Origin: a virus | Length of the DNA: 56,310 nt | IMG/VR virus record: IMGVR_UViG_3300022562_001240 | Direction: 5' to 3' (one strand) | In this document: positions 1-56,310 of the stretch, piece by piece | Numbering within the stretch: the first letter of the stretch is position 1 | How the letters are laid out: every line of letters starts with the position of its first letter | Position numbers and translations under genes: made by a program | The notes under the pieces: generated by a model | The model's database searches: none | Told to the model about the DNA's origin: nothing | Seen by the model: only the letters and a program-made list of their open reading frames with translations

Positions 1-604
1 TGTCTTCGACATGGGTGAAGTCACGGCGTTGTTCTCCCGTCCCAGTGACGGTGAGTGATCGACCCTCTCTCGCTTGTCGCTCGAAGATTCCAACGACTGT
101 AGCATAAGCCCCATCTTCAAGTTGGCGTGGGCCATAGACGTTGAAGAAACGAGCGATAGCAACTGGGACATTGTAGAGACGGTTGTAAAGTGTGCAATAC
201 TCTTCCGCCTTAAGCTTCGTGAAACTGTAAGGATTGGCGTACTGGTCATGGTAGACCGAACTTGAACCTGCGTAAATGACCCTTGACCCACAAAGCCGTG
301 CCATCTCCAGAATCTTCATGGTGCCAGTGACGTTTGACTCATGTGTCACATCGGGCTTCTCGAAGCTGGGTTGAATTCTGGCCTCACCAGCCAGATGAAA
401 GATGGCCTCATAGCCATCCTCTGCATGATACTTTGGATGGATGGATTCTACAGATATCTCATGAAAGCGAGCCTGTTCATGAACTTGCTCCCGCTTGCCA
501 GTCGTCAACGAATCCCAGACTACCACTTCATGGCCGTCCTTAATCAATCTGTCTGTCAGATGTGATCCAATGAAACCGGCTCCTCCTGTGACCAGATACC
601 GCAT
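1..604 (-). CDS. NAD-dependent epimerase/dehydratase (extended SDR family); N-terminal part only, the C-terminus runs off the window edge
   Basis: Reverse-complement of 541-604 reads MRYLVTGGAGFIGSHLTDRLIKDGHEVVVWD (Rossmann GxxGxxG). Further downstream it reads ...RFFNVYGPRQ, typical of GalE/RmlB-type enzymes. The ATG sits at 604-602. It is absent from the ORF track because it has no stop inside the window. Confidence 0.7.
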   Translation of the reverse strand, partial: MRYLVTGGAGFIGSHLTDRLIKDGHEVVVWDSLTTGKREQVHEQARFHEISVESIHPKYHAEDGYEAIFHLAGEARIQPSFEKPDVTHESNVTGTMKILEMARLCGSRVIYAGSSSVYHDQYANPYSFTKLKAEEYCTLYNRLYNVPVAIARFFNVYGPRQLEDGAYATVVGIFERQAREGRSLTVTGTGEQRRDFTHVED

Positions 605-606
605 GA

Positions 607-921
607 CTACCCCGGATTGTTTTGATTGAAAGTCTGAAACGACCATGTGGCTCGATCAGACGGGTTGACGTTCTCCATTGGGGTGCCGCCGACTGTGATC
701 GTGAATTGATCACTAGAGAATCGACCCATCATTGGATCGATGGCTGCGATCTCTGAAATTGATGGAGTTTTGTCCTCGGTGAGATAGGGTTGTATAAGAC
801 GCTCTGCTTCTTCGTCTTTCAGTTCCAAACAACCTCGCCACCCATTTTCATACGCTTGAACCAATAAACTTCTGAGATCGTCCAAATCAATTTGTATCAT
901 TCGTGTGGCTCCCAATAACAT
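607..921 (-). CDS. hypothetical protein (104 aa)
   Basis: ORF packed against its neighbours on the dominant strand; no recognisable motif. Confidence 0.35.
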   Translation of the reverse strand: MLLGATRMIQIDLDDLRSLLVQAYENGWRGCLELKDEEAERLIQPYLTEDKTPSISEIAAIDPMMGRFSSDQFTITVGGTPMENVNPSDRATWSFQTFNQNNPG

Positions 922-2015
922 ATAAAATAGTGGTCGCCGTCCTTTTCTCCCAGCAAGACGCCATCAGACTTGCGCCGCTGGCCGTCCGCAAAATCGGGCC
1001 GCAGAACACGATAATGATCAAACAAAGGCTTCCCGCCAATCTCTGGGCAGTTGTCCAAATGATCAACAACCTTGTTCATTGCTTCGGATGGATTCAGTTG
1101 GTAGATGGGATATGTTTTCGGCTTGTACTCAACCCGATTAAACAAGTTCCCTTGTGAACTTTCTTCGACATAGGCCATCCCTTCCGACTCTTCGATATAG
1201 GCCATCGCCTTCGTCATAGAATAAGGACGAACATCCACGGTGAACTTCACGCCGATCTGCTTGCCGAGAATGATCGATGCGGCTGTCAAAGAAATACGAT
1301 TGAAACCGCAACACTGCTCCAACAAATGCTTCTGTTGGATCTCCTCGATGTATCGTTCCACTTCGCTTGCCATGTCTGGCAGATTGAATTTCTTCAGATG
1401 AATGAGTCGATTTCTGGCTTCGTCGATATCACGCTGGTAAATGTTTTGATGTCGATAGAAGGTTGAGAAGTCCGCTGGGTGAGCGATCCAAAACGACTCT
1501 CCCTTCTTGTGCAGAACAGCGAGCCCCACTTCTTGTGAATCCTTGCGTTCTCGCATAAGCCGTCGCAAGCCACTGTCCTTAATGAAACGCACATTCATCA
1601 AGTGACTGTATGGCGAACCAATCCCGCCTGCAATCGTCTTGAACATCTCATGTTTGGCAAGTCCACGCTGAACAGATGCCAAGACCTCAGAAGAGAGACT
1701 AACAGATTTTCCGTATGAGACCAACTTGAGCACATCACAAGCATAACGGCTGAAGCTTCCTTCTTCACTCCCTACAAGCTGGCCGTCGAAAATCTCAAAC
1801 AGATCAGGGTGTGGGTTCTCCAGATCGATGCACTCGACAAACAGAGCGAGATTTACACCGAGTTCCTGTCCCAAGGCATCTGTGAGATCCTTGTCATAGT
1901 ACATCGGAACGTCTGTGAGAATACCCGAAAGGGGCGGCGTTTCTACAACGTCGCCCCTTTCAAATACTCGTTCCAAAATTTGGAGTTGTTGAGATTGAAC
2001 ATCCGTGTCAATCAT
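897..2015 (-). CDS. hypothetical protein (372 aa) with an internal MAYIEESEG / MAYVEESSQG tandem repeat
   Basis: Long ORF whose 3' end overlaps the upstream infC by 8 nt; no recognisable family. Confidence 0.5.
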   Translation of the reverse strand: MIDTDVQSQQLQILERVFERGDVVETPPLSGILTDVPMYYDKDLTDALGQELGVNLALFVECIDLENPHPDLFEIFDGQLVGSEEGSFSRYACDVLKLVSYGKSVSLSSEVLASVQRGLAKHEMFKTIAGGIGSPYSHLMNVRFIKDSGLRRLMRERKDSQEVGLAVLHKKGESFWIAHPADFSTFYRHQNIYQRDIDEARNRLIHLKKFNLPDMASEVERYIEEIQQKHLLEQCCGFNRISLTAASIILGKQIGVKFTVDVRPYSMTKAMAYIEESEGMAYVEESSQGNLFNRVEYKPKTYPIYQLNPSEAMNKVVDHLDNCPEIGGKPLFDHYRVLRPDFADGQRRKSDGVLLGEKDGDHYFICYWEPHE

Positions 2016-2544
2016 CCTTCGTCCTTTTTACTTCCACACGGGCCGTCACATTATGGCCCTCGAAACCCGGTGGCTTCTCCACCGTTGCGATATCTGAAAG
2101 CATCGCAATGACCTTGTTCAAGGCTTCGAAGCCCATGTCCTTATGGGCCTTCTCTCTGGCCTTGAATTTGACGACGAACTTCACACGGTGTCCCTTCTCT
2201 ATGAACTTCCGGGCTTGATTCGCCTTCGTCTCCAGATCGTGATCGCTGATCACATATCTGAAGGACAACTCTTTGTCCTTGTGGGACGCCGGTTGTTTCT
2301 TCTTCTTGCTCCTCTCGAACATGAACTTGCCGTAGTCCATGATCTGGCAGACTGGGGGCCGAGCTTGCGGAGCAACCTCGACGAGATCGAGACCAGCCTG
2401 TTTCGCTCGATAGAGAGCATCAGGCGTGGGCATGACCCCTAGATTCTGACCGTCCTGAATGACCCTGACTTCTTTGATGCGGATTCGCTCATTACAACGA
2501 ACGAAATCCTTCTTCTTTTCTGCCTTCTCGAATTTCTTTGGCAT
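2008..2544 (-). CDS. infC: translation initiation factor IF-3
   Basis: 178 aa, collinear with bacterial IF3 over its full length: ...IRIKEVRVIQDGQNLGVM...AGLDLVEVAPQARPPVCQIMDYGKFMFE... and C-domain ...KFVVKFKAREKAHKDMGFEALNKV.... Canonical ATG start at 2544-2542. Confidence 0.85.
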   Translation of the reverse strand: MPKKFEKAEKKKDFVRCNERIRIKEVRVIQDGQNLGVMPTPDALYRAKQAGLDLVEVAPQARPPVCQIMDYGKFMFERSKKKKQPASHKDKELSFRYVISDHDLETKANQARKFIEKGHRVKFVVKFKAREKAHKDMGFEALNKVIAMLSDIATVEKPPGFEGHNVTARVEVKRTKDD

Positions 2545-2557
2545 GTTTTGAGTCTCT

Positions 2558-4195
2558 CTAAACCTTCTTGGCTAGAGCAGTTGTCATCCTTTTAAGGCCC
2601 TCGGAAACATCTTTCCGTCCGACCTCTACATTTATCACAAAAAGCTTCTTGGAGTCAAGGGCTTCTTTAAGAACCTCATGCAACTGGGTTTCTGTAGAAA
2701 CCTCTCGGCCTTCCCCTCCACCAATCAGCTTTGTGACATCATGGTATTTCCAACGGGGAATATCGTTGAATTCACCGTCCAGCAAGAATCTCTCAGTCGT
2801 GTAACCGTCGTTGTTTAAGACAATCACGATGGGATTCAATTTGCGATTGACGATGGTGCCCAGTTCGGTCATGGACATCTGGAAAGCACCGTCTCCAACG
2901 ATCACGATAGGTCGCACGTCTGGCATAGCCGCCTGCACGCCCAAAGCTCCCGGAATGGCCGAACCCATGCTCGTATAGAAAGCGGGGCTCAGGAAGTGGT
3001 TCCGGTGGTGTACTGTAAGATTACCAGCACCAAACAGACTGTCGCCGATGTCGGAGACAATCGCCATGTTCTTGTCGAGAATTGAATCAATGGCCTCAAA
3101 CAGACGTTCTGTAGTTATCTTGGCTTCTGGTTTCGGCTCGAAAACCGGCTTCTTCTGTTTCACAGGCGGAAGTTCTGGAAGAGGCTTCTTGGTGAAGTCC
3201 ATCTTAAACAAAGAAGCACAGAAATCCTTGAACTGGATACCGGAGTAGTTGTGGTTTCTGACCTGCAACCCTTCAACGGTCGAAGAAATCACCTGACGCT
3301 TCTTAAACTTCGCTGGTTTGAAGCACAAAGTCATGTCGGTAAGCATTACACCGAACATCAGAAGGCAGTCAGAATCTTCCACCAGCTTGCGTGTCATCTC
3401 ATGGCTGCTATTGCCAGAGTAGATGCCAGCGAACAAACGATGTCGTTCATTGATGACCGACTTACTGAGCAATGTCGTTGCCACAGGAATGTCGGCACGT
3501 TCGGCGAAACGAATGAGTTGCTCGCCCAAATCGTAGCGGGCCAATTCCACACCGGCCAGAATGACAGGTTGCTTGGCTCCTTCGATCCACTCGGCCACTT
3601 CTTTGAGGGCTTCGCCGAGATTCTCTGTATCGGTAGCAGGAGCGACTGGCGTGCCCTGCTTGTACACATCATAGCTGATTGACTTCTTGGCGATGTCACG
3701 AGGCAACTCGATGTAAATCGGTCGCTTGTAGTGGTGCATTGCCTCGAAGGCCCTGTCAATCTCGTATCCGGCTGTGGCTGGATTGTCGAGGACGACGCTG
3801 GCGCAAGTGATGTTGTCGAACATCTTCTTCTGTGAATTGAAGCTGCCCACCATGTGATGCAGCAAGTAGCCCTCGTTTCGCTCATTCAGACCGGGGGCAC
3901 CGGAAATCACAACAAGAGGAGATCTTTCGGCATAAGCACATTGAACGGCGTTGATGACCTTGGCCGCTCCGACGTTGTATGTCACTACTACACAACCAAC
4001 ACCATTGACACGAGCATATGCGTCGGCAGCAAAGCCGGAATGATTTTCATCTGTGTTGTTGATGACTTCGATGTTCTCATAGTCCCAGAGTTCCTTATAG
4101 AAATCCAGAACGTAGTCGCCGGGTACGCCCATTACATGTCGAACCCCAGCGTTTTCCAATCGTTCAATGAGAAAACGGGAAACTAACATAGCCAC
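2558..4195 (-). CDS. thiamine-pyrophosphate-dependent 2-keto-acid decarboxylase (PDC/IPDC-like)
   Basis: 545 aa. The N-terminal VPGDYVLDFY matches the GDYNL motif of pyruvate and indolepyruvate decarboxylases. The C-terminal TPP-binding motif GDGAFQMSMTELGTIVNRKLNPIVIVLNNDGY (GDG...NN) is present. Confidence 0.8.
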   Translation of the reverse strand: MAMLVSRFLIERLENAGVRHVMGVPGDYVLDFYKELWDYENIEVINNTDENHSGFAADAYARVNGVGCVVVTYNVGAAKVINAVQCAYAERSPLVVISGAPGLNERNEGYLLHHMVGSFNSQKKMFDNITCASVVLDNPATAGYEIDRAFEAMHHYKRPIYIELPRDIAKKSISYDVYKQGTPVAPATDTENLGEALKEVAEWIEGAKQPVILAGVELARYDLGEQLIRFAERADIPVATTLLSKSVINERHRLFAGIYSGNSSHEMTRKLVEDSDCLLMFGVMLTDMTLCFKPAKFKKRQVISSTVEGLQVRNHNYSGIQFKDFCASLFKMDFTKKPLPELPPVKQKKPVFEPKPEAKITTERLFEAIDSILDKNMAIVSDIGDSLFGAGNLTVHHRNHFLSPAFYTSMGSAIPGALGVQAAMPDVRPIVIVGDGAFQMSMTELGTIVNRKLNPIVIVLNNDGYTTERFLLDGEFNDIPRWKYHDVTKLIGGGEGREVSTETQLHEVLKEALDSKKLFVINVEVGRKDVSEGLKRMTTALAKKV

Positions 4196-4204
4196 ACCTC
4201 TTCC

Positions 4205-5293
4205 TTATATTTCGACCGTTGGAGAATCCTCGATCTTAATGAGGAAACCCTCCCCACCAATCGGGAACCTTCGCACCCATTCCACTCCTTCTCCCAGAAT
4301 ACATCCAAAGTAATATGGAGTCAATGATTCATCTGTGAAACTGGGGATGAGCGAAATGTCAACCAGACTGGCACTCCCCTGCTCATTATAAGAAACAGAA
4401 GATTCTGATGGAATACCAGTTTGATTTAAGACAACAGAACCATCGTTGTGTACGAGGCCAGTAAAGGTGCTGCCAGAGTACAAATGGGTCTCACCTGCCC
4501 ACGGTGTATCCGGGAGCAAGTATTTGTCTGCTATTTGATCATAGGAAAGACGCACAGAACTTTCTGTGTGAGTTGTGCCTGTGTAAAAGAAACCATCGGT
4601 ATGCGTGTGGACTTCGCCAATCCAGTTCCCTCCGGGGAGGTAATATACCACATCGATCATCTTGATTAACTTGAACTCGAACCAATAGCAACCGGGAAGA
4701 CAAGTATCTTCTGGTTGCCACTCATAAACCAAGTTCGCACTGACCAACACGTCTTTCGTAACGGTGCCGTCAACTTGTTGCTGATCTTCGAAGACTAATT
4801 CGGCTTCGGCGGGAGCATTCAACATGCGGAAAATCCGCATCTTGGTCCCCTTCTTCCAAGAGGAAGCAGTTGTGCCATGGTAGCCTCGCTGGACTCGCAC
4901 CAGACTATTTCCTTCATCAAATCCCAGCACCAACATTCTTTCGGGCAAACGCACTCGGTCCATGACAATGATGTCACCGACCATAATCTGCTCGAACCCC
5001 ACGTTGTCGGCCAATGGGAAATAGGTGTCGGTCTCTGTGATCTTGCACTTGAGTTTTGCCAAGGCCCACATGTTGGCCTCAACTACTAATCCCTGCACAT
5101 CCAGCGGACCTTCACAGTCTTCCACTGAGACTTTGAATGGAGGCTTGGTGTCGTGTCGTCTGATGACGAAATCTGGGCACACGTTCGAAGGACATCCGAA
5201 CTTGTCTGGGCACACGTTTTGTGAGCCGCACCCGCTACCTGATCGTAAACTGAATTGGACTGCCATACTCGTATATAGAGTTAGCAGGATCAA
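4205..5293 (-). CDS. hypothetical protein (362 aa); Cys-rich N-terminus (CPDKFGCPSNVCPDF)
   Basis: Long ORF on the dominant strand; no recognisable family. Confidence 0.45.
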   Translation of the reverse strand: MILLTLYTSMAVQFSLRSGSGCGSQNVCPDKFGCPSNVCPDFVIRRHDTKPPFKVSVEDCEGPLDVQGLVVEANMWALAKLKCKITETDTYFPLADNVGFEQIMVGDIIVMDRVRLPERMLVLGFDEGNSLVRVQRGYHGTTASSWKKGTKMRIFRMLNAPAEAELVFEDQQQVDGTVTKDVLVSANLVYEWQPEDTCLPGCYWFEFKLIKMIDVVYYLPGGNWIGEVHTHTDGFFYTGTTHTESSVRLSYDQIADKYLLPDTPWAGETHLYSGSTFTGLVHNDGSVVLNQTGIPSESSVSYNEQGSASLVDISLIPSFTDESLTPYYFGCILGEGVEWVRRFPIGGEGFLIKIEDSPTVEI

Positions 5294-5841
5294 ATGTCGT
5301 AAACGCCCAGTTGTCTCAGACGCTCAGACCAATCTGCGATCCACGCCACGCTGCCTTGGAATTTTTCCAAACGAATACCGGCCATGCGTGCCATCTCGAA
5401 AGTCTTGTCTCTCCAAGACCCATTTTGCAGAGAGGAATTGCGGTCGCCTTGAAAATCGAAGTAGACGATTCGGCCAATTCCTTCATCGATGATTTCCAAC
5501 ATGCACTTCGGACAGGGCAATGCTGTGACATAGAGCGTGGCATCGGTGAGATCTTCGCCCTTCGAATGTTTGATCGCATTTGACTCGGCGTGCTTGACGA
5601 GATCATAACGATTGATGCCTTCCTCATCTGGGGCGGGGCGATGCCAACTGAAAGAAGTGTCGTCAATCAGTCGAGGCGGTCCATTGTAACCTGAACCCAG
5701 CGGCTCGTTGTTCTGACTGATGATCTGAGCCCCAACTTGAGTGTTGGGGTCTTTGCTGAAGCCAGCGTGAATCCAAGCAAGACCCATGTATTTCAGATCT
5801 CGCTCTGGAACTTCCCGAGGTGGAGTGCGGTGTTGGTTCAT
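5290..5841 (-). CDS. dCMP / cytidine deaminase family (zinc-dependent CDA fold), copy 1
   Basis: HAESNAI ... TALPCPKC: the H-A-E and PCxxC zinc ligands of the deoxycytidylate deaminase family. Confidence 0.75.
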   Translation of the reverse strand: MNQHRTPPREVPERDLKYMGLAWIHAGFSKDPNTQVGAQIISQNNEPLGSGYNGPPRLIDDTSFSWHRPAPDEEGINRYDLVKHAESNAIKHSKGEDLTDATLYVTALPCPKCMLEIIDEGIGRIVYFDFQGDRNSSLQNGSWRDKTFEMARMAGIRLEKFQGSVAWIADWSERLRQLGVYDI

Positions 5842-5859
5842 TGAGAATCCCTTCTCGTG

Positions 5860-6357
5860 TTAGAAAACTTGAAGACTCTGCAAGTATTCAATCTTGTAAT
5901 CCTTGCGGTTCCACCGGGACTTCCAACAATTCAGCCGGTGCTTTTGTTCCTTTGTGAGATGCCGTTTGATTACAGATGTTGGCACAGGAATGTCCATCTG
6001 CCAACCATATGTCTCTTCCCCAAGTCGAATGGTGTAGTTGACTGGTATGGAGCCGACCTCTACCCAATCAACCCCTTCGACAACAAAGACATCCCGAACC
6101 GTGTCATAACATTCACGGCTCAACGGCTCACCGAATACAGGCACAGCCAAAAGGCGATTCTCGTCCTCGTTCTTTCGGACGGCCACCGCACAGATGTATG
6201 TGCCCTGCATCGATTGTTCGACTTGAACTGCTCGTTTGATCTCACGGCTATCTTTAAGATGATTCTTACGACACGCCTCCACCAACTCCTCATTGGTGGC
6301 GTCATAAAAAATCGACTCATCATAGCTGGAGAACCAGATGTCTTGTAAGCTAGGCAT
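5860..6357 (-). CDS. hypothetical protein (165 aa)
   Basis: ORF on the dominant strand with tight spacing to its neighbours. Confidence 0.4.
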   Translation of the reverse strand: MPSLQDIWFSSYDESIFYDATNEELVEACRKNHLKDSREIKRAVQVEQSMQGTYICAVAVRKNEDENRLLAVPVFGEPLSRECYDTVRDVFVVEGVDWVEVGSIPVNYTIRLGEETYGWQMDIPVPTSVIKRHLTKEQKHRLNCWKSRWNRKDYKIEYLQSLQVF

Positions 6358-6376
6358 AGCTCACATTCTCACAGAT

Positions 6377-7024
6377 TCACTCAAAAATTGCAAGCAGAAC
6401 TTGTGCCTCAAAGAGTTCCGCCTCGTCTTCAACAATTGAAGGCTTGGGTTCTCTAAGAACAGCACAGGCTACGGTCGCCCGGAAAAATTTGGTGAAATTC
6501 TGTCGGGAATGTCGGAACTCATGGGCCAAGATGCTTGCAATGCGACCATTATTCTCGCAGTACAGGATCTTGTTGATTGTTAAGTCTTTGTCCATGTAGT
6601 TGTACTTGGCGTAGCAACCACTGTACTCGACTTCCCAGATGAGGTGTCCGCTGGCATGGCGATCTCGGACCCAGTGTGCTGCCTCGGGGCAGACCTGATC
6701 CAAAATTTGCAACGGCTCTTGAAGGGCATCCCAAGCCTTGTCTTCATCCCACTTCAACACCAGATGTGTGTGAGGCGACTTGAATGCCAGTTGGCGTTCG
6801 GGGCTGAATCGCCCTAGCGTGCCAATCTGTGGTACATCATCACCAACGGTGATGTCATAAAGCGTCGTGATGCCGAGGGCAAAGATGATTGCGAGTCCCG
6901 TAATCAGCGAGTATTTCGCTGTGGCAACTACGACTTCTTTTCCGATTTCTCTGAGTCTTTTGAAGACTCCTTTTCTGTTTCTTTCTCCTGTCTCTCTTGA
7001 GCTATTTTCCTGAGACGCTGCCAT
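6377..7024 (-). CDS. membrane-anchored protein with an HExxH motif (possible zinc metallopeptidase)
   Basis: One predicted TM helix (LITGLAIIFALGITTLY). ILAHEFRH motif present. The ATG at 7024 is preceded by GGAGGA. Confidence 0.4.
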   Translation of the reverse strand: MAASQENSSRETGERNRKGVFKRLREIGKEVVVATAKYSLITGLAIIFALGITTLYDITVGDDVPQIGTLGRFSPERQLAFKSPHTHLVLKWDEDKAWDALQEPLQILDQVCPEAAHWVRDRHASGHLIWEVEYSGCYAKYNYMDKDLTINKILYCENNGRIASILAHEFRHSRQNFTKFFRATVACAVLREPKPSIVEDEAELFEAQVLLAIFE

Positions 7025-7290
7025 GCGTCCTCCGTTTCTTTATTCTTTGTTACGTCTGTCTCCTTTTCGTCGTCAGACGAGGGCTGGTCCTCAACCTTCT
7101 TCTGTTTGGCTTCTTCATCGTCAAGATCCTTTTCTTTACGCTTGGCATCGCCAACCATTGAACCGATACTACCGCCGAGATCCTGAGCCATCTTGACCCA
7201 GCGATCCAAAGAATAATCTGGGGCCTGATCCTCACTCAAGCGAGGACCAAATATCTCCCTCTGTTTCTTCCACTTCTGAAAAGACCCCAT
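6928..7290 (-). CDS. hypothetical K/E/D-rich low-complexity protein (120 aa)
   Basis: ORF with a GAGGAG ribosome-binding site. It overlaps both neighbours by 58 and 97 nt, so it may be spurious or frame-shifted. Confidence 0.3.
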   Translation of the reverse strand: MGSFQKWKKQREIFGPRLSEDQAPDYSLDRWVKMAQDLGGSIGSMVGDAKRKEKDLDDEEAKQKKVEDQPSSDDEKETDVTKNKETEDAWQRLRKIAQERQEKETEKESSKDSEKSEKKS

Positions 7291-7540
7291 ATTCCGTCAA
7301 CTCCTCGTAGATCTCGTTCAATCGACTACGGTATGTAGCAAGATCGTGGGTCATTCTTGTGACCGCTTCATCTACTTCGAGTTGCAAAGCGTCGGATGGG
7401 CCTTCATTCCAAGATGCCTTTTCAGCCCTCGCTTTTTGCTTAAAAAGAAGGCATCGCATCTTTACTTCGGCAATCATTCCCATGATTCCTGAAGCCTCGT
7501 CAAAAAGCTCCTGAACCTTATCTGCACTGTCCTTAAACAT
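7232..7540 (-). CDS. hypothetical protein (102 aa)
   Basis: ORF on the dominant strand. Confidence 0.4.
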   Translation of the reverse strand: MFKDSADKVQELFDEASGIMGMIAEVKMRCLLFKQKARAEKASWNEGPSDALQLEVDEAVTRMTHDLATYRSRLNEIYEELTEYGVFSEVEETEGDIWSSLE

Positions 7541-7583
7541 AGTTGCACCCTCCTTGGCGCAGCATCATCCCCACCGTCATTCT

Positions 7584-7904
7584 TTAAGAAAGCCGCTTTC
7601 CTGTCAAGCGATACTTCCCCGATTCCAACCGCTCAAGGAGATCCATGTTCTCCTCGGTCAGTTCGGATTTGGCCGCAGCGTGGGCCTCTGTCAATCGGCG
7701 GTATTTGCTCTGAAGTTTGTGAAGCATCCTCTCGCTGCAATAGTGGCCCGTATGGTCCACGAAGTTCCTGATCGTCCCGAAGACCAGATAGTAGCGAACA
7801 AATGCCACCTGAAGGTCTGTCTGGAAGTATTTCAGCAGATATTGCTTTTCCTTTGGGACTTCGATATCGAAGAACTCGCCCGAGATGAATTCAAGATCCT
7901 GCAT
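7584..7904 (-). CDS. hypothetical protein (106 aa)
   Basis: ORF on the dominant strand. Confidence 0.4.
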   Translation of the reverse strand: MQDLEFISGEFFDIEVPKEKQYLLKYFQTDLQVAFVRYYLVFGTIRNFVDHTGHYCSERMLHKLQSKYRRLTEAHAAAKSELTEENMDLLERLESGKYRLTGKRLS

Positions 7905-7910
7905 ACCCTA

Positions 7911-8327
7911 TCAAAGCAAGGGTGGGTCAATAATCTCGACGCCATAGCAGAATTTGAAGTACAAGAGGAGCAATCCGCCGAAGTAGTCCTTCGGCAAATG
8001 GAGAGCGGCCAATTCACGCAACAGCCCCAGCAAGCTGTGGACTTGCCATGTGACAGTGTTGTCGGAGTAGTTGGGATCGGCAGGAATGAGCGGCAAGCAA
8101 CGCTCATGGATGAAATCGAGGCAGCGATCATCAAGCTGGGTTCGCAGCAGAGTTTTGACGCTGTGCTCGGAAAGCAGGTCGTGCTTGGGGATGGGTCCGC
8201 CACAGTAAAAACTTTTGGACTTAAAGAACGTCTCGATGCTCTCGACGGCCAGCCGTCTTAAATCAACGGCATGGTCTCCTTTCTCAAAGGGATTGTCTCG
8301 GCAATCCCGGCGTGGCTTCCGTGGCAT
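7911..8327 (-). CDS. hypothetical protein (138 aa)
   Basis: Start moved to the internal ATG at 8327 (MPRKPRR...), which has a GGAGGAG ribosome-binding site 5 nt upstream. The longer track ORF has no ribosome-binding site. Confidence 0.45.
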   Translation of the reverse strand: MPRKPRRDCRDNPFEKGDHAVDLRRLAVESIETFFKSKSFYCGGPIPKHDLLSEHSVKTLLRTQLDDRCLDFIHERCLPLIPADPNYSDNTVTWQVHSLLGLLRELAALHLPKDYFGGLLLLYFKFCYGVEIIDPPLL

Positions 8328-8453
8328 ATCGTCTCCTCCGTGAGAGCATGTGGACCACTTTATTATTAGCTGACCGGGCGAGGAAATCAACCCCGAATTC
8401 CATTGATAGCCAATACATACTTTAAGAAGGTTGAGAATTCAAGGAGGTAGCCC

Positions 8454-8945
8454 ATGAAGAGAATGCTTCTAGCAATCGTTGCTGCACTCGCACTTGTCGC
8501 AATGCCCGGTTGCGGCAATCTTTCGCCACGCCAGCAGCAAGAGATCGACAACCAAGATGGGAGAATCGGGAATCTCGAAAACCTTGCCAACAGCATGAAA
8601 ATTGAGTTGGGCAAGGTGCAGTCGCAAAACGACATTCAAGACAGCCAGATCGGCCAAATGCAACAAGGTTTGGTCAACAATCAAAGCAACTATGAGAACA
8701 GCGGCGTACAGATCCTCTCTGGCCCCGGTGGACTCATTGTCTCGCTGATTGGCATCATGGCTGCCGTAGTGCTTGTGCTGCACTACAGACGTATCGCCAA
8801 GGTCCAAGAGAAGACAGCCGAGTTGATGGCACAGAGCATCGCTGAAATGCAAGACCCTGTGCTAGAGGATCACGTCTTCCGTGCCTGTATGCACACCGAG
8901 ACTGAGGAGAACGTCCTTAATCTGATGAGGAAGCACAAGAAGTAG
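8454..8945 (+). CDS. lipoprotein with a coiled-coil and a C-terminal TM segment
   Basis: Signal peptide with a lipobox-like cysteine (MKRMLLAIVAALALVAMPGC). AAGGAGG ribosome-binding site upstream. Gln-rich coiled-coil, then a TM helix (LIVSLIGIMAAVVLVL). Confidence 0.6.
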   Translation: MKRMLLAIVAALALVAMPGCGNLSPRQQQEIDNQDGRIGNLENLANSMKIELGKVQSQNDIQDSQIGQMQQGLVNNQSNYENSGVQILSGPGGLIVSLIGIMAAVVLVLHYRRIAKVQEKTAELMAQSIAEMQDPVLEDHVFRACMHTETEENVLNLMRKHKK

Positions 8946-9180
8946 GCACGCTCGAAACCGAAAGGCCCGTCACACCATCATTGCAAACCGTCAGGTGCAA
9001 CATGCCTGATGCACTGCCAGAAGCGATGTGACGGGTCATTTCCATGATGCCTTCATAGAAGTCCGCTCTATCCGCTTCTTTTGTAAGGTCGAATGGCCGA
9101 CCTTGGAACTTTGCTCTCCACTGATCGATAAGATCAGCCAAGTTTGGATCTTTCTGTCTTAAAATTTCGACATCGCTCAT
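8917..9180 (-). CDS. hypothetical protein (87 aa)
   Basis: ATG at 9180 preceded by an AGGAGA ribosome-binding site. Confidence 0.45.
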   Translation of the reverse strand: MSDVEILRQKDPNLADLIDQWRAKFQGRPFDLTKEADRADFYEGIMEMTRHIASGSASGMLHLTVCNDGVTGLSVSSVPTSCASSSD

Positions 9181-9189
9181 TTTGATCTC

Positions 9190-9483
9190 CTATGGCTTCT
9201 TGCCATCTACGTCGTAACCCTGTTGTTTCGTCGTCAGCTTAAGATACCCACTGCATCCATCGCCGAGCGGCACACCTTGTTTGCGTGGATCTTGCCCCTT
9301 CTTCTTCACATCTTTCAACCAGTCGGCCAACTCGATATCAATGATCTTGGCGTCTGGGGACTTCTTCTTACAAACATACACGATGTTGCCTTTGTCGTCC
9401 ATGTCTTCATCGAGGTAACGGCACTGTTGGTCGCCGCCCCAGATGTAACAGACATCTTTCAGATGTTTTTGAGTTAGGGCCAT
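9190..9483 (-). CDS. hypothetical protein (97 aa)
   Basis: ATG at 9483 (MALTQKHL...) lies 5 nt after the def stop codon. The longer track ORF begins at a TTG. Confidence 0.4.
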   Translation of the reverse strand: MALTQKHLKDVCYIWGGDQQCRYLDEDMDDKGNIVYVCKKKSPDAKIIDIELADWLKDVKKKGQDPRKQGVPLGDGCSGYLKLTTKQQGYDVDGKKP

Positions 9484-9487
9484 AGTT

Positions 9488-10003
9488 TCACCACACAAAT
9501 ACTTCTTTCCCAAAGTCAGAAATCAGGATTGATTTCTGGTGGTCGATTTCGTGTTGAAAGACGACGCCCTGTTGAATAAGTGACAGGGCGTCGTCGATCT
9601 CAACTATTTTCAAACCATTTTTCTCTTCAAGCATATAACCAAACAAATGAACTTTGCAAAAGCGTTTCACTTCGAAGAGTCGCAATTGACCCTCTGGGGA
9701 CCGAATTGACAGACACCCCTCGACAGAGACGACCTGTTCTTCGTTTTCTGTAAGTGGACTGTAATCGCAGTTGATAAAGTAACCGTACTTGTCTTTAGGA
9801 ACAAGAGGACATTTGCCGTCACCTCTCACAAGGAACAGTTTCCACGGTATCCCGACTTGGACGGCACTGATACCAATACCACGCTCCTTGTCGCAGACCT
9901 CTTGCATTTCTTGACAGACCTTGTAGACCTTGATCAAGTCGTCCAAAGGGACATCTACGATGTCGTCAAGTTTGGGGATTTGCCCCGTTTCCACAATCAT
10001 CAT
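9488..10003 (-). CDS. def: peptide deformylase
   Basis: All three PDF motifs are present: GIGISAVQVG (GxGxAAxQ), EGCLS, and QHEIDH (HExxH). Confidence 0.85.
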   Translation of the reverse strand: MMIVETGQIPKLDDIVDVPLDDLIKVYKVCQEMQEVCDKERGIGISAVQVGIPWKLFLVRGDGKCPLVPKDKYGYFINCDYSPLTENEEQVVSVEGCLSIRSPEGQLRLFEVKRFCKVHLFGYMLEEKNGLKIVEIDDALSLIQQGVVFQHEIDHQKSILISDFGKEVFVW

Positions 10004-10335
10004 ACGTCATTTGCCTTTGATTCATCACTTGCCGCTGGAGGAGTCGCCGTCAGCTTCTTATACAGGTTAGTTACCTGAACCGACAGCCATTTCTTCAGTT
10101 GCTCTGGGTCCGATCTCAGATGCACAGGGATCTTTAAGACCACAGCCTTGACTTCTTCATCAACTGGCGTGCCGATGACGATTGGATCATCATCAGGGTC
10201 CAGCTTGACAGCCTGTTCAATCAGATTGCCAACATACGAAGAAGCAGACAGCCCCTTTCGCTTGGAGAATTTCTTAAGCTCCTCATGTAGCTCTGGCCGG
10301 ATGGCGATGCTCATGACTTTCTTGTTTTTGCTCAT
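10000..10335 (-). CDS. ribbon-helix-helix (CopG/Arc-like) DNA-binding protein
   Basis: Start placed at MSKNKKVMSIAIRPELHEELKKFSKRKGLSASSYVGNLIEQ, which is a beta-strand-helix-helix pattern. This start is 5 nt downstream of the rpsU stop codon. Confidence 0.45.
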   Translation of the reverse strand: MSKNKKVMSIAIRPELHEELKKFSKRKGLSASSYVGNLIEQAVKLDPDDDPIVIGTPVDEEVKAVVLKIPVHLRSDPEQLKKWLSVQVTNLYKKLTATPPAASDESKANDV

Positions 10336-10342
10336 AACTACC

Positions 10343-10665
10343 TCACCTGTTTTTGTCTCTCCGCTTTTTCTTGCCCTTGCCTTGATTTGCCATGGCTTTC
10401 TTGATGAGTCCGGTCGGAGCCTTGACACGTTCGCCACGTTGAAGCTTTTCTTCCAGCAATTCCATCTGGAGCTTCTTCACTGCGGCCTTCCGCTTCTTAC
10501 GCTGCTTCTCAGACTTGCTTTCGTAGAACTGGTGTTCCTTGAAATCGTGCATGATGCCAGCGTTGCTCACTCTCCGCTTGAACTCAGTGAACATTTCCTT
10601 GAAGTTCTTGTGGGGATCGTTGTACTTCTTCTTGAGTTCAACTCTTACTCGTGTGGCATTAGCCA
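10343..10665 (-). CDS. rpsU: ribosomal protein bS21
   Basis: MANATRVRVELKKKYNDPHKNFKEMFTEFKRRVSNAGIMHDFKEHQFYESKSEKQRKKRKAAVKK matches the S21 pattern (FxxFKR...G...E...FYEKPS..R.RK). Start placed at the internal ATG at 10665, which has an AAGGAG ribosome-binding site 7 nt upstream. Confidence 0.75.
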
Positions 10666-10727
10666 TGGTCAGTCTCCTTACTTGTGATGCCTCATCATAG
10701 CGATTGGGCGAAGCCCATAGTAGATCG

Positions 10728-11858
10728 CTATTTGCTCTTAGACGAGTTGATGAAAGTGACGCCCAAGCGTCGAGCCTTCCGTTGCCGAACCGTATCATAT
10801 GATACCGTCTCATATGACTCGTTCGTCGATCCCCATTCCTGACCTGCAAGCGTTGGAGCGAACTCTTTCAACCTGACGATGATCCCGTCAATGATGCTGT
10901 TCTTCCAATCGCTCGGCTCGCCAGCCATGAGCATCGTCGAGAACGACCACAGGTATTGCTTCGGGCTTAGGCAACACAAGTCGTCAATCTCATACCCTTT
11001 GTGCTCCATGTATCTCTGTCGCTCGTCAACGACCAAGAATGGAGTCCTAGCCGCAATGGCTAAGTTGGATATCCCGGAATGCACATCCAGTACCAGCCCG
11101 ACATACCGCATCGCCGCCAAAACGTCTGTGACGTTGCGTGGCACCAAGTAGATGCAACGCTGGGCGAATTCTGTGGACATGTCATATGTGAACCAGTTCT
11201 GATATACCACCGGAACAAAGTCTGCCGCCAACAACTCCTCAATCAACGTCTCCCAAAACAGCTTGGGAACCGTAAGGTTCGTTGCCTTGCCTTTCTGCCA
11301 CGACCACATCCTTGTGGTAGGGTAGATGAAGACTTTGCGTCCACTCTTCCTCGACATCTCAGTCAAGAAGTTCTGTGAAAGCTTGTTGGCAGACGGTATC
11401 TCGGGCAAGTATCTTCTAATGTCCGGGAATGTTTCAAAGTATTTCGCAGTAAGCCCAAAGTCGTACAGTTCTTTAAGGTCACGCATCGTGACAATTCTTA
11501 CAGACTCCATGAGCCTGTGAGTCAGTTCTGTAGCCAAAGCACTCGTATTGTAAAAGTTATTAGCTTCTGATGCAAGTGTTTTTGCCACAGATTCGTCGTC
11601 TAAACACCAATACTCGTCCACATATGGGAAGAGCCCCTGAAGGCCCGGCCAAGAGCAAAGTATCAGATACTTGCCTGTAAGCTCCTTATATGGCCTCAGA
11701 AGTAGGGAGGAGAGGACGAAAGCCGATCTGAGATCTCCATAGAAGGGCATTGCGACGACGTTCGACGGGACCGAAGGCATGTTCTTTTCCTTATAGAACT
11801 CCCTTCGATAGCCGGTGCGTTCCGCTACCCTCTGAATGAAATCACTTGTTTGGCTCAT
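10728..11858 (-). CDS. GT9-like glycosyltransferase (heptosyltransferase family), paralog A
   Basis: 376 aa. The C-terminal DVHSGISNLAIAARTPFLVV resembles the GT9 D-SG-MHLAAA-G-P-V-L motif. Weak call. Confidence 0.4.
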   Translation of the reverse strand: MSQTSDFIQRVAERTGYRREFYKEKNMPSVPSNVVAMPFYGDLRSAFVLSSLLLRPYKELTGKYLILCSWPGLQGLFPYVDEYWCLDDESVAKTLASEANNFYNTSALATELTHRLMESVRIVTMRDLKELYDFGLTAKYFETFPDIRRYLPEIPSANKLSQNFLTEMSRKSGRKVFIYPTTRMWSWQKGKATNLTVPKLFWETLIEELLAADFVPVVYQNWFTYDMSTEFAQRCIYLVPRNVTDVLAAMRYVGLVLDVHSGISNLAIAARTPFLVVDERQRYMEHKGYEIDDLCCLSPKQYLWSFSTMLMAGEPSDWKNSIIDGIIVRLKEFAPTLAGQEWGSTNESYETVSYDTVRQRKARRLGVTFINSSKSK

Positions 11859-11997
11859 TTACACCTCTTGGTCGGACTTGGGATCGTGCCTCGATTGAGC
11901 CCTTGTGGAGCGAACCAAACCAGACCCTTATCCGCAATCTCCTTCAAGATCTTCTTTCTCTGCTCTTTCGTTCTTCGTTTTTCTAACCAATGATTCT

Positions 11998-13185
11998 TCA
12001 TGTCAACATCTCATAATGTTCAGATTGCAATTGCTTCGTGAACTCCTCATCTTTGACCATACCGACAATCTCGCCATAGTTGCCAGCCTGCATTTCTTCT
12101 ACAGCCTGCCGAACGAGATTGAGAGCGGTGTCATTGTCGTTTAAGACGCTACGGTAATGGGCGAGGACGACCTTCTTAGGACCGAAGGTAGCGAGTTCCA
12201 ACCGTTTGCCCTCTTGGGCTCCCATGATTCCAGAGTAGGAAACATAAATTTGCTCGGGGCTCTCAAACAACAGGAAGGGAACCCCCATCATGCCTGCTAA
12301 CCTAGTAGAAGCGGTCCAGAATTGGACGGTGAATTCAAGGTTGCAGATGATCGCCAAGGTTTTCTCAAGGTCTCTCGACTCTGGCATCTGAGAAAAGTCC
12401 AATACATCCTCCACAGGACATGGCAGGACGTTCTGTTTTTCTCCCAACCAGACAATGTTGTACCCCATTTCTTTAAGAATACCGATGAGTCTTACATAGA
12501 ACTCTGGCTGAAGATTTCTGCCGTAGGTTTTGCGGCCTCGGGCAAAGATGCCCACGCTTTTCGGCCTCATCAACCCCTTCGCCCATTCCAATTTTTGGAC
12601 TGACGGCCTTGGAATCGCCCTTGCCATCTTACGATTGTGTTCGATATCAGTGAAGATTGACCTGACCAGCATCGTGCTGTGACAATGAGGACAATCTTCA
12701 TACGCTCTTCGCCATTCATGCCAGAACTTGCCACAGGTTCGGCAGAAATTGCAGACGGCGTATTTGCCCAGTGCCGCTGAGGGAATTACGTCCCCGTACT
12801 TCGTGGCCGCTCGCTCCAGTCGTTCCAAATTGTTCGAGATGTGGTGGAAAGCCCGAGCATGATCTCGGAGCCACATATACTCCTCCTTCATTTCCCAGAA
12901 CTCATCAACCAGATGGCGGTAGATGTACTCTCGGCCATGCCAGCCCATTACGATAACGTAAGCTCCCGGAAACCGTCTCAACAGACGGGGGATACAATAC
13001 ATCGCCCCTAGCGTCTCACAACCGAATTCTGAGAAGCACGCAATGATCTTGATGCGATCCTTCTTCTTCGGTCTGGGACGATGGTTAAGCTTGTGGACAG
13101 TGAAAGAAATCTCATCGAGCGTCTGCTCTGAGATCTTGGATACAAAGGCATCCTTGTCCTTCGTCTTGAAGTAGGCCAACGCCAT
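11998..13185 (-). CDS. GT9-like glycosyltransferase, paralog B
   Basis: 395 aa. Same architecture as paralog A; C-terminal motif STRLAGMMGVPFLLF. Confidence 0.4.
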   Translation of the reverse strand: MALAYFKTKDKDAFVSKISEQTLDEISFTVHKLNHRPRPKKKDRIKIIACFSEFGCETLGAMYCIPRLLRRFPGAYVIVMGWHGREYIYRHLVDEFWEMKEEYMWLRDHARAFHHISNNLERLERAATKYGDVIPSAALGKYAVCNFCRTCGKFWHEWRRAYEDCPHCHSTMLVRSIFTDIEHNRKMARAIPRPSVQKLEWAKGLMRPKSVGIFARGRKTYGRNLQPEFYVRLIGILKEMGYNIVWLGEKQNVLPCPVEDVLDFSQMPESRDLEKTLAIICNLEFTVQFWTASTRLAGMMGVPFLLFESPEQIYVSYSGIMGAQEGKRLELATFGPKKVVLAHYRSVLNDNDTALNLVRQAVEEMQAGNYGEIVGMVKDEEFTKQLQSEHYEMLT

Positions 13186-13479
13186 TTACTTGTTCCCCTT
13201 GAGTCGTTTCATCTGCGAAGGCATACCACACTTCGGACACTTAAATCTTCGCCACTTGCCACAATTTGTACATCCGGGATCAATCTCATTGAGATCGGCG
13301 ATGTCAGCACTCAGCCCAGACGAAATCCGAGCCCAACGGCAACGAGGGCAGCGAATGAAGAAGTTCTTGGGTGCCCCGGTGTTGTCCGCTTCCGGCTCAT
13401 ATTCATCTTTGGGGTCTGCGATGTTTTCTGTCATATTGCCTCCGAAATAATATAGTGTGCCGTTAATAAGAAATTCCAA
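13186..13479 (-). CDS. zinc-ribbon protein (97 aa)
   Basis: Two CxxC pairs (CPRCRW ... CTNCGKWRRFKCPKCG). Confidence 0.45.
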   Translation of the reverse strand: MEFLINGTLYYFGGNMTENIADPKDEYEPEADNTGAPKNFFIRCPRCRWARISSGLSADIADLNEIDPGCTNCGKWRRFKCPKCGMPSQMKRLKGNK

Positions 13480-13487
13480 AAGAAAAA

Positions 13488-13515
13488 GCCCGGTAGTGGA
13501 ATTCCACTACCGGGC
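13488..13515 (-). terminator. rho-independent terminator after the 685-aa gene
   Basis: Perfect palindrome GCCCGGTAGTGG-AATT-CCACTACCGGGC. On the minus strand it is followed by CUUUUUCUUUUGG. Confidence 0.6.
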
Positions 13516-13549
13516 CATTCAATCAGGAGTAATGTCAGATCGTGAGACG

Positions 13550-15607
13550 CTACTCTGAAATCACCTCCTTCGGCGTCTTCTTCTGATCTGACCATGAGAC
13601 GGCGAGCGTCGAGAGAGTCTCTTGGAGAGACTTCAGCAACGCATCCCGCTCTTTCGTCAGGTTCGGAATGGTCTCCTTCTGGAGCTTCCGAGCCTCTGCC
13701 TTGGCGGCGTCAATCTCGGCGACCCAGCTTGTGAGCTTGTCACCCGACGCCACACTCTCAGCGGCCCGCAGGTCTTCTCGAACGCCTTCACGCTCTTGAT
13801 TGACTTCGGCAACCCGCTGTTGTGCTTCCTGAATCTGGCGATTCTTGTCGTCAATCTGCGACTGGATTTCAACACATTGCTTGACAGTCTTGTCGTTGGC
13901 AATTGACTTGCCAGACTCGATGACATTCTGTTGAACCCATCGGAAGTGATTGACGATGTTCACCTCTCGGCGATCCAGACGAGTCTCTGTCACTTTCAGA
14001 GTGGCAGACTGGTTGGCACCCACGGTGAAATAGGCACGCCATCCGTTCGACTGGGAGAGCTTCTCTTGTTCTTGAAGCTCGACGCCTTCGAAGTCCACCA
14101 TGACATTCTCTCCACCGAGAATGCTCAGGTGTTCCAGAGCCAACTTGAACGGCTCGTTCTTCTTGTTGGTCAGGGTGTATTCGGTCACGCCTGTAGAGAC
14201 GATCTCAGTCAACCCAACACCATCAGAAATCCGAACCGCAGTGAGGCGTGATTCGGTGGGAAGAGTCTTCTTCGACACCTTCATGCCATTTTCCAAGCAG
14301 TGCGGCAACATCCGATTGTCGCCCGGCTTGGTTGACTCCAGCACGCATTCGCCACTGAAGATACCTTCGTTGTAGATGACCGTCTTTCCCTTGCCCAAAC
14401 TGTAATCGGTCTCGTTCTTGAACTTGACGGCACGGTACGGTCTCGTAGCATGGTTCTCTTCTTTGTAGAGAAGAACCACGCCTGCGTGCTGCAATGGCAC
14501 AGAGAACATCGGCACCACCGCACTCTTGCGAGCGAGAATGGTGATTCGTTCCTTGCTGGTGAAGATGCAGAAGTCGCCGACTTCCTTGGAATCCACACCG
14601 GGCGATTGGGCCGCTGTCCCTGCATAACCGAGATCCTCGGCATCACAAGTCTCCAGCCCGAAGCTGGCATAATTAGAGACACTGGCCTTCACACCCAGAC
14701 CACGAGCGGCAGCCATCCGCATCTTGGCTTCGGGTGGAGCCGCCATCGCTTCGAAGCCACAGGCTACGGCTCCACCGCCATAAGCCTCCTCGACATCCAC
14801 ATTGCCCAGCGTGGTCTGTTCAACCAGATGGACGAAACGTCGCTTCGGAACAACCACGTTTGCAATGTCGGTGCTGAAGCTGATGGGATTTCCGGTAACA
14901 ACGCTCACACGGAAGTTGTCCCAATCCTCATCAGTGTTATTGTCGATGATTGCGGCCCCTTCGAGAGTGAAGTTGCCTTTGTCTTCTCGGATCGCATACC
15001 GCATTTTCCATGCGGCCACGGGAATCGTGTACTGCACCGAGAACTCTTCTGCCCCTTCCAACGACTCCAGCGTCAAATCCAACAGCGTGCTGTCGGGTTT
15101 GATCTTCTGGAAATTGGTCTTGAGGGCCTTTTCGATTTCCGTGCGAACAGCTTCGTCCTTGAACTCGATGTTCTGCACGTTGTTGAGTGGATACCGATAG
15201 ACGGAGCCGTCCTTCATGACGACGACGTAATCGGTATAGACTTCGTTCCCGTCGCACACCTTCGTCTCGGAGTCAAGACCGAGCAACTGATACTCATTCG
15301 AGCCGCTGCCCAGAGTGAGTTGCACTGTTGACCCCGACAGTTGACGGAGGAGGGACTTCATCGCCTCGTCTTGCTCAATCGCAAGAGATGTGGCATTCGA
15401 GTTGGCGGGAGTGAATGACGGCGGGGCCGTGAGCTTCACCTTGCCGAAGACTTGGAGAGATGCGGCGACATCGCCGATGCTGTCAGTCTTGAATGGAATT
15501 GAGATGGCTGCTTCGCCATCCTTCGGCGCATTGTAGACACGCCGGAAATGACCTATGCCGTTCGAAAAGAGTGTAACGTCATTGGTCTTAGAAGTTGGTG
15601 CTTGCAT
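13550..15607 (-). CDS. hypothetical large protein (685 aa) with a C-terminal coiled-coil
   Basis: Start set at the ATG at 15607, which has an AAGGAAGGA ribosome-binding site; the track ORF begins at a TTG. The C-terminal roughly 150 aa is heptad-rich (QIQEAQQRVAEVNQEREGVREDLRAAE...). Confidence 0.5.
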   Translation of the reverse strand: MQAPTSKTNDVTLFSNGIGHFRRVYNAPKDGEAAISIPFKTDSIGDVAASLQVFGKVKLTAPPSFTPANSNATSLAIEQDEAMKSLLRQLSGSTVQLTLGSGSNEYQLLGLDSETKVCDGNEVYTDYVVVMKDGSVYRYPLNNVQNIEFKDEAVRTEIEKALKTNFQKIKPDSTLLDLTLESLEGAEEFSVQYTIPVAAWKMRYAIREDKGNFTLEGAAIIDNNTDEDWDNFRVSVVTGNPISFSTDIANVVVPKRRFVHLVEQTTLGNVDVEEAYGGGAVACGFEAMAAPPEAKMRMAAARGLGVKASVSNYASFGLETCDAEDLGYAGTAAQSPGVDSKEVGDFCIFTSKERITILARKSAVVPMFSVPLQHAGVVLLYKEENHATRPYRAVKFKNETDYSLGKGKTVIYNEGIFSGECVLESTKPGDNRMLPHCLENGMKVSKKTLPTESRLTAVRISDGVGLTEIVSTGVTEYTLTNKKNEPFKLALEHLSILGGENVMVDFEGVELQEQEKLSQSNGWRAYFTVGANQSATLKVTETRLDRREVNIVNHFRWVQQNVIESGKSIANDKTVKQCVEIQSQIDDKNRQIQEAQQRVAEVNQEREGVREDLRAAESVASGDKLTSWVAEIDAAKAEARKLQKETIPNLTKERDALLKSLQETLSTLAVSWSDQKKTPKEVISE

Positions 15608-15637
15608 TTCGTCCTTCCTTGACAAGTTGCGGAGCAG

Positions 15638-16783
15638 TTATTTGTTGATGATTCGGTTGATCCTTTTGGCCTCACGTTTCTTGATTGACTCCCAAGCTTC
15701 TTGGGCGTCCTTCTCGTCCTCTTCATCATCAATGCTGAATCCGGCCAGCGACAACTGGTAAGCTCCCTTACCTTGTTTCCCGCCGCCAGACCCATGTTTG
15801 CCACCAAGTTTCTTACAGAAATCGGAGACTGATAGAGAGGCGTTGAGGCTTCTTACGGAACCTTCGATTCGATCACCGCCAACCACTCCAAAGGCTACAG
15901 CGGTTTCTACAGAAGCCCAAGAGACCATCTCCTCGGCCATATCTGCGATCAGATCCCTTTCTTTCTCAGGGATGAGGCCCAATCCTACCACAGCATACCC
16001 CTCTGAGTCAATCTCAGCTTCAGAGATAGCTTCTGCCTTTCTGTCTACCCAGAACTTGCGTCTCTTAAAGAAGACAATCTGGTTAAGATAGTTGGAGTTG
16101 CGGAACTCGAAGAGTTCGTTGAACGCTTGCCGTTCAAGCTCGGTGCAATCGTCGGCCAGCATGAAGTGCGTGTCCGTCATGATCCCGGCGATGAGGGCGG
16201 TGGCGAGCTTTGCGTCTGCATCTACGCCATCGTCAAACCATTTATCGGACGGAACCAACTCCTTCATCATCTCGAAGATGATGGCGGCACAACTGCCCGC
16301 TTTTCGATGGATCAGAATGCCATCGTAGTGTGTGGGTAGATCACGGTGATGATCGATCACGACATCAAAACGACCCCGGAGATCGCCTCGTTCGCCCACG
16401 CCCGCATAAGACGGAACCGTATCGACAAGAATGTGGAGACAGTGTTTGTCTGGCTCATAGTCCTCGATCTTAGTCAGATCGGGGCTGAGCAAATTCACCA
16501 TCGACCCATTCTGGGGATGTGAGACCTCCCCGTCATAAAACATGTGAGATTCGACCCCAAAGGCTTTGTCGAGCAGCCATGCCATTCCCATCATAGAAGA
16601 GATGGCATCGGGATCAGGACATCTGTGCGTGAAGATTGCCGCAGGACATCCTTGCTCTCGGCGTTGCTCTACCAGTTTCTTAAAGTCATCGAAGCATCTC
16701 TTCGACTTTCCTCTGGACGGTTTAGACTGGTCCTCTTCGTCCAAAGGCTCCTCGGTTTGAGGAGTGGTAGGTTCTTCGGCCAT
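15638..16783 (-). CDS. DHH-family phosphoesterase (NrnA-like nanoRNase / pAp phosphatase)
   Basis: DHH motifs I-IV are present: HRCPDPDAISS, ILVDT, VIDHHR, AGIMTDT. A DHHA1-like GGKHGSGGGK lies near the C-terminus. Confidence 0.75.
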   Translation of the reverse strand: MAEEPTTPQTEEPLDEEDQSKPSRGKSKRCFDDFKKLVEQRREQGCPAAIFTHRCPDPDAISSMMGMAWLLDKAFGVESHMFYDGEVSHPQNGSMVNLLSPDLTKIEDYEPDKHCLHILVDTVPSYAGVGERGDLRGRFDVVIDHHRDLPTHYDGILIHRKAGSCAAIIFEMMKELVPSDKWFDDGVDADAKLATALIAGIMTDTHFMLADDCTELERQAFNELFEFRNSNYLNQIVFFKRRKFWVDRKAEAISEAEIDSEGYAVVGLGLIPEKERDLIADMAEEMVSWASVETAVAFGVVGGDRIEGSVRSLNASLSVSDFCKKLGGKHGSGGGKQGKGAYQLSLAGFSIDDEEDEKDAQEAWESIKKREAKRINRIINK

Positions 16784-16786
16784 GAT

Positions 16787-17233
16787 TTACCTATCCAACA
16801 GGAGTTCCTTTGATCTAAGTAAGCTCGTCATGCTCACACGTTTTCCTTCGTGGGTCAATTCAAGCTCGACGATCCAGTAGTCTCCTACCTTTCTGAGTAA
16901 TGTGACAGTTGGCGGGGGCGGGGTTGCCGCATTGAGCCATTCGATAACCAAAGGAATTGCTTCTTCCTTCGTGGCTACTGGGAGATGAGCCGCAATCCAC
17001 TTGTCACCTTCAAGATACAAACCAAATTTGTAACCATCAACAACTTTGCAGGCCAAAACATCCAGCGTAACTCCCGGTTCCAATTCAATGTTCTTGGGGC
17101 GACGTTGGAATTCGACTGTGGCAATCGTTGACGGTCCTTCGGACTGTTGATTCTCGTGTAAATAATACACGACATAGAAAATCGGTGCAATGGCTACCGC
17201 CGCTAACACCAGTGCGACTATCCAGCTTCTCAA
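16787..17233 (-). CDS. membrane protein (N-terminal TM helix)
   Basis: IVALVLAAVAIAPIFYVVYYL hydrophobic segment. TTG start preceded by GGAGGTAGGA. Confidence 0.4.
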   Translation of the reverse strand: MRSWIVALVLAAVAIAPIFYVVYYLHENQQSEGPSTIATVEFQRRPKNIELEPGVTLDVLACKVVDGYKFGLYLEGDKWIAAHLPVATKEEAIPLVIEWLNAATPPPPTVTLLRKVGDYWIVELELTHEGKRVSMTSLLRSKELLLDR

Positions 17234-17248
17234 TCCTACCTCCAGCGA

Positions 17249-17743
17249 TCAGTTTTCCTTGACCACCCAAGGCGACGGTTCGTGCTCGACGCCGAGACTA
17301 CTGCTCACCTTCTCGATCCTTTTTCTTATGGATTCAATTTCGGACATCAGCTTGCCTTCTTCGCCCTTGCGAGCCTTTTGTTCAAGCTTGTCCCCTGCTC
17401 CCATTTTTGCCATTTTGTTTTCGACCTTAAAGAGTTGATTCTTGAGTGATTCAATTTCTTTAAGCAGGTCTTCACTGACCCACACAGGAGGCGTAGTCTT
17501 GTGATCTGGACCGGCACTGTCTGGATAGACAGGGTTTGGAGTCTTGTGCTCCTCTTGAAGAAGCTGATCCTCGGAGTCCATGAAATCCCAATACGCATCC
17601 TGAGCGTCGTCGCCTAAAACGGAAGCGGCGAACTCAGAAGGTTGAGGCGGTTCGGGTGCTGGGTGGACATTATCTTGTTGGGCTTGATCCCACATGTCCG
17701 CCCACATCTCGATCTCTGATCTATAATCATTGTACTCAGACAT
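17249..17743 (-). CDS. hypothetical acidic protein (164 aa)
   Basis: ORF on the dominant strand. Confidence 0.4.
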   Translation of the reverse strand: MSEYNDYRSEIEMWADMWDQAQQDNVHPAPEPPQPSEFAASVLGDDAQDAYWDFMDSEDQLLQEEHKTPNPVYPDSAGPDHKTTPPVWVSEDLLKEIESLKNQLFKVENKMAKMGAGDKLEQKARKGEEGKLMSEIESIRKRIEKVSSSLGVEHEPSPWVVKEN

Positions 17744-17775
17744 AGTAATGTATGTAGCGTCTGAGAACTGAAATT

Positions 17776-18207
17776 TCAGATTTCAATGGTGGACTTGAAG
17801 GTGTTTGTTTCGGGATCAAATTTGAGAGTTGTGATCAATTCCCAGTGCGGGTCGGCCTTCGGGACGTACTCTTTTTGTGTGTAGAACATGGCTTCTATGA
17901 CGAATTCGTACTCTTTTGCCGCCACTTCGTCATCTGACATGCCCGCCAGAAGATCCTCGCACATCTCCCGACAAATCCGGTAGCAATCCGGCATCCGGGC
18001 GCAATGGATCTTGTTCATAACCATCGAAGCCTGAAACGCCTTGTCAATCTTCAGCAGATTGATGATGTCTCGCTTCTCAGGGCCATCGCCGAAAATAGCG
18101 ACGGCAGAGAACTTCGCCATCACCTGCCCAGCTTTCGGGCCGTGCTTGCGGGTGTCGAAGAAATAGTCGTGAAAATTGCTGTCGTCGATGATGACTTCTT
18201 CTGTCAC
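17776..18207 (-). CDS. hypothetical protein (143 aa)
   Basis: Its start overlaps the dnaE fragment stop by 4 nt. Confidence 0.45.
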   Translation of the reverse strand: MTEEVIIDDSNFHDYFFDTRKHGPKAGQVMAKFSAVAIFGDGPEKRDIINLLKIDKAFQASMVMNKIHCARMPDCYRICREMCEDLLAGMSDDEVAAKEYEFVIEAMFYTQKEYVPKADPHWELITTLKFDPETNTFKSTIEI

Positions 18208-21086
18208 AGATCCTCCAGAATGTCGAAGCCTTCTTCGAAGGTCAGGTCCGTCAGGATCGACTCATCGGGCTTCTCAGGCTTGGGTATCGTCTTCATTACT
18301 CTGATGCGATAATCCTCATCTTTCGGCGGCAGTGTGTTCCGCTTATGCTTCGGAACGCTGTCGAAGGTGAAAGTGTTATATCCACCAGATGGGGGCCTCA
18401 TGCGAACTTTCAGCAGAGCACCCTTCTTCAATTCGTCCTGCCATCTGGTGTAGTCGTCTGACCAGATATTCATCTTGGCCTGCCGACTATTCGCATCCTC
18501 AAATTCAACAGAGTAAAAAACGACACCATTCTTGCTGGTTCTTTTCCGAACCGACAAGATCTTCACTTCGATGGGCGCAGGGGCGTCACCATCTTTGTCG
18601 CATTCTTCAAGGAAGTAGTCGATGGTGCGACCAGTGAAATCTGGACTCGATTCCAATTCATGATTCCATTGGAAACCATAGTATTGAGACTCGGCCATCG
18701 GATATGTCCGCTGGTCAAAGACCATCATGTAGTCATTCAGCACGGCTACTTCTTCTTCGTCCAACTTCACCGACGCCGCATTGAACCCATCCATCGTGAT
18801 CGGATTCTCATCATCGTCCTTCTCATTCTCCTCGAATCGACGCACGCTGGTTGCTCGTTTGTTCGACAAATCGCTGAGCATCTTCGCCACAGAAACCTGT
18901 CGCACTCGATCCTCACCCTTGTACTTGTAGGGCACGTCACGGACGATATGTTCAAAGCGTTCTTCCCAGAGCTTCTCAGCCTCTTCAGTGAAGCGAGCCA
19001 TCTTATCGAAGTCGGGATCGCTCTCAGTGATCTCAGTGAGAAGCAACTCACGCAATTCTTCATCCTTCTTGACCATCGAGCCTTCGAAGCGTTGTTGACG
19101 CTGCCGACGCTTGGTGATTTTGTCTTTGAAGAACTCATGGAACTTCCGCAAATGTTCTCTGTCATAGTGCGGCTCCAGTTCGTCGAACACGCCCAGAGCG
19201 ATGAGGGCTTTGAGCGGCGCACCATCCGTTCCAAATTTTGTAAGGAAGTCCGGGAAGTCCTTGTACGGCTGATTCTCCACGATGCGATCAGCCACCGCTT
19301 CCCCGATGCCCTTGATGTTCTTGAATCCGAAGTAGACCTTCCCATCAGCGATGTTGAAGTTCATCTTCGACTTGTTGATGTTCACCGGACAAACCTCAAT
19401 GCTATGTTTCTTGGCATCCAGTTTGTACTCACGGAACTTCTCGTGATCCTTCTCACACATCAGCGTGGCTGCATAGAACTCCAGAGGATAATGCGCCTTC
19501 AAATACAGCAGTCGTGACGAGATGTAGGTGTAAGCACAAGCATGGGACCGGTTGAACCCGTATTCGGCGAATGACTCAATTTGATCCCAGAGATCACTGA
19601 CGAACTCCAGATTCGCCCCGAGGTTCTTCTGGCCGTTCGTCAAGAACATCTCTTTGTACTTGGCGAACTGAGACACCTTCTTCTTTGAGATGGCTTTACG
19701 CACTTTCTCAGTGTGCATGTCAGGAATGTTCCCGACGATACGCAAGATGTCCATGACTTGTTCTTGGTACACAAGAACGCCGTAGGTCTTGCCGAGACTT
19801 TGTTCCATGATCGGATGGATGTTATATGGCTCGCCGCCCTCACGGTCGCCATCACGCCACTTCTTGCGTTTGCAGTAGCGGGCGTCCATCCCCATGTTCA
19901 ACGGGCCGGGACGATAGAGAGCCGAATAGGCCACCAGATCTTCGAAGCTGGTCACACCACCACGCTTCACCAGCTTGCGAATACCTTCGCCGTCAAACTG
20001 GAAGATACATCGCAGGTCGGCTTTGTTAGCCATCTCAATCGCAGCAGGATCATTGAGATAAGAGATGTCAGACCAATCGGTGTCCCCCTCTCTGGCACAG
20101 ATGGATGTAAGACCATATCGCTTCTTCACGAGTTCTGCCGCCAGAGCGATCTGCATGAGGTTGTTGATGACCAGAAGGTCGAACTTGATCAAGCCCACCG
20201 GCCCAAGGTCTTGATGGGCGAGGCCCTCAGACCATGCCGAGCAGATTACACCGTTGGGATGCTGCTTGTTGACCTTCCGCACTTCGAGCGGCACGAAACC
20301 ATCGATTCGCTTACTGGAGATAATCAGACCTCCAGCATGGACGCCAGAGTGAGTGTTGCGGCCCTGAAAGAGTTTTGCCGCTTCGGCGATCTCTGGGTTC
20401 TCTTCGCAGTAGAGGGCAAACTTCACATATGCGGTGTCGGCAGGGACGCTGCCTTTGGCTTTCCGAAGTTCAGAGAACTTCTGAACCCAATCCACATCGC
20501 CGGTCTCCAACTCCTTCTTAATCTCATCCTGCTCTTCTTTGGTGGCGATCTGGAAGGTGGCGATTTCAAAGATCTTGTCCCACTCCAGCGGCTTGCCGTC
20601 GTCATCCTTATCTTCAAGCATCGACGTGATGCCTTGAATCTCATGAATGTCAGCCCCATGCACACGGGCCATATCCAAGATGGATGACTTGATGCCCGCC
20701 GTTCCGTAGGTGCCGATCTCACAAACCTTCTCTTGGCCGTAGGCTTGAGCCGCCCACTGCTCTTTGAGGTAGTCTCGCACCGGCTTCAAGAAGTCGATGT
20801 CGATATCGGGGAACTCGCCCTGAATCCAAGTGTTGGGCCGCTCGATGTCGAACTGTCCTGTGAGATCCAACAGGTAGTCGATGAGGTTGTTGTGTTCGTT
20901 CTCTGGGAAGATTAAGTTTTCCGCCCGAAACTTATCGTGAAGGCCAAGAAGGTACTCATGCTCAGCCTGAGCATCGATTTCCTTAAGCTCTGACTTCAGC
21001 CGTTCCTTGTACCTGACATCCTGCATCAAGCCTCGCTTCTCCATAGATGCAAGGCACAAGCGGATTAGCTTGTCTCGTTCCTTCAT
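18204..21086 (-). CDS. dnaE: DNA polymerase III alpha subunit (DnaE-type), C-terminal fragment: palm catalytic site, fingers, beta-binding and OB regions
   Basis: 960 aa. Contains FPDIDIDF (catalytic Asp pair), GRNTHSGVHAGGLIIS, IKFDLLVIN (FDFLGL-like) and YGFNRSHACAYTYIS (FNKSHAAAY-like), all in the DnaE order. Confidence 0.85.
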   Translation of the reverse strand: MKERDKLIRLCLASMEKRGLMQDVRYKERLKSELKEIDAQAEHEYLLGLHDKFRAENLIFPENEHNNLIDYLLDLTGQFDIERPNTWIQGEFPDIDIDFLKPVRDYLKEQWAAQAYGQEKVCEIGTYGTAGIKSSILDMARVHGADIHEIQGITSMLEDKDDDGKPLEWDKIFEIATFQIATKEEQDEIKKELETGDVDWVQKFSELRKAKGSVPADTAYVKFALYCEENPEIAEAAKLFQGRNTHSGVHAGGLIISSKRIDGFVPLEVRKVNKQHPNGVICSAWSEGLAHQDLGPVGLIKFDLLVINNLMQIALAAELVKKRYGLTSICAREGDTDWSDISYLNDPAAIEMANKADLRCIFQFDGEGIRKLVKRGGVTSFEDLVAYSALYRPGPLNMGMDARYCKRKKWRDGDREGGEPYNIHPIMEQSLGKTYGVLVYQEQVMDILRIVGNIPDMHTEKVRKAISKKKVSQFAKYKEMFLTNGQKNLGANLEFVSDLWDQIESFAEYGFNRSHACAYTYISSRLLYLKAHYPLEFYAATLMCEKDHEKFREYKLDAKKHSIEVCPVNINKSKMNFNIADGKVYFGFKNIKGIGEAVADRIVENQPYKDFPDFLTKFGTDGAPLKALIALGVFDELEPHYDREHLRKFHEFFKDKITKRRQRQQRFEGSMVKKDEELRELLLTEITESDPDFDKMARFTEEAEKLWEERFEHIVRDVPYKYKGEDRVRQVSVAKMLSDLSNKRATSVRRFEENEKDDDENPITMDGFNAASVKLDEEEVAVLNDYMMVFDQRTYPMAESQYYGFQWNHELESSPDFTGRTIDYFLEECDKDGDAPAPIEVKILSVRKRTSKNGVVFYSVEFEDANSRQAKMNIWSDDYTRWQDELKKGALLKVRMRPPSGGYNTFTFDSVPKHKRNTLPPKDEDYRIRVMKTIPKPEKPDESILTDLTFEEGFDILEDL

Positions 21087-21099
21087 GGTTCGACCTTCC

Positions 21100-22128
21100 C
21101 TAGTCGTAATAGTCTGGCGGTACTTCTGGTTTACCGAAGCCTATGTTCCCTTCAAAGTCTTTGTCTTGGACGGGTTCCTTCATTTTCTGAAGGGTCTTGA
21201 TGGCTTCATCGTATTCGTCGCCAATGATCACCACTGCCACAAAGAGTTCTTTAAGGTGGGCCAGCGACATCTCGTCAGTATCCTTTACCCACTGATTTAA
21301 GTCAATGTCGAGTTTGGAGATGTTCTCTTCGCCAATGAGGTGCTTAAAGTAAATCTCTCGTGATTCCGCAGTTGGGAAGCCGATGCGGAATCGTTTGTCG
21401 AATCGACTGGGCCGATTCATGATGCGAGGTTGAAGAGCGTGCGGATAGTTGGTGGTCGCCAAGAATATCGTTTTGTCAACTTCGTTGGCTCCATCAAGGA
21501 GATTTAAGATCTCCGATTCATTGTGCATTTCAAGAAGAGCGTCCAAGTCTTCCATCACAACAACGACTGGCGTGTCTGACTGGATTTGCTTCAGTTTGCG
21601 ATAGCCCTCAACAAAGAGATATGGCTCTTGGAATTCAAGGACCACGCCGCCACGCTTCACCACATCTTGCATGATGAACTGAACGGTGCTGCTCTTGCCG
21701 CTCCCCGGAGGCCCATGAAGAATGATGCCTCTCTTGTAGGTGATGCCATATTCCCTGAAGACATTTTCTCTGTCCCAGAACTTCTGTACTTCGCTGATCA
21801 CACGATCCGACTTTGTGTCAGGAAACCTTAAGAGACCCTCTGTTTTTACAGGAATCTTTTCGAAGAAGATGCCCACGTTGGGGGCACTCTTAATCTCATA
21901 GACTCCCGGCACCAGCCTGTCCACAGTGCGACTGGATGGGACAAAGATGCGATTGTCCGAAGTGGACCATTGACAGTATGTTTGTTCGATATCTTTTTCT
22001 TCTTCATCAACAGAGCAGTTTCCGTAAGCTGGCATAGCATTCCTCCTTGATTTGGCACGGGGAGCCTTCCCCATCTTGTCTAGGGTTCTCAGAGCCTTCC
22101 TGAATCTCTCATCCAAACTTTTAGACAC
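21100..22128 (-). CDS. AAA+ ATPase (classic AAA family)
   Basis: Walker A ILHGPPGSGKSS, Walker B VVVMEDLD, and a sensor-2-like NRPSRFDKR. Confidence 0.8.
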   Translation of the reverse strand: MSKSLDERFRKALRTLDKMGKAPRAKSRRNAMPAYGNCSVDEEEKDIEQTYCQWSTSDNRIFVPSSRTVDRLVPGVYEIKSAPNVGIFFEKIPVKTEGLLRFPDTKSDRVISEVQKFWDRENVFREYGITYKRGIILHGPPGSGKSSTVQFIMQDVVKRGGVVLEFQEPYLFVEGYRKLKQIQSDTPVVVVMEDLDALLEMHNESEILNLLDGANEVDKTIFLATTNYPHALQPRIMNRPSRFDKRFRIGFPTAESREIYFKHLIGEENISKLDIDLNQWVKDTDEMSLAHLKELFVAVVIIGDEYDEAIKTLQKMKEPVQDKDFEGNIGFGKPEVPPDYYD

Positions 22129-22191
22129 ACCTGCCTCCGTGCATAGATACCGTAGTATAAGAAACTACGGATTATCCGGCAAGGAGAATAT

Positions 22192-22569
22192 ATGGCCCTA
22201 GAATACAAGCTGGAATTCAACACACCAAGCGGTGCTGCTGATGATTCCGTGTACATCCATCTGAGAGTTGACCCTGTTTATCGCACCAGAATTGGCAAAG
22301 AAGCCTATTCGCTGCTCGACGCCGCAGACAAACAACCCCTGATTACAGAGCTTTTTGACATCGCTGGCGTCGTGGAAATCTCCACCAAGGCTCACCGAGT
22401 CTGGCTGATGAAGTCGCCTATCTTTTCTTGGCAAGAAGTGTTGCAGCCGGTACTCTTCTTGTTAAGAGACCGATTTGGAGAAACATCGATCTCGCCACTG
22501 CCGGGATCTGCTGAAATCGATGGCTCTGGATTGCGACTAGACTCGGACACGAATCGGAGAACAATATGA
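22192..22569 (+). CDS. hypothetical protein (125 aa)
   Basis: AAGGAGA ribosome-binding site upstream. Its end overlaps the next ORF by 4 nt (translational coupling). Confidence 0.45.
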   Translation: MALEYKLEFNTPSGAADDSVYIHLRVDPVYRTRIGKEAYSLLDAADKQPLITELFDIAGVVEISTKAHRVWLMKSPIFSWQEVLQPVLFLLRDRFGETSISPLPGSAEIDGSGLRLDSDTNRRTI

Positions 22570-23126
22570 CAGAACTGCTCCCCGGACCTTGGGTTGGACA
22601 CGAACAGGATTTCGACAGAATACGACCCCAGATCCCAGAACAGGGAGATATCATCGAGTTTGGTGTCTTCCAAGGCGGCACCACTCGACAACTGGCAACT
22701 TGGGGTCGCCGTGTCTGGGCACTGGATACCTATGGCGGAATGCCAAGTGAAGACTTCAGTGCCGAACATGGCGATCACGATTTGCCGGGCAAGTTCAACC
22801 CGTCAGAAGGCCCATGGGGCGAAATGAGCGTTTGGAGAATGTTCAAGGATTTCCCAAACATCTGTCCGCTCAAGGGTCGATTTGTAGAGACCCTACCTAT
22901 CATTCCACCAAGTATCCAGATTGCCTTTGCTTATATGGATTGTGATCTGTACGAATCATACCATCAGGCTTTCTCGTGGCTGGAGAAGCATCTAATGCCG
23001 AAAGCCCACGTTTTGATCGATGATTACGGGGCCTGTGCTGGCTGCCGCAAAGCTGTTGACGAATGGTCGGCAGATAAGCCTATCGAATGGATCATCGCCT
23101 GCAAGCACTTCATTTGGAAACAATAA
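22566..23126 (+). CDS. TylF/MycF-family SAM-dependent O-methyltransferase
   Basis: Motif I IIEFGVFQGGTT and the family-typical DCDLYES. Confidence 0.6.
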   Translation: MTELLPGPWVGHEQDFDRIRPQIPEQGDIIEFGVFQGGTTRQLATWGRRVWALDTYGGMPSEDFSAEHGDHDLPGKFNPSEGPWGEMSVWRMFKDFPNICPLKGRFVETLPIIPPSIQIAFAYMDCDLYESYHQAFSWLEKHLMPKAHVLIDDYGACAGCRKAVDEWSADKPIEWIIACKHFIWKQ

Positions 23127-23898
23127 CTTGACGAGGCACCTTTCCCTCATCCCACAACGACTGAATGGGAGAGATGATTGATGGCAAAGATGGATCTCCA
23201 TAGACCCTGAATACTGTTGGGAAATGCTGAAGATACAACGCCGAGTATTCATCCAGATAGTCCTCGATGGTACAATCTGTCATCAAAAACCCCTCTGAGA
23301 ACATCCGTTGTCCATTATCTTGATGGTGAAGCAGTTCGCCAAAGCGTTTCTTGACTTTCTCTAGCGACCTATAATGGCATATGCCATTGGAAACAGCCGC
23401 CCCTTTCGTTTGGACAACAATAGTCTGCCTTTTCTTTCCACGCATAATTTTTTTGGAGAAATACATCGGCCCACAAACACTACACAAGTAATCACACCTT
23501 TTGTTCTCCAACATCCTAATCAATTCTGCATCAAATCCATTCAGAGTCGGGATGTAGTCGTCCTCCATCAAGATGTAGTAGTCAAACTGAGAGCCGTACT
23601 GATCAAAGATGCGGGAGTATTGGCCGTATGAGTAGCCCTTGTTTGGAGTGCGGACAACATGAATAGGGACACCTGACTTCAGTTGAGACAGGCTATTCAT
23701 GAATGAAGTGTATCTCCCGCTCTCCTTTGGATTCTCGGGCCAACCCACTGTGATTTGATCCAGATTGTGTTGAATCGAATCTAAGCGGGCCAGATGTTCT
23801 TCGATGTAGCAACGCCTTTCATCGAAACCGCATCTGACTCGCTTGCCGCTCCATGTGGCAATCATGTAGTTTGTACGCATATCGTATGTACGATACAA
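23110..23898 (-). CDS. hypothetical protein (262 aa), possibly a glycosyltransferase
   Basis: Contains an EDD acidic motif (ILMEDDYIP); no firm family assignment. Confidence 0.4.
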   Translation of the reverse strand: MYRTYDMRTNYMIATWSGKRVRCGFDERRCYIEEHLARLDSIQHNLDQITVGWPENPKESGRYTSFMNSLSQLKSGVPIHVVRTPNKGYSYGQYSRIFDQYGSQFDYYILMEDDYIPTLNGFDAELIRMLENKRCDYLCSVCGPMYFSKKIMRGKKRQTIVVQTKGAAVSNGICHYRSLEKVKKRFGELLHHQDNGQRMFSEGFLMTDCTIEDYLDEYSALYLQHFPTVFRVYGDPSLPSIISPIQSLWDEGKVPRQVIVSK

Positions 23899-23914
23899 AT
23901 TTTGGACTGGCGCA

Positions 23915-23955
23915 CGAAAAAACCCGCTTCCCCTTTGCTGTTGGGGAAGCGGGTT
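23915..23955 (-). terminator. rho-independent terminator downstream of the tmRNA-like gene
   Basis: 13-bp stem AACCCGCTTCCCC / GGGGAAGCGGGTT with a 9-nt loop, followed by UUUUUU on the minus strand. Confidence 0.65.
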
Positions 23956-23968
23956 CTTCTAACTTGAG

Positions 23969-24348
23969 TGGACCGGACGGGATTCGAACCCGTGTCTTGC
24001 TCTGCCGTCAAAGCGGCGTCTACGATCATGTCTCTCGATTTGAGTTGTCGGCCAGCCGGTCGCTCATGAGAGCACAGCTACCATGCCAGCTTAGTCGATT
24101 TGAGTTTCGCCCATCTCTCCTACGACTCGGAGATTCAGGACTATCCTGATGGCGGTACGTCGCAGACCTATCAGGCATCGGTCATTGACGCTTCGGACGG
24201 GCCTAGCCCGTCACTGCTTACGCAGCCATGCGAAGAGGAGTCGAAGTTTCGACAATTATGGTTTTGAATGACTTTTAACGTGGCCCGTCATTCAACCACG
24301 GATCGCAGCCATCTTCTCAGAACAGCCAATCGATTCCAATTCCAGCCC
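23969..24348 (-). ncRNA. ssrA: tmRNA-like gene (transfer-messenger RNA)
   Basis: The 3' end is GGGUUCGAAUCCC (T-arm), then CCGGUCC and a discriminator A. The 5' end GGGCUGG pairs with that strand using two G-U wobbles. It is followed by GAAUUGGAAUCGAUUGG, which resembles the tmRNA 5' consensus GAUUCUGGAUUCGACGGG. An internal frame GAA ACU UCG ACU CCU CUU CGC AUG GCU GCG UAA would encode the tag ETSTPLRMAA, ending Ala-Ala-stop. No 5' acceptor partner for a normal tRNA lies within 90 nt. Confidence 0.5.
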
Positions 24349-24670
24349 AAGTTTTCAAAGATCAAGCCACCAGCCTGCCTTACCTGCACGTTGCCATCGT
24401 GTGCTATAGTCAGGGAGCCCCTGCCGTCATCGCAGTTCTCCCTCCAAGCCGAGGCGACCGGCTTTTCAGGTATGCAGACACCTTCACAGCCTTGCGGCTC
24501 CAGCGGGTGACTAAATCCAGTTTTGCCTCGGAGAGCACTGCCGAAGGACGGAAACTGGAAACATCCCTTCGATCACGGCTCTTTCCCCGAGGGGCCTGTA
24601 CGCTAGGCTCTCCCCTTTCGGGGTCGCTTCGGTCAGGTACTCTACATAGTATGGCACGGCCCGATTTCAG

Positions 24671-24898
24671 TCAAGCCGCTTCCCACATTTTCCTGCACTT
24701 GTCGAGCAGTGCGGGGTCTTTCGGAATTGCCTTGCGGATCTTCCCTTCTGTCTTGGCCTTCTCCATCGGGCAAGGATCGGTGTCCTTGTGGCGTCGGGGA
24801 TTCCGGCACTCGCAATGGCATCGAAACTTGCACCGAGGCGGCTCCTCAAAGAGTTGCCAATCGACCACGAAGACAGGTAGCATTTTGCATGTCAACAT
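24671..24898 (-). CDS. small Cys-rich protein (75 aa)
   Basis: GGAGGTG ribosome-binding site 5 nt upstream of the ATG at 24898. Contains CKFRCHCECRNP...CPMEK...CRK. Confidence 0.4.
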   Translation of the reverse strand: MLTCKMLPVFVVDWQLFEEPPRCKFRCHCECRNPRRHKDTDPCPMEKAKTEGKIRKAIPKDPALLDKCRKMWEAA

Positions 24899-24961
24899 GA
24901 TGCACCTCCGTTTGTGCGAGTTTCTTAATCATCTGTAATATAGCACAAACGAAAGAAAAAG

Positions 24962-25276
24962 TCAGTCCCACTTGGCAACCATCTCTTCTAAGGTTTCCGG
25001 CTTCAAAAAGCGGTCGCCCATACGGTCACGAAGACGAGGAGATGCAGAAGAGTCCTCTGCACTGATCATGAAGTTGAGCGGCACCAGCGAGAAATCGTCT
25101 GGCGTGAGTTTGCGGCCCAAACGATTCTCCAGACAGCCAATGCACAAGAAGTGTGCGAAACCGGCGTGCATGGCGGAAACCCATACATGGTGTTCGACCA
25201 TGTACCATTCGCCAATGCCACCATCACGAGAACATGTTTCTACCCGACAATCGTGACATCGTGAATCAGGATACAT
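24962..25276 (-). CDS. hypothetical Cys/His-rich protein (104 aa)
   Basis: ORF on the dominant strand. Confidence 0.4.
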   Translation of the reverse strand: MYPDSRCHDCRVETCSRDGGIGEWYMVEHHVWVSAMHAGFAHFLCIGCLENRLGRKLTPDDFSLVPLNFMISAEDSSASPRLRDRMGDRFLKPETLEEMVAKWD

Positions 25277-25344
25277 GACGCATCCTTACTACGAGCAGGA
25301 AACAAAGCCAAGCGATCCCTGCCAGCGAATGCGGGTATCCAACA

Positions 25345-25593
25345 TTAGCCAAAACGATTCCGGGAGTCACGAGAGCCATGGCGATAAAAAATCTCATCGG
25401 CTCCTGAGTCCTGTCGTAACTTCTGTTCAGCTTCGAGAACACGGGGATCATCCTCATCAACGAGCAGGTGCCATCCCACCCACAATGCAAAACATACAAC
25501 TCCGCTAATGATCAACCAAGCAATCGTCAGGGGTAGAAACGAAGCGTTTCCCAACATGACCAAGCACACCATGACGGCCTCCGAGCCCACCAA
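25345..25593 (-). CDS. putative holin-like protein (two TM helices, charged C-terminus)
   Basis: AVMVCLVMLGNASFLPLTIAWLIISGVVCFALWVGW is followed by a charged tail. It overlaps the 3' end of the upstream peptidase gene. An alternative frame (25266-25499) exists, so the call is uncertain. Confidence 0.3.
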   Translation of the reverse strand: MVGSEAVMVCLVMLGNASFLPLTIAWLIISGVVCFALWVGWHLLVDEDDPRVLEAEQKLRQDSGADEIFYRHGSRDSRNRFG

Positions 25594-26198
25594 GCGGCGG
25601 ATCTTTCACACCAGCTTTTCTTCTCCGAATCTCTAAGAACCACATGGTATTGTTTGCCTAGCTGGTGATGGCAAACCCTGAGCAAACCATGCAGGTCTCC
25701 CGGCGAGATGGTACGGTTTGGGGCCGAAAAATCTCTTCGCCCTGTCGCTTCAATAGCAGCGGCGCACATCTCAGAGCAATGTGTACCATTTGTCTGCACA
25801 TTCCGCAAGTAGCCCCGGACGGAGTACCGGCGTCCCACTTGAGTCTCCAGAAACTCTTTCATTTTGGAGACTTCTGCATCCGAATATGGCCTGTTCGGCG
25901 TGACCACTGTGACCAAAGCTGGGCTCTGTGGATGTGACGTGTTGTAGTCACCCATGGCCGTCAGCCATTCCTCAATGGTGTATCTCTTCACAACAGGCGG
26001 CTCGGCTTCATAGACCCATGTTTTGTCACCATATTTGACGACGACAGCAACATGGCTGAATGACGACTTCGTGTAACACTCGACGAGGTTGTGGCTGTTC
26101 TGGACGAACAGCATGTCGCCGCTGTGCAGGTTGTCTGAAAAGGCATGAACAGGTGCAGCGAAAAGAAGAATCGCTGCGATGACTTGTAGGAATCGCAT
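25527..26198 (-). CDS. secreted permuted papain-fold peptidase (YiiX/DUF830-like, NlpC/P60 superfamily)
   Basis: Signal peptide MRFLQVIAAILLFAAPVHA. GDMLFVQNSHNLVE...SHVAVVV ... HCSEMCAAAIEATG reproduces the YiiX-type order with the catalytic Cys near the C-terminus. Confidence 0.55.
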   Translation of the reverse strand: MRFLQVIAAILLFAAPVHAFSDNLHSGDMLFVQNSHNLVECYTKSSFSHVAVVVKYGDKTWVYEAEPPVVKRYTIEEWLTAMGDYNTSHPQSPALVTVVTPNRPYSDAEVSKMKEFLETQVGRRYSVRGYLRNVQTNGTHCSEMCAAAIEATGRRDFSAPNRTISPGDLHGLLRVCHHQLGKQYHVVLRDSEKKSWCERSAAWWARRPSWCAWSCWETLRFYP

Positions 26199-26262
26199 CG
26201 CTACCTCCGTGAATAAGTATGCACGAAACGATTATTGCAAAATTTGGAACAGAAACCAAGAG

Positions 26263-26922
26263 TCATTTCTGAATGACTGCCTCGATACTGTACTCCCCGA
26301 CAGGATGTTGATCGGGGGCCACGAGATGATTGTAGCCCTCATCAATCACTCGAAAGTCCACGATGTTCGCATTGGGGATCGCTTCCAAAATAACTCTTTT
26401 GAGACTCTTGGTGCATGGCGGCTCATCTGTCTCGGGCAGCCAGAAATACTTGTGATCTGGGTTCCATTGGCTCGGGAGCATCTTTCGCTTCTCATATAGG
26501 TCTCTATGGGGGATCGAAATAATCAGGTGCCCACCCGGCTTGACCAACTCAAACCAACGTGCCAACGCCTTCTCTGGGAACTTCATGTGTTCCAAAACGT
26601 GACTGGCATAAACTGTCCAGTATGTGTCGTTTGGAAAATCATACATGAATTGTGCGTCACCGTCACCAAATGCCATATCGAAACGACGAAATGTCTTGTT
26701 CACCGGATCTTGCGAGCAACCAATGTCCAACCCGAGCTTGTCTTCGGGACAATACTTCTCATACCAACCTTCTCTCAAACGTCTCTCCCGAGCACGACTG
26801 GTTTCTCCGTTAAAAAAATTTGCCATATAATCTCCTATCGCTGGCGAAAACTTGTGTTCCCATTCTTCCAAATTCTCGTCATCTGGGATGTGCCCTCCCA
26901 TGTGAACGGCTTTGAATGTCAT
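26263..26922 (-). CDS. class I SAM-dependent methyltransferase
   Basis: LDIGCS (motif I) and SHVLEH. Start moved to the ATG at 26922 (MTFKAVHM), which has an AAGGAGG ribosome-binding site 5 nt upstream. Confidence 0.6.
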   Translation of the reverse strand: MTFKAVHMGGHIPDDENLEEWEHKFSPAIGDYMANFFNGETSRARERRLREGWYEKYCPEDKLGLDIGCSQDPVNKTFRRFDMAFGDGDAQFMYDFPNDTYWTVYASHVLEHMKFPEKALARWFELVKPGGHLIISIPHRDLYEKRKMLPSQWNPDHKYFWLPETDEPPCTKSLKRVILEAIPNANIVDFRVIDEGYNHLVAPDQHPVGEYSIEAVIQK

Positions 26923-26998
26923 GACGCCTCCTTTCTTTAATAACAGAGTCTCGCCGCCAAATTTCCCTTCCAAAGTCTAAATATGGTGGAGGTGTGAT

Positions 26999-27172
26999 AT
27001 GCCACTACAACGAGATCACGAAAACAAAATGATTCTTGGCGTCTGTGCAGGACTTGCCAAAGAAATGAACATCGATCCCACAGTCATGCGGTTGATTTTC
27101 GCCGTTGCAACTTTGATGGGTTTTGGATTGCCGATTTTGATCTACATCATTCTGGCAATCGTCATGAAATAA
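26999..27172 (+). CDS. PspC-domain small membrane protein (57 aa)
   Basis: MPLQRDHENKMILGVCAGLAKEMNIDPTVMRLIFAVATLMGFGLPILIYIILAIVMK is a PspC N-domain followed by a TM helix. GGTGGAGG ribosome-binding site upstream. It is below the 60-aa cut-off of the ORF track. Confidence 0.6.
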   Translation: MPLQRDHENKMILGVCAGLAKEMNIDPTVMRLIFAVATLMGFGLPILIYIILAIVMK

Positions 27173-27181
27173 GGAGAAACC

Positions 27182-27928
27182 ATGGGACTATTCCAAGAAT
27201 ACATGGATGCCAAAGGACAGGTGAAGAAGCCTGTCGTTGACATTCATGGAGGCAAACCGACGCCAGCAACACCGCCGACCAAACCGCCCAAAGAACACGG
27301 AAACGCTCCGTACATCGCCAAAGGCGAAAAAGGCGGAAAGAAAGGGTTCGGCGATCTCGGCGACACAAAGTGTAAGTGTGATGGCAAGGAACCCGCTCCA
27401 GCCAAGATTCCAACAGCCGAACATGCCGAAATTGCAGCGTTGGTTACAGACGTGATGCTGAAAGATGGTGCTCTGGTCGAACAACTGGTCTACCAGTTGA
27501 AGAACAAGGGCCTACTGGGCGTTGTGGTCGCAGAGATGTTGACCTACAAGGAGACGTACCAGCATCTCACAGAAATCATGGCTCACGAATCATATGGTCC
27601 CAAGGTTTGCGGCAAGCTCATTCGTGCCATGAACGAAGAAGTTGCCCCACCACTCAGTGCCAGCCTTGAAGGCGAAGACATTGAGGATGACGCAGACGAA
27701 GCCGAGGAAGGCGATGAATTCGACAATGAATTCTCGGGCGACATGGAAGGCATCGATGATGAAGACATTGACATGCAAGACGCCGACTTCGAGATGGACC
27801 CAGCCCAAGCGGCTGATCCCTTGATGATGGACCCGACCATGCAACAACAAGCTCCGGGCCAAGCTCCAATGGCCCCGCCACACGGTCAAGCAATGATGCA
27901 CCTTCAACGTGCAATGATGAGACGCTAA
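27182..27928 (+). CDS. member of the N-terminal-motif family (MGLFQEYMDA...); acidic centre and Met/Pro/Gln-rich tail
   Basis: AAGGAGAAACC ribosome-binding site. N-terminus MGLFQEYMDAKG. C-terminus ...DPTMQQQAPGQAPMAPPHGQAMMHLQRAMMRR. Confidence 0.5.
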   Translation: MGLFQEYMDAKGQVKKPVVDIHGGKPTPATPPTKPPKEHGNAPYIAKGEKGGKKGFGDLGDTKCKCDGKEPAPAKIPTAEHAEIAALVTDVMLKDGALVEQLVYQLKNKGLLGVVVAEMLTYKETYQHLTEIMAHESYGPKVCGKLIRAMNEEVAPPLSASLEGEDIEDDADEAEEGDEFDNEFSGDMEGIDDEDIDMQDADFEMDPAQAADPLMMDPTMQQQAPGQAPMAPPHGQAMMHLQRAMMRR

Positions 27929-28149
27929 TGAATTTCAAACAATGGTTCGAAGAGACTGAAGCAGAAGAACATGCAAAGCGTAAGATGCTTGGCGCAAAGC
28001 GTTATGCTGCCAATAGTCGTTCGGATCATCTGGGACGCCCCAAAGGTGCGACTGTGGGAGGGAACCCACGGTACAGGGGAGGCAAAGGTTGGTGGACCAA
28101 CGTAGGCCCAACCAGAACACAGGACAAACGAGATGAACGAGAAGAGTGA
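27928..28149 (+). CDS. member of the N-terminal-motif family (MNFKQWFEETE...); small basic protein
   Basis: Start overlaps the previous stop in TAATG. N-terminus MNFKQWFEETEAEE. Confidence 0.45.
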   Translation: MNFKQWFEETEAEEHAKRKMLGAKRYAANSRSDHLGRPKGATVGGNPRYRGGKGWWTNVGPTRTQDKRDEREE

Positions 28150-28360
28150 CGCACGCCCAGCCACAAAAGATCTTCTCGACAGTATTCGTGGCGTCTTCAA
28201 ACACTATAGCAAATCAGCGAGAAGAAAATCGTGGGACGCCCTGATGTCACCGGGTGGCAAGTCCGTCGTCAACAAGTTGATCACCGACCCGAGGGCACCA
28301 GTTGTTGGCATCCCACGATTGCTCCGTTTCAAAGAATGGATCGAATCACTCGATCAGTGA
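28133..28360 (+). CDS. hypothetical protein (75 aa)
   Basis: ORF following the + strand block. Confidence 0.35.
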   Translation: MNEKSDARPATKDLLDSIRGVFKHYSKSARRKSWDALMSPGGKSVVNKLITDPRAPVVGIPRLLRFKEWIESLDQ

Positions 28361-28761
28361 ATCAATCTTCTTCAGATCCTCTTCTGTGAAGTACATCTTG
28401 GCACCTAACTTCTTGGTTGGTCCCGGCAGAAATCCTTCGATGACGTACTTCCTCAAATCGTCATATCTGACATTCAACCAGCGAGCGGCTTCGGCCAGAC
28501 TGTAAAGCTTGTCTCGCAAAATGATTCGTCGAGGGACTGGCTTCAATCTCTTTCGGATGGCACACTCTTTACATCTGAAACCACGACTGAAAGCATTCCA
28601 ACAAGTCATGTTGGTTTTTCCGCAACCTTTGCAACGATACTTCAACCGTTGCTTGCAACCTCGATACTCTTCTGACAGAAGTTCGCAGTTGGCCTTACGG
28701 AAACCCTCTCGGATATCGTCAATCGTAAGCTTCGGTCTTCTAACTCTCTTCTCCTTGGGCA
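28346..28761 (-). CDS. DNA-binding regulator: zinc ribbon plus a C-terminal excisionase/MerR-like helix-turn-helix
   Basis: CKGCGKT...CKEC zinc ribbon. YSLAEAARWLNVRYDDLRKYV helix-turn-helix. Start placed at the ATG at 28761 (MPKEKRV...) with AAGGACAG upstream. Confidence 0.45.
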
Positions 28762-29087
28762 TGTGATCTGTCCTTGTCAAACACGCCATCTGGATACCGG
28801 GCACTCAGCTTCTCGACATTTGCATCGATCACCTCTTGAAGTGAACTGCCAATGGTTCGGGCAGCAAATGCCAGATACCACATGCAATCACCCAGTTCCT
28901 TGACAGCGACTTCCTTTTTCAGTTCTTGACCGTGAAACACGACCTTCTTCATATGGTCGGCAAATTCCCCGGCCTCTCCAGCCAAGCCCAGCCCTCCGAG
29001 ACACAATTGCATTTTCGGTGTCTCTGTCGATTGAGGTGAGGCCAGTTTCAGCACGAATTCTTCGTATTCGGGTAGTGTCTTCGACAT
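28740..29087 (-). CDS. mazG: MazG-like nucleoside triphosphate pyrophosphohydrolase
   Basis: LGLAGEAGEFADHMKKVVFHG...ELGDCMWYLAFAARTIG...ANVEKLSARY matches the MazG/NTP-PPase EExxE helix pattern. Confidence 0.65.
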   Translation of the reverse strand: MSKTLPEYEEFVLKLASPQSTETPKMQLCLGGLGLAGEAGEFADHMKKVVFHGQELKKEVAVKELGDCMWYLAFAARTIGSSLQEVIDANVEKLSARYPDGVFDKDRSHAQGEES

Positions 29088-29098
29088 CCTTGTCTCCT

Positions 29099-29365
29099 TC
29101 AGTACAAAAGTTGTAACGCATCAATGAAAACACGCAGAGCGAGGCACAGTATTCCTGTAGCAGCCACCACGACCATCCAGTCAATGATGGTCCACTGATG
29201 CCACCTCAAAGATGCTCGCAGCCCGGTGGCTTCGGCATCGGAGGCGGCGGCAACCGTTTCTCGATCTCTTCCAGTTTTTGAAGTATCTTGATTTGGTTCT
29301 TCAAAATCTGGCTGATTTGATCGGCGATCAATGTGGGGAAATTCATGGTTGGAACCATTTTCCAT
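29099..29365 (-). CDS. membrane protein (88 aa; C-terminal TM helix)
   Basis: IIDWMVVVAATGILCLAL hydrophobic segment. Confidence 0.4.
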   Translation of the reverse strand: MENGSNHEFPHIDRRSNQPDFEEPNQDTSKTGRDRETVAAASDAEATGLRASLRWHQWTIIDWMVVVAATGILCLALRVFIDALQLLY

Positions 29366-29822
29366 TGAACAAAATCTTGGGGCCTCCCAAGTCTCCTTCG
29401 AGCCAGACAGTTTCTACTCCTGACTCAGCAAGCATCGTGAATGCGTGTTCGATGGATTCCTTCCAGTGATCCGGCGTTCCATCGAGCATCTTCTTGTGTC
29501 CAACCACCTGCCGGATGCCAACACTGATGATGGCCCGAGCACAATCCGAACAAGCGAACCACGGAACATACATGGTCGAACCCGGAAGTGGCAGTTGAAG
29601 CTTGGCAGCCTTGAAGATGGCGTTGCGTTCGGCGTGCTCAATGAAGTTGTACTTCAATGGCCGCTGCAAACGATCATCTGTGACTTTCACTCGATCTGGG
29701 AAGCGATTACAGTCTTCTGCTGTTCCCGCCGAAGTGACAACCACGGCTCCGTTCTGGGTTGATGGGTCAGGGCTTTTCGTAGCAGCCTTGTACGCCATCA
29801 ACATGTATTGCTGAGGTGTCAT
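29343..29822 (-). CDS. CMP/dCMP deaminase family, copy 2
   Basis: HAERNAI ... FACSDCARAI zinc-ligand motifs. Confidence 0.7.
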   Translation of the reverse strand: MTPQQYMLMAYKAATKSPDPSTQNGAVVVTSAGTAEDCNRFPDRVKVTDDRLQRPLKYNFIEHAERNAIFKAAKLQLPLPGSTMYVPWFACSDCARAIISVGIRQVVGHKKMLDGTPDHWKESIEHAFTMLAESGVETVWLEGDLGGPKILFNGKWFQP

Positions 29823-29839
29823 CCTTGACTCCTGATGGG

Positions 29840-31249
29840 TTAAGCTGCATCCGCATGTGGGATCGGCTGCAAGCTGTGTCGAATCTTCATCTGCTTACCG
29901 CCACGAGCCGGGCTCAAGAAACGACTGAATCTCAAGTCGTTGATGATTGGCTCCACATCATGCAATCGCAGGCAGTAAGCCACCAGTGAACCGCAAGCCG
30001 AACCACGGCCCGGACCCACGGCTTCTGAGCCATCGCCGAACCCAACAATGCTGGGGCCGACATGGCGAGCTTCATCTGTCATCTGTTTCTGAATCAGGAA
30101 GTAGCTGGAGAAGCCCTTCTCACAGATCAGGTCGTACTCTTCCCGGATGCGGGATGAGTATTCCTTGGTGGCTGGACAACCTCGGGCCTTGAAGCCTCGC
30201 AGGGTCTCTTGCCATAGAAGGTCATCGGCATCTGGAATCTTCGGGAGCTTGATGTCCCTGTCGATCTCAACGCCCTTTGCTTTCTCACAGATGGCGATGG
30301 TGTTTGCTTTGGCTTGTTTGAAGATCTCGTAGTCGATGATGTCTTTGTACTTCAACTCCCACATGGCGTTGAGTTCGTCTTCTGACTTCAGCCACAGATT
30401 GGTGTCCTGAAGCTCAAAGAGATCATCGGCTTGACCGGAATCGATCATGGCCTGCACTTCTTGAATCGTGCGTTTGTTTTGCTGCATCAGCATGAGTCGC
30501 TGATTGTGACTGTGCTCTTTCTTGATCATCGGGAGACCGTACTTCTCGTGTGCCCGAATGAGGAAGGCGTTGTACGGCCCCTGCATCTTCCAGTCGAGCA
30601 TCATCATTTCAAGGTAGAAGTTGTCTCGACCGAGCATGTCGATGTAGTATTCCAACATTTGGAATCCCGCCTCATCGCCGCCCTCAAAGAAGGCTGTGGC
30701 TATTTCGCTGATGCCACAACCACTGGTGAAAATGATGCCTTCCTTGTGTTCTCGGAGAGCATCATGGTTGATTCGAGGGCGATAGTAGTATCCGTGAATC
30801 CACGCCCACGACGACAACCGAACGAGGTTTTGGTAGCCGATGTTGTTATAGGCAATAGCGAGCAGATGACATGATTTGCGGAAGATCTTCTGCTCTGGTG
30901 TTTGGGCTTTCGTCTCGGCATTGGGATCGCCAAGACTCTTGTAGAACTCAGCCGTATCAGAACGAGTGTTGGATTTGGGCTGCATCCGATTGACATACAA
31001 CTCGCAACCGAACAGCGGGTACAAGTTGTGCTTCTCTGCTTGTTCGATCTGCTGGGGAACTGCGCCCATAACCCCGTGATCGGTAATGCAGAGATACTTC
31101 TGGTTGATCTCCTTCATCCGCTGGGCATACTCCCACACCATGGCAAAGCCATCGAGAAGAGAGAAATCCGAGTGTCGGTGAAGATGCTCAAAGCCCATAA
31201 TCGGATGGTGCATTACTCGTCGCCTTCCTTGGTTCCGTTTTGTTGCCAC
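29840..31249 (-). CDS. dnaE: DNA polymerase III alpha subunit (DnaE-type), N-terminal fragment: PHP domain, thumb and start of the palm
   Basis: 469 aa. FEHLHRHSDFSLLDG and ITDHGVM (PHP motifs), then GPGRGSACGSLVAYCL. It ends at ...DLRFSRFLSPARGG, the position just before the catalytic PDxDxDF that opens the second fragment. Confidence 0.85.
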   Translation of the reverse strand: MATKRNQGRRRVMHHPIMGFEHLHRHSDFSLLDGFAMVWEYAQRMKEINQKYLCITDHGVMGAVPQQIEQAEKHNLYPLFGCELYVNRMQPKSNTRSDTAEFYKSLGDPNAETKAQTPEQKIFRKSCHLLAIAYNNIGYQNLVRLSSWAWIHGYYYRPRINHDALREHKEGIIFTSGCGISEIATAFFEGGDEAGFQMLEYYIDMLGRDNFYLEMMMLDWKMQGPYNAFLIRAHEKYGLPMIKKEHSHNQRLMLMQQNKRTIQEVQAMIDSGQADDLFELQDTNLWLKSEDELNAMWELKYKDIIDYEIFKQAKANTIAICEKAKGVEIDRDIKLPKIPDADDLLWQETLRGFKARGCPATKEYSSRIREEYDLICEKGFSSYFLIQKQMTDEARHVGPSIVGFGDGSEAVGPGRGSACGSLVAYCLRLHDVEPIINDLRFSRFLSPARGGKQMKIRHSLQPIPHADAA

Positions 31250-31428
31250 TGTTCAAAGTCGGCCAGCAACGCTGCTGCCTCTTGATCGATCTCTTTGACG
31301 GCGGCTTTGTGTTGTTCATAGAGCTTGCGGAATTCTGCTTGCATCTCTTTCTTCCGCTCATGGAGAGCGGTGATCTTCCCAGAGAAGTTGGCGAATTCGT
31401 CACTCAGCAGGTGTGCCGTTTGCATCAT
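31213..31428 (-). CDS. hypothetical coiled-coil protein (71 aa)
   Basis: ORF on the dominant strand. Confidence 0.35.
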   Translation of the reverse strand: MMQTAHLLSDEFANFSGKITALHERKKEMQAEFRKLYEQHKAAVKEIDQEAAALLADFEQWQQNGTKEGDE

Positions 31429-31939
31429 TCATCCTTTCCCAGATGTCGCCCTTCTTCAGCCAGATCCCTTCCGTGGGATCGACGGCGAAGTAGTAGCCTC
31501 CCTGTGGCTCATACTTGGTTATCTTCCATTTCGGGCCACCGGCATCTTCGATGGCCTGATTCATCACTGCCCGTTCAACCATGAACGCATAAGTTTCATC
31601 ATCGCTGATGACGAGGTGAACGTGGGCGTCACATTTGGCTTTTCGATAAGGAATGTCCACTGTGTCCCAGCGGAACGGATAACCATTCTTCTCGATCCAA
31701 TGATCGGCATAGTAGCCCTTTTCATTGACCTTGATCTCTGGCTCGACTTTCCACTCTTCCCCGCTGGGAAGAATGAAGAGTTGGTCCCAAACCCCAAGTT
31801 CGTATCCTTTGCCCTCTGTCGTGTTCTCTGTAACCAGTTCGGCCTCAAAGACATCACGCATGATTTCGATGGCAACTCTCTTTCCGTGCGGATCGAATTT
31901 GTCACATAGTGTTTTGCTGAATTGTTTGTTGATACCCAT
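31400..31939 (-). CDS. hypothetical protein (179 aa)
   Basis: ORF on the dominant strand. Confidence 0.45.
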   Translation of the reverse strand: MGINKQFSKTLCDKFDPHGKRVAIEIMRDVFEAELVTENTTEGKGYELGVWDQLFILPSGEEWKVEPEIKVNEKGYYADHWIEKNGYPFRWDTVDIPYRKAKCDAHVHLVISDDETYAFMVERAVMNQAIEDAGGPKWKITKYEPQGGYYFAVDPTEGIWLKKGDIWERMNDANGTPAE

Positions 31940-31975
31940 TTACGAAAGAACTTCCTTGTTCATAGACGCTGGATT

Positions 31976-32659
31976 CTACTCGGTGCTCCTTAAAGAATCA
32001 AGGTCAGGATAATCGCTGCTTCCCAGAATCCCATCTGCCAAACCATAAAAAACGGCTTCTTCGGCTGACATGTACCAATCGACCTCATCTTTAAGTTTGC
32101 GGTCAAAAAATTTGTATGCCGTATCGTAAGTGGCCGTCTTCTTCCTCTTAAAGAATTCTGCTGTTTCTGAGGAAATGGCTTTTTCGGCAAAGATCTGCAA
32201 CATACGCTTGCAGGCCCGCTCTTGGAACTCGGCTTCGTTTTTCAGAGCGTAGGGATGCACCATTGAGCCTCCCGAGTATCCGTGGTGCATCAAGAAGTGG
32301 CAGTCTGGCATCATGATTCTGAGGTCTGCCGCTTGGAAGATGATGCCGCTCATAGAAGATGTCTGGGAGTATCCCAACATTGTGATCTGGCTGACTGCAT
32401 ACTCGATAGAATTGAAAACCGCCATGCCATTGTCCCAGCACCCACCGGCAGAGTGGAGATGGACCAAAATGGGTTTGTTGGGCGACTGATCGAGCAAATG
32501 CAAATTCTTAATAAAAGTCGTGGCTTGCCGGTAATCGACTCCCGGTTCTGACTCGTCGTCCTTGACATAGTAGCTGTGAAGGTAGATTTCCCTTCGATTG
32601 AGATTCACCTGATGATTGTGGATGTCATAAAGAACTTGATCCTTGGACTGACGGGCCAT
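31976..32659 (-). CDS. ClpP-family serine protease (possible prohead / maturation protease)
   Basis: ILVHLHSAGGCWDNGMAVFNSI (cf. ClpP INSPGGSVTAGMAIYD), catalytic Ser in GYSQTSSMSG, His in FLMHHG, and C-terminal AEEAVFYGLADGIL (cf. EAVEYGLVD). Confidence 0.65.
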   Translation of the reverse strand: MARQSKDQVLYDIHNHQVNLNRREIYLHSYYVKDDESEPGVDYRQATTFIKNLHLLDQSPNKPILVHLHSAGGCWDNGMAVFNSIEYAVSQITMLGYSQTSSMSGIIFQAADLRIMMPDCHFLMHHGYSGGSMVHPYALKNEAEFQERACKRMLQIFAEKAISSETAEFFKRKKTATYDTAYKFFDRKLKDEVDWYMSAEEAVFYGLADGILGSSDYPDLDSLRSTE

Positions 32660-32738
32660 TTTTCAGCCTCCTCTTGAGTATTCACTAGGCGGACGACGTA
32701 TTATAAGAAATTCGTCGCCAAACCTACATACTTATGAT

Positions 32739-33212
32739 ATGAACTTCAAGACTTGGATTGAGAACGAAGCCAGTTTAGGCTCTGGAACCCCAGAAATGGG
32801 TGCGATGCCCATGGTTAATAGGGGGAGCGAAACCCCTGCGTCCGATGCGGTTAAGCAAACTGGCCTCCAACCGCAAGTTGATGCCAAAGAGCTTAAGACA
32901 AAATCTCATAAAGAACAAGATGCAATGCTCGCCATTGACTCAGAAATCGAGCACATGGACATGCAAATCCCTGCCGGGGACGATTCTGAGACTCCCAAAC
33001 TGAACCAGTTCAAACAGCTTTGGGACGCTCTGAAAACAGCTTGGGAAGACATCAAGATGAGCGACAATACGCCCGGCGCAGAAGAGGGTGGTCTCGGCAC
33101 CAACATGGGCGACCCGAAGTATCTGGCGATGATGCAGCAGCACCCGAATATGGTCCCCGCAAGCGGCCAAGGTCAGGGACCACATGGTCCGGGCACTTTC
33201 GGTCAGCAGTGA
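32739..33212 (+). CDS. member of the N-terminal-motif family (MNFKTWIENEASLG...); Gly/Gln/Pro/Met-rich tail
   Basis: N-terminus MNFKTWIENE. C-terminus ...YLAMMQQHPNMVPASGQGQGPHGPGTFGQQ. Confidence 0.5.
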   Translation: MNFKTWIENEASLGSGTPEMGAMPMVNRGSETPASDAVKQTGLQPQVDAKELKTKSHKEQDAMLAIDSEIEHMDMQIPAGDDSETPKLNQFKQLWDALKTAWEDIKMSDNTPGAEEGGLGTNMGDPKYLAMMQQHPNMVPASGQGQGPHGPGTFGQQ

Positions 33213-33538
33213 ACTTCTGGGAGAATCTGATCCAGATCCCACTTGCCGTTGACTTTCAATTTACGGAAGTCGAAAGTCACAGAAACAACATGGTCAGTGA
33301 TGATCATGTGATGTTGTTCCTGTTGCCAGATAATCGAGCCGTTTCTGTCAAGAATCATGCCGCCGCAAACTCTGGCGTTTAGGCCCTCCACATCCCATGT
33401 GACGGTTGGGGCCAGAGGCTTCTCGGTGTTTGGGATCAATACCCAAAGACCTTCGGAGTCTTGATCGAACAAAGCCACCTTGCATCCCTGCAACAGCTTC
33501 TTCGCCGCTTTGAAATCCTTCAGCCAAGGATTGATCAT
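33203..33538 (-). CDS. hypothetical protein (111 aa)
   Basis: ORF on the dominant strand. Confidence 0.4.
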   Translation of the reverse strand: MINPWLKDFKAAKKLLQGCKVALFDQDSEGLWVLIPNTEKPLAPTVTWDVEGLNARVCGGMILDRNGSIIWQQEQHHMIITDHVVSVTFDFRKLKVNGKWDLDQILPEVHC

Positions 33539-33540
33539 CC

Positions 33541-33861
33541 TTAGTCTCCCATGATCAGCGATCCGAGATCATCGTCGATGCCAGCAGGCTTGACGTATCC
33601 GGTCGCTTCGAGTTTCTTTTGTGTTCGATAGGCATTCCGAAGACTCATACAACAATCTTCGGCACGATCCCATCCTGCCGTCTTCCAGACATCTTTGAGT
33701 GGGCCGACGTTCTGCCAGCCCTTCTCTGTGAGGTATTCAGCCATCACTTTCTCTTCGGCCTGACGAGCCTCTCGCTTCTTTTCCTTTTGCTTCTCTCGAC
33801 GGCGGGTCTTAGAAGCAGGTTCGTTGGCTCGCTTGGCACGTTGCTTTTTGGTTAGTGTCAT
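33541..33861 (-). CDS. hypothetical protein with a basic N-terminus (106 aa)
   Basis: Lys/Arg-rich N-terminus; overlaps the spoVR stop by 4 nt. Confidence 0.4.
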   Translation of the reverse strand: MTLTKKQRAKRANEPASKTRRREKQKEKKREARQAEEKVMAEYLTEKGWQNVGPLKDVWKTAGWDRAEDCCMSLRNAYRTQKKLEATGYVKPAGIDDDLGSLIMGD

Positions 33862-35459
33862 TTCAGGAAATCCTTCTCATATTGTTCTCTGGACATGATG
33901 TGGACATCACTATCCATGTTCGGACCATCGCAGACCAAGACGTATTCTTCCCCGTCAAGGTTCTGAGATCCCAGAACAACCACATTCTGCCAGATCATGT
34001 GAATTGAAGTGAGAACCTCTGTGGCGTACTTGTGGTACAGCGGTCGTCCATCAGCGTAGTGCTGCATGAAGAACCAGCCTTTGCCCAAGTGGTTCGGGTC
34101 GGTCAACCTGATGTCAGGCAAACCGCCATTACAGTAGCGTTGGAGCATCTGTTTCTTGACTTCCTTGAAATCACGAGACGTGATCTTCCACTCGCCCGTT
34201 GACATGCGGCGGTAGGTGTAATACTGCATCTTCTCGGCGAACTCTGGAGTGAAGAATTCGTTGATCAAGGTGTAGTCGTTGTAATACTTCCTGACTTCGA
34301 AGACCTTCTCCATGCCGAGCCCAAGTTTCTTATCCCACTTGGCCTTCTCCCGCATGTTGGTGCATTCTTCCCATTCCTTGCCGAACTTGCCCTTGTTCCA
34401 TCGATCTTCGATGTCCAAGAGAAGCTCGAAGCCCAGCTTGTATGGGTTCTGACTCCACTGACCTCCCAAGACTCGCATCTTGTGTTCGGCATAGTGCCAG
34501 ATACCAGCCGCTTCATCGTCCTGTCCGAGTGAGGCAAGGCCCTCCCGACAGAGTAGGTGGTAATCGACGAAACTGGCCCAACCTTCATTGATCATCTTCG
34601 TTTGTCGCTGAGGTTGGAAGTACATGGACTCATCATAGAGCATCGAGATGATGTCTTGCTGCCACGGCTTGAGTGGAGCATTATTCTTCAAGAATCCCAT
34701 GATGTCTCGATCAGCACGACCGAACAGGCCAAGGAATTCCGAAGCTTCTTTCTTCTCAATTCTCTCGTGTTCCTTCTCGATGTACGAGTCGGGGTTGACC
34801 CATTCGTCCATGTAGTCATGAGTGGATTTCAAACGTCTGGGAAAATGGTATTTTCTTTCATCCCTGACATTCTTGTTTTCAATCTTCTTTCGCTTCCATG
34901 CCTTCTGAGGATCAATGAGCGTTTCGATTCGCATCACATGGTCGATGAACTCTGTGACACGCTCGCCGCCCCAACGCTTCATGTACTGACGAATTCGAGT
35001 GCTGTGATTCGCCAGCTTGTTCATCATGTTTTCGTCAGTCGGCCCAAAGAAAATGTTGTTCTTGAAGAAGTCGTTGTGGCCGATGGCGTGACAGATAACG
35101 TCCACGTTGTCTACCAACGTGTTCGAGTCCATGCAGTAGATGTAACATGGATTGGTGTTGATCACCATTTCCGAGATACGGTACTGGTTGTATTCGTAAC
35201 CACGACTCATTTCCTCATATTCCATTCCCCACTTCCAGTGTGGGTATCGGACAGGGAAACCGCCGTAGCTGGCAAGCTCAGCCATTTCGTCGTAGCGGAC
35301 AAATTCAACGATGATGGGATAGTAGTCCAACCCCATATCCCTGCAAGCCTTCTCCATCTGAGGAAGCAGTTCCTCCACTTCCTTGTGGATCTTCAGACCG
35401 GGAATGTTGTTGTCACCAACCAGAATTGGTGTCCCGCTCATCATGTTAGATTTTGACAT
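33858..35459 (-). CDS. spoVR: SpoVR-family protein (YcgB-like)
   Basis: 533 aa. ...YPHWKWGMEYEE...NTNPCYIYCMDSNTLVDNVDVICHAIGHNDFFKNN... matches the SpoVR core. Confidence 0.8.
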   Translation of the reverse strand: MSKSNMMSGTPILVGDNNIPGLKIHKEVEELLPQMEKACRDMGLDYYPIIVEFVRYDEMAELASYGGFPVRYPHWKWGMEYEEMSRGYEYNQYRISEMVINTNPCYIYCMDSNTLVDNVDVICHAIGHNDFFKNNIFFGPTDENMMNKLANHSTRIRQYMKRWGGERVTEFIDHVMRIETLIDPQKAWKRKKIENKNVRDERKYHFPRRLKSTHDYMDEWVNPDSYIEKEHERIEKKEASEFLGLFGRADRDIMGFLKNNAPLKPWQQDIISMLYDESMYFQPQRQTKMINEGWASFVDYHLLCREGLASLGQDDEAAGIWHYAEHKMRVLGGQWSQNPYKLGFELLLDIEDRWNKGKFGKEWEECTNMREKAKWDKKLGLGMEKVFEVRKYYNDYTLINEFFTPEFAEKMQYYTYRRMSTGEWKITSRDFKEVKKQMLQRYCNGGLPDIRLTDPNHLGKGWFFMQHYADGRPLYHKYATEVLTSIHMIWQNVVVLGSQNLDGEEYVLVCDGPNMDSDVHIMSREQYEKDFLK

Positions 35460-36454
35460 TACTCGGTTCTCCTCCAGATATCATCCACATCATACGAGAT
35501 ATCTGTAATTAACTCAAGCTCTTCCCGCACTCTTCTTATAGGTTCCGACCAATCTCCTTCGGTCGATTGCCAGAAGAGTTTAACCGTGTCGTACCACATG
35601 GTTGTTTTAGAACGATCCCACAAAGGATTATCGTCGGATTTCATCAATCCAAAAGTTGGTTTGTTCATGGTGCCTGCCAAATGAAGGACAGATGAGTCTG
35701 TCGCAATGACCGCATCCATGGCGTCGATCAAAATTGCCACGTCGTTGAAATCGTATGTTGATGGCATCAACATTGATTCGGTGTTGGGCAAGGTGTAAAT
35801 GTTCCATCCCGATTCTTTAAGGACGGCCATTTGTTCCTCGGGGATTTGTTTGACGTGCAAACCACAAGCGGGCCGATTGGGCTGTATTGCCGCCTCGCCG
35901 TGAGGCAGAATCTCTGGCTGCCAAGGAACTTTGGTCTTCAGAATGACCGATCTGTCGGCGGGATAGTAGTGATCCAACTTGAGGCCACTCAACAGAGCCG
36001 GGATGCACATGATGTTGGTGTGGTAATCGCAAAGGACATGCTGATTGGTGAACTCATCCACGAACCAAACATCTTCCATCAATTTCTTTAAGGCTTCGTA
36101 GGCCGAGTAGCAATTCAGCACGATGCGACATTCCCATTCCCGCTTCAAAGCGGCGAGATATCTAAAGAAATTGATGGTGTTGCCGATGTTGAAGTCCGTG
36201 AACACTTCAATGGACGATCCACGCAGGGACTCCCCCCGCCAGTTGCGGCCAAAGTGTTTGGAAAGGTCTGGACGTGATGCGCCCAGTGTGTCTGAAACAA
36301 TCAGGCTGTAGAGTTCGCCGATGAGTTCGTGACTGGGATCTAATTTGCGGATAACTTCCAACAACTTGACGGCTTTATCGGGCAAGCCGATCCAGTAGTA
36401 GTTGTTGACAGTCGCCAGACCTTGATCAAGATACTGTTTGGAGTCCCGTGCCAT
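35459..36454 (-). CDS. GT9-like glycosyltransferase (heptosyltransferase family), paralog C
   Basis: VIATDSSVLHLAGTMNKPTFGL matches the GT9 D-SG-MHLA-A-G-P motif better than paralogs A and B do. Confidence 0.5.
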   Translation of the reverse strand: MARDSKQYLDQGLATVNNYYWIGLPDKAVKLLEVIRKLDPSHELIGELYSLIVSDTLGASRPDLSKHFGRNWRGESLRGSSIEVFTDFNIGNTINFFRYLAALKREWECRIVLNCYSAYEALKKLMEDVWFVDEFTNQHVLCDYHTNIMCIPALLSGLKLDHYYPADRSVILKTKVPWQPEILPHGEAAIQPNRPACGLHVKQIPEEQMAVLKESGWNIYTLPNTESMLMPSTYDFNDVAILIDAMDAVIATDSSVLHLAGTMNKPTFGLMKSDDNPLWDRSKTTMWYDTVKLFWQSTEGDWSEPIRRVREELELITDISYDVDDIWRRTE

Positions 36455-37289
36455 GAATGCTGTCCCTCAACTCTCGAATTTCCTGATGCGTCGGATCGTC
36501 GCTTTCATCGAGATTGACAAGGAACTCGTCGGACACTTCTGGCCTTCCGCCCTTGGGATAGCAGAAAATGTTCAACGAATTGCCTGCATTCAAGACATCC
36601 ACCTTGTGATACTTGAAGTTGTCTGGATTGTAGACAGGAGTTTCATGCAACTCCCAGTCATAACCCACATGCTCCACGAATCTCAAAATGTCTTCCCTGT
36701 TGTCGGCAAAGTTCACATACAACAGAGGGGTGGACCTATCGATGGTGCGACGGCAACCATTCAGTACAGAAAGCTCCATGCCCTGCACTGACACCTTAAT
36801 CAACTTGGGCTTCGCCAAGTTGACATCATCGATGGCAATTGATGCTACCGGATTATCACATTTACGTCCATCTCGGTCCTTGGCATTCAACAATGTCGCC
36901 AAGCTGATTTGTGATAGATCGACTTCACCATTGATGTCAACCGATGGGAAGTAACAGACGCCTTTGCTGGAATCTGTCACCGAACGGTTGAATGCTTGGA
37001 TGTTGGTGATCTGGTTGAGAGCGATGTTGCCGCACAACATGAAGTACAGGAACGTGTGAGCCTCAATTGCCAAGACGTAACCCTCTGAGGTAACGTGCTT
37101 CGCCAAAGGAATCGTGATCGATCCAATGTTGGCCCCAACATCAACGACCACATCACCCTTGTCAGTCAGCTTCTTCAAGAATTCTACCTTGAAAGAATTG
37201 ACTTCTCCGTAGGTGTCCAGAGAACGACCTACCAATTGATCGTTCTCTAAGAACATCATGTCTCCATACTTCGTGCTGCTGACTTTCAT
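36426..37289 (-). CDS. FkbM-family methyltransferase, copy 1
   Basis: VVDVGANIGSITIPLA plus the family-typical downstream architecture. Paralog of 52872-53705. Confidence 0.65.
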   Translation of the reverse strand: MKVSSTKYGDMMFLENDQLVGRSLDTYGEVNSFKVEFLKKLTDKGDVVVDVGANIGSITIPLAKHVTSEGYVLAIEAHTFLYFMLCGNIALNQITNIQAFNRSVTDSSKGVCYFPSVDINGEVDLSQISLATLLNAKDRDGRKCDNPVASIAIDDVNLAKPKLIKVSVQGMELSVLNGCRRTIDRSTPLLYVNFADNREDILRFVEHVGYDWELHETPVYNPDNFKYHKVDVLNAGNSLNIFCYPKGGRPEVSDEFLVNLDESDDPTHQEIRELRDSIHGTGLQTVS

Positions 37290-38530
37290 GCTGCTGCCTC
37301 TCTCTTATCGTTTTCTTTGCCCAAGATCTTACGGATGGCTTCGATGATCTGCTCGTTGCGATCTTCTTCGCTGAGATTGGGGGCATAACCCCAGTTCCCG
37401 AATCCGAAGTTCCCATCATCGTTATCCGATTCATCGGGGCCGACATTGGCCGTCTCGATATAAGAAGAGTCCAACTTTCCGCCTTTTAGGGCGTTGTCGA
37501 GGTGTTGTTTCACACTATCTTCGTATCTCCAAGAACAAACCTGCGTCATGCCCAACAGATTAACCTTGCTGGGACCGAGTTCTTCTTTGATGATCTTGAT
37601 CATCCGGCTGTTGTCGTCGCCCCAGTTGTCACCATCTGAGAAGTAGAAGATGTAGACGTTGTACTTCTCTGGCGGATATCTGTTTTCCAACTGATCCGCA
37701 ATGGCCCGGAACGCCGACGAACACATTGTTCCACCACCATAACGATAGGTGTAGAACGCCTCTTCGTTGACTTCCTGTGCTCTGGTGTCGTGGACAAAGT
37801 AGCAACGATCCACCTTGTCATAGAATTTTCTGATCCAGCAGTCGATCCACCAACTCATGTCGCTGACAATATCGCAGCGATAGTCGTCCATCGACGCCGA
37901 GCAGTCTCGGGCGAAGAAGATGACAGCATTCGAGGAAGGAATCTTGATCTGTTTGTACTGTCGATATCTGAAGTCGTTGTTGATGGGCGTCAGCAATCGA
38001 ACTGGCACCTTGCAGCCCGGCACCCACTGGAGGTTCTCCAGTTCGCCGGTCATCGACAATCGCTTCAGTGCTTCCTTCATCGTTCGACGAGGATGGCGCA
38101 ACGCTTGCAAACCGACCCGAGAGATATCGTTGTACTTGATCTTGATCTCTTCGTAGGTTTCATTGGGCTTGGGCCTCATGCGAGGCAACTTCAGTTCGTC
38201 CTGCATGAACCGCAGAACGTCATCCATATCGATAGTGATCTGGATGCCTTCACCGGGATCTTCCCCAGCTTTGTTGCCACCCTTGCCCGGTTGTGGGTCT
38301 CGCCCAACAACGTCGCCTTCTTTTCCCGGCCCACGACCGACACCTTCCCCGTTGCTTCCAAACACGAAGCGAGGAATCTCGATCTGCGGGATAGAGATCG
38401 TCATCTTGCCGCCCTTGGGCCGCTGACGAACGATGGACCCCGACTTGATCAGTCTTTTCAATTCACGTCGGGTGCGTCCAGAGATCACATCTCTGAACTT
38501 CTTATGATCTTCTTGGATTCTCTTTGGCAT
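37286..38530 (-). CDS. yhbH: YhbH/YeaH-family protein (DUF444, vWA-like)
   Basis: N-terminal FRDVISGRTRRELKRLIKSG...ISIPQIEIPRFVFG, then a Gly-rich segment, then DCSASMDD and FSDGDNWGDD. Confidence 0.75.
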   Translation of the reverse strand: MPKRIQEDHKKFRDVISGRTRRELKRLIKSGSIVRQRPKGGKMTISIPQIEIPRFVFGSNGEGVGRGPGKEGDVVGRDPQPGKGGNKAGEDPGEGIQITIDMDDVLRFMQDELKLPRMRPKPNETYEEIKIKYNDISRVGLQALRHPRRTMKEALKRLSMTGELENLQWVPGCKVPVRLLTPINNDFRYRQYKQIKIPSSNAVIFFARDCSASMDDYRCDIVSDMSWWIDCWIRKFYDKVDRCYFVHDTRAQEVNEEAFYTYRYGGGTMCSSAFRAIADQLENRYPPEKYNVYIFYFSDGDNWGDDNSRMIKIIKEELGPSKVNLLGMTQVCSWRYEDSVKQHLDNALKGGKLDSSYIETANVGPDESDNDDGNFGFGNWGYAPNLSEEDRNEQIIEAIRKILGKENDKREAAA

Positions 38531-38610
38531 GATGCTCCCCTTGTGTAAGAAAAGAGGGCGATAGCGGTAGAGTAACGATCAACCACCACTACCGCCCCCA
38601 ACGTCCGTCA

Positions 38611-40695
38611 TTACTCGGAGACATCGCCTCTGGCAAAGATGCTGCTCACATAATCGAGCACATCAGTAGCCGACTGCTGGTTGTATCCGCACTGCTTAAT
38701 CAATCGAGTCTTGATGGCATCGATCTTTTCTTGCAGATCGGGGTCCAACTCGGCAGCTTCTTTTGTCAAAGCCGACAACTTGATCGTGTCTTTGACATCT
38801 TCAAAGACCTTGGCTTCAAGAGCCCGCTTCAACTCAGGATTGCTGTCCCAGCGGAACTTTTTGTCCCGAGAAGCCAGCGTGCCGATAAAGGCGGCGAGCG
38901 AACGTCGGAAGTCGTCACAACCCTGTTCGGGGATGCCGTTCTTCTCTTCAATGCTACGCATCAGTCGCTCGTCGGGGTCCATGAGGTTGCCCGTAATCGG
39001 GTTCTCCATCTTCTCGTCATTGACGTAGGCGATCACGTTGTCAACGTATTTGTTGCACAGTCGTTCAATGGCCTTCTCATCGGCGACGAGAGCACGTTGG
39101 ACCTCGTTTTTCAGGATTTCGTCGAGTTCCTTGATTGCCAATTCGACACAGAACTCATACTTCTTCCTGTCCTCCACCTTGGTAATCAGCGACGAGTGAC
39201 CCAAACCTTCCTTGATTTCGCTGAGCACATGGAACACGTTCACATAATGCTTGCGGCGAGCCAATTGGTTCGAGATCTTGTCCTGCACATATCGTGCAGA
39301 CACGCCACCGATCATACCTTCATCTGGGAACTTGTCCCGAAGCTCCTTCACGGTATCTTCGGTCCAGCCCGGAAGCTGACGGCCATCATAAAGTTTGGCC
39401 TTGTCCCGCAGATCGAGTTTCCCCTCACCGTCATCGTGTAAACGAGTCAGAATGGCGAAGAAAGCAGCGATCTCCAAAGTATGTGGCATGATGTGTTGCT
39501 TGACTTTTCCGGGACCATACAGGTGTTCCAGAATCTTCTGCTCATCCGACCAGCGAAGCAGGTACGGCACATCCACCTTGACGGTTCGGTCACGAAGAGC
39601 TTCCATGAACTGGTTGTTCTTGAGCTTTTCGTACTCGGGGTTGTTCGTGTGAGCAATGATCAACTCATCGATCACAATCTGAGGGAACTTCTTCGGCTTG
39701 ATCTGGTGCTCTTGAGACGCTCCCAGAAGATCGTAGAGAAATGCGTTGTCGAGCTTCAACATTTCGATGAATTCACAGATGCCTCGGTTGGCAACTTGGA
39801 ATTCGCCGTCGAAGTCGAAAGCACGAGGATCTGAGTCGGCCCCGAAGTGGCCGATCTTGCGATAGTTCATATCGCCGGTGAGTTCCGTGCTGTCCTGATT
39901 CTTCTCGTCCTTGGGCTGGAATGTTCCGATGCCCACACGATCCGTTTCAGAGTGACATCTGCGGACCACCACGATGTGGTTGTCGATGACCTTCTGCCAA
40001 TCCCCATCATAGGTCTTGAGCAGGTGGTTCAAGAACAGCTTGCAGCGGGGATTGATCTCTCCCTCACAGATCAGCTTGTAGAGACTGTCCTTGTCGTCAT
40101 CACTCGCCATGTCTGTGAACGTGGCGTTGAGATCCTTCAAGAACTCCTGCCGCATGGGAATCGGCATCAGCTTCAAAGGATTTTCGTTGAGAGCCGCATC
40201 GCAGGTGTCATTCAGGTAGATCGCATTCTGCCCTTCGAAGGGAAGATTGACCCACTTGTAAGTGTACCATGCACCAGCATTGGTGCGGCTGTAGCGTTCC
40301 AGACCTCTCTTCAAGAGGCGGCAGATGGTGGATTTCGACGAACCCACCGGACCATGCAGCAAGAGCACACGCTTCTCGGTTCCATAAGAACCGGCTGCAC
40401 CGTGAATGAAATCGACAAGACCCTGAAGAGTCTTCTCTTCCAATCCGAAGATCGGAAGGGTGTCGTCGTCGAAGAAGTGGTATCTGGTGTGTGTCTTTCG
40501 ATAACGCTCGAAAGTGCTGGTGCCCTTTTCCATGATCATGTCATAGACATATTGGAAAGCGTTACGGGCCAGCGTTGGCCGCTTCATGACCAAGTTCAGG
40601 TAGTCGCCATACGACATTTCTTCGTTCAAGGCGAGAAACTGTTCTCGATCATAAAGTTCAGCGTACTTGCTTAAGAAAGTAGTTGTGTTCTCCAT
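38611..40695 (-). CDS. prkA: PrkA-family serine protein kinase (YeaG-like, AAA-type N-domain)
   Basis: 694 aa. Walker A LLLHGPVGSSKSTI and PrkA-like organisation throughout. Confidence 0.8.
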   Translation of the reverse strand: MENTTTFLSKYAELYDREQFLALNEEMSYGDYLNLVMKRPTLARNAFQYVYDMIMEKGTSTFERYRKTHTRYHFFDDDTLPIFGLEEKTLQGLVDFIHGAAGSYGTEKRVLLLHGPVGSSKSTICRLLKRGLERYSRTNAGAWYTYKWVNLPFEGQNAIYLNDTCDAALNENPLKLMPIPMRQEFLKDLNATFTDMASDDDKDSLYKLICEGEINPRCKLFLNHLLKTYDGDWQKVIDNHIVVVRRCHSETDRVGIGTFQPKDEKNQDSTELTGDMNYRKIGHFGADSDPRAFDFDGEFQVANRGICEFIEMLKLDNAFLYDLLGASQEHQIKPKKFPQIVIDELIIAHTNNPEYEKLKNNQFMEALRDRTVKVDVPYLLRWSDEQKILEHLYGPGKVKQHIMPHTLEIAAFFAILTRLHDDGEGKLDLRDKAKLYDGRQLPGWTEDTVKELRDKFPDEGMIGGVSARYVQDKISNQLARRKHYVNVFHVLSEIKEGLGHSSLITKVEDRKKYEFCVELAIKELDEILKNEVQRALVADEKAIERLCNKYVDNVIAYVNDEKMENPITGNLMDPDERLMRSIEEKNGIPEQGCDDFRRSLAAFIGTLASRDKKFRWDSNPELKRALEAKVFEDVKDTIKLSALTKEAAELDPDLQEKIDAIKTRLIKQCGYNQQSATDVLDYVSSIFARGDVSE

Positions 40696-40802
40696 GAAAA
40701 ACCCCTTATATCATGTGACCGATGCAAGGAGTCTATCAGATGGTTGCAGTTGTTACAAGAGGTCTTCTGCGAAAATCTTTAAGATGGAGAGAAAATCGAT
40801 AT

Positions 40803-41060
40803 TTAAGAAATCGACTTCAAAACAGAAGGCACAGTCATTGGTCTGTTGGGTCCGAGGCCCGGACCAGCAGGACGTGCGGGCTTCGTTGCTTTTGGCCCAG
40901 CTTTCATCATGTTTCTGATGGCATCGCCTCGACCCATACCAAATGGTGGTTTCACATCTTTGATCATCAGCTTGAAGATGTTCTTTTCGCCACCAGCTTT
41001 TCCGACTGGGCCGTAGAGACCATGAAGTTCTTCGTTCTGTAAGAATTCCTTAAACCTCAT
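40803..41060 (-). CDS. member of the N-terminal-motif family (MRFKEFLQNEELHG...); Pro/Gly/Lys-rich tail
   Basis: GAGGATGA ribosome-binding site. Start overlaps the previous stop in ATGA. Confidence 0.45.
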   Translation of the reverse strand: MRFKEFLQNEELHGLYGPVGKAGGEKNIFKLMIKDVKPPFGMGRGDAIRNMMKAGPKATKPARPAGPGLGPNRPMTVPSVLKSIS

Positions 41061-41428
41061 GACTTTTTCATCCTCTTCAACATCATCTTCTTCATGCCGA
41101 ACATCTTCGGTTTCGGAATCTTCAAACCTTGAATGGGGGAATCGAGAGACATCTTGAAAGCGACGTTGCCAGCATTGGTCGCACCACCAATCTTCGGCGG
41201 AACAATCTTATCCATGCCCCAGCCCACATCCTTCAAGAATGTTTTGTTCAATGAAGATGGGTTCCCAGAAAGATCCATCCAGTTTGTTTGACGGTCGGAG
41301 AACTTGGGTGACTGTTGAAGAAATTGCGAAGACTTCTCCGTCGCCTGACTCGTTTGAGTGGCTTGATTATCACGGGTTCCGTCAGAACCCACTTCGATCT
41401 CATTGTACAGCCATGCCTTAAATCTCAT
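41057..41428 (-). CDS. member of the N-terminal-motif family (MRFKAWLYNEIEVG...); Met/Lys-rich tail
   Basis: Start placed at the ATG at 41428 by analogy with the other family members. The longer track ORF begins at a GTG at 41491. Confidence 0.4.
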   Translation of the reverse strand: MRFKAWLYNEIEVGSDGTRDNQATQTSQATEKSSQFLQQSPKFSDRQTNWMDLSGNPSSLNKTFLKDVGWGMDKIVPPKIGGATNAGNVAFKMSLDSPIQGLKIPKPKMFGMKKMMLKRMKKS

Positions 41429-41445
41429 GCAATTATCTATGAGAC

Positions 41446-41724
41446 CTACTCCCACTTCTCCACACCGTCTTCCCAATAGTGCAAAATCCACTTTCCGCTA
41501 GTGGAGAAGTATTTCCGGTCGATCACGATCTGCCCATCATGAACTCTTCGATGGCAATTAGAACATGTGACTACAGTGTTGTAGTCTGTATATTCGCCGC
41601 CCTCTTCGCCCGGAACAATGCGGTGGCAATCCAACAAGGCGTAGTCGTCAATATCGCAGAAGTAGCACTTTCCTTCGAGACGCTTCTTAGACTTCTTATC
41701 AATAAGTTTTTTCGGCCTTGCCAT
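41446..41724 (-). CDS. HNH endonuclease
   Basis: CYFCD...LDCHRIVPGEEGGEY...NTVVTCSNCHRRVH is an HNH / zinc-finger nuclease motif. Confidence 0.6.
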   Translation of the reverse strand: MARPKKLIDKKSKKRLEGKCYFCDIDDYALLDCHRIVPGEEGGEYTDYNTVVTCSNCHRRVHDGQIVIDRKYFSTSGKWILHYWEDGVEKWE

Positions 41725-41768
41725 ATAACCTCCTCTTGCATAGATATGGTAACGAAAAGGAGGTTTCT

Positions 41769-41945
41769 ATGCGAGCACTATCTGCTTTGCTCCTCGGCCT
41801 CGCCCTGTGTTTCTCAGTGGGCTGCTCTTCTTCTGACAAGTGTTGCGACGATGGTTGCCACTGCCAAAAGGACGGTAAGTGTTGCTGTGAGAACGGCGAA
41901 TGCAAAGAGGGCTGCGATTGCGTCAACTGCGATTGCAAGAAATAA
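41769..41945 (+). CDS. metallothionein-like Cys-rich lipoprotein (58 aa)
   Basis: AAAGGAGG ribosome-binding site 7 nt upstream of the ATG at 41769. Signal/lipobox MRALSALLLGLALCFSVGC, then CCDDGCHCQKDGKCCCENGECKEGCDCVNCDCKK (14 Cys in 35 residues). Confidence 0.55.
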   Translation: MRALSALLLGLALCFSVGCSSSDKCCDDGCHCQKDGKCCCENGECKEGCDCVNCDCKK

Positions 41946-41952
41946 CCACGAA

Positions 41953-41984
41953 GAAAAGCCGCCAGAAATGGCGGCTTTTTTCAT
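41953..41984. terminator. bidirectional rho-independent terminator between convergent genes
   Basis: AAAAGCCGCC-AGAAAT-GGCGGCTTTTTT: a GC stem with U/A tracts on both sides. Confidence 0.6.
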
Positions 41985-43351
41985 TACTTAAGGAACCCAG
42001 TTGTGCTCAACCCATCCATCAAAGGAGCACACAAAACCTCCGGGACAATATCCGCCCCGACGATATCCGACTTCTTGTAGTCCGCTCCCTTTACCAGCAC
42101 GTCTGGCCGGATCTCCTTAATAATCTCCAAAGGTGTGTCCTCGTCGAAAGATACGACGAAATCGACCATCTCCAGAGCCGCCATGACCTTCATTCGTTGG
42201 TCCAATGGCTTCAGAGGCCGCTCAGGGCCTTTCAGACGCTTCACAGAATCGTCCGAGTTCAATGCCACGACCAGCTTGTCTCCTTGGCTCTTAGCGAACC
42301 TGAGCGTCTCCAGATGGCCTTCGTGGAGGATGTCGAAGCAACCGTTGGTAAAGACCAGCTTGAAATCTCGGCTGGCGAGATCAAGCCCGTTTTCGACCAA
42401 GCCCCGGTGGGCCATCTCGGCTGGGACAATGGGCCGGTTCATCTTGTTCTGGACGTAGACGGCTCCAGCCGTCCATGCGATCTCTGCCGCCTCTGGGACC
42501 GAGAATCCGTGCCCAATCGCCATCGCAAAAGTTGCACAGAAACAATCGCCAGCCCCAATCACACTCTCTACCTCCACGGTTCGAGTGGGGTTAAAGCAGA
42601 AGAACTCGTCGTGCCAGACTCCCGCCACCTTCTCGCCGCCGAACGTAATCACAACGCCTTCACACTCGGTTTCGTTCTGCAAATGTTTGGCCTGTTCTCG
42701 CCATGTGCTGCGACCAGTCAGATCTGCGGCCTCTTTGGCGTTTGGCTTCAAAATCGTGCAACCTCGCCATTTGCTCAATGGCCCATTCTTTGGATCAACG
42801 ATGGTTGTGACATCATGATAGAAATCGAGGATGCTGTGTTCCTCGCTGGCGAAGAAACCTTTGTTATAGTCTGACAGAATGGCGACATCTGGCTTGGACG
42901 ACTTAGCGATCACGCTCTCAAGATGTTCTGTGACAAAATCAAGCAGATATTCGTCGAGGCCACAGTTGGGTGATTCGATATCGTGTCGCACGACTTGGAC
43001 GCCGCCATCGAGGAAACGTCGTTTGATTGGGAGGCTTGCTTCGATACCACTGAAAGGGGCACAGGTCCATGACAAGCCATGTTCATCAAAAACCCTTGCT
43101 GCTTTGTCATCATAGAAACAAAACAGCAAGGGATCGACATTGAAGTGTTTGAATTGGTAAGCGACATTCGCTGCGCCGCCCGGCTTCCGCACACGCTGGG
43201 AATGCGGGGACCACATGATCGGCATGGGAAACTCGGGACTGATGCGATTGACCTTCACTTCATAGTATTCGTCGATCATTGCATCGCCGAGCACATGAAT
43301 CTTAAGATTCTGGCTCCTGTTCTTTTGTAGAAAGGTCTGGATGTGACTCAT
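41984..43351 (-). CDS. hldE: bifunctional D-glycero-beta-D-manno-heptose-7-phosphate kinase / heptose-1-phosphate adenylyltransferase
   Basis: 455 aa. N-terminal pfkB kinase (KPGGAANVA, GAGDCFCA). C-terminal cytidylyltransferase (TNGCFDILHEGH, DYKKSDIVG). Collinear with E. coli HldE. Confidence 0.85.
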   Translation of the reverse strand: MSHIQTFLQKNRSQNLKIHVLGDAMIDEYYEVKVNRISPEFPMPIMWSPHSQRVRKPGGAANVAYQFKHFNVDPLLFCFYDDKAARVFDEHGLSWTCAPFSGIEASLPIKRRFLDGGVQVVRHDIESPNCGLDEYLLDFVTEHLESVIAKSSKPDVAILSDYNKGFFASEEHSILDFYHDVTTIVDPKNGPLSKWRGCTILKPNAKEAADLTGRSTWREQAKHLQNETECEGVVITFGGEKVAGVWHDEFFCFNPTRTVEVESVIGAGDCFCATFAMAIGHGFSVPEAAEIAWTAGAVYVQNKMNRPIVPAEMAHRGLVENGLDLASRDFKLVFTNGCFDILHEGHLETLRFAKSQGDKLVVALNSDDSVKRLKGPERPLKPLDQRMKVMAALEMVDFVVSFDEDTPLEIIKEIRPDVLVKGADYKKSDIVGADIVPEVLCAPLMDGLSTTGFLK

Positions 43352-43568
43352 TCTCCTCCTTCGAGCCCTTCCACCAATTCCATACCGGGATGAATAGCTG
43401 AACGGCTACCCAGCCGATAACACCTTGTAGAGCAGCTTTGAATGCGAACCATCCGAATGCACCAACGGCGGCGGTGGTCACAGGATCAAGGAGATCCTTC
43501 TGCTCATGGTTTTGGGCAGAGACTTGTACGTTTTGGTCTGCTGCGGGTTTGTTAAGCTTTCTTGCCAT
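43302..43568 (-). CDS. membrane protein (88 aa; one TM helix and a Trp-rich segment)
   Basis: AVGAFGWFAFKAALQGVIGWVAVQLFIPVWNWW hydrophobic segment. Confidence 0.4.
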   Translation of the reverse strand: MARKLNKPAADQNVQVSAQNHEQKDLLDPVTTAAVGAFGWFAFKAALQGVIGWVAVQLFIPVWNWWKGSKEENESHPDLSTKEQEPES

Positions 43569-43635
43569 AGAACACCTCCGCAGTATTTATGGCTGATAAC
43601 CCGCAGTATCCTATGAGAGTGCCAAAACGAAAAAA

Positions 43636-43660
43636 CCGCCGTGCAAAACTGCACGGCGGC
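43636..43660 (-). terminator. rho-independent terminator
   Basis: CCGCCGTGCA-AAAC-TGCACGGCGG, a 10-bp stem followed on the minus strand by UUUUUUCGUUUUGG. Confidence 0.6.
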
Positions 43661-43767
43661 GACTAGGAGATCACATGTTCGCCTTTTCAGAAAATGACGT
43701 TCATGGAATTATGACTGGCAGATTTCCTTGTTCCTGCTGATTTCTGCAATCACAAATTAAGAGAGTG

Positions 43768-44502
43768 TCACTTGATGTATTTTTCGGCGACCCAATTCCA
43801 AGAAATTTCATACATCTTGCGGAGGGCAGCCTGCCCTCTTGAGGAGATCTGAACCGTCTCCAATGATTCAAAGAGATGGGGAGGGAGATAGAAGTTGTAC
43901 TTGGTGTAGTTTTGCTCTGACTTCTGGTGTCTTACTTGAGCACCATCTCCACGAGACCACGCCTCGAACAAAGGAACTGGTTTTCTGGCCCAGTCCTGAT
44001 CCAACTTTTGGACTTCGTTCCAAAAGTCAGACGACTTGATTCGATGGATCTTTGTGAAGCCCCCGTGCTCCCAGATCGCTGCGTAGTTGTACTCAGTCGT
44101 ATGTGCCTGCAAACCGAGATAGTCTCTGCCGTCTGATGTCTGGCTGGAATTGAAGCCATGAAACGGCTGAAGTCGAACACAGGGAAAGTCTGGATAACTC
44201 TTGTTCCTGATCTTGTATTGAATGGGAACATTCCCATTCACAAAAGCGTCCTGCCTCAACTCTCTGTCTTCTTCTGCCGTCGCCAACCTGTCGATTTGAA
44301 TTCTTGACAGGGCTTGCTCTTCATAGATCAGCAGGCAGAGTGTCCAGATAGAGGAAATCAAGGTTCGGATTCCAAATGGTTCTCCCTTGACGGCTTCACC
44401 GTATGTGAAGAACCTGTTTCCGATTCGTATCCTCGTGAAGTCGGCGTTATAGCGAGCCAAACTCCACTCGTACAACTCCTTGAATCTCTCAATTGGCTTC
44501 AT
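43768..44502 (-). CDS. hypothetical protein (244 aa)
   Basis: ORF on the dominant strand. Confidence 0.45.
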   Translation of the reverse strand: MKPIERFKELYEWSLARYNADFTRIRIGNRFFTYGEAVKGEPFGIRTLISSIWTLCLLIYEEQALSRIQIDRLATAEEDRELRQDAFVNGNVPIQYKIRNKSYPDFPCVRLQPFHGFNSSQTSDGRDYLGLQAHTTEYNYAAIWEHGGFTKIHRIKSSDFWNEVQKLDQDWARKPVPLFEAWSRGDGAQVRHQKSEQNYTKYNFYLPPHLFESLETVQISSRGQAALRKMYEISWNWVAEKYIK

Positions 44503-45007
44503 CAGAATCCCTTCGATATCTCACAACGTCAAAACCATTGTACGATTTGACGGTTTCTCCAGTCCAGCCCACAAGCTCGGGGAAGAAGGTGTCTCCTTCA
44601 AAATCCCCACTGACTTCCGATGCCCAAATTTCCGTAATGAGATTGGCGTCGAGAGCCTGCTGGTAGATTTCGCCGCCGCCAATGATCCAGACGGTAGCAC
44701 CCGGAACCGTCAAATCAATGAGTTCCAGTGCTCTGTTTATCGACGAAACATACTGCGGAGCTTTAGGGTCGAAGAAAAGTTCGTTGGTTTTCTGGGTACG
44801 AGACACCACCAGATTCATACGATTCGGCAGCGGGCGGAACTTCTCTGGAATCGAATCATAGGTCTTCCGGCCCATGATGACAGGATCGAATCCCGTGGTC
44901 TCCTTGAAGTGCTTCATGTCCTCTGGCAAATGCCAAGGCAGTTTGCCACCTTTGCCGATGACACGATTGTTCTTCGCATACGCCACAATGATTCTGGCAT
45001 CAATCAT
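44489..45007 (-). CDS. folA: dihydrofolate reductase
   Basis: MIDARIIVAYAKNNRVIGKGGKLPWHLPEDMKHFKETTGFDPVIMGRKTYDSIP is collinear with bacterial and T4 DHFR. Confidence 0.8.
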   Translation of the reverse strand: MIDARIIVAYAKNNRVIGKGGKLPWHLPEDMKHFKETTGFDPVIMGRKTYDSIPEKFRPLPNRMNLVVSRTQKTNELFFDPKAPQYVSSINRALELIDLTVPGATVWIIGGGEIYQQALDANLITEIWASEVSGDFEGDTFFPELVGWTGETVKSYNGFDVVRYRRDSDEAN

Positions 45008-45225
45008 CAGTCAGTTCCTCTTCTGAAGATCAAGCTTGCCACCCATCCCAGAATCATGCCAACCAGCAATGACAGAGGCGCAGCAAGATACAACCACACA
45101 ACAACATATGCCCCGCCAATTGACGGGTCTTGTTCTGCGGCAGCCCCGCCAGCATTTTGCAGCCATATCCAAGAGCCAAGCAGGCCCAACAGACCACCGC
45201 AAACAACAAACAGAAACTCTCTCAT
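45007..45225 (-). CDS. small membrane protein (2 TM helices)
   Basis: Two hydrophobic helices. Sits between folA and thyA, overlapping each by 1-4 nt. Confidence 0.4.
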   Translation of the reverse strand: MREFLFVVCGGLLGLLGSWIWLQNAGGAAAEQDPSIGGAYVVVWLYLAAPLSLLVGMILGWVASLIFRRGTD

Positions 45226-46088
45226 ACAGCCACCGGAATTTCCAGCTTCGGCCCACTCTCGAATTCTGAGATCACGAACGAGTCAGGCGTGTAGCTGTAG
45301 ATGTCTGCCGCCTTCTCGATCTCCAACTTAGGAGACGGAATCTCTGGCAGAGTGAGATACTCGGCGACAGCATCCATCTGATCTTCATAGATGTGGCTGT
45401 CGTGGGTTTCGTGGACGAACTCATAAGGAATACAGTCCGTCTGCTGGGCCAACATCACAGTCAATGCACTGTAGAATTGGATGTTGGCCGGGACGCCGAT
45501 TGGGAAGTCACAGGATCGCTGCGTCATGATCCCGGTCAGGCGTCGGTCATCGTCGATGAGAACCTGATAGCCGTAGTGACACGGCGGGAGCCGCATCTCT
45601 GCGACATCGTTCGGGTTCCACAGTGACCATAAAGTTCGGCGGCAGCTTGGATCTTCCTTGATCCTATTCACGACCCAATCAAGTTGGTCGAATCCACCTC
45701 GACCGTAGGCCGCATTTTCAATTCCTTTGTTGTAGCTGCCGCCGAAATGTCTCAACTGAAAACCATAGACTGGACCGAACGAGTTCTTCTCAAACCCGTG
45801 CTTCTTCTCGAAGTTTTCATCCACCCACGGAGTCCAAAAATTGCAACCGAGAGCCTTGAGTGTTTCGTTGTTGGTACTGCCGCTGATGAACCAGAGAAGT
45901 TCTGAGAAGACAGACTTCGGCCACACCTTTCGCTTGGTGAGGATGGGAAAGCGATCTGTGTCCAGACGGTATCGCTTCAGCATCCCAAAGACTGACTTGG
46001 TGCGAATGCCCGTTCGCTTGTTTGTTCTCCAAACACCTTGCTCCATGATTTCTTTAAGAGCGTCATCGTAGGGCTGCATCAAGTACAT
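45222..46088 (-). CDS. thyA: thymidylate synthase (ThyA type)
   Basis: ...RTGIRTKSVFG...FPILTKRKV...ELLWFISGSTN... and the remainder of the ThyA fold. Confidence 0.85.
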   Translation of the reverse strand: MYLMQPYDDALKEIMEQGVWRTNKRTGIRTKSVFGMLKRYRLDTDRFPILTKRKVWPKSVFSELLWFISGSTNNETLKALGCNFWTPWVDENFEKKHGFEKNSFGPVYGFQLRHFGGSYNKGIENAAYGRGGFDQLDWVVNRIKEDPSCRRTLWSLWNPNDVAEMRLPPCHYGYQVLIDDDRRLTGIMTQRSCDFPIGVPANIQFYSALTVMLAQQTDCIPYEFVHETHDSHIYEDQMDAVAEYLTLPEIPSPKLEIEKAADIYSYTPDSFVISEFESGPKLEIPVAV

Positions 46089-46280
46089 GGAAGTCTCCTA
46101 AAATGAAAATATGGGGCTCATCGACACCGCTGACCCTCATACTCAACGCTGAAAAACAATCTTGAACCTTGGTCAACAATGCACGGTCGGTGCCCCATGA
46201 ACCGCCAGCGGGGTGCCACTGAGTTTATGGAAACAATTTACGTCACCAACGCAAGTTGCGTGACTTCCAAATGCTATTGG

Positions 46281-46320
46281 ATCTTAAGGAATGTGTCAAC
46301 CTCACTCTCTTAAGGAATGA
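46281..46320 (+). promoter_or_regulatory. two direct copies of CTTAAGGAATG in a divergent intergenic region
   Basis: Copies at 46283-46293 and 46309-46319. The second overlaps the ATG at 46317. Confidence 0.3.
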
Positions 46321-46979
46321 TCACAAAATTTGGAAAAGACCTTTCGGTGCTGATTGTTACAGAGCCCGGTCGAGATTGGGAAGCCTATGCCACATGGTAC
46401 TCGGTCTTCAAGAATCTCCCGGATGCTCGGACAGCCATCGTTTCTATAAGAAACGGCGAGACCCCGTTTCATCTGTTCCAATGGACCAAACGACTGAAAG
46501 TGCCGCTGGTGCATATCCAGCCCATCTGCGAGAAGCCAGAAGCCGCTCGCTGGCTAGATGCTGCCCGGCACGCCATCCAACGAAAGCTGGTGGGAGAAAA
46601 CGTCCTCGTCATCCCTCATCTGGTCATGGCCTTAGAAGTTTTGGACGCAAAGCTTCTTAATGAATTCGCCAACTCAGATGTCGCTTTCGGGCACAACGCA
46701 ATTTTCTTGAAGAATCCAAACGTAGACCAACTACTGAATGACATCCTGTTGGACGATAAAAAACCGGAGTTGCGGAATATCTGCCCTGAAGCAAAAGAAA
46801 CCCAGACACTCTCTTCTATGGTGAGTTACCGGAAAGGGTGTGGGAAATGGATACATAGATTGAAAGGATGTCCGTTTTCGAATGCGGCTGGTCTTGTCAC
46901 GAGTGACATGACCGTAAACGAGATTCGAATCATAGATCTATGGAAAAGGATGTGCCAACTTTATAGCGCAGTCTTGTGA
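46317..46979 (+). CDS. hypothetical protein (220 aa)
   Basis: First + strand ORF after a strand switch; no motif recognised. Confidence 0.4.
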   Translation: MITKFGKDLSVLIVTEPGRDWEAYATWYSVFKNLPDARTAIVSIRNGETPFHLFQWTKRLKVPLVHIQPICEKPEAARWLDAARHAIQRKLVGENVLVIPHLVMALEVLDAKLLNEFANSDVAFGHNAIFLKNPNVDQLLNDILLDDKKPELRNICPEAKETQTLSSMVSYRKGCGKWIHRLKGCPFSNAAGLVTSDMTVNEIRIIDLWKRMCQLYSAVL

Positions 46980-46989
46980 GGTAAAACAA

Positions 46990-47301
46990 ATGGAACGCTT
47001 TTTTGATAACGACCCAGAACGAGAGCACAAATTCTTCGAATCGCTTCATGATGAAGATGATTTGGAGATGGAGCTAGACGAAGATGCAATCGCCTACCTT
47101 GACCCAGAAGGCGTCATGCAAGTCATGAACATCGATCTGGCCCACAGCGAACTGAAGCATCACCTAATCAGCAAGGCTGTAGAGATCTGTGAGAAGAGCT
47201 TCTTGTGGAAGTTCAAAGGCATCAAAACAAAGATGCGAGAAATCCACGTCGTCTATGAATGGCTGAAGCTGATGACCGAAGACGACCCAAATGAGGAATA
47301 G
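46990..47301 (+). CDS. hypothetical acidic protein (103 aa)
   Basis: ORF in the same + strand block. Confidence 0.4.
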   Translation: MERFFDNDPEREHKFFESLHDEDDLEMELDEDAIAYLDPEGVMQVMNIDLAHSELKHHLISKAVEICEKSFLWKFKGIKTKMREIHVVYEWLKLMTEDDPNEE

Positions 47302-47303
47302 AA

Positions 47304-47666
47304 ATGCCAATCTACGAATTCGAATGTAATGAATGTCATGAAAAGTTTGACGACTTGGTAACTATGAGCAAAGCTGAAACGTGCCCAGACACCAAGTGTC
47401 CAAAATGCGAATCCAAAAATTGGACTAAGCTTGTAAGCTGCCCCAATTTCATGTTCACCAACCCGGTAGGCACTGACCGGTGGAACAGCAGTTCCTCCGG
47501 TCATGACTATCGCTTCAAACACAACATCCCAAAGGTGAAGGCCGAGCGTGAGATGGCCGAGCAACTGTCGCACATGGGTTCGAATCCCTATGGTGATACC
47601 TCGGACAAAGACATCCAGATGGACACCGGAATTCACGACGCCGACTCAAGGCCGGGCCTAAGCTGA
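47304..47666 (+). CDS. FmdB-family zinc-ribbon protein
   Basis: MPIYEFECNECHEKFD...CPKCES is the FmdB pattern YE(Y/F)xCxxC...CPxC. Confidence 0.5.
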   Translation: MPIYEFECNECHEKFDDLVTMSKAETCPDTKCPKCESKNWTKLVSCPNFMFTNPVGTDRWNSSSSGHDYRFKHNIPKVKAEREMAEQLSHMGSNPYGDTSDKDIQMDTGIHDADSRPGLS

Positions 47667-48077
47667 TGTGAGAGCCTGAAGCAAATCGTATTCCCGTCTG
47701 AACTGTGGGAATCGTGCGATATATGGCAAGATGTTTTCCCTGACCGTGGCTTCCATGTTCAGGACATAAGGATCGTCAGTTGAATTGTCGTTGCTCAGCA
47801 CGTCGATCAACTGACCCAGCCATTGTCGAACCATTGGCTCTTGAGCATTCCCGCTGACAATTTTCTGAGCGATTGAATCGATGTTCGCCAAGACGTTTTC
47901 CTGCACCTGCGGCTGCTTCTTGGGCTGCTTCTCTTTCTTGGGAGGATCTTCCTCAAACATCGTAGAAACCATGGGAGGCCACATGCGTCTCCACATGGGG
48001 ATGGAAATCCGCCTGAACCCAGCGATGTCGCCGGTCGAGGTTCCAACTTCCTTCAACAACCATTCTTTGAATCCCAT
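47658..48077 (-). CDS. member of the N-terminal-motif family (MGFKEWLLKEVGTS...)
   Basis: Start overlaps the upstream stop in ATGA. Confidence 0.45.
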   Translation of the reverse strand: MGFKEWLLKEVGTSTGDIAGFRRISIPMWRRMWPPMVSTMFEEDPPKKEKQPKKQPQVQENVLANIDSIAQKIVSGNAQEPMVRQWLGQLIDVLSNDNSTDDPYVLNMEATVRENILPYIARFPQFRREYDLLQALTSA

Positions 48078-48643
48078 TACATTCCTCCCATCGGTGGCCC
48101 GCCCATCGGTGGTGCGCCTCCCATTGGAGGACCACCCATCGGTGGCCCGCCCATACCCATACCGCCGCCGCCACCAGCAAGTGGCTCAACCCATGCGTCC
48201 ATCAACTGTTCCAAGTTCATTTGCTCTGTTTGATCTTCGACAGGGCCATCCCAGTAAAGCGGGTTCTGGTCACTGCTGTATCTGTGAATGAACAGTTTAG
48301 GGTTATCTTGGTACATCATTGCCAACGGAAACGTCACTTCGTAGGTCTCATCCCCTCGATCTTTGATCGAAACATTGATGTTTCCAGCAACTCTGAAAGG
48401 CCAACCAAAATCAGGAATCTTCGGGCCATAGAGCATCACGCTGTCAGATTCCAATGCAGCAGAAAAATCTTCGTCTCGAATCCCAAACTCACGACCAAGC
48501 ACTTCAGGATGGTGCTTATTAGTCGTTTTGTTTTGAGGATCAGACGGTGGTGCGGCATCAGCACCCATTGGTGGTGCTGCTTCATCTTCTCTCAACTTGC
48601 AGGAGAAGGAATGCTCTCTGATGAATTCACGAAATCTGGTCAT
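48077..48643 (-). CDS. member of the N-terminal-motif family (MTRFREFIREHSFS...) with a C-terminal (GGPPMGG)n tail
   Basis: Start placed at the ATG at 48643; the track ORF begins at a GTG 27 nt upstream. The tail is ...GGGGGMGMGGPPMGGPPMGGAPPMGGPPMGGM. Confidence 0.45.
   Translation of the reverse strand: MTRFREFIREHSFSCKLREDEAAPPMGADAAPPSDPQNKTTNKHHPEVLGREFGIRDEDFSAALESDSVMLYGPKIPDFGWPFRVAGNINVSIKDRGDETYEVTFPLAMMYQDNPKLFIHRYSSDQNPLYWDGPVEDQTEQMNLEQLMDAWVEPLAGGGGGMGMGGPPMGGPPMGGAPPMGGPPMGGM
48085..48155. repeat. imperfect tandem repeat of about 15 bp (CCCATCGGTGGcccg) within the CDS
   Basis: Repeat units at 48087, 48102 and 48135 encode the GGPPMGG units. Confidence 0.5.
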
Positions 48644-48688
48644 GTCAAAGGTATATATTAAGGCAGACACAGTTTGGCGAGGTGATAA

Positions 48689-49141
48689 GTGGCAACTTTT
48701 AAGACATGGCTATTTGAGGAAGAAGAGTTAGATGGGAAGATCAACTCCCTTCTCGACTCGGAAGGCTTCATCTTGTTCTTCAAGAAAGACGATGATTTCT
48801 TTGGTGTATCAGAGGACGGGCGAATTGTTTTCGCCAAGATGAAAAACCCCGAGGATGAAGATCTGCCGTCTGGATGGGAAGATGAAGCCAGCTTTTCTGC
48901 CCAGAATCTCACCAAGAAAATGAAGGGGGAACCCGCCACTCACCTCTTCAAGAAGGAAGACCTGAACTCGATCAAAGTCATGGATCGGGAGAAAATGTTC
49001 GCAGAACTGAAGAAGATCGCCGAAGGTCTCGGGGACGAAGCGTTCAAGAAAGACCCCGGATTCAGGGTCATCGACATCGCCAGCTTGTTCCAACGTGAGC
49101 CTGATGAGGCTCCCAATTTTGTCAGGGCAGACGAGGAGTAA
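48689..49141 (+). CDS. member of the N-terminal-motif family ((V)MATFKTWLFEEEELDG...)
   Basis: GTG start at 48689 with a GAGGTGA ribosome-binding site 4 nt upstream. Confidence 0.45.
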   Translation: MATFKTWLFEEEELDGKINSLLDSEGFILFFKKDDDFFGVSEDGRIVFAKMKNPEDEDLPSGWEDEASFSAQNLTKKMKGEPATHLFKKEDLNSIKVMDREKMFAELKKIAEGLGDEAFKKDPGFRVIDIASLFQREPDEAPNFVRADEE

Positions 49142-49144
49142 CAA

Positions 49145-49537
49145 ATGCCATCACTACTAGAACTTCAAGATCTGTACTACGAAGCATTGGTTCGTGAACT
49201 GATCGAAAAAACCAAATCCTGCGGCCTGACATGGATTCATCTGGGCGGCACGCAGTTTCAAGCAACAGAAGTCAATACAGCCGTTGACCCCAACGTCACA
49301 TGGGACTTCTTCCTGACCCAGACCACTATCGGCAACGCTACAGAGAAATTCACACTCGATGTGAAGAAAGATAGCGTGACCTACGTTTCCATGGAAGCTG
49401 GCCCTCTGCCAAACACGGGCCGCAGCAGTGTCGTCAAAGAGCTTTACGAGATCGTTGAGATCATCGTGCTCGAACTGGACGCCAAACTGAAGGAGACTGT
49501 CAACTTCGTACAGAGTCTCCAAGATTGTAGGAGCTAA
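49145..49537 (+). CDS. hypothetical protein (130 aa)
   Basis: ORF 3 nt after the previous stop. Confidence 0.4.
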   Translation: MPSLLELQDLYYEALVRELIEKTKSCGLTWIHLGGTQFQATEVNTAVDPNVTWDFFLTQTTIGNATEKFTLDVKKDSVTYVSMEAGPLPNTGRSSVVKELYEIVEIIVLELDAKLKETVNFVQSLQDCRS

Positions 49538-49539
49538 GA

Positions 49540-50235
49540 ATGAGTCGCAACTTCGAAGATGCAAGCGACCAAGGCAAAAGTATGCGAAAGTGGCAGTGCT
49601 TTGTCTGCGGTCAAAACTTCGACGAATATCCAGAATACAAAGAACACATTCTTGAGAACCACGAGGAAGGTCGTGAATACCTCAAGTGTCCTGCTTGTGA
49701 TGCGCCGGTACGAGACATGAAGGCACACTTCAAGTGCAAGCACCCACAACGTATCATGCCAAAAGGAATTCAACATCGAGTCTCCATCTGGCATGACTTC
49801 AAGCCCGGCAAGAACGGGAAGAAAAAGAACTCGGTGCGAAAACCAAAGTTCCGCACAGGAGAGTTTGAATCAAGAAAAAGCGGAACCCTGATCAAGTATC
49901 GATCAGGGATGGAAGAAGAGTTCTACAATCTGTTGGAACAAGACAATGACGTGATGTCATTTCATGCTGAGCCTTACAAGGTTCCCTATTATTGGCAAGG
50001 GGAGTGGCACGACTACATTCCAGATATCCGGGTCAACTTCATGGATGGCAGCGTAGAGATCTGGGAAGTAAAGCCTGCCAATCAGACCAGCTATGATCAG
50101 AACAAAGCCAAGTGGGCCTCAGCCCATACATGGGCACAGAATCACGGATGGGGATTCGTGGTTCAAACAGAAGTTGGTCTGGGCAAATTGAAGACCAAAG
50201 TGAGACGCCAGCGAGGCGATCTGCTTAACGAGTAG
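49540..50235 (+). CDS. C2H2-type zinc-finger protein with a C-terminal PD-(D/E)xK / TnsA-N-like nuclease-fold region
   Basis: CFVCGQNF...HILENH and CPACDA...HFKCKH fingers. The C-terminus has ...DIRVNFMDGSVEIWEVKP..., a D...E-x-K arrangement. Confidence 0.45.
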   Translation: MSRNFEDASDQGKSMRKWQCFVCGQNFDEYPEYKEHILENHEEGREYLKCPACDAPVRDMKAHFKCKHPQRIMPKGIQHRVSIWHDFKPGKNGKKKNSVRKPKFRTGEFESRKSGTLIKYRSGMEEEFYNLLEQDNDVMSFHAEPYKVPYYWQGEWHDYIPDIRVNFMDGSVEIWEVKPANQTSYDQNKAKWASAHTWAQNHGWGFVVQTEVGLGKLKTKVRRQRGDLLNE

Positions 50236-50520
50236 TCACTTCTTCAGCCGTCTTAACGTCAGAAGCAAGAAGATTCCGGTCCAAGACCCCATCATCATCG
50301 GAATCAAATACAAGAAATTGTTGACATAACAAAGCACGCCGAGTGCGATAAAGAAGTGCATCGTGCATCCGGCACACGCTGCATGGAAGGCCGACATCTC
50401 CACTACCTTGATCGTAAAATACGAATTGATGGCATCCAGAATGCAATAAATGCAAAAAAGGGCGGCAGCAATGCCGAAGTTAAATGTTGCGATGTCCATC
50501 GGTCCCCCTGCTTTTCTCAA
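50236..50520 (-). CDS. membrane protein (3 predicted TM helices)
   Basis: Hydrophobic segments FGIAAALFCIYCIL, FFIALGVLCYV and GSWTGIFLLL. Confidence 0.4.
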   Translation of the reverse strand: MRKAGGPMDIATFNFGIAAALFCIYCILDAINSYFTIKVVEMSAFHAACAGCTMHFFIALGVLCYVNNFLYLIPMMMGSWTGIFLLLTLRRLKK

Positions 50521-50737
50521 GAAGTTGTTTAAGGTGTTCTCTTATTTGATCTCTGGTTTTCTCCTCTAAGATCTCTGCGGCTCTTTTTTGATGCTCCTTG
50601 TACTCCTCAGCAGTAATGAGACCCTTCTCGTGCAGAACTGTCTTCAATGCCAAGTTCTCGACCAGCAAGAACTTGATCATATCTGCCTTCATAAAGAATG
50701 CTTCGGTCGCAACTCGTTCGATTTCTTGTCGATCCAT
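50480..50737 (-). CDS. hypothetical protein (85 aa)
   Basis: ORF on the dominant strand. Confidence 0.35.
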   Translation of the reverse strand: MDRQEIERVATEAFFMKADMIKFLLVENLALKTVLHEKGLITAEEYKEHQKRAAEILEEKTRDQIREHLKQLLEKSRGTDGHRNI

Positions 50738-50764
50738 TATCTATCCTCCTGACAACAGCTTAGA

Positions 50765-51844
50765 TTATCCTGACACGTTAATTGAATCACAGAATTGTTG
50801 AATAACGTCTTCCAACAAAAGACCCAATACTCCGTTAATTACAGTACCCGCTGTTGCATCTGTAATATCCGTGGCTTGATTCTTGGGTTGTTCTGGATCA
50901 GTATCACTGCCACCATCCAAGCCAAGACCAGCACTTCCGGGATTGAGGGCAATCACCTGAATGTTCGCAGCAGTCAATGCTGTAATGACCTCTCCCACTG
51001 TCGGATAATCATGGCCTTTCGCTCCAGCAGCCCAGCCCCAGATATCGCCTACCCATGCAATTGCTCGATTGGCAGTGGGGCGTCCCCCAAGAGTTGTTTC
51101 CCACTCCAAGGCGGCTTTCTGTAATGTAGCCAATTGCTGCTCCGGGCCATCTCCTCCACCACCGGCACTTAAATTACCCACAGCGAAAACCACTCCCTCA
51201 AAGTCATCGGTGAATCCTGTGTTGACTTTCCATCCGTTCGCATAATCGCCAACGTCTTCAAAGTCCCTGTATGTCACCAATCCAATACGACAGGTTGGGC
51301 TGTCCATAGCCACAATAACTTCAGACAACAAATCTCTGAAAGCCGCAATGGTGCTTCCCATAGAACCTGTCGTATCGACAACCAAAAGAATATCGGTGTT
51401 CGAACACACGCAGCCAGACAGATAATCTGGAATTAGCGATCCTCCCACAACAACACCTCCCGAGGTGGTAATGTTGTGGGTTCTAAGACAACGACAACTA
51501 TCTTGAAGAGCCTCAAGAAGCTCTTGCTCGTCATCAGGAAGAAACGAGAACTGTTCTTCTACAGTCTCAAAAATTGAGATGATCTCAGGGTGGACAGACG
51601 AGGAGAGCGTGACAAAAAGCTTGCCCTCCTTCAAGAATTCCAGATAGTAACCCGTGCTGGAGTTGTTGACAGACACACGGCCCACACGCACCACCCAATA
51701 CGTCCCATTGATGACGGGGGTGACTTCATAGAGCGTAGGGCCGATTTTATTCCAGACATAGGCGCAATTTTTGGTGCTCTCCTGAATGATGTCAATCAGG
51801 ATCAACTCTTCAATGCCAAAAAGTTCTTCAAGGTTCTCTGCCAT
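50765..51844 (-). CDS. von Willebrand factor A (vWA) domain protein
   Basis: MIDAS motif ILLVVDTTGSMGS, with downstream Thr/Asp positions consistent with vWA. Confidence 0.55.
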   Translation of the reverse strand: MAENLEELFGIEELILIDIIQESTKNCAYVWNKIGPTLYEVTPVINGTYWVVRVGRVSVNNSSTGYYLEFLKEGKLFVTLSSSVHPEIISIFETVEEQFSFLPDDEQELLEALQDSCRCLRTHNITTSGGVVVGGSLIPDYLSGCVCSNTDILLVVDTTGSMGSTIAAFRDLLSEVIVAMDSPTCRIGLVTYRDFEDVGDYANGWKVNTGFTDDFEGVVFAVGNLSAGGGGDGPEQQLATLQKAALEWETTLGGRPTANRAIAWVGDIWGWAAGAKGHDYPTVGEVITALTAANIQVIALNPGSAGLGLDGGSDTDPEQPKNQATDITDATAGTVINGVLGLLLEDVIQQFCDSINVSG

Positions 51845-51873
51845 ACTTGTATGTACGGCTCATGAGAACCTTT

Positions 51874-52875
51874 CTAGTTTCCGTGTTTCGTCGTTAACCA
51901 GCGAACAGTTCGACTTTCGGATCGCATTGCCACAGAGTTAGTAACAGGACCGTGTGAGGTGAATCGGACACCTTCCAAAAGCTGGCCGTTGGTGATTCCA
52001 GTGGCAGCGAACATGACCTCGCCCGCTGCCAAATCTTCAATTCCGAGCAACCGGTCGTTGGCGGGATTCCATGTTTCGGCAGTGCCATAGCTCATGTTAT
52101 GATCAACCTTCTCTTCGCCTTTCTCAAACTCCTGACATTGCATAAATCCACCCATGCACTTCATTGCCGCTGCGGCAATGACGGCCTCTGGTGCGCCACC
52201 AATACTCCAATACATGTCAATCCCCGAGTCGGGCACACATGTCGCAATACAAGCAGTCACATCACAATCTGTGATGAATTTGATTCGACAACCTATTTGC
52301 CGCAAATCCGCAATGAGATCTTTGTGCCGTGGACGATCCATCACACAGACAGTGACATGTTGAGGGGACTTACCGAGAGCGGCGGCGACCATTCCAACAT
52401 TTGCACTGGCCGGGTTCCTCAGATCGATCTGAGACTTGGACGCCACTTCTGGCCCTACGGCGATCTTGTCCATGTAGAACCAGTCGGTTTTGTAGAGCGA
52501 ATCTTTCTTGCCCATAGCGATCACAGACATCGCTTCATAGCCGCCCTTGGCTGTGGGGGTTGTGCCTTCGATGGGATCGACGGCGATAGCGTAGTCTGGG
52601 ATGTGCGTCTTTTGACCCCATTCCTCAACCGCTGTTGGATCTTTGCCAATTGACTCCAGCCCAACCCACTCGCCTTCATACAAACCGAAGGACTCGTCCT
52701 TTTTGCCTTCGCCGATGGCGATCTCTGCGAAAAAGTCGATGTCATTCAACCGACTCCGCATGGCATCTGTGGCTTCTTTGTCAGCAGCCTCTTTGTTGCC
52801 CCTTCCAACCCACTTGGCAGCCGAGATTGCCCCTGCCTCTGTGACTCGGATCAAATCCATGTGAAAGTTCTTCAT
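51874..52875 (-). CDS. glpX: class II fructose-1,6-/sedoheptulose-1,7-bisphosphatase (GlpX type)
   Basis: Collinear with E. coli GlpX: LIRVTEAGAISAAKWVGRGNKEAAD..., AIAVDPIEGTT, PDSGIDMYWSIGGAPE. Confidence 0.8.
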   Translation of the reverse strand: MKNFHMDLIRVTEAGAISAAKWVGRGNKEAADKEATDAMRSRLNDIDFFAEIAIGEGKKDESFGLYEGEWVGLESIGKDPTAVEEWGQKTHIPDYAIAVDPIEGTTPTAKGGYEAMSVIAMGKKDSLYKTDWFYMDKIAVGPEVASKSQIDLRNPASANVGMVAAALGKSPQHVTVCVMDRPRHKDLIADLRQIGCRIKFITDCDVTACIATCVPDSGIDMYWSIGGAPEAVIAAAAMKCMGGFMQCQEFEKGEEKVDHNMSYGTAETWNPANDRLLGIEDLAAGEVMFAATGITNGQLLEGVRFTSHGPVTNSVAMRSESRTVRWLTTKHGN

Positions 52876-53705
52876 CCTAATTCCTTAATTGCCTTAAAGA
52901 ATACCATGTCCAGTTCTCCCCTTCTGGACTCAGGGTAACACACCATGTCACTTGACATCATGGGTGTGTCGAGATCGTGCTGCTCTCGCAGTTCGTCTCT
53001 GTCGTACCCAGACCAATTGTCGGGATTGAAGTATCTCAATCGTACCGACTGGTGAACATAACCGATGCTCTTCAGGTAGTCGATGATCTTTGGAGCATCC
53101 CACGGCATTGACTCCAAGACCATGATTGGCTGATGCTTCTTGATCGTCTCTTGTGCCCCTCGCAGAGTTGCGATTTCGCAACCTTCAACGTCCAGTTTCA
53201 TGAAGTCGAGCTTGGGAAGAAACATTGAGTCAATAGTCATCGTCTTCAGCGGCACATCATCGTCGAATCGTTTCTCTGGCGTCAGATAGAGTCCGCCGTA
53301 ATGCTGACCTTGTTCGTCATAGAAGTACACACCATCGTCATTCTTCAGTTGCTTGTTGATGCAATAGAGCAGATGATCGTCAGAGTCGCTGAGCGGACGA
53401 TCATAGATGGTGACGTTGTAGAGACTGTTGAGAGCGACATTGCCGCACAGGACGTATCGAATGAACTCCTGTGGCTCGAAGGCGTGGACATGGCCTTCCT
53501 CGCCAACCATCATGGCGAGTGGAATCGTGATGGCACCCATATTGGCCCCACCATCGATCACCACGTCGCCGGGCTTGACGAAACGAGAGATAACTTGGAC
53601 TTCACTTTCGAGGGCCTCGCCGTAGAGTTCAAATGACCTACCAATCCATTTGTCGTTCGGCAGATACATCATCGTGCCATGACGACAGGCATTCAGTCCG
53701 ATCAT
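52872..53705 (-). CDS. FkbM-family methyltransferase, copy 2
   Basis: VIDGGANMGAITIPLA. Clearly paralogous to 36426-37289, sharing the CGN(V/I)ALN and EFV motifs. Confidence 0.65.
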   Translation of the reverse strand: MIGLNACRHGTMMYLPNDKWIGRSFELYGEALESEVQVISRFVKPGDVVIDGGANMGAITIPLAMMVGEEGHVHAFEPQEFIRYVLCGNVALNSLYNVTIYDRPLSDSDDHLLYCINKQLKNDDGVYFYDEQGQHYGGLYLTPEKRFDDDVPLKTMTIDSMFLPKLDFMKLDVEGCEIATLRGAQETIKKHQPIMVLESMPWDAPKIIDYLKSIGYVHQSVRLRYFNPDNWSGYDRDELREQHDLDTPMMSSDMVCYPESRRGELDMVFFKAIKELG

Positions 53706-54109
53706 CTCATAAACTCCATTGGGTCTGGCGAGTTGTCTCGCACCAAGTCTTCTGTTGTTCTGTAGCTGTCCTCATCAAAATGCTGTGTCGAAAACTCCAA
53801 GATCATTGTGTCTTCAGCGGCGTGCATCTGATGTCTGGTGCCGGGCGTCACATGAAATGCGTGACCGGCGTTCATCTCAACCGAGTTGACCCAGTTGAGA
53901 TCTTCTGGTTCTGCCCATGTCATCCAGATTCGACCAGACTCAATGAAAAGAACTTCGTCCTTGATTTCGTGGTGATGATAGGAGCAATACTTGCCCTGTC
54001 GAATGAACAGCTTCTTGCCGCAATACTTCTCGTTGTTACAAATCCAGACCTCGTAGCCCCATCGTTTGGGGACGTACACCATGTCTGTCGGTTGGATCAG
54101 TTCACTCAA
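53702..54109 (-). CDS. cupin-domain protein (possible sugar isomerase / epimerase)
   Basis: GYEVWICNNEKYCGKKLFIRQGKYCSYHHHEIKDEVLFIESG...HVTPGTRHQMHA carries two cupin His motifs. Confidence 0.5.
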   Translation of the reverse strand: MSELIQPTDMVYVPKRWGYEVWICNNEKYCGKKLFIRQGKYCSYHHHEIKDEVLFIESGRIWMTWAEPEDLNWVNSVEMNAGHAFHVTPGTRHQMHAAEDTMILEFSTQHFDEDSYRTTEDLVRDNSPDPMEFMR

Positions 54110-54117
54110 ACTTCCTC

Positions 54118-54324
54118 CTAAAAACCGTCTTGTTTCCAGTTTGTAAATTCTTCTTCGATGGGGACGTTCAGTTCTTCAACCCACTCACCATTTGGCATCT
54201 CGAAATAGTACCTTTGCCCCATCGACTTCTCGATGCTGATGCCACGCTCAGACAAGTACATAATGTCCCATGCTGTTGCGTTGTCAGGAGTCAGGGTTCT
54301 TTTGTTCGTCGTTGCAAATATCAT
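54118..54324 (-). CDS. hypothetical protein (68 aa)
   Basis: ORF on the dominant strand. Confidence 0.3.
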   Translation of the reverse strand: MIFATTNKRTLTPDNATAWDIMYLSERGISIEKSMGQRYYFEMPNGEWVEELNVPIEEEFTNWKQDGF

Positions 54325-54923
54325 TCAGGCTGTGCTTCCGGTACAACCAGTTTGCCGTCCTTCCACACATCGCCGTTTTCACGAATCTTCTCGTTCTCGT
54401 AGAGGCTCGTATTCCGACGATACTCTTCGATAAGAACGTGCTGAATGACACCACGAGCAATCAGATGGCGACGAAATGCCATCGTCATGTCACGTTGGTT
54501 GCCGACATTGACCGACTCAATTGAACTGTAGATCTTCTGCAAGATCCCAGTCAGGTAGGCTCTCATGCCGTACCGTGCATTGTCCACCCCTTGGGCTGCG
54601 CCCAAGAAACCCCAATACACAGATGAGATGGCATAGTTGAGATCGCCTGCTGATTCCAGCGGGTCACTTCGGTTCAACAGTGCTCCGATATGGTCCGCAC
54701 CACTTTGCAGGGTCCGCTTGTTGGCTTCGTTGAAGAACAGCGAATTGAAAGTGGTTTCGGCTGATACTGGATCATTAAGATAGTGTCGGACCAACCGATT
54801 GACGAAGTATCCGAAATACTCCCCACGAACATAAGGAGACTCGTTGCCTGCGGTCAGAACCGACAGGACTTGTTGAATGTGCGGCTTGAACTTGGACCGC
54901 TCGTCTAGCTTGATATAAGGCAT
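54321..54923 (-). CDS. hypothetical protein (200 aa)
   Basis: ORF on the dominant strand. Confidence 0.4.
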   Translation of the reverse strand: MPYIKLDERSKFKPHIQQVLSVLTAGNESPYVRGEYFGYFVNRLVRHYLNDPVSAETTFNSLFFNEANKRTLQSGADHIGALLNRSDPLESAGDLNYAISSVYWGFLGAAQGVDNARYGMRAYLTGILQKIYSSIESVNVGNQRDMTMAFRRHLIARGVIQHVLIEEYRRNTSLYENEKIRENGDVWKDGKLVVPEAQPE

Positions 54924-55591
54924 GGTTTCTCCTGAGTTCCCTTTTCGGGAAATTTGAATACGAACTTTTCGACGAACGGAACGAGTTGAGTGTCTACAAT
55001 CTCATACAACTCTTCCTTCGTGCCATCATTGCGAATGAAGATGTCGAACATGTGGAAGTTTTCCGGCCATCCGGTCACTCCATCGACAGCGAGGGCATCA
55101 GCAACCACCGTCATCTTGTCTGGGAAGTTATCCAATGCCCAAACACAGTACGGTTTGATGAGAGCTTCTGATCCGTTGGGATCGTCACTGAGTTTGTCTG
55201 GCCGACCAACGAGGATGTTTAAGCCGCCCTCGTGATGGACTCTGGCAAACTCATTGGGATACCGAACATCCGAAATGATCTTCGGGATAGAATCACGAAA
55301 CGCCAGATCGAGCCAGATGGTGCTCTTGATCTGGCGAAACCCATCGCCGATGAACTGGAGAGATTTCCGAACGGACATATCGAAACCGGGTGGAGCCTCA
55401 TCCTTGACTTTCCACTTCTCCACGAAAGCCCGATCCACCCCAAACGTGTCTTCATAGACCTTCTTGACATTGGAAGCAAAGGCCGCACGTTCCCATTCGG
55501 CCCCTCGTTCCTTCAGTTGCTCTTGTAGGCGATCAGCGAGGGTATCCTTACCCATCTGTGCCTGTGCTGCGACTCCAATCACAAATGCCAT
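54905..55591 (-). CDS. P-loop kinase, possibly a deoxynucleoside-monophosphate kinase (T4 gp1-like)
   Basis: Start placed at the ATG at 55591 (MAFVIGVAAQAQMGKDTLADRL = P-loop G-x4-GKD-T), which has a GGAGGA ribosome-binding site. Similar in length and start to T4 dNMP kinase. Confidence 0.45.
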   Translation of the reverse strand: MAFVIGVAAQAQMGKDTLADRLQEQLKERGAEWERAAFASNVKKVYEDTFGVDRAFVEKWKVKDEAPPGFDMSVRKSLQFIGDGFRQIKSTIWLDLAFRDSIPKIISDVRYPNEFARVHHEGGLNILVGRPDKLSDDPNGSEALIKPYCVWALDNFPDKMTVVADALAVDGVTGWPENFHMFDIFIRNDGTKEELYEIVDTQLVPFVEKFVFKFPEKGTQEKPCLISS

Positions 55592-55713
55592 GTTTGATCC
55601 TCCATGATCTTTAGCCTGACAAAACAGCCAACACAACAACGATAGAAAACCAGATGGCAATCATGCGTAAGATTCCCATGATTACCATCCTTTTCGTGAT
55701 GTTGAGGTTCTCG

Positions 55714-56016
55714 TTACTCATTGAGAACTTGATCGACCTTTCCTTGGATAACGTCCTTGGACTGCAAGCCCGTCGCTTCCCAGACAGAAGCTCCGTCCTT
55801 CAACAAAACAAGCTTCGGGATAGATGAAACACCGTGTTGGACGGCCAACTGTTGATTTTCATCGACGTTGACCTTCACGACCTTGACGTTTTCCAGTTGT
55901 TCAAGAACTGGTCCCAGCATCCGACACGGGCCGCACCATGGAGCCCAGAAGTCCACGAGGACAAGTCCGGTTGAAGTTTCTTCAGTGAATGTTTTTTCAT
56001 TGACATCGAGTGCCAT
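55714..56016 (-). CDS. trxA: thioredoxin
   Basis: LVDFWAPWCGPCRMLGP is the WCGPC active site; 100 aa. Confidence 0.85.
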   Translation of the reverse strand: MALDVNEKTFTEETSTGLVLVDFWAPWCGPCRMLGPVLEQLENVKVVKVNVDENQQLAVQHGVSSIPKLVLLKDGASVWEATGLQSKDVIQGKVDQVLNE

Positions 56017-56042
56017 TTTGGCCTCCTTGTTGTGTTAATAGT

Positions 56043-56142
56043 TTAAGGTAACATAACAAAAGAGTGTGGCGAGGGCAATAGTGAAGTGGCCTTTCGGCAT
56101 TATAGTATCGGCCCAACACCACTCTTTTATCTTAAGGTAACA
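56043..56142 (+). promoter_or_regulatory. two direct copies of TTAAGGTAACA in a divergent intergenic region
   Basis: Copies at 56043-56053 and 56132-56142, upstream of the ATG at 56158. An imperfect inverted repeat AAAAGAGTGTGG / CCACTCTTTT lies between them. Confidence 0.3.
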
Positions 56143-56157
56143 GAGGGTAAAAATCAA

Positions 56158-56310
56158 ATGTTTAAGAAGAAACGCCAACCGGTCGAACGTATCTGTAAAA
56201 ACTGCAAGCTGTTCAACGCTCAGGCAGGCCATTGTCAGATTGTCGTTCTTTATGAAGGCCGCAGAACTCACGTCCCGATGGACCCCGAGGACGAGTGCTT
56301 GTACGAAGAG
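56158..56310 (+). CDS. hypothetical protein, partial (the 3' end runs off the window); contains CxxC
   Basis: ATG at 56158 with GAGGGT 9 nt upstream. MFKKKRQPVERICKNCKLFNAQAGHCQIVVLYEGRRTH.... Confidence 0.3.
   Translation, partial: MFKKKRQPVERICKNCKLFNAQAGHCQIVVLYEGRRTHVPMDPEDECLYEE

Follow-up and report, generated by a model that had tools for sequence, protein, structure and literature searches.

A probable huge-phage genome region with its own IF-3, bS21, peptide deformylase and complete tmRNA

The DNA analysed here (the window; 56,310 nucleotides of IMG/VR record IMGVR_UViG_3300022562_001240) is a stretch of an uncultured huge bacteriophage genome with its own IF-3, bS21, peptide deformylase (PDF) and complete tmRNA, all encoded on the minus strand. 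Pfam, NCBIfam, PHROG and PDB matches identify the gene at 2008–2544 (−) as encoding translation initiation factor IF-3 (178 amino acids). A preliminary description had called this protein full length, and we found both domains (Pfam IF3_N, 2.7e-30; IF3_C, 3.1e-25), as in cellular infC products. The protein passes the NCBIfam infC equivalog model TIGR00168 (161 bits, cut-off 60), matches phrog_9787 at 1.3e-43 and aligns over its full length with PDB IF-3 chains at 2e-37.

The IF-3 gene begins with a canonical ATG, as previously claimed, 13 nt past the stop codon of the upstream TPP-enzyme gene. Nine in-frame codons separate this ATG from the stop upstream, and none of them is ATT, ATC, ATA, GTG or TTG; the ATG is kept in five of five distinct relatives examined, not counting L001, which is identical to the window. 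Upstream of it lies a weak purine-rich stretch (AGAGAGA) with no clear Shine–Dalgarno sequence. By contrast, cellular infC starts with AUU or AUC in an infC–rpmI–rplT operon. Among 80 bacterial infC loci sampled, at least 25 lacked a canonical start and 47 had rplT after infC, whereas neither rpmI nor rplT was found downstream of the window's gene. The AUU/AUC codon is the target of IF3 autoregulation, which an AUU-to-AUG change abolishes (PMC5499595), in agreement with the earlier statement that cellular IF-3 regulates itself through this start. Judged by its start codon, the viral IF-3 may escape this feedback.

The bS21 homologue (107 amino acids; 10343–10666, −) was identified by Pfam (Ribosomal_S21, 1.5e-10), TIGR00030 (41.4 bits, cut-off 28.95), phrog_21469 ('ribosomal protein S21') and PDB bS21 chains (1.7e-6). 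Its identity had been predicted correctly, but its start had been placed one base off, at 10665; the ATG occupies 10666–10664, with AAGGAG ahead of the start codon. In an alignment, its N-terminal region has a short insertion and its C terminus is extended by a basic, conserved tail of about 30 residues. A tblastn search with bS21 at E 1e-3 returned no match among 50,697 phage records. Between the S21 and PDF genes lies a gene for a conserved 111-residue protein (10000–10335, −), which had no match in a Pfam search. PHROG searches point to a ribbon-helix-helix (RHH; Arc-like) domain in its N-terminal 45 or so residues: a ribbon-helix-helix protein had been proposed right after bS21, and this call is reasonable at the sequence level because residues 1–44 match the 'Arc-like repressor' families phrog_3180 (5.3e-7) and phrog_582 (3.2e-6). 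The AF2 model of the protein had a pLDDT of 75.5, and its Foldseek list consisted mostly of RHH proteins (Arc, CopG, VapB and FitA), but at E ≥ 0.6. The family has 146 members, some of them on long clade contigs (few contigs were inspected), and the gene is syntenic in all relatives.

The third gene of this group encodes a divergent PDF (171 amino acids; 9488–10003, −). It matches Pfam Pep_deformylase at 1.6e-14 (54.3 bits against 22.8), phrog_2890 at 3.5e-11 and PDB deformylases at 3e-6, and scores 50.2 against the NCBIfam equivalog TIGR00079, under the cut-off of 103.95. All three catalytic and metal-binding motifs (GIGISAVQ, EGCLS and HEIDH) are intact in the translation and, together with the Pfam match, bear out the deformylase assignment made earlier. 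Because the S21, RHH-like and PDF genes form one contiguous cluster, the translation components occupy three loci rather than the four separate ones first described.

What had been noted as a tmRNA-like gene at 23969–24348 proved, with the covariance model, to be a full-length one-piece tmRNA (ssrA; 23966–24348, −), also recognized by ARAGORN. It scores 88.5 bits against Rfam RF00023 (gathering 47; E 4.5e-33) and covers model positions 1–374 of 374. The acceptor stem has G3:U70. Because its 3′ sequence is ACUC, the gene does not encode CCA. ARAGORN placed the tag reading frame at 24218–24253 (−; coding part 96–131 of the gene), where a GUC resume codon opens VETSTPLRMAA followed by a stop. In the closest relative, L087, the same frame is kept with substitutions and gives VEETRPLRLAA. 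An intrinsic terminator read from the sequence (11-bp G+C-rich stem, 9-nt loop, T6; 23917–23953, −) starts 13 nt beyond the tmRNA 3′ end; our pattern scan, limited to loops of at most 8 nt, had missed it. Profile searches thus backed each homology call of the preliminary description.

An AAA ATPase gene (21100–22128, −; Pfam AAA, 2.5e-14) lies between the tmRNA and the C-terminal portion of DnaE, a DNA polymerase III alpha that is split in the window (18204–21086, −; phrog_405, 5.6e-137, profile positions 436–1054), which served as a syntenic anchor. This part is 41.6% identical to its LR756511.1 counterpart and has 855 homologues at E ≤ 1e-100, on contigs up to 693 kb. The N-terminal part (29840–31249, −; phrog_405, 1.7e-95, profile positions 34–439) matches LR756511 at 38079–39389, where it is contiguous with the C-terminal part. 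In all relatives the ATPase gene has this same place, as the synteny of L002, L087 and L088 shows, and homologous tmRNAs occupy the same syntenic position in LR756511 and in L087, L088 and L089, in the last three just upstream of the AAA–DnaE pair.

The closest GenBank relative of the window is LR756511.1, an 'uncultured phage' of 595,163 bp. It has the translation block on one strand within about 16 kb and keeps the window's order: IF-3, TPP enzyme, PDF, RHH-like protein, S21, DnaE, AAA ATPase and tmRNA, then SpoVR, DUF444 and PrkA. Its IF-3 gene also starts with ATG. Identities are 40% for IF-3, 46% for PDF, 33% for the RHH-like protein, 41% for S21 and about 40% for DnaE; across the shared proteins they reach only 33–62%, and there is no nucleotide-level match. 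The two also differ in that DnaE is in one piece in LR756511.1 but split around the tmRNA and AAA region in the window; in that S21 has 81 residues and no C-terminal extension there but 107 with the extension here; and in that the LR756511.1 tmRNA (122 bits in Rfam) encodes the tag ANPEFAMAA rather than VETSTPLRMAA.

Other relatives preserve the block as well. On an IMG/VR viral contig, IF-3 is 72% identical and its neighbours are those of the window, and the series S21, an approximately 105-residue gene, PDF … dCMP deaminase, TPP enzyme and IF-3 recurs in the same order on contigs of 693,098 and 221,276 bp; a contig of 139,627 bp has the S21-to-PDF portion and DnaE. The best 120 IF-3 and best 120 DnaE matches had 21 'longest contig' values in common. 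Because the block recurs on metagenome contigs up to 693 kb, it is a module that a huge-phage clade has conserved and passed on vertically. The tag frame kept in L087, the intact PDF motifs and the ATG kept in five distinct relatives are signs of selection.

Within the 56-kb window, domain and profile searches found no capsid, portal, terminase or tail genes, and the sole structural-looking match was an ambiguous ClpP-family protein; the phage assignment rests on relatives because such virion and packaging hallmarks are absent from the window. Many ORFs lack a Pfam or PHROG match, and 62 of 81 share one strand. An ordinary bacterial chromosome had been raised as the reading that would undo the preliminary description. 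Synteny with the deposited huge phage LR756511.1, a relative on an IMG/VR viral contig and the missing cellular operon partners support a phage-like element and not an ordinary cellular chromosome. A huge non-viral extrachromosomal (megaplasmid-like) element, or a piece of the small genome of a symbiont, with translation genes that work for the replicon or cell itself and not for a phage infection, would fit the missing structural genes, the related contigs up to 693 kb and the numerous metabolic genes (TPP enzyme, GlpX, HldE, ThyA and DHFR), and similar translation gene suites occur on some large plasmid-like elements (Al-Shayeb et al., PMC7162821). We consider this unlikely: the closest record was deposited as a phage genome and belongs to the accession series of a study whose criterion for phages was structural genes, a relative is present in IMG/VR, and infC's operon partners are missing. 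Moreover, IF-3, S21, PDF, the RHH-like protein, PrkA, SpoVR and DUF444 match PHROG phage families, and the 56 kb encodes a single ribosomal protein, with no tRNA or rRNA found. As a whole, the window is probably part of the genome of an uncultured huge (jumbo or mega) phage, a region of replication and metabolism genes with a conserved, vertically inherited translation block that would act in infection, in a clade that takes in the 595-kb LR756511.1 and metagenome contigs up to about 0.69 Mb.

From gene identities, intact motifs, synteny and conservation, we infer each functional step of how such a phage might, during infection, equip host ribosomes with phage-made parts for initiation and ribosome maintenance. 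With an AUG start, production of phage IF-3 would not depend on the IF3-sensitive AUU/AUC codon by which cellular infC is throttled. Excess IF3 could then repress host infC still more and make start-codon selection more stringent, to the advantage of the phage's AUG-rich, Shine–Dalgarno-led mRNAs. Phage bS21 may replace or supplement host bS21, a loosely attached protein of the 30S platform close to the anti-Shine–Dalgarno sequence, and the deformylase may let N-terminal processing keep pace when phage protein synthesis surges. The tmRNA would be charged by host AlaRS and delivered by SmpB, either the host's or a phage copy outside the window (domain searches found no SmpB within it); it would free ribosomes stalled on broken mRNAs and tag the products (…MAA) for Clp-type proteolysis. 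The 'deliberate remodelling' of initiation and ribosome rescue proposed earlier is one way in which such parts might act.

It is possible, though the less probable reading, that the genes are functional but merely top up a translation apparatus decaying in a long infection, with no selective redirection to phage mRNAs. PDF and tmRNA serve all nascent chains and all stalled ribosomes and have no known mRNA selectivity, which fits such maintenance, as does the role proposed by Al-Shayeb et al. for elongation factors and PDF (PMC7162821). The conserved IF-3 ATG, where cellular infC keeps a self-limiting AUU/AUC, and the clade-specific bS21 tail make more sense if phage and host copies behave differently, but neither is decisive. 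We regard as very improbable that the genes are neutral passengers recently taken from hosts, without a role in infection, and the tmRNA a leftover of integration at host ssrA. Integration often takes place at tmRNA genes, and prophages do contain ssrA fragments (PMC9004378); cellular-type genes accumulate in huge phages (PMC7162821). However, the tmRNA is full length with its own terminator, and no integrase family turned up in domain searches, which covered most of the larger ORFs. Neither the catalytic motifs nor the tag frame has been lost, and relatives with just 40–70% protein identity keep the entire block in synteny, with tmRNA identity (73%, 55% and 46%) ranking as protein identity does. 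The best bacterial IF-3 matches, scattered across unrelated phyla, reach 44–48% identity (at most 48% for any sampled); over 100 homologues, among them those on clade contigs, are closer, at 57–77%.

Gene sets of this kind have already been published for huge phages, and the rarity and novelty first attributed to this one were overstated. IF-3 and a tmRNA in one genome had been called much less common; IF-3 homologues are present in 97 phage records and tmRNAs in about 2.3% of phage genomes (PMC9004378), and both genes are reported in PMC7162821 and PMC11242549. In their survey of huge phages, Al-Shayeb et al. (2020, Nature; PMC7162821) listed IF1/IF3, ribosomal protein S21, peptide deformylase, tmRNA and SmpB, and regarded such genes as phage-encoded means for intercepting host translation and rescuing ribosomes. 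LR756501/503 (735,411 bp) and LR756504 (636,363 bp), which belong to the accession series of LR756511.1, have genome sizes that these authors gave. Their largest genomes form the Mahaphage clade, with Bacteroidetes as predicted hosts (PMC7162821). The window's host group probably differs because the window uses Shine–Dalgarno sequences heavily, the core preceding 42 of 82 first starts against a background of 8%.

The cultured Sinorhizobium jumbo phage AP-J-162 (471.5 kb) combines tmRNA, IF-3, S21 and formylmethionine deformylase in one genome (PMC11242549), and the IF-3 of its relative Phosso (PV764938.1) is 39.6% identical to the window's, a likeness of gene content and IF-3 identity that does not imply synteny or close kinship. 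AP-J-162 additionally has 66 tRNAs and L7/L12, and its IF-3 gene adjoins clpX (PMC11242549), whereas that of the window follows the TPP enzyme. The window's S21, like phage-encoded bS21 described previously (Mizuno et al. 2019; Chen et al., PMC9723584), is a homologue on a large phage, but it is too divergent for a tblastn match among the phage records and has 107 residues with a basic C-terminal tail; S21 extensions in Al-Shayeb et al. (PMC7162821) are N-terminal, whereas the larger one here is C-terminal.

We found that all four translation components expected from a preliminary description of this DNA, namely IF-3, bS21, peptide deformylase (PDF) and a tmRNA, are recovered on the minus strand by profile and covariance searches. 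The infC gene (2008-2544, minus strand) encodes an IF-3 of 178 amino acids that is full-length, as had been claimed. Both Pfam domains, IF3_N (residues 18-84, 2.7e-30) and IF3_C (residues 91-169, 3.1e-25), are present and joined by a basic linker read from the translation, ERSKKKKQPASHKDKE. The protein scored 161 bits against the NCBIfam infC equivalog TIGR00168 (cut-off 60), and its residues 12-167 aligned to PDB chain 5me0_Y (2e-37).

The IF-3 gene starts with ATG, not with the AUU or AUC that is the hallmark of its cellular counterparts. Between this ATG and the preceding stop there are nine in-frame codons, none of which is an alternative start of any kind, and the ATG is kept in all five distinct relatives examined (L083, L084, L085/L086 and LR756511), most of which carry GAGG or AGGA motifs upstream of IF-3; a further locus, L001, is identical to the window. 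By contrast, in at least 25 of the 80 bacterial infC loci that we fetched, no ATG, GTG or TTG occurred in frame from the preceding stop up to the conserved N-domain, and many had ATT exactly at the position of the phage Met1. The distinction between a viral ATG and a cellular AUU, proposed from the window alone, thus holds at the sequence level. According to the literature, IF3 autoregulation acts through the AUU/AUC start of infC and is abolished when AUU is changed to AUG (PMC5499595, citing Butler et al. 1987). As a consequence of its ATG start, the phage IF-3 may therefore escape feedback. We found no paper in the searchable literature that makes the start-codon point for a phage IF-3. The replacement of the self-limiting AUU/AUC by ATG is the one point at which the window goes beyond published descriptions, and the conserved ATG offers a simple, testable handle on how a host feedback loop might be overridden by a virus.

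The ATG of IF-3 lies 13 nt past the stop of a TPP-enzyme gene and is preceded by only a weak purine-rich stretch, so translational coupling of IF-3 to the TPP-enzyme gene is plausible. The latter (2558-4195, minus strand), directly upstream of IF-3, encodes a three-domain, acetolactate-synthase-like protein; all relatives retain its pairing with IF-3, at 53-76% identity, among them LR756511.1, a 595,163-bp record that is the closest in GenBank. The bacterial operon context was missing. Whereas rplT followed infC in 47 of the 80 bacterial loci, tblastn searches with the L20 and L35 proteins of E. coli detected neither rplT nor rpmI at the IF-3 loci of the window or of the phages. In GTDB species genomes, the best IF-3 matches were only 44-48% identical and were scattered over unrelated phyla (Acidobacteriota, Pelagibacteraceae, Bacillota and CPR), in a pattern-seeded scan that may overlook closer relatives; no donor can be named. 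Among phage records, 97 of 50,697 carry IF-3 homologues, which form PHROG family 9787 and include those of GAP32- and CBB-type jumbo phages.

The gene for bS21 (10343-10666, minus strand) starts with an ATG behind AAGGAG, one base beyond the coordinate first assigned to this end of the gene (10665). Its identification stands: it exceeded the thresholds of both Pfam (41.1 bits versus 27) and TIGR00030 (41.4 versus 28.95), and it matched bS21 chains of solved ribosomes in the PDB (1.7e-6). At 107 amino acids the protein falls outside the usual size of about 55-75 amino acids with a short basic tail. Alignment attributed the difference to an insertion of about 8 amino acids near the N terminus and a C-terminal extension of about 30 amino acids. 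This basic extension, which reads GERVKAPxGxIKK and continues into a K/R-rich tail, is conserved in the subclade of the window (the window and the L083, L084, L085 and L088 homologues) and is absent from LR756511.1 (81 amino acids) and from E. coli bS21. The window protein had no match in phage records by tblastn at 1e-3. Phage bS21 has already been studied (Mizuno et al. 2019; Chen et al., PMC9723584).

Next to bS21 is an open reading frame of 111 amino acids (10000-10335, minus strand) that had been called a ribbon-helix-helix (RHH) protein. The adjacency is as described; the fold is suggested by a PHROG match, in which residues 1-44 resemble two 'Arc-like repressor' families (5e-7 and 3e-6). 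Searches of Pfam and NCBIfam returned nothing for this protein. An AF2 model built with database homologues (pLDDT 75.5) contains helices at residues 14-26 and 31-44, and Foldseek retrieved mostly RHH proteins with it, but at E values of 0.6 or more, which are not significant. The family comprises 146 proteins, some of them on long clade contigs among the few contigs inspected. The PDF gene comes next (9488-10003, minus strand). Its product scored 54.3 bits against Pfam Pep_deformylase (cut-off 22.8), and all three catalytic motifs, GIGISAVQ, EGCLS and HEIDH, are intact in the translation and align with those of the H. pylori deformylase, which bears out the original assignment. It passed the Pfam gathering score but fell below the NCBIfam equivalog TIGR00079 (50.2 versus a cut-off of 103.95) because it is divergent. 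Since bS21, the RHH-like gene and PDF are contiguous, the translation genes occupy three loci rather than the four separate loci originally counted.

The fourth component is a complete one-piece tmRNA gene (ssrA; 23966-24348, minus strand), where previously only a tmRNA-like gene had been suggested. It matched Rfam RF00023 over model positions 1-374 of 374 with 88.5 bits (cut-off 47; E = 4.5e-33). In its acceptor stem, 5' GGGCUGG pairs with 3' CCGGUCC, which creates the G3:U70 alanine identity pair; the 3' end reads ACUC, and CCA, which the gene does not encode, has to be added. ARAGORN predicted the tag VETSTPLRMAA*, with GUC (Val) as the resume codon, which is more usually Ala or Gly. In the closest relative (L087) the tag frame is kept with substitutions, VEETRPLRLAA, and the other relatives have tags ending in LRLAA and FAMAA, so that all four tags end in L/M-A-A. 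The identity of the relatives' tmRNAs to that of the window (73% for L087, 55% for L088 and 46% for LR756511) follows the same order as the protein identities, and these tmRNAs scored 110-130 bits against the Rfam model. A strong hairpin followed by T6 forms an intrinsic terminator 13 bases past the 3' end (23953-23917, minus strand), and a sigma-70 scan around the gene placed no promoter that could drive it. We also considered whether the tmRNA is an att-site fragment and rejected this, given its full length, its own terminator and its synteny in diverged relatives.

Pfam gave no SmpB match among the window ORFs searched, a set that covered the majority of those with a size like that of SmpB; the tmRNA would need the SmpB of the host or a copy elsewhere in the >239-kb genome. 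A sensitive blastn search with the tmRNA found no match in the phage collection, and tmRNAs have been counted in 2.3% of phage genomes (PMC9004378). The two ORFs that flank the tmRNA (23110-23898, minus strand, and 24399-24938, plus strand) matched nothing in Pfam, PHROG or NCBIfam and have no counterpart in the relatives examined. In bacteria, FtsH degrades SsrA-tagged proteins; in one relative (L088, JACCDG011110207.1), a gene for an FtsH-like Peptidase_M41 of 642 amino acids (5860-7788) lies immediately upstream of the tmRNA (7967-8366).

At the DNA level the window is not a deposited phage, because neither the tmRNA blastn nor a megablast of 25 kb of the window against the phage collection found a match. 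Among protein-level matches, LR756511.1, labelled 'uncultured phage', is well ahead of every other record; its accession series includes records of 735,411 and 636,363 bp, sizes equal to those of genomes in Al-Shayeb et al. 2020. A tblastn comparison of all window proteins with 50 kb of this record revealed a shared gene order, all on a single strand: IF-3, TPP enzyme, PDF, RHH-like gene, S21, DnaE, AAA ATPase, tmRNA and SpoVR/DUF444/PrkA. A contig of 238,888 bp is on record with IF-3 and DnaE proteins identical to those of the window, which places the genome above 200 kb, and relatives reside on contigs of 221-693 kb. Metagenome contigs of up to 693 kb carry more than 100 homologues of IF-3 (57-77% identity) and 855 of DnaE, and the top-120 IF-3 and top-120 DnaE lists have 21 'longest contig' values in common. 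The clade was found through a protein database; in viral-contig and metagenome-contig collections, no DnaE relatives were confirmed, and exact-sequence look-ups of DnaE, PrkA and the JGI DnaE variant yielded no entry. The order S21, gene of about 105 amino acids, PDF ... dCMP deaminase, TPP enzyme and IF-3 recurs on contigs of 693,098 and 221,276 bp, a third contig inspected (139,627 bp) carries the S21-to-PDF part together with DnaE, and in the contig neighbourhoods inspected the tmRNA is just upstream of AAA-DnaE. Contigs of 613-693 kb (L084/L087, ERZ26692762 ctg84252) carry the same block and, if they are complete phage genomes, would come close to the 735 kb of the largest phage genome on record.

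When most of the larger ORFs were compared with protein families, neither virion genes (capsid, portal, terminase) nor an integrase turned up in the 56-kb window. Because no virion hallmark gene was found there, the phage assignment rests on its synteny with LR756511.1 and on one relative on an IMG/VR viral contig. The alternative, that the DNA is part of an ordinary bacterial chromosome, was rejected: the gene context, the synteny and the missing operon partners of infC all argue against it. Neither tRNA nor rRNA occurs in the window, and S21 is its only ribosomal protein. The case that the window belongs to a huge phage is strong but indirect.

Huge phages are already known to carry IF1/IF3, S21, PDF, tmRNA and SmpB, for which the same roles have been proposed (Al-Shayeb et al. 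2020, PMC7162821), and a cultured Sinorhizobium phage of 471.5 kb, AP-J-162, combines tmRNA, IF-3, S21 and deformylase in one genome like the window (PMC11242549). Our finding is thus a published phenomenon, correctly recognized, in a previously undeposited member of an LR756511-like clade: the observation made in the preliminary description is confirmed and its interpretation is supported. Apart from the start codon, the window displays a well-documented feature of huge phages. Modest novelty may reside in the conserved order of the block, the C-terminal tail of bS21, the Val-resume tag and the conserved ATG of the phage IF-3. More broadly, the case confirms that parts for translation initiation, ribosome rescue and the processing of nascent chains are stably kept, and not sporadically acquired, in a whole lineage of very large phages.

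How these parts work together can be proposed from their known activities, and the following scheme for the block is likely. IF-3 made free of feedback would raise IF3 activity, which would further repress the host infC, and the excess of IF3 would penalize non-canonical starts. Phage genes mostly start with ATG, and a Shine–Dalgarno core is present at half of their first starts compared with 8% in the background; tighter start-codon stringency would favour phage mRNAs. On the 30S platform, beside the anti-Shine–Dalgarno region, the phage bS21 would be swapped in, and PDF would match the load of new formyl-Met chains. The tmRNA would be charged by the AlaRS of the host, brought to the ribosome by SmpB, and used to recycle ribosomes that had stalled on degraded mRNAs. 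One different explanation is that the block serves maintenance only, without selectivity for phage mRNAs; this we consider possible but doubtful. Taken as a single proposition, it seems unlikely that the block is of ancient origin and has been passed on vertically as a core module in a distinct phage clade of about 0.2-0.7 Mb with Shine–Dalgarno-using hosts, that its AUG-start IF-3 is an active weapon which escapes feedback, shuts off the AUU-start host infC and raises stringency, and that the tailed bS21 and Val-resume tmRNA make up phage-specialized ribosomes and a tagging route specific to the phage.

Several other genes in the window deserve mention. DnaE is split into an N-terminal part of 469 amino acids (29840-31249, minus strand) and a C-terminal part of 960 amino acids (18204-21086, minus strand), which are about 8.7 kb apart, with the AAA ATPase, the tmRNA and several ORFans between them. 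The split is common to L087 and L088, whereas the parts are contiguous in LR756511.1 (35868-39389 of locus L002), and some DnaE proteins of the clade have 1,280-1,370 amino acids with intein or homing-endonuclease domains. SpoVR (33858-35459), DUF444 (YeaH-like; 37286-38530) and PrkA (YeaG-like; 38611-40695), all on the minus strand, form a triad that LR756511.1 has as well; in the window, a GT9 heptosyltransferase (35459-36454, minus strand) and an FkbM methyltransferase interrupt it. A further heptose gene encodes an HldE-like heptose kinase/adenylyltransferase (41984-43351, minus strand), and the heptose genes may point to a Gram-negative host. A ClpP-family serine protease (31976-32659, minus strand; Pfam CLP_protease, 2.4e-19) had similar scores for 'head maturation protease' and 'ATP-dependent Clp protease', below all curated cut-offs; its role could lie in prohead maturation or in the breakdown of tmRNA-tagged proteins. 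The window also encodes a GlpX fructose-1,6-bisphosphatase (51874-52875, minus strand), a DHH phosphoesterase (replication/nucleotide metabolism) and methyltransferases. Two dCMP/cytidine deaminase paralogues (5290-5841 and 29343-29822, minus strand), about 32% identical to each other, occur in this single 56-kb stretch alongside ThyA and DHFR. Finally, an island in which the genes lie on the plus strand and the AT skew is reversed (46317-50235) may be a mobile or homing element; the product of its last gene (49540-50235, plus strand; 5.8e-12) combines a zinc finger with a TnsA-like endonuclease domain.

Follow-up and report, generated by a model that had tools for sequence, protein, structure and literature searches.

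A DnaE-type DNA polymerase divided between two genes inside its nucleotidyltransferase core in uncultured phages

The window, the whole 56,310-nt stretch of huge-phage DNA analysed here, carries the parts of a DnaE-type (C-family) DNA polymerase in two minus-strand genes, alpha-N and alpha-C, which lie 8,753 bp apart with a tmRNA in the gap (Table 1). The first-pass annotation had read a DnaE split over two such ORFs, and both were found where it had placed them. Each gene possesses its own stop codon and its own ribosome-binding site, GGGAAGG located 7 nt 5' of the ATG in alpha-C and GGAAGG 5' of the ATG at 31213 in alpha-N, which implies that the two are translated independently; no single catalytic polypeptide is encoded. 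The start of alpha-N had been assigned to the GTG that opens the ORF, but alignment to the intact DnaE of phage LR756511, together with the ribosome-binding site, makes the ATG the likelier start.

Table 1 Features of the divided dnaE locus in the window.
Feature	Position	Strand	Description
alpha-C gene	18204..21086	minus	960 aa; pseudo-palm-N, DxD strand (D94, D96), thumb, palm-C (K301, D303), fingers, HhH, OB, C-terminal region
Pseudo-palm-N module	20808..21086	minus	aa 1–93 of alpha-C; degenerate paralogue of alpha-N residues ~350–450
AAA+ ATPase gene	21100..22128	minus	classic clade; directly upstream of alpha-C with a 13-nt spacer; Pfam AAA
Intervening block	22129..29839		variable; not part of the polymerase; read with Pfam; two methyltransferases, tmRNA, C92 peptidase, HTH protein, MazG, dCMP deaminase, small ORFs
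tmRNA	23966–24348	minus	ARAGORN and Rfam
alpha-N C-terminal tail	29843..29896	minus	conserved basic 18 aa, KQMKIRHSLQPIPHADAA, after FLSPARGG
alpha-N gene	29840..31213	minus	457 aa from the ATG; ORF open from GTG 31249; PHP domain, palm-N helices, GPGRGSxCGS loop, FSRFLSPAR helix, tail
Site of 24-nt in-frame deletion	30524..30525	minus	window-specific; removes LTQDCHYC, the PHP D-x-H metal-ligand motif

The alpha-N protein comprises a PHP domain (PF02811, E 4e-38) followed by a match to positions 8–98 of the Pfam DNA_pol3_alpha profile, and alpha-C comprises positions 100–259 of that profile, the finger domain (PF17657) and HHH_6 (PF14579), so that the profile is divided between the two proteins at position 98/100. 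In alignments to PDB structures, alpha-N covers DnaE residues 3–411, its terminal FLSPAR corresponds to approximately residue 396 of Escherichia coli DnaE, and the FPDIDIDF of alpha-C corresponds to E. coli D401/D403. The break is thereby located between R396 and D401, just before the catalytic aspartates, as had been proposed from the letters alone; in the fold, it falls after the GS/Arg element and before the DxD strand. Residues D94, D96 and D303 of alpha-C are the equivalents of E. coli D401, D403 and D555, and K301 that of K553; all four are invariant among homologues, as are G400, G402, R403, G404, S405, R431 and R437 of alpha-N. The GRGS loop and the two arginines make up the best-conserved stretch of alpha-N, above the PHP domain. 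No catalytic residue is missing, and the two sets are complementary, being divided between the two proteins. The locus holds the PHP domain, a palm with the GS motif and three aspartates (over two proteins), the fingers, HhH and OB that characterize a DnaE-type enzyme.

The two halves do not simply abut. Compared by BLAST with the intact LR756511 DnaE, alpha-N matches residues 1–433 and alpha-C matches from residue 336 onward, giving an overlap of 98 aa. The first-pass annotation had noticed a repeat of about 90 aa at the start of alpha-C and taken it for thumb; the repeat is real, but the segment is the palm's N-terminal part. In profile–profile comparison (hhalign), this pseudo-palm-N matches the corresponding alpha-N segment with P 2.9e-5, and by these comparisons the overlap is a genuine, conserved paralogous copy. 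It reads FPENEHNNLIDYLLDL where alpha-N has GPGRGSACGSLVAYCL, with the Arg helix gone and the GS loop absent, leaving alpha-C devoid of any triphosphate-binding element of palm-N. The module is kept across 95 homologues with a mean top-residue frequency of 0.66, and its equivalent in lineage L166 is recognized by Pfam as positions 12–98 of DNA_pol3_alpha. The 18-aa tail at the end of alpha-N, also described at first reading, is likewise real and is conserved in relatives, with the family consensus GGKQMKIRHS[IL]EP[IV]PHE. When the tail is compared with the DxD strand, the in-register comparison is ambiguous, and a shift of one residue yields D to K/R and V to I/H substitutions, which is no more than suggestive of homology.

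The split is present in more than 100 protein clusters (53–100% identity) from independent assemblies, on contigs of up to 693 kb. The best 120 clusters for each half, from JGI, ENA, Logan and NCBI assemblies, were considered; these keep the split lengths, with the approximately 120 alpha-N homologous clusters measuring 445–483 aa. A search of related genomes for the same split had been suggested at the outset, with frame disruptions named as a sign of decay, and none was seen in relatives. In IMG/VR, an alignment query recovered 57 distinct split loci (a single-protein query gave no match); the N gene is located 0.33–9.6 kb upstream of the C gene in 39 of these, and in 13 no N gene occurs within at least 9.5 kb. 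Among relatives, the halves are separated by anything from 0.33 kb to over 10 kb, and on contig Ga0642625_00006 the halves lie on opposite strands, divergently oriented and 11.2 kb apart. L166 represents a second lineage with the same architecture, and in the P0279 lineage the surrounding 10 kb yielded no C gene, the adjoining 941-aa ORF being without a Pfam match. No close split relative was detected by tblastn among 50,697 phage records with the window halves, P0322, P0279 and the L166 C protein as queries, and the PHROGs collection contains two families of N-only length, phrog_7513 and phrog_13169. The split is neither decay nor artefact; purifying selection maintains it across well over 100 clusters of sequences.

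The content and length of the block between the halves differ between relatives. The first-pass annotation had counted about 12 genes there, including the tmRNA; the tmRNA was placed in the gap by both programs used, and a near-identical contig has 17 called protein genes in addition to it. The AAA+ ATPase has its best PDB matches with YjoB, AFG2, p97 and BCS1. A homologue is encoded upstream of the intact DnaE in LR756511, and the gene adjoins alpha-C in 21 of the 57 IMG/VR loci; among relatives, it often lies beside alpha-C or intact DnaE. No family B polymerase was found among the ORFs scanned, with 56 kb of the genome visible.

Each half was modelled with AF2 as a single-chain monomer, from a shallow alignment of approximately 40 sequences. 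The PHP domain, the fingers and the pseudo-palm helices were modelled confidently. In alpha-N, confidence is low at the GS loop, the Arg helix and the tail, and weak also at residues 235–273; in alpha-C, it is low at the DxD strand and over much of the palm sheet (pLDDT <50 in the sheet), with residues 331–339 and 393–399 and the C terminus also weak. Low pLDDT at the active-site elements could stem from the shallow alignment instead of from missing partners. The alpha-C model can be aligned with structures of full-length DnaE over approximately 950 columns, with matches to OB folds in its C-terminal part.

Several explanations other than a two-gene enzyme were weighed against these data. Post-translational joining of the halves through a split intein, known from cyanobacterial DnaE and the 'fractured genes', draws on the frequency of inteins in this family: approximately 25 alpha-C and several alpha-N homologues hold full inteins at other sites, the relative L004 has an intein-N-like piece and a free-standing ORF after YRPGPLN, and the members L078, L079 and L083 of a distant clade have weakly intein-like extensions at the same break site. 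The junctions in the window are nevertheless of a different kind, with the alpha-N tail beginning with Lys and lacking Cys/Ser1 and Hint blocks A and B, and alpha-C opening with the palm-N paralogue instead of HN followed by Cys, Ser or Thr. Pfam gives no Hint or intein match in either protein, even at E<=10 for the junction segments and the pseudo-palm, and the junction features are conserved in their present form in all split relatives examined; Rfam detects no intron RNA in the window. The initial observation that neither junction has intein hallmarks is borne out by both Pfam and motif inspection, no split-intein halves having been found there, and splicing in trans is very improbable. That a mobile block of 8.7 kb recently entered an intact dnaE in this phage is equally improbable. 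Although a syntenic region of LR756511, the closest phage deposited, encodes an intact DnaE of 1,179 aa, Pfam detects no transposase, integrase or homing endonuclease in the block, which includes the AAA gene found upstream of the intact dnaE in LR756511; furthermore, relatives at 53–80% identity share the split with different spacers, and the sister lineage L166 has the same architecture. The first-pass annotation had offered a two-subunit enzyme or an ancient insertion with partial duplication as alternatives. Both are supported here as parts of one history, but no single recent insertion belongs to it, given how widely spacer length and content vary.

Decay of one or both genes to pseudogenes, or an assembly artefact, with the phage replicating by another polymerase, would be in keeping with the 24-nt deletion in alpha-N, which is unique to the window, and with a visible genome of just 56 kb, beyond which another polymerase is possible. 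Of 111 relatives, 107 have the deleted motif, among them P0001 at 98% identity, and contig L084, otherwise identical, retains the 24 nt; with eight residues of a conserved PHP motif lost, the alpha-N copy in the window may be impaired in PHP function. However, the deletion is in frame, and across 9.1 kb it is one of just three differences from an independent contig. Both ORFs recur intact in well over 100 clusters from independent assemblies, and their catalytic residues are invariant within strongly conserved sequences; we regard this explanation as scarcely credible. A different proposal keeps both proteins functional but separate, with alpha-C acting as a self-contained polymerase that uses its pseudo-palm-N in cis, and alpha-N acting as a stand-alone PHP exonuclease or pyrophosphatase or as an accessory subunit, with no part in the polymerase active site. 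A linker of near-canonical spacing connects the pseudo-palm with the DxD strand, and the monomer model shows the module as helical with confidence, so it could occupy the canonical palm-N position in cis, which would clash with a simple insertion of the alpha-N palm-N in trans. Moreover, PHP domains can act as independent proofreaders, as in Taq and Mycobacterium tuberculosis DnaE. Against separate action, the higher conservation of the GRGS loop and the two arginines relative to the PHP domain would be unexplained if alpha-N bound no dNTP, alpha-C lacks the triphosphate-binding elements noted above, and the palm sheet of alpha-C alone is the part modelled at pLDDT <50. Separate action of the two proteins is therefore unlikely.

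The reading that we favour, and consider probable, is a functional two-gene DnaE-type polymerase that assembles non-covalently, has a composite active site and originated by partial duplication. Because the arrangement is kept in well over a hundred uncultured phage sequences, the enzyme is probably assembled from two proteins. In such a heterodimer, alpha-N would supply the PHP domain and, with its GRGS loop and Arg helix, the dNTP-triphosphate-binding half of the Pol-beta-like nucleotidyltransferase palm, and alpha-C would supply the metal-binding half (D94, D96, D303 and K301) together with the thumb, fingers, HhH and OB. The two would associate without protein splicing, rebuilding one active site in trans. 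Each protein appears to retain a non-catalytic remnant of the other half: in alpha-N, the basic, beta-strand-like tail of 18 aa, placed where the DxD strand would come next; in alpha-C, the 93-aa pseudo-palm-N without GS loop or Arg helix. The conservation of these remnants suggests that they may serve as docking or clasp elements. The most likely origin of the arrangement is a partial duplication across the palm-N/DxD junction, after which the two copies lost catalytic residues in complementary fashion; the event is ancient and common to uncultured phages of a large radiation.

Replicative polymerases of the C family are taken to be single-chain enzymes and, to our knowledge, all DnaEs that have been solved and characterized consist of one chain or are spliced into one. 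Among other phage polymerases, the beta/beta' subunits of the RNA polymerase of phiKZ-like jumbo phages are encoded in pieces and assembled non-covalently; this enzyme is unrelated in fold and function and provides an analogy only. Bacterial and phage DnaEs (E. coli, PDB entries 2HNH and 5FKU; M. tuberculosis, PDB entry 7PU7; LR756511) share with the present halves the same domains in the same order, namely PHP, Pol-beta-like palm with GS motif and three aspartates, thumb, fingers, HhH and OB, and match them in sequence with E values of 1e-40 to 1e-64. LR756511, an uncultured 595 kb phage, encodes the closest intact relative, with 49% identity to the N half and 39% to the C half. The present DnaE differs from these in its two polypeptides, in being broken inside the minimal nucleotidyltransferase core, and in possessing a duplicated palm-N module and a novel tail. 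The cyanobacterial split-intein DnaE (Wu et al. 1998; Caspi et al. 2003) and the 'fractured' dnaE (Dassa et al. 2009, PMC2677866) are also encoded by two genes, possibly far apart, but their halves carry split-intein parts (Cys1, Asn-Cys), have other insertion points and are ligated into one chain, whereas the present halves have no intein and overlap by a duplicated segment.

Another precedent is the minimal split Pol III alpha of group 2.2 jumbo phages, described as intein-free and encoded by distant genes, an N unit being NTP-binding and a C unit Mg2+- and template-binding (Iyer et al. 2021, Viruses 13:63, PMC7824862). It shares with the present enzyme the structural boundary between these functions. 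However, the description is of a catalytic module reduced to its minimum, lacking PHP and the other Pol III domains and found alongside a family B polymerase in a T4-like replication module, whereas PHP, fingers, HhH and OB are all present here; in this comparison, made by description and not by sequence, the overlapping pseudo-palm and tail are features that PMC7824862 does not mention. A literature search found no description of the present split architecture, and dnaE serves only as a marker in Al-Shayeb et al. 2020. In the known two-gene cases, then, the chain is restored by protein splicing, or the module is a PHP-less minimal one predicted in some jumbo phages; judged from its sequence, what appears to be new here is a full-length DnaE cut between the nucleotide-binding and metal-binding halves of its core, and maintained in this state by a large group of phages that are among the biggest known.

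Neighbour-joining trees of the C core and of the N part have backbone bootstrap values of 1–58%, and the N tree is disturbed by two badly extracted rows (L050 and L066). With L166 added, the split sister lineage is recovered with moderate support (82%, neighbour joining). The residues preceding PDxDxD, compared between split and intact forms, favour neither fission nor re-fusion. One possible but doubtful extension of the two-gene reading is that the split and the duplicated module are ancestral to a large phage DnaE radiation comprising the huge-phage clade and L166-like phages, that the intact enzymes of the LR756511 subclade are secondary re-fusions, and that the tail pairs with the pseudo-palm while the catalytic halves pair in trans, forming a reciprocal, domain-swap-like clasp. 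If true, this would make the system an intein-independent two-gene assembly of a replicative polymerase and a natural design for splitting C-family polymerases.

Should the two-gene interpretation hold, a polymerase can have its active site built across a protein–protein interface, and the locus would be a clear natural case in which partial duplication and complementary degeneration brought about gene fission, offering a ready-made split point and docking modules for engineered split polymerases. It also bears on annotation: automatic pipelines label both halves 'DNA polymerase III alpha', so that they can be mistaken for fragments or pseudogenes.

The replicative polymerase of the window is divided between two minus-strand ORFs, both open, as the first-pass annotation had read them. 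The ORF of the N protein (alpha-N) contains a PHP domain (E-value of 4e-38) and positions 8–98 of the DNA_pol3_alpha profile in Pfam. That of the C protein (alpha-C) contains positions 100–259, the finger domain and HHH_6, so the two meet at one position of the profile. Alignments with solved DnaE structures agree and map the break: alpha-N is alignable as far as E. coli residue ~396 (FLSPAR corresponding to FLNPER), and FPDIDIDF of alpha-C corresponds to D401/D403, which bears out the claim that the C fragment resumes where the N fragment ends. Counted along the E. coli alignment, K301 and D303 of alpha-C (GLIKFD) are equivalent to K553/D555. The 18-residue C-terminal tail ascribed to alpha-N is present (KQMKIRHSLQPIPHADAA). 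The true start of alpha-N, called from an alignment with relatives, is most likely the ATG at 31213, with GGAAGG before it; the ATG of alpha-C lies 13 nt past the stop codon of the preceding AAA gene, with GGGAAGG 7 nt 5' of it.

The intact protein closest to both halves is the 1,179-residue DnaE of LR756511, a 595-kb uncultured phage, of which alpha-N covers residues 1–433 and alpha-C the part from residue 336 on (BLAST), an overlap of 98 residues. The first-pass annotation had described the opening ~90 residues of alpha-C as a repeat of the thumb. The repeat is real: in a profile–profile comparison, 114 C proteins (first 92 residues) match 109 N proteins (last ~129 residues) with a P value of 2.9e-5 over 44 columns, and both copies have the motif Y..RL..EL..I....Y.L. 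However, the duplicated segment corresponds to E. coli residues ~315–400, part of the palm, whereas the thumb (433–510) is located in alpha-C. By these alignments, the overlap is a true duplication, of palm rather than thumb. The alpha-C copy (the pseudo-palm) has FPENEHNNLIDYLLDL in place of GPGRGSACGSLVAYCL, lacks the FSRFLSPAR helix and, in isolation, has no Pfam match even at E ≤ 10.

The split is neither decay nor artefact, because it is conserved in relatives from JGI, ENA, Logan and NCBI assemblies, on contigs of up to 693 kb. The best 120 N-protein clusters (57–98% identity, almost all 445–483 residues) have PHP and DNA_pol3_alpha as their only domains; the best 120 C-protein clusters (53–100% identity, 890–983 residues) lack PHP, and approximately 25 are longer owing to true inteins elsewhere in the protein. 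A 239-kb JGI contig (P0121) matches the window. Catalytic residues of both halves are intact, with G-x-G-R-G-S, R431 and R437 among those invariant in N proteins, and D94, D96, K301 and D303 among those invariant in C proteins. The alpha-N tail (consensus GGKQMKIRHS[IL]EP[IV]PHE after RGG) and the pseudo-palm are also conserved; the mean top-residue frequency of the C proteins is 0.66 in the pseudo-palm, 0.82 in the catalytic core and 0.61 in the C-terminal third. The window alpha-N itself carries a 24-nt in-frame deletion that removes eight residues, LTQDCHYC, the conserved PHP D-x-H metal-ligand motif kept in 107 of 111 relatives. The motif is also present in an independent JGI contig (L084), which is identical over 9,132 nt bar this gap and two mismatches; the deletion may come from misassembly, or mark a strain variant whose PHP site is disabled.

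As the first-pass annotation had noted, the junctions have no intein hallmarks: neither protein matches Hint or intein families in Pfam, the tail begins with Lys, and no HN-Cys/Ser/Thr motif occurs at the junction. Inteins are frequent at other places in this DnaE family, so their absence here is not for want of exposure. In locus L004, alpha-C has a second break, after YRPGPLN, where an intein-N-like piece of ~100 residues (CLREDTRIV...) closes the ORF and a free-standing Cys-rich ORF follows; this resembles a 'fractured gene' carrying a split intein and homing endonuclease, and the locus stops short of where the intein-C piece is expected. A distant DnaE clade (27% identity; L083, L079 and L078) has its break at the identical site, FLLPERGG/LPDIDTDF. 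Its N ORF has a β-rich extension of 70–80 residues without Cys1 (sub-threshold Intein_splicing E-values of 0.002–0.015), and its C ORF opens with ~33 residues ending in HGS or RGS, not HN-C/S/T. These pieces may be a split intein that has degenerated and lost splicing, and that serves as a docking pair.

The two halves are independent genes, 8,753 bp apart in the window. An IMG/VR scan with the C-protein alignment as query returned 77 loci, with 57 distinct split loci. In 39 of these, the N gene is found 0.33–9.6 kb upstream (median 5.05 kb) on the same strand; in 13 it is absent within at least 9.5 kb, and in one (L082) it is on the other strand. The genes are on opposite strands, 11.2 kb apart, in a 686-kb contig (Ga0642625_00006); alpha-C is ~10.3 kb downstream of alpha-N in a 693-kb contig, and 7.9 kb separate the two in a 539-kb NCBI contig. 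The content between the halves varies from genome to genome. No transposase, integrase or homing endonuclease was found in the intervening block of the window, and no intron RNA was found by Rfam. The tmRNA reported in the gap was recovered by ARAGORN and Rfam (88.5 bits), with a predicted tag peptide of VETSTPLRMAA; the window ORFs scanned include no SmpB. Directly upstream of alpha-C is a classic-clade AAA+ ATPase (top PDB matches YjoB, AFG2, p97 and BCS1; not a clamp loader), a possible unfoldase or chaperone associated with the polymerase. Immediately after alpha-N come a deaminase gene and then MazG; the order alpha-N, (acetyltransferase), deaminase is seen again in relatives.

Coordinates of features in the window and in related loci
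Feature	Sequence	Coordinates	Strand
alpha-N ORF (gene from ATG, 29840-31213)	window	29840-31249	-
24-nt deletion in alpha-N	window	30524/30525	-
alpha-C	window	18204-21086	-
AAA+ ATPase	window	21100-22128	-
tmRNA	window	23966-24348	-
dCMP/cytidine deaminase	window	29343-29822	-
dCMP/cytidine deaminase paralogue	window	5290-5841	-
MazG	window	28740-29087	
PrkA, DUF444, SpoVR	window	33858-40695	-
TPP-dependent enzyme	window	2558-4195	-
HldE-like sugar kinase/cytidylyltransferase	window	41984-43351	-
Thymidylate synthase	window	45222-46088	-
GlpX-type fructose-1,6-bisphosphatase	window	51874-52875	-
ClpP	window	31976-32659	-
Rebroken alpha-C	L004 (GCA_036704275.1, NCBI, 539-kb contig)	19272-21356	
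Distant split DnaE	L083 (IMG/VR)	8159-12085	
Distant split DnaE	L079 (IMG/VR)	4252-8757	
Distant split DnaE	L078 (IMG/VR)	4051-6240	
Second-lineage split DnaE	L166 (JGI 3300038468, 30-kb contig)	10001-14706	

The triphosphate-binding elements, an invariant set, are confined to alpha-N, and the metal ligands and lysine, likewise invariant, are confined to alpha-C with all DNA-binding domains. We infer that the two proteins form a heterodimer whose active site would span the interface, with the conserved tail and the pseudo-palm as putative docking elements, possibly pairing with each other. Alternatively, the pseudo-palm could fill the palm in cis, with alpha-N an accessory PHP subunit only, but this does not explain why the GS/Arg segment of alpha-N is so extremely conserved. 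The AF2 monomer models are consistent with a heterodimer with an interface-spanning active site. Confident parts of alpha-N (mean pLDDT of 80.7) are the PHP domain and palm-N helices; scores fall below about 55 in the GS loop (402–405), Arg helix (431–439) and tail, and residues 235–273, around the PHP deletion, are also weak. The alpha-C model (mean pLDDT of 76.9) matches full-length DnaE structures over ~950 columns; its pseudo-palm helices (79–91), fingers and OB are modelled confidently, scores fall below 50 in the DxD strand (89–101) and palm sheet (246–305, including K301/D303), and residues 331–339, 393–399 and the C terminus are weak.

The window and LR756511 show strong synteny across the whole 56 kb. 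In LR756511, the intact dnaE has the AAA+ ATPase homologue upstream of it, yet in the window the ATPase gene sits between the halves, a position that an origin by duplication and loss fits better than plain insertion does. Two NJ trees, one on the C core (496 columns) and one on the N part (418 columns), put the intact forms (LR756511, L031, L038, L040, L051, P0246, P0252, P0253 and P0256) in one subclade nested inside the split radiation, with split locus L008 as its weak sister (56% and 58% in two trees) and the remaining backbone without resolution. Support for the phage clade is 100% in the C-core tree and 95% with L166 added, which is placed as sister to the huge-phage clade (82% bootstrap). 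L166, a second and more distant phage lineage, has the same tail and pseudo-palm architecture; its placement hints that the split predates the radiation and the intact subclade is a secondary fusion, a reading that is suggestive only. A single in-frame deletion could fuse neighbouring genes such as those of L047 (0.33-kb gap). In L166, an N protein ending in RGGNLLKVTMQ is followed by two small genes and a C protein whose palm-N copy is less decayed than that of the window: DNA_pol3_alpha positions 12–260 are uninterrupted (Pfam), NPNG stands where the GS loop would be, and the LGITxVDPI helix is kept. Its neighbourhood includes RecA, DnaB, UDG and a Volactin-family gene. In GTDB genomes, the clade is represented by three loci only, each on a MAG contig resembling mis-binned phage; the nearest cellular DnaEs have ~30% identity, and those checked (L090, L103, L131, L151 and L152) are intact.

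Two-gene DnaEs known so far rely on split inteins, in cyanobacteria and fractured genes (Dassa et al. 2009, PMC2677866), and the only such cases mentioned by Timinskas et al., who surveyed bacterial Pol III alpha on a large scale, are intein splits and frameshift fragments. For group 2.2 jumbo phages, Iyer et al. 2021 (PMC7824862) predicted a minimal Pol III alpha that lacks PHP; genes far apart encode its NTP-binding unit and its Mg/template-binding unit. Its split follows the same structural boundary as alpha-N/alpha-C, but by its description it is set apart, being without other Pol III domains and with no duplicated overlap mentioned. The architecture of dnaE is not a topic of Al-Shayeb et al. 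2020. By this comparison, the window DnaE is a full-length, intein-free two-gene form that has an overlapping pseudo-module and is widespread among uncultured huge phages. No close split relative was found among 50,697 deposited phage records. Some sequenced phages may carry a comparable split annotated just as 'DNA polymerase' or unknown. Two PHROGs profiles of ~460 positions (phrog_7513 and phrog_13169) resemble N-only DnaE pieces in length and matches.

Elsewhere in the window, PrkA kinase, DUF444 (YeaH-like) and SpoVR form a trio that is conserved in LR756511 and other relatives; genes for a GT9 glycosyltransferase and an FkbM-type methyltransferase interrupt it. The TPP-dependent enzyme, HldE-like, thymidylate synthase, GlpX-type and ClpP genes represent host-like metabolism and proteostasis.

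Follow-up and report, generated by a model that had tools for sequence, protein, structure and literature searches.

The window, a stretch of 56,310 nucleotides from the virus record IMGVR_UViG_3300022562_001240, very probably carries on its minus strand, at 23969-24348, a functional and standard one-piece tmRNA gene of a huge bacteriophage. A sequence-only reading had proposed a tmRNA-like gene with a tRNA-like 3' end at this place and had named ARAGORN and covariance models as checks. Both return the gene, and covariation among relatives upholds it as well. ARAGORN calls a tmRNA at 23968-24348 (minus strand) with the tag VETSTPLRMAA, and the Rfam model RF00023 matches 23966-24348 (minus strand) with 88.5 bits against a gathering cut-off of 47, at an E value of 4.5e-33 and over positions 1-374 of the 374 of the model. 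An E value of this size across the full model places the set of features far beyond chance. All sequence features listed in the earlier reading were located where it had placed them, when read on the minus strand (Table 1). Rescue, charging and tagging as functions of this RNA would follow from its sequence and from the knowledge of bacterial tmRNAs.

Table 1. Features of the tmRNA locus in the window (tmRNA position p corresponds to window position 24349-p).
Feature	Window position	Strand	Basis
Candidate sigma-70-type promoter, TTGACT-17 nt-TACTAT	24646..24674	-	Consensus scan
Presumed 5' leader of the precursor	24349..24640	-	Alignment with L010, L011 and L013
Mature one-piece tmRNA (ssrA-like), 380 nt to the discriminator A	23969..24348	-	ARAGORN, RF00023, covariation in 18 relatives
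Acceptor stem, 5' strand GGGCUGG	24342..24348	-	Pairs with 23970-23976
PK1, CGUGG/CCACG crossed by GAAUGAC/GUCAUUC	24266..24300	-	91% and 82% paired
Tag reading frame, 11 codons VETSTPLRMAA and stop UAA	24218..24253	-	ARAGORN coding part 96-131; Rfam alignment
Extra 7-bp hairpin GACGGGC-UAG-GCCCGUC	24196..24212	-	Insert relative to the Rfam consensus in the RF00023 alignment
PK2, GCGUC..GACC / GGUC..GACGU crossed by CCUGAU/AUCAGG	24145..24191	-	Covariation
PK3, UCUCC/GGAGA crossed by AGUCG/CGACU	24093..24133	-	Covariation
PK4, GCUGGC..GGU.GCU / AGC.ACC..GCUGGC crossed by CUCUC/GAGAG	24032..24090	-	Covariation
T arm ACGGG-UUCGAAU-CCCGU and acceptor 3' strand CCGGUCC	23970..23993	-	Covariation
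Intrinsic terminator with U6 tract	23917..23959	-	RNAfold, -30.2 kcal/mol

The tRNA-like domain is complete. The RNA ends in ...ACGGGUUCGAAUCCCGUCCGGUCCA, and the canonical T arm, acceptor strand and discriminator A described for this end are all present on the minus strand. Here, the T arm occupies tmRNA positions 356-360/368-372 and carries a loop of the GUUCRANYC type, the acceptor 3' strand spans positions 373-379 and the discriminator A is the unpaired position 380 (window 23969). The distant GGGCUGG had been suggested to pair with the acceptor strand via two G-U wobbles. This pairing is confirmed and results in a 7-bp acceptor stem, GGGCUGG/CCGGUCC, in which G3·U70 and U5·G68 are the two G-U pairs. 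Likewise, GAAUUGGAAUCGAUUGG, which had been said to resemble the conserved 5' region of tmRNAs, is matched in the alignment with the conserved 5' part of the RF00023 model. The G3·U70 pair is the identity element for alanyl-tRNA synthetase and is GU in 18 of 18 aligned sequences. In the same alignment, four pair types occur at each of the covarying acceptor positions 4-6, and the T stem is paired at 100%, with all five of its pairs changing on both sides. The 3' CCA is unencoded in the window, where CUC follows the discriminator A, and an encoded CCA was found in none of the lineage members inspected. Membership in the family does not need an encoded CCA; it may also be added after transcription. 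With CCA unencoded, maturation of the tmRNA would depend on a CCA-adding enzyme.

The absence of a pseudoknot architecture had been given as an outcome that would speak against a tmRNA. All four pseudoknots were found, with PK1 before the tag frame, PK2-PK4 behind it and helix 2 enclosing them, and their pairing is supported by covariation. For this, 18 lineage members were aligned with MAFFT, and slid partners as well as shuffles served as controls. RNAalifold on these sequences reports compensatory changes in 45 of 61 pairs. For the full structure including PK1-PK4, 83.6% of the cells are paired in comparison to 33-46% with the partners slid, two-sided changes occur in 73 of 99 pairs, and none of 500 shuffles matches any of the observed measures. 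Helix 2 is 90-100% paired. The crossing helices of PK1, PK2, PK3 and PK4 are paired at 82%, 89%, 83% and 91%, respectively, with multiple compensatory changes in each. Two-sided changes are seen in 7/7 pairs of the crossing helix of PK1 (4/5 in its CGUGG/CCACG helix), in 4/5 pairs of that of PK3 and in 5/5 pairs of that of PK4. Judged from this alignment, every helix appears to be supported by covariation, the crossing helices included, and three first helices less well. These are the outer helix of PK2 (just 46% in indel-rich columns, with 88% for the inner one), the first helix of PK3 (50%, poorly aligned) and the outer helix of PK4, which together range from 46 to 58% on the automatic alignment. 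Since the columns are indel-rich, the low scores may reflect misalignment.

An extra feature of the RNA is a hairpin that follows the stop-codon hairpin and precedes PK2. Most relatives have it with a differing sequence, and in the MAFFT alignment it is 68% paired with two-sided changes in five of its seven pairs. A repeated element inside the molecule had also been described. Here, the two copies of AACUCAAAUCGA do exist, at 24106-24095 within PK3 and at 24046-24035 within PK4, and the probability that an exact 12-mer repeat arises by chance in about 380 nt is roughly estimated at about 0.004. It is not a separate element: in both pseudoknots, the 12-mer is made up of an A-rich linker and the first bases of the second helix's 3' strand.

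The mRNA-like domain holds a startless frame behind a UA(A/G)NN-type motif, which closes with a hydrophobic residue, two alanines and a stop. The end AUG-GCU-GCG-UAA (Ala-Ala-stop) noticed earlier is present, and the stop UAA (24220-24218) lies within the GUAA loop of a 5-bp hairpin at 24226-24213. The resume codon had to be corrected. A glutamate codon, GAA, had been proposed, and the reading UUGUC|GAA would be analogous to the GUC|GCA of E. coli. This was dropped, because in the relatives the codon aligned to the preceding GUC (24253-24251) encodes Ala (GCA or GCC) or Gly (GGC) and in each case stands behind a motif of the UA(A/G)UU type. ARAGORN as well as the Rfam alignment, which puts GUC on the consensus resume codon, agree with a frame reading UAAUU|GUC ... 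AUG GCU GCG UAA. The tag is therefore VETSTPLRMAA. The usual tmRNA resume codon is GCN (Ala), and GUC or GUU (Val) is found in about half of the phage lineage.

Coding constraint on the tag was followed in relatives collected via the polymerase and therefore independent of the tag. Nearly all variation in the final six codons is synonymous (CCU/CCG, CUU/CUC, CGC/CGA/CGU, GCU/GCC/GCA and GCG/GCU/GCA), PLR(M/L)AA is retained across the lineage, and indels in the tag frame comprise whole codons. Furthermore, the tag frame of the window is identical to that of L045, a relative which is otherwise diverged. Among the tmRNAs of 185,579 representative bacterial and archaeal genomes (one genome per species), no PLR(M/L)AA-type tag was found with the pattern CCN-CTN-CGN-ATG-GCN-GCN-TAA-GC, which covers Met only and leaves out TTR Leu and AGR Arg. 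The 15 matches to this pattern were discarded as chance matches, as 0 of 15 lie inside a tmRNA.

Since the scan found PLR(M/L)AA in no tmRNA of these cellular genomes, the phage tmRNA may mark rescued peptides differently. This leads to a second reading of a working tmRNA, which we consider unlikely. Here, the main role would be re-labelling, i.e., the RNA would compete with the host tmRNA and attach a phage-specific ...PLR(M/L)AA tag, which could route peptides to another protease or adaptor or alter how the host senses stalled ribosomes. That the lineage has evolved its own degradation tag, PLR(M/L)AA with an often valine-coding resume codon, marking peptides differently from the host, is likewise a doubtful proposal; if true, it would mean routing to a particular protease or adaptor, or an escape from host surveillance of stalled ribosomes. 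The synonymous variation of the tag and the genome scan fit such a role, and the tmRNA-like RNA of the mycobacteriophage DS6A is reported to inhibit the endogenous tmRNA in E. coli (PMC11915505). However, the tag keeps the generic -(M/L)AA of cellular tags, so that ordinary host proteases may read it, the scan covered one codon spelling with Met only and one genome per species, and the last codons also pair in the stop-codon hairpin, which accounts for some of their conservation at the nucleotide level. At 31976-32659, 8 kb from the tmRNA, lies a gene for a ClpP-family protein, which would fit re-labelling. The protein was not adopted as a dedicated partner protease, because it scores under every curated cut-off and its best PHROG families are annotated as head-maturation protease.

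Behind the gene, the 13-bp GC-rich hairpin with a U6 tract recognized in the sequence-only reading is confirmed as an intrinsic terminator. Its stem comprises the 13-bp core and, with an A-U extension, 17 pairs closing a 9-nt loop. A consensus terminator scan missed it due to a loop limit of 8 nt, and direct folding found it. By eye, nearly all 19 lineage members show a different hairpin followed by a T-run at the same place.

Upstream of the gene, the candidate promoter is located about 290 nt from the mature 5' end, and the conserved start of the leader, TACCTGACCGAAGC, follows directly behind it. At the matching place, a TATAAA box is seen in L011 and L010. Matches to the promoter consensus are no commoner than in shuffled sequence (1 found, 0.6 expected); the element is a putative tmRNA promoter proposed from sequence. 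The presumed leader holds a conserved hairpin at about 24562-24513, the alignment of which is 39% identical, as well as a window-specific insert of 149 nt (24360-24508) that folds at -55.9 kcal/mol. No other copies of the insert were found among the window and the relatives' sequences compared, and the leader has no match to an Rfam family. Under the doubtful proposal of a degradation tag evolved by the lineage, the conserved structured 5' leader could add a phage-specific control of tmRNA production. The plus-strand ORF 24399-24938, which overlaps the leader, was regarded as spurious: it has no Pfam or PHROG match, and the 149-nt insert would disrupt a conserved frame. The plus-strand ORFs 23853-24149 and 24100-24267 were treated as spurious solely for their overlap with the RNA gene.

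The insert directly upstream of the gene, together with a score of 88.5 bits that is lower than the 110-126 bits of several relatives, would fit an inactive passenger, a decaying copy once captured from a host and no longer functional. This is highly improbable, since every helix is paired in the sequence of the window itself, the tag frame is unbroken and the same as in the diverged L045, and no damage is seen in G3·U70, the T loop or the terminator. In addition, the changes across the lineage are compensatory and not random, and the leader insert lies outside the mature RNA.

The gene is embedded in a huge-phage genome (>200 kb). A polymerase protein identical to that of the window is recorded on a contig of 238,888 bp, and relatives are found on contigs of up to 693 kb. 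Many ORFs of the window match PHROG families. No capsid or terminase gene is present in the window, and therefore the assignment to a phage rests on relatedness and synteny. Here, the DnaE polymerase is split, and the tmRNA locus lies between its two halves in the window and in every relative examined. tmRNAs are located at the syntenic place in L007-L011, L013 and L014, and the same neighbouring genes surround 17 of the 19 metagenome tmRNA loci. The best GenBank phage match of the DnaE-like gene is LR756511.1, a 595-kb uncultured phage (41.6% identical), which has a tmRNA at the syntenic position (122 bits) with the tag ANPEFAMAA. Other translation factors co-occur with the tmRNA in the window: IF3 at 2008-2544 (161 bits, cut-off 60), S21 within 10343-10849 (40.1 bits, cut-off 28.95) and a peptide deformylase at 9488-10003, which reaches 54.3 bits in Pfam (cut-off 22.8) and stays under both NCBIfam equivalog cut-offs.

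A stand-alone tRNA fragment or an attachment-site remnant had been named as findings that would refute the proposal, and these are set aside by the full-length gene and its conserved syntenic position in related huge-phage contigs. The least probable reading is a bacterial ssrA, in which the window would be host chromosome beside an integrated element or the 3' part such a remnant: tmRNA genes are often integration sites for genomic islands (PMC11915505) and several temperate-phage records carry smpB at the record end, resembling host flank, but the gene has both its 5' and 3' halves intact, its neighbours are syntenic in many large phage-like contigs including the single-chromosome GenBank assembly of the 595-kb phage, the GC content is uniform (0.48-0.54), no integrase was found among the window ORFs scanned, and the tag occurs in the tmRNA of none of the representative cellular genomes scanned.

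A blastn search with the tmRNA against 50,697 GenBank phage records gave no match, and exact-pattern as well as protein-pattern scans of IMG/VR returned nothing, the lineage being absent from the collection scanned. The metagenome relatives were found with a broader sequence pattern, and an nhmmer profile served for the homologue search. ARAGORN detects 10 of the 19 lineage members; it reports no tmRNA in L001-L008, and Rfam found those of L007 and L008. RF00023 was run on eight of the 19, and all eight score above the threshold, including five that ARAGORN misses. Since ARAGORN was the tool used for the main survey of huge phages, the published counts of phage tmRNAs are probably too low.

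The partner protein SmpB was searched for as well. A Pfam search found no SmpB domain in the window ORFs scanned or in the fetched loci of the relatives, and tblastn with E. coli SmpB, a query that recovers annotated SmpB at 100% identity, gave no match to the window or to these loci. As none was found in the window, the tmRNA would have to rely on SmpB of the host or on a gene for it in another part of the 239-kb genome.

Mechanistically, the preferred reading as a standard rescue tmRNA would proceed as follows. A precursor would be transcribed, with the sigma-70-like element about 290 nt upstream as the probable promoter, RNase P would cut the 5' end, and the 3' trailer would be trimmed and CCA added, because it is unencoded. 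The host alanyl-tRNA synthetase would then charge the RNA with alanine via G3·U70. Together with SmpB, either of the host or of the phage from outside the window, the RNA would enter ribosomes stalled on broken or stop-less mRNAs. Translation would move to the tag frame, so that the stalled peptide gains alanine and VETSTPLRMAA and the ribosome is freed at UAA. The tagged peptides would end in AVETSTPLRMAA, and host AAA+ proteases reading the C-terminal -(M/L)AA would degrade them. The likely benefit for the phage would be a free and productive pool of ribosomes during infection, acting alongside the window-encoded IF3, S21 and peptide deformylase. The structural parts of the RNA are kept by compensatory change over a lineage of related phages.

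In comparison to the bacterial one-piece tmRNA (SsrA, RF00023), the full-length match to the model and the order of parts from acceptor stem to T arm are the same. In contrast to SsrA, the RNA is phage-encoded, has the additional 7-bp hairpin after the stop-codon hairpin, resumes at GUC (Val) with the tag VETSTPLRMAA, lacks an encoded CCA and apparently has a long 5' leader. A valine resume codon is shared with SsrA of Helicobacter pylori, which uses GUA; the tag and the organism differ, and there is no close sequence kinship. In SsrA of E. coli, GUA or GUC are functional, and valine resume codons are reported to work less well (PMC2862035).

tmRNA genes of huge phages are already known. Huge phages are reported to encode tmRNAs, SmpB, IF3, S21 and peptide deformylase (Al-Shayeb et al., 2020, Nature 578:425; PMC7162821), and these tmRNAs were found with ARAGORN and are given in the gene inventory, where structure and tags are not described. 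The genome sizes of >200 kb and the presence of IF3, S21 and peptide deformylase are the same here, and LR756511.1, only distant kin of the window phage, belongs to the same GenBank accession series as those genomes. The gene of the window adds a well-documented and well-characterised example to the few tmRNAs listed from phages. Within one widespread lineage of huge phages, the tmRNA belongs to the conserved core genes, stays in synteny and is not an occasional pickup. Its complete structure with four pseudoknots is under selection, and its tag is specific to the lineage. The current understanding of trans-translation is unchanged by this. What becomes testable is whether phages add rescue capacity or re-label stalled peptides, as well as the dependence on host SmpB.

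Other members of the family are known in diverging forms. The tmRNA-like gene of DS6A is also phage-borne; that version has no tag frame (PMC11915505), whereas the RNA of the window has a conserved tag frame and four pseudoknots. Intron-form tmRNA genes, with a group I intron in the T-loop, are described from bacteria and apparently not from phages (PMC11915505). The gene of the window is intronless. The tmRNAs closest to it, those of L011 and L013, have the same acceptor stem and agree with it in the sequence directly upstream, and in both a group I intron (RF00028, 88.7 bits) interrupts the T-loop.

The window carries a complete tmRNA. ARAGORN, run on the whole 56-kb window, reported this tmRNA as the single gene, and Rfam revealed RF00023, the tmRNA covariance model, as the sole family above threshold. 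Here, the match covers model positions 1-374 of 374 with 88.5 bits (E 4.5e-33) at a gathering score of 47. Both searches had been suggested by the sequence-only reading, which claimed a tmRNA-like gene, and all sequence features listed there are present on the minus strand. This includes the intrinsic terminator, a GC-rich hairpin followed by a U6 tract, which folds at -30.2 kcal/mol and was missed by a simple consensus terminator scan solely due to its 9-nt loop. The window RNA shows all of the testable features by which the standard one-piece tmRNA family is defined. The observation is thereby confirmed and its interpretation is supported, once the resume codon is corrected.

Features of the window and of the intron-split loci (L011, L013, relatives' loci in their own numbering)
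Feature	Position	Strand	Remark
tmRNA gene, ARAGORN	23968-24348	minus	tag VETSTPLRMAA
tmRNA gene, RF00023	23966-24348	minus
Acceptor 5' strand GGGCUGG	24348-24342	minus	sequence
Conserved 5' motif GAAUUGGAAUCGAUUGG	directly after GGGCUGG	minus	sequence
Resume codon GUC	24253-24251	minus
Tag frame end AUG-GCU-GCG-UAA		minus	sequence
Short hairpin after stop-codon hairpin	24212-24196	minus	insertion in RF00023 alignment
12-mer AACUCAAAUCGA	24106-24095, 24046-24035	minus	two copies
T arm ACGGG-UUCGAAU-CCCGU		minus	sequence
Acceptor 3' strand CCGGUCC, discriminator A	A at 23969	minus	sequence
GC-rich hairpin + U6 tract	~10 nt past discriminator	minus	sequence
Promoter-like match TTGACT-17-TACTAT	24674-24646	minus	consensus scan
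Presumed long 5' leader	24349-24640	minus	conserved with L010, L011, L013
Leader hairpin	~24513-24562	minus
149-nt leader insert	24360-24508	minus	window only; -55.9 kcal/mol
Mechanical ORFs over tmRNA or leader	23853-24149, 24100-24267, 24399-24938	plus
Translation initiation factor IF3	2008-2544	minus	161 bits vs. cut-off 60
Peptide deformylase	9488-10003	minus	Pfam 54.3 vs. 22.8; under both NCBIfam equivalog cut-offs
Ribosomal protein S21, N-terminal extension	10343-10849	minus	40.1 vs. 28.95
DnaE-like polymerase body (finger, HhH)	18204-21086	minus
Separate PHP/N-terminal polymerase part	29840-31249	minus
ClpP-family protein	31976-32659	minus	Pfam CLP_protease 70 bits; under every NCBIfam cut-off
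SpoVR	33858-35459	minus
DUF444/YeaH-like protein	37286-38530	minus
PrkA serine kinase	38611-40695	minus
ORF with TnsA-like endonuclease N-terminal domain and zinc-finger motif	49540-50235	plus
Metabolic genes	2558-4195, 41984-43351, 51874-52875, 44489-46088, 55714-56016
Intron-split tmRNA	L011, 5717-6323
tmRNA; intron	L013, 5243-5591; 5584-5810

The neighborhoods of relatives of the window's DnaE-like polymerase were scanned with Rfam, leaving out L012. In every scanned locus extending far enough upstream of the polymerase, a full-length tmRNA is present at the same relative position, with RF00023 scores of 114.3 bits (L007 and L008), 126.5 bits (L009), 110.8 bits (L010) and 122.2 bits (L014, the uncultured huge phage LR756511.1) as well as 60.1 bits for the interrupted genes of L011 and L013. 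Furthermore, a degenerate pattern spanning the tag end retrieved 70 metagenome loci, among which an nhmmer profile identified 19 tmRNAs of the window's type. At 17 of these 19, homologs of the window's neighbor genes were also found (AAA ATPase, DnaE body, Nfu-like protein, C92 peptidase, methyltransferase and PHP-polymerase part), while the remaining two loci are contigs of just ~1.1 kb. From this position and the shared neighbors it follows that the tmRNA belongs to the syntenic core genes of this lineage and is located between the split-polymerase halves, and that the lineage is one of phages. A host gene is rejected by this synteny, and an attachment-site remnant, which together with a stand-alone tRNA fragment had been named beforehand as a refuting outcome, by the full-length tmRNAs at the conserved place; either origin is poorly supported and extremely improbable.

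Structurally, 18 non-redundant lineage tmRNAs were aligned (A2, mean column identity 64%), for which RNAalifold yielded 61 nested pairs; at 45 of these, compensatory double changes are seen. For each pseudoknot, the second helix was written from the window's own sequence, and the full structure was then tested on these 18 sequences. Here, 83.6% of the cells are standard pairs vs. 33–46% with every 3' partner slid by 1–3 columns, both sides change in 73 of 99 pairs, and none of 500 shuffles matched any observed measure. The crossing helices of the pseudoknots PK1–PK4, whose architecture had been proposed as a check, are all supported: PK1 is 82% paired (7/7 pairs covary), PK2 89%, PK3 83% and PK4 91% (5/5 pairs covary). 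The acceptor stem, helix 2 and T arm are 90–100% paired, and G3·U70 is invariant in 18/18 sequences. The least secure parts are the PK2 outer stem, the PK3 first helix and the PK4 outer stem (46–58% paired), and these low values may stem from the automatic alignment of indel-rich columns. In contrast to the Rfam consensus, the lineage adds a short hairpin after the stop-codon hairpin. The repeated element noticed earlier inside the molecule is the 12-mer AACUCAAAUCGA, each copy of which consists of an A-rich linker and the opening bases of a crossing helix's 3' strand, one in PK3 (…AAAUCGACU) and one in PK4 (…AAAUCGAGAG); the lineage alignment shows both UCAAAUCGA blocks to be conserved.

The proposed tag frame and its Ala-Ala-stop end were borne out, but not the resume codon GAA (Glu), which is rejected in favor of GUC (Val) one codon earlier. 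ARAGORN starts the tag at GUC, the Rfam alignment places it on the consensus resume codon after a UAAUU aligned with the consensus UAAUU, and the relatives' codons point to the same position, being GCA or GCC (Ala) in L007, L014, L032, L056, L090 and L093 and GGC (Gly) in L034, L067 and L072. In these relatives, UA(A/G)UU or near variants (e.g., UAUUU, UAACU, CAACU, UAAAC) precede the codon. GUC or GUU is the resume codon in about half of the lineage members. A valine resume codon is likewise found in SsrA of H. pylori, there GUA in contrast to GUC in the window, and GUA or GUC function in E. coli SsrA (PMC2862035).

The window's tag VETSTPLRMAA is identical in the otherwise diverged L045. Further lineage tags are VENTTPLRMAA, VEETRTPLRMAA, VEETRPLRLAA, ANRNVAPLRMAA, ANGNVAPLRMAA, GNTVAPLRMAA, VNNSVPVRMAA and GNSNVVKFPAKSDLRLAA, and LR756511.1 has ANPEFAMAA. 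The metagenome pattern required R-(M/L)-A-A-stop, so that the tags of that subset are biased, whereas the polymerase-derived subset (window, L007, L009, L010, L011) is unbiased. In the latter, the last six codons vary almost solely at synonymous third positions and indels in the tag frame comprise whole codons, which is the signature of a translated frame. The two Ala codons are conserved partly because they pair within the stop-codon hairpin: a GCU→GCC change there is offset by GCAGU→GCGGU. The pattern CCN-CTN-CGN-ATG-GCN-GCN-TAA-GC gave 15 matches among 185,579 bacterial and archaeal species (one genome each), none of them in a tmRNA; as spelled, with Leu as CTN, Arg as CGN and an end in MAA, the tag is that of none of the represented cellular tmRNAs. 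Both the tmRNA structure and the tag frame are under selection, and a pseudogene is a poorly supported and very improbable reading.

The window is gene-dense, mainly on the minus strand and uniform in GC (0.48–0.54), and its predicted gene content is typical of a very large phage. Its replicative polymerase, of the DnaE type, consists of a PHP part and a body encoded ~9 kb apart, between which the tmRNA and about ten further genes are located, and this split and gene order are kept in L007 and L011–L013. The top GenBank phage match of the polymerase is the uncultured LR756511.1 (595,163 bp; 41.6% identity across 85% of the protein). In a large protein collection, an identical polymerase is listed for a 238,888-bp contig, and relatives with 55–80% identity for contigs as long as 693 kb. 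Since no capsid or terminase gene is present within the window, the phage assignment rests on relatedness and synteny. Several gene families of the window are known solely from the phage protein families (PHROGs). Some related polymerase proteins (P0017, P0060 and others) contain intein and LAGLIDADG domains within the body.

The window encodes many metabolic genes, among them a thiamine-pyrophosphate enzyme (acetolactate-synthase-like), an HldE-like bifunctional heptose kinase/adenylyltransferase, a GlpX-type fructose-1,6-bisphosphatase, DHFR, thymidylate synthase and thioredoxin; two dCMP deaminases are also present. PrkA, the DUF444/YeaH-like protein and SpoVR are clustered (33858-40695), and two small transferase genes separate the DUF444/YeaH-like gene from SpoVR. 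In bacteria, these three form a conserved operon associated with stress or sporulation, and they are unusual phage cargo. For the ClpP-family protein, the best PHROG families carry the annotation head-maturation protease. It could be either a prohead protease or a ClpP that has diverged, and no link of this protein to the tmRNA tag was established. The TnsA-like ORF lies in a short plus-strand island inside a mostly minus-strand region and may encode a nuclease of the homing or mobile-element type.

Established tmRNA biology suggests how the RNA would act. It would be matured by RNase P cleavage, 3' trimming and CCA addition, the latter two being required because the CCA is encoded in no lineage member (CUC, CUU, CUA or AUA follow the discriminator). 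Host AlaRS would charge it through G3·U70 and SmpB would bring it to ribosomes stalled at broken mRNA ends. The nascent chain would move to the tmRNA's alanine, translation would resume at GUC, the peptide would gain A-VETSTPLRMAA, the ribosome would terminate at UAA, and AAA+ proteases would degrade the tagged product. SmpB was not found in the window or the relatives' loci by domain scans or by tblastn with an SmpB query, validated by 100% identity to annotated records. A large phage of this kind has its own IF3, S21 and peptide deformylase and, in the course of infection, probably breaks down host mRNA or outcompetes it; freed ribosomes would protect the phage's own protein synthesis. The main rival explanation, in which the chief role of the phage RNA is to re-label stalled peptides by means of a lineage-specific tag, appears unlikely, although it is better placed than a pseudogene or a host origin.

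The translation genes of huge phages include tmRNAs, SmpB, IF3, S21 and peptide deformylase (Al-Shayeb et al., 2020; PMC7162821), and the window's IF3, S21 and peptide deformylase match this take-over set. A mycobacteriophage tmRNA-like RNA is listed in the tmRNA database (PMC11915505). Phage-borne tmRNAs have thus already been described and the window gene adds to a known type; the case is solid and cleanly resolved, yet a specialist would expect it for a huge phage. What is added is modest: within one widespread lineage of huge phages, the tmRNA is shown to be conserved in synteny and to have four covarying pseudoknots. Further additions are the conserved PLR(M/L)AA tag, the frequency of valine as resume codon, an intron-split version in close relatives and the incomplete detection by ARAGORN. 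ARAGORN detects 10 of the 19 lineage tmRNAs (window, L007–L011, L014, L032–L095), whereas the Rfam model, run on 8 of the 19, scored all above threshold (60–126 bits), including five missed by ARAGORN (L007, L009, L010, L011 and L013's duplicate). Surveys based on ARAGORN therefore probably undercount phage tmRNAs.

The intron-split version occurs in L011 and L013, the closest tmRNA relatives of the window, which share its acceptor stem GGGCUGG and upstream CTTTGAAAACTT. Here, a group I intron (RF00028, 88.7 bits) splits the T-loop. The 5' exon ends with ...ACGGGU(U) and the 3' exon restarts with (U)CAAAUCCCGUCCGGUCCA, the splice sub-site being approximate. Intron-form tmRNAs have been documented in bacteria (PMC11915505), whereas here this form is found in a huge-phage lineage.

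In nearly all lineage members, a separate terminator of hairpin and U-tract lies immediately downstream, and several have textbook TTGACA/TATAAT promoters 30–60 nt upstream of the tmRNA. A longer conserved leader is common to the window, L010 and L011. In the window, the promoter-like match lies just before the conserved leader start TACCTGACCGAAGC, which implies a precursor with a leader of ~290 nt; we infer a putative promoter and 5' leader of the tmRNA precursor. By eye, the stem of the leader hairpin seems to covary across the lineage, its closing stem being CCAGTT/AACTGG, CCGGT/ACCGG, CTCAGTT/AACTGAG or CTTGGC/GCCAAG depending on the sub-lineage. The 149-nt insert is located between this hairpin and the tmRNA and has no second copy among the sequences compared, and the leader matches no Rfam family. 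On the opposite strand, neither Pfam nor PHROGs gave a match for ORF 24399-24938 (179 aa), and compared with the relatives the insert would disrupt its reading frame, while the other two ORFs overlap the tmRNA gene itself. None of the three is likely to be a gene, but annotation pipelines could call them.

Follow-up and report, generated by a model that had tools for sequence, protein, structure and literature searches.

What might an N-terminus do that recurs on proteins otherwise unlike one another? The question is raised by IMGVR_UViG_3300022562_001240, a 56,310-nt stretch of DNA (hereafter the window) from an uncultured huge-phage clade, in which eight genes within positions 27182-49141 open with M-x(1-2)-[FYW]-[KRQ]-x-[FWY]-[LIVM] (Table 1). 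The best reading of this pattern is a cleavable tag of the T4 type, carried by an enlarged set of packaged proteins; if that is true, the tag labels proteins delivered into the host along with the phage DNA.

A common N-terminus on dissimilar proteins

All eight reading frames listed in the first-pass annotation are present at its coordinates and strands, and independent JGI gene calls on an identical contig agree in length for five (188, 139, 150, 123, and 85 aa); the called protein of the 248-aa member (27182-27928) is also found in a public collection. The Val placed before the Met of the 48689 member was a misreading, as translation starts at the GTG (M-A-T-F-K), with a GAGGTG Shine-Dalgarno sequence upstream and no V-M. 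When start codons were scanned for further members with the regular expression M.{1,2}[FYW][KRQ].[FWY][LIVFMY], as had been proposed, the window gave 12 matches compared with 0.75 expected under a first-order Markov null (100 runs, maximum 4), and an extra copy at 28319-28360 is a candidate ninth tag, either a tag-only relic or a C-terminal copy. Across an 85-gene set, the core motif was seen at 8 of 170 N-terminal positions but at only 5 of the 16,870 positions inside the proteins (Fisher p = 1e-13, odds ratio 167).

Table 1. Tagged genes and associated features of the window and of the relative LR756511.1. A slash is set behind a Glu of the tag.
Feature	N-terminus	Position	Strand	Basis	Loci with orthologue
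Tagged protein, 248 aa	MGLFQEYMDA	27182..27928	+	ORF; regex	
Tagged protein, 73 aa	MNFKQWFEETE	27928..28149	+	ORF; regex	
Tag-only relic or C-terminal copy	(M/L)LRFKEWIESLDQ, then stop	28319..28360	+	end of ORF 28133-28360	
ClpP-family protease gene		31976..32659	-	PF00574, E = 2.4e-19; adjoins member 32739	
Tagged protein, 157 aa	MNFKTWIENE/ASLGSG	32739..33212	+	ORF; regex	L003-L006, L008
Tagged protein, 85 aa	MRFKEFLQNE	40803..41060	-	ORF; JGI call	L003, L005, L007, L008 (same position)
Tagged protein, 123 aa	MRFKAWLYNE/IEVGSDG	41057..41428	-	ORF; JGI call	L003, L005, L007, L008
Tagged protein, 139 aa	MGFKEWLLKE	47658..48077	-	ORF; JGI call	
Tagged protein, 188 aa	MTRFREFIRE	48077..48643	-	ORF; JGI call	
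Tagged protein, 150 aa, GTG start	MATFKTWLFEEEE; MATFKTWLFE/EEE	48689..49141	+	ORF; JGI call	L007, L008
PRTase-domain tagged protein, 486 aa, AGGAGG-GTG start	MDFKEWYFINE	LR756511.1, downstream of capsid gene	as capsid gene		
Tagged protein, 1076 aa	MEFREWFRSAE	LR756511.1, downstream of capsid gene	as capsid gene		

Conservation at the protein level, as first proposed, is borne out in two ways: codons of the tag vary at synonymous sites (TTC/TTT, AAA/AAG, TTG/CTG/TTA/ATT), which points to constraint on the protein, and across 18 related IMG/VR contigs the tag is preserved in orthologues whose remaining sequence drifts. From residue 13 onward, no similarity between the eight was detected by BLASTP. 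The low-complexity tails described earlier, rich in Met/Pro/Gly/Gln or Met/Lys, are present in about five of the eight and lacking in 27928, 47658, and 48689.

Individual members differ in arrangement and composition. The 27182 protein has an acidic middle and a basic, Met-rich tail, and its stop codon overlaps the start of the 27928 gene (TAATG), so the pair is translationally coupled; an orthologue of the 27928 member was not found among the fetched related loci. The 32739 gene, divergent from the ClpP-like gene, encodes a conserved TPASD..GLQPQVD motif and a tail rich in Q/G/P. The minus-strand genes 41057-41428 (Met/Lys-rich tail) and 40803-41060 stand in tandem in that order, translationally coupled through an ATGA overlap, with the latter directly upstream of PrkA. 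Farther along the window, 48689 and 48643 are divergent across a 45-bp spacer. In the 48077-48643 protein, which ends in a (PPMGG)n-M tail, residues 17-19 form a second, invariant L-R-E site (alignment A3, 22 homologues); the AlphaFold2 model of the protein has residues 4-10 as a helix, 16-47 as disordered, and 60-155 as a folded core (core pLDDT ~80), placing L-R-E in the disordered linker between helix and core.

Correspondence to the T4 capsid-targeting sequence

In the T4 record, ipII and ipIII open with MKTYQEFIAE and ipI with MKTFKEFT, and over 54 kb of T4 the family regex matches ipII and ipIII only; of the eight window tags, that of 48077-48643 is nearest to MKTYQEFIAE. Mutagenesis of the T4 tag has assigned targeting to residues 4 and 7 and processing to residues 8 and 10 (PMC9026906), and it is these positions that 147 non-redundant family members conserve, with F at position 0 in 89%, W/F/Y at +3, L/I/V/F/M at +4, Glu at +6 to +9 in 76% (22% in internal controls), and [LIVM]-x-E in 46% (7% in internal controls).

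Several observations count against the T4-type reading. The (L/I)-x-E context attributed to the tags is strict in three of the eight (48077, 48643, 48689) and not in the other five, three of which have [LI]-x-N-E (32739, 41060, 41428) and two neither form (27182 and 27928, the latter with FEETE). The Glu reported at positions 10-11 does not extend to 27182, which belongs to the T4-like offset-2 class (F4, Y7, M8) and has no Glu near position 10, although its start, MGLFQEY(L/M)(D/N)(S/A)KG, is near-invariant across 60 homologues (variants include MKTFNEYL). About half of the members carry the tag one residue nearer Met1 than in T4. Finally, the tagged genes of the window are interspersed with metabolic and replication genes, and no late promoter common to them was recognisable, TATAAATA showing no enrichment.

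A copy of the capsid maturation junction

One member also matches the clade capsid protein. The N-terminal module of 47658-48077, examined in alignments A1 and A2, consists of the tag, a capsid-arm copy (VGTSTGDIAGFRRISIPMWRRMWPP), a linker rich in Lys, and PQVQE (PQVxE), which is invariant; a variable C-terminal cargo domain follows. Residues 7-38 match residues 45-76 of the clade capsid protein with 17 of 32 identities (53%; BLASTP E = 2e-11), and the match spans the predicted maturation junction, LLKE/VGTSTGDIAGFRRISIPMWRRMWP in the former and LMNE/VSTDTGDVAQFKRISIPLVRRIYP in the latter; the predicted junction of the capsid protein aligns within two residues of the T4 gp23 E65/A66 site. The member reproduces the maturation junction and N-terminal arm of the clade capsid protein. 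Behind the tag comes a copy of the ~25 residues with which the mature capsid protein begins, leading through the Lys-rich linker to PQVxE, which is probably a second cleavage site that frees the variable cargo. The long module forms 142 clusters at 50% identity with differing cargoes, and many proteins of relatives are the module alone (57-68 aa, ending at PQVxE); these sit oddly with a pure delivery signal.

Head genes and tagged genes in the clade

The window contains no capsid, scaffold, or S77 protease gene, and its phage presumably has the S77 protease and capsid gene seen in relatives. A complete relative in the clade, LR756511.1 (595 kb, PrkA 62% identical to that of the window), has a T4-type head module by Pfam, including Gp23 (PF07068, 2.5e-86), the gp21-type Peptidase_S77 (PF03420, 2.5e-27), and Portal_T4 (PF07230, 2.6e-73), together with a T4-type terminase. 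Two IMG/VR contigs join the clade capsid protein with a PrkA 65-66% identical to that of the window; among the nearest relatives (PrkA 77-79%), no single contig joining PrkA and a capsid gene was found. The nearest cultured capsid proteins are 30-33% identical to the clade capsid protein, and the clade has no cultured relative.

LR756511.1 has 36 regex matches (null 3-13), of which inspection left ~25 as plausible members, and two large tagged genes lie immediately 3′ of its capsid gene. In relatives, the short tag heads proteins with UvrD helicase, AAA_33 kinase, C39 peptidase, and PRTase domains, and the long module is joined to 2H/Acb1-like phosphoesterase, RF-1/ArfB, and DUF5661 domains. 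The tag is modular, borne by unrelated small proteins in the window and by enzymes in relatives. An anti-defence role is suggested by a single cargo, the Acb1-like protein of a relative.

Interpretation and alternative explanations

The common N-terminus is likely a T4-type capsid-targeting sequence joined to a maturation propeptide. This role, put forward in the first-pass annotation, gains support from the T4 ip starts, the mutagenised positions, the T4-type head module of the clade, the capsid-junction copy, and the fusions to unrelated enzymes; since the tag matches the T4 capsid-loading tag, it probably marks proteins injected into the host with the DNA. In the proposed mechanism, residues 1-10 would form a short amphipathic helix whose hydrophobic face comprises two aromatics three positions apart and the next aliphatic residue. 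During prohead assembly this helix would dock the protein on the gp22-like scaffolding core, and once the shell has closed, the gp21-type (S77) prohead protease of the clade would cut behind the conserved Glu, 7-8 residues past the first aromatic. The mature protein would be retained in the capsid and exit with the DNA upon infection. Scaffold binding, cleavage, packaging, ejection, and effector function are all inferred.

It is also conceivable, if rather unlikely, that the tag targets the prohead and is cleaved, but that the proteins are core or scaffold accessories, degraded and expelled at maturation as assembly factors and not effectors. T4 gp22, gp67, and gp68 are the models, T4 core proteins being degraded by the same prohead protease (PMC9026906). 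Cargo-free long modules would fit this role, as would the largely low-complexity or disordered nature of several window members and the copying of an assembly element of the capsid protein by the 47658-type module. Folded enzymes such as the helicase, kinase, C39 peptidase, PRTase, 2H phosphoesterase, and RF-1 domain proteins are implausible as scaffold, however, and close relatives retain the tag but differ in cargo, a pattern typical of effectors shaped by conflict. Amphipathic aromatic helices often serve as docking motifs, and an N-terminal helix docking on a non-capsid hub (a chaperone of the phage, a factory for replication or transcription, or a membrane), with convergent resemblance to T4, is a doubtful alternative to which the genomic setting, the lack of a common late promoter, and the GroEL-like (PPMGG)n-M tails lend some weight. 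It is opposed by a match covering all four experimental determinant positions of T4, Glu included, by the family in which the tag runs straight into the capsid maturation junction, and by the two large tagged genes adjoining the capsid gene in LR756511.1.

The ClpP-like gene, earlier suggested as the partner protease, is probably not the processing enzyme. A related view, that the tag serves as N-degron or adaptor signal for timed degradation by this protease, draws on its adjacency to the divergent 32739 gene, retained in L003 and L004, but is very improbable: LR756511.1, with its ~25 tagged genes, has no ClpP homologue at E < 1e-5, the ClpP-like gene is present in only 7 of 18 PrkA-anchored loci, and both the capsid-junction identity and the T4 similarity would be left unexplained. 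Least credible, and already disfavoured, is a paralogous family with a slower-diverging N-terminus, or a pattern arisen by chance, neither serving as a signal; adjacent pairs (27182/27928, 41428/41060, 48643/48077) could suggest tandem duplication, yet the dissimilarity beyond the tag, the unrelated Pfam domains that bear it, and its N-terminal specificity all argue otherwise.

Comparison with known packaged-protein systems

The T4 internal proteins likewise have an N-terminal tag of ~10 residues with aromatics at i and i+3, an aliphatic next, and a Glu, common to proteins with unrelated mature parts and a cargo hypervariable among relatives, in a phage with a gp21-type S77 protease, gp22-like scaffold, and gp23-type capsid protein. 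They differ in that the mature parts have no sequence similarity to those of the window family, the Glu lies 6 residues past the first aromatic instead of 7-8 as in window and clade tags, and tagged genes number 3, compared with at least 8 in 22 kb of the window and ~25 in the 595-kb relative; in the clade, large enzymes are among the cargo and tails rich in Met/Pro/Gly or Met/Lys are frequent. T4 Alt (a packaged ADP-ribosyltransferase, trimmed at both termini) and the prohead core proteins gp67 and gp68 offer a further parallel, as these enzymes or core proteins are taken into the prohead and cut by gp21 behind Glu (PMC9026906). The Alt N-terminus, MELITELFDE, lacks the F-K-x-W pattern of the window tags, and no homology was found between Alt, gp67, or gp68 and the window members.

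Cleavage in the giant phages phiKZ, 201phi2-1, and SPN3US follows an S/A/G-x-E logo. In these phages, many packaged inner-body and ejection proteins are cut after Glu by a protease related to T4 gp21 and then ejected (PMC5694885, PMC7411985), as proposed here, but they have long propeptides, no short common N-terminal tag, and a different capsid lineage. The Dar anti-restriction proteins of phage P1 are similarly packaged into the head via N-terminal signals and processed during assembly (PMC9024508, PMC12810830); their incorporation is hierarchical and partner-dependent, unlike that envisaged for the window family, and no relationship exists in proteins, protease, or capsid type.

The tag and the genes that carry it

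All eight open reading frames that the first-pass annotation had grouped by a common N-terminus are present, with the starts and strands that it had claimed for them (table). Five are identical in length (188, 139, 150, 123, and 85 aa) to JGI gene calls on an identical 19.6-kb contig, and the 248-aa product of 27182-27928 is also a called protein in public data. With starts that match the JGI calls, the tag comprises residues 1-10, the extreme N-terminus of the primary translation product. When all ATG, GTG, and TTG codons heading a run of 45 or more codons were scanned with the regular expression M.{1,2}[FYW][KRQ].[FWY][LIVFMY], the window gave 12 matches, namely the eight known members and four spurious internal or antisense sites; a first-order Markov null gave 0.75 on average and at most 4 in any of 100 runs. 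Within an 85-gene set, the core motif occurred at 8 of 170 N-terminal positions versus 5 of 16,870 internal positions (odds ratio 167, Fisher p = 1e-13). Members use different synonymous codons at conserved residues, as the annotation had also held, and the constraint therefore acts on the protein.

Three pairs of tagged genes are translationally coupled through TAATG or ATGA overlaps (27182/27928, 41428/41060, and 48643/48077), and the GTG start of gene 48689 is preceded by the Shine-Dalgarno sequence GAGGTG. The ninth copy in the table, which reads TTG CTC CGT TTC AAA GAA TGG ATC GAA TCA CTC GAT CAG TGA, can be read either as a truncated, tag-only relic abutting the convergent gene 28346-28789 or as a tag carried at the C-terminus of ORF 28133-28360.

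Tagged genes and other features of the window and of its 595-kb relative LR756511.1; minus-strand members are named by their start
Feature	Coordinates	Strand	Sequence or content
Tagged member 27182	27182-27928	+	MGLFQEYMDA
Tagged member 27928	27928-28149	+	MNFKQWFEETE
Tagged member 32739	32739-33212	+	MNFKTWIENE
Tagged member 41060	40803-41060	-	MRFKEFLQNE
Tagged member 41428	41057-41428	-	MRFKAWLYNE
Tagged member 48077	47658-48077	-	MGFKEWLLKE
Tagged member 48643	48077-48643	-	MTRFREFIRE
Tagged member 48689	48689-49141	+	GTG start
Ninth, tag-only copy	28319-28360	+	(M/L)LRFKEWIESLDQ, then stop; closes ORF 28133-28360
Tail of member 48643	48077-48180	-	(PPMGG)n-M
Tail of member 41428	41057-41110	-	KMFGMKKMMLKRMKKS
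Module/cargo boundary, member 48077	47900-47915	-	(Q)PQV-x-E
Similar motif, 32739-type family	32865-32885	+	LQPQVD(A)xE
ClpP-family protease	31976-32659	-	
DNA polymerase III alpha subunit, first gene	29840-31213	-	PHP domain and first ~100 positions of pol3_alpha domain
DNA polymerase III alpha subunit, second gene	18204-21086	-	Remaining pol3_alpha, finger, HHH domain
PrkA/DUF444 (YeaH)/SpoVR triad	33858-40695	-	
Cys-rich ORF	41718-41945	+	Lipoprotein-like signal (MRALSALLLGLALCFSVGC)
TnsA-like endonuclease N-terminal domain protein	49540-50235	+	Zinc-finger N-terminus
LR756511.1, tagged 486-aa PRTase-domain protein			MDFKEWYFINE; AGGAGG-N4-GTG start
LR756511.1, tagged 1076-aa protein			MEFREWFRSAE
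LR756511.1, T4-type portal	531014-533587 (31014-33587 in piece L031)	-	Intein splicing domain (PF14890)
LR756511.1, second Peptidase_S77	242243-243154 (42243-43154 in piece L025)	-	Divergent paralogue

Gene content and relatives of the window

Positions 27000-50000 had no megablast match among 50,697 phage records. The PrkA of the window shares 62% identity with that of the uncultured, 595-kb phage LR756511.1 and 77-79% with the PrkA proteins of several IMG/VR contigs, among them one of 458 kb. The window is a non-structural region encoding PrkA, DUF444, SpoVR, a split DnaE, a TPP enzyme, a DHH protein, dCMP deaminase, MazG, ThyA, DHFR, and a ClpP-family protease. The last sits among non-structural genes and matches PHROG "head maturation protease" families (1e-15) better than ATP-dependent protease families (1e-6). 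The two genes of the split polymerase alpha subunit lie ~9 kb apart. The PrkA/DUF444/SpoVR triad is complete in this phage genome, with a GT9-like glycosyltransferase and an FkbM methyltransferase between SpoVR and DUF444; PrkA is conserved clade-wide and is found in Thermus phages as well. The signal of the Cys-rich ORF is followed by a metallothionein-like, CC/CxC-rich domain, and the ORF called by JGI here is an overlapping hydrophobic one of 56 aa on the opposite strand. The TnsA-like gene adjoins the cluster of three tagged genes.

Six of the eight members have orthologues at syntenic positions in the 18 PrkA-anchored loci, where the tag is retained while the remainder of the protein drifts. 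The whole genome of LR756511.1 yields 36 regex matches versus 3-13 in the null; about 25 of the 36 look like plausible members, scattered round the genome with a few clusters, and the two listed in the table immediately follow the capsid gene in the same orientation. Pooling the window, LR756511.1, and 98 IMG/VR loci gave a non-redundant set of 147 members. In these, position 0 is F in 89%, +1 is K, R, or Q, +3 is W, F, or Y in 100% (by construction of the regex), and +4 is L, I, V, F, or M. Glu stands at +8 in 44% and at +7 in 20%; it falls within +6 to +9 in 76% of members compared with 22% of internal control windows, and [LIVM]-x-E is present in 46% compared with 7% of controls. Upstream of the 147 genes, no convincing common promoter or k-mer was found, the T4 late promoter TATAAATA is not enriched (0.7% versus 1.0%), and Shine-Dalgarno motifs are rarer than ahead of background genes (29% versus 48%).

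The same tag is joined to mature parts that are unrelated, judging by BLASTP among the eight members and by the domains found in relatives, which include UvrD, AAA_33, Peptidase_C39, and PRTase. The 22 homologues of member 48077-48643 have in common with it the tag, L17-R-E19 (invariant) with (D/E)-E-A-A-P after it, a folded core, and the (PPMGG)n-M tail. In the AlphaFold2 model, residues 4-10 are helical, 16-47 are disordered, 60-155 form the core (pLDDT ~80), and the tail is disordered; a Foldseek search of this model against PDB and BFVD gave no related fold and no match with E below 0.04. The tail, present in 22 of 22 homologues, recalls the (GGM)4M tail of GroEL, and Met-rich basic tails recur in 27182-type homologues (..AMKNFQRAMMGKR) and in member 41057-41428.

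Correspondence with the T4 capsid-targeting sequence

In the T4 record, ipII and ipIII start with MKTYQEFIAE and ipI with MKTFKEFT, and across 54 kb of T4 the family regex picks up ipII and ipIII alone. The sequence MKTYQEFIAE is the T4 capsid-targeting sequence, removed by a single gp21 cleavage (PMC8442874), and mutagenesis of IPIII assigned targeting to residues 4 and 7 and processing to residues 8 and 10, with Asp at position 10 blocking processing but not targeting (PMC9026906). The conserved positions of the family appear to be these same four. The closest comparison in the window is MTRFREFIRE of member 48643, and relatives carry MKTFREFLQVRE, MKTFKDWMQLKE, and MKTFNEYL. Members 27182, 48643, and 48689 have F4 with Y, F, or W at position 7, as in the T4 targeting determinants, and in the other five an aromatic pair with the same i/i+3 spacing falls at positions 3 and 6. 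The strict [LIVM]-x-E of the processing determinants (aliphatic 8, Glu 10) is found in three of the eight window members; three have [LI]-x-N-E, resembling L-M-N-E of the clade capsid protein junction, and member 27182 lacks Glu at the end of the tag.

The clade possesses the corresponding head machinery. Queried with T4 proteins, the ORFs of LR756511.1 gave phmmer matches to gp17 (5e-28), gp20 (1e-33), gp21 (1e-22), and gp23 (3e-35), and Pfam identified Gp23 (PF07068, 2.5e-86), Peptidase_S77 (PF03420, 2.5e-27), Portal_T4 (2.6e-73), and a T4-type terminase; a coiled-coil-like ORF of 310 aa between the protease and capsid genes occupies the gp22 position. The portal contains an intein splicing domain, and the second Peptidase_S77 gene is far from the head module. 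The clade capsid protein is found on 373-388 IMG/VR contigs at 78-92% identity, two of which also encode a PrkA 65-66% identical to that of the window, and among cultured phages the nearest capsid proteins reach no more than 30-33% identity to it. The S77 protease and gp23-type capsid genes are absent from the 56-kb window. They were also sought on contigs of the closest relatives of the window, such as IMGVR_UViG_3300023179_000009, but that contig was not among the matches listed (up to 80 loci in each of two scans).

A capsid-like module with variable cargo

The junction of the clade capsid protein reads ...AVLLENQRLMNE VSTDTGDVAQFKRISIPLVRRIYPQLIANKIVSVQP, and the Pfam Gp23 model begins just past it. 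When aligned with T4 gp23, the NE/V junction falls at most two residues from E65/A66 (FLTE/AEIGG), the established T4 cleavage position; the T4 sequence itself was confirmed in the record. Member 47658-48077 reads MGFKEWLLKE VGTSTGDIAGFRRISIPMWRRMWPP and aligns over residues 7-38 with this junction and the N-terminal arm of the capsid protein (17/32 identities, BLASTP E = 2e-11), so that the Glu of its tag lies exactly at the expected capsid cut.

Over their first ~60 residues, up to a Lys-rich stretch and an invariant P-Q-V-x-E, the homologues of this member are alike; beyond that point they diverge completely. A profile search of 1.84 billion cluster representatives recovered 142 clusters with the module, and the profile also matches N-terminal fragments of the capsid protein. 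The module is N-terminal in most clusters and C-terminal in a few (e.g., P0041), the latter looking like fusions of adjacent genes. Many clusters are module-only proteins of 57-68 aa, and others bear DUF5661; single clusters bear an RF-1/ArfB GGQ domain (5e-16), a weak ParB_N match, or a 2H phosphoesterase above both the 2_5_RNA_ligase2 and Acb1 Pfam thresholds, for which the best PDB match is Acb1, weakly (E = 0.036). The remainder bear domains without a Pfam match. Cargo differs even among the nearest relatives of the window, with protein lengths of 61-63 aa (L005, L007, and L008), 124-129 aa (L003 and L004), and 227 aa (L006), compared with 139 aa in the window. The PQV-x-E at the module/cargo boundary may be a second protease site. 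A similar motif occurs in the 32739-type family; PQ[VLI] was rejected as a general second motif, being confined to these two orthologous groups.

Interpretation and alternatives

Several other origins of the shared N-terminus were weighed. Descent of the eight members from a common ancestor as diverged paralogues was rejected because they are similar in the tag only, with no BLASTP similarity past residue 12. Pfam and PHROGs gave no match for any member apart from one sub-threshold RIX1, and thus no sign of orthology to T4 IPI, IPII, or IPIII; similarity to these proteins was noticed in the tag only. Nor is member 47658-48077 a gp23-family capsid protein, as its 139 aa do not match Pfam Gp23 and its similarity is limited to residues 7-38. 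The first-pass annotation had proposed the nearby ClpP-like protease as a partner, and a degron read by ClpXP or ClpAP would couple the tag to such proteases. This was not borne out by co-occurrence across genomes: LR756511.1 has no ClpP homologue at E < 1e-5 despite its many tagged genes, which makes the ClpP-like gene an unlikely partner.

The most economical reading is the capsid-targeting one offered by the first-pass annotation: the sequence would serve as a T4-type capsid-targeting and propeptide tag, read while the prohead assembles and then cleaved off by the S77 protease. Packaging, cleavage, and the presence of S77 and gp23 genes in this particular phage are what we infer. In its favor stand, above all, the apparent agreement with the four T4 positions that experiments have defined as determinants, the homologous head machinery of the clade, the direct continuity of the tag with the capsid maturation junction in one family, and the modular attachment to unrelated domains. 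Given the module-only proteins and the low-complexity tails, some members may be assembly factors and not injected effectors.

A broader proposal, which we hold tentatively and at somewhat less than even chances, is that this clade of huge phages has made the T4 targeting tag an all-purpose address label for a big, rapidly evolving set of injected proteins (dozens in each genome, enzymes included), joined by a second-generation, ~60-residue module that mimics the capsid. This module would consist of the tag, a copy of the mature capsid N-terminal arm, a Lys-rich linker, and PQVxE; it would dock its cargo by mimicking the assembly contacts of a capsid subunit, and the S77 protease would cut it off at both ends. 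The cargoes of the module are polymorphic, and an Acb1-like anti-CBASS phosphoesterase and an ArfB-like peptidyl-tRNA hydrolase are among them. If the address-label proposal is true, the sequence of the tag alone would point to the first-strike effectors of uncultured phages.

Significance and comparison with known systems

Huge phages (200-700 kb) are known almost solely from metagenomes, and only a minority of their genes have been given a function. If the tag works as in T4, a ten-residue pattern would name the capsid-borne proteins that reach the host first and so narrow the search for candidate anti-defence and takeover factors. In relatives, such candidates include the Acb1-like phosphoesterase, the ArfB-like domain, a helicase, a kinase, and a peptidase. 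The T4 packaging system, which has already been employed for protein delivery, would then also reach to far larger capsids and many more cargo types.

Capsid-targeting tags and polymorphic internal proteins are known from T-even phages (PMC9026906, PMC3012670), and literature searches turned up no description of a tag family of this kind from huge phages. What is new here is the scale, with at least eight tagged genes in 22 kb and ~25 in a 595-kb relative, together with cargoes that are enzymes, a tag whose register is shifted, and a 60-residue module mimicking the capsid N-terminal arm. The capsid-arm-mimicking family suggests a docking principle that has not been described for T4.
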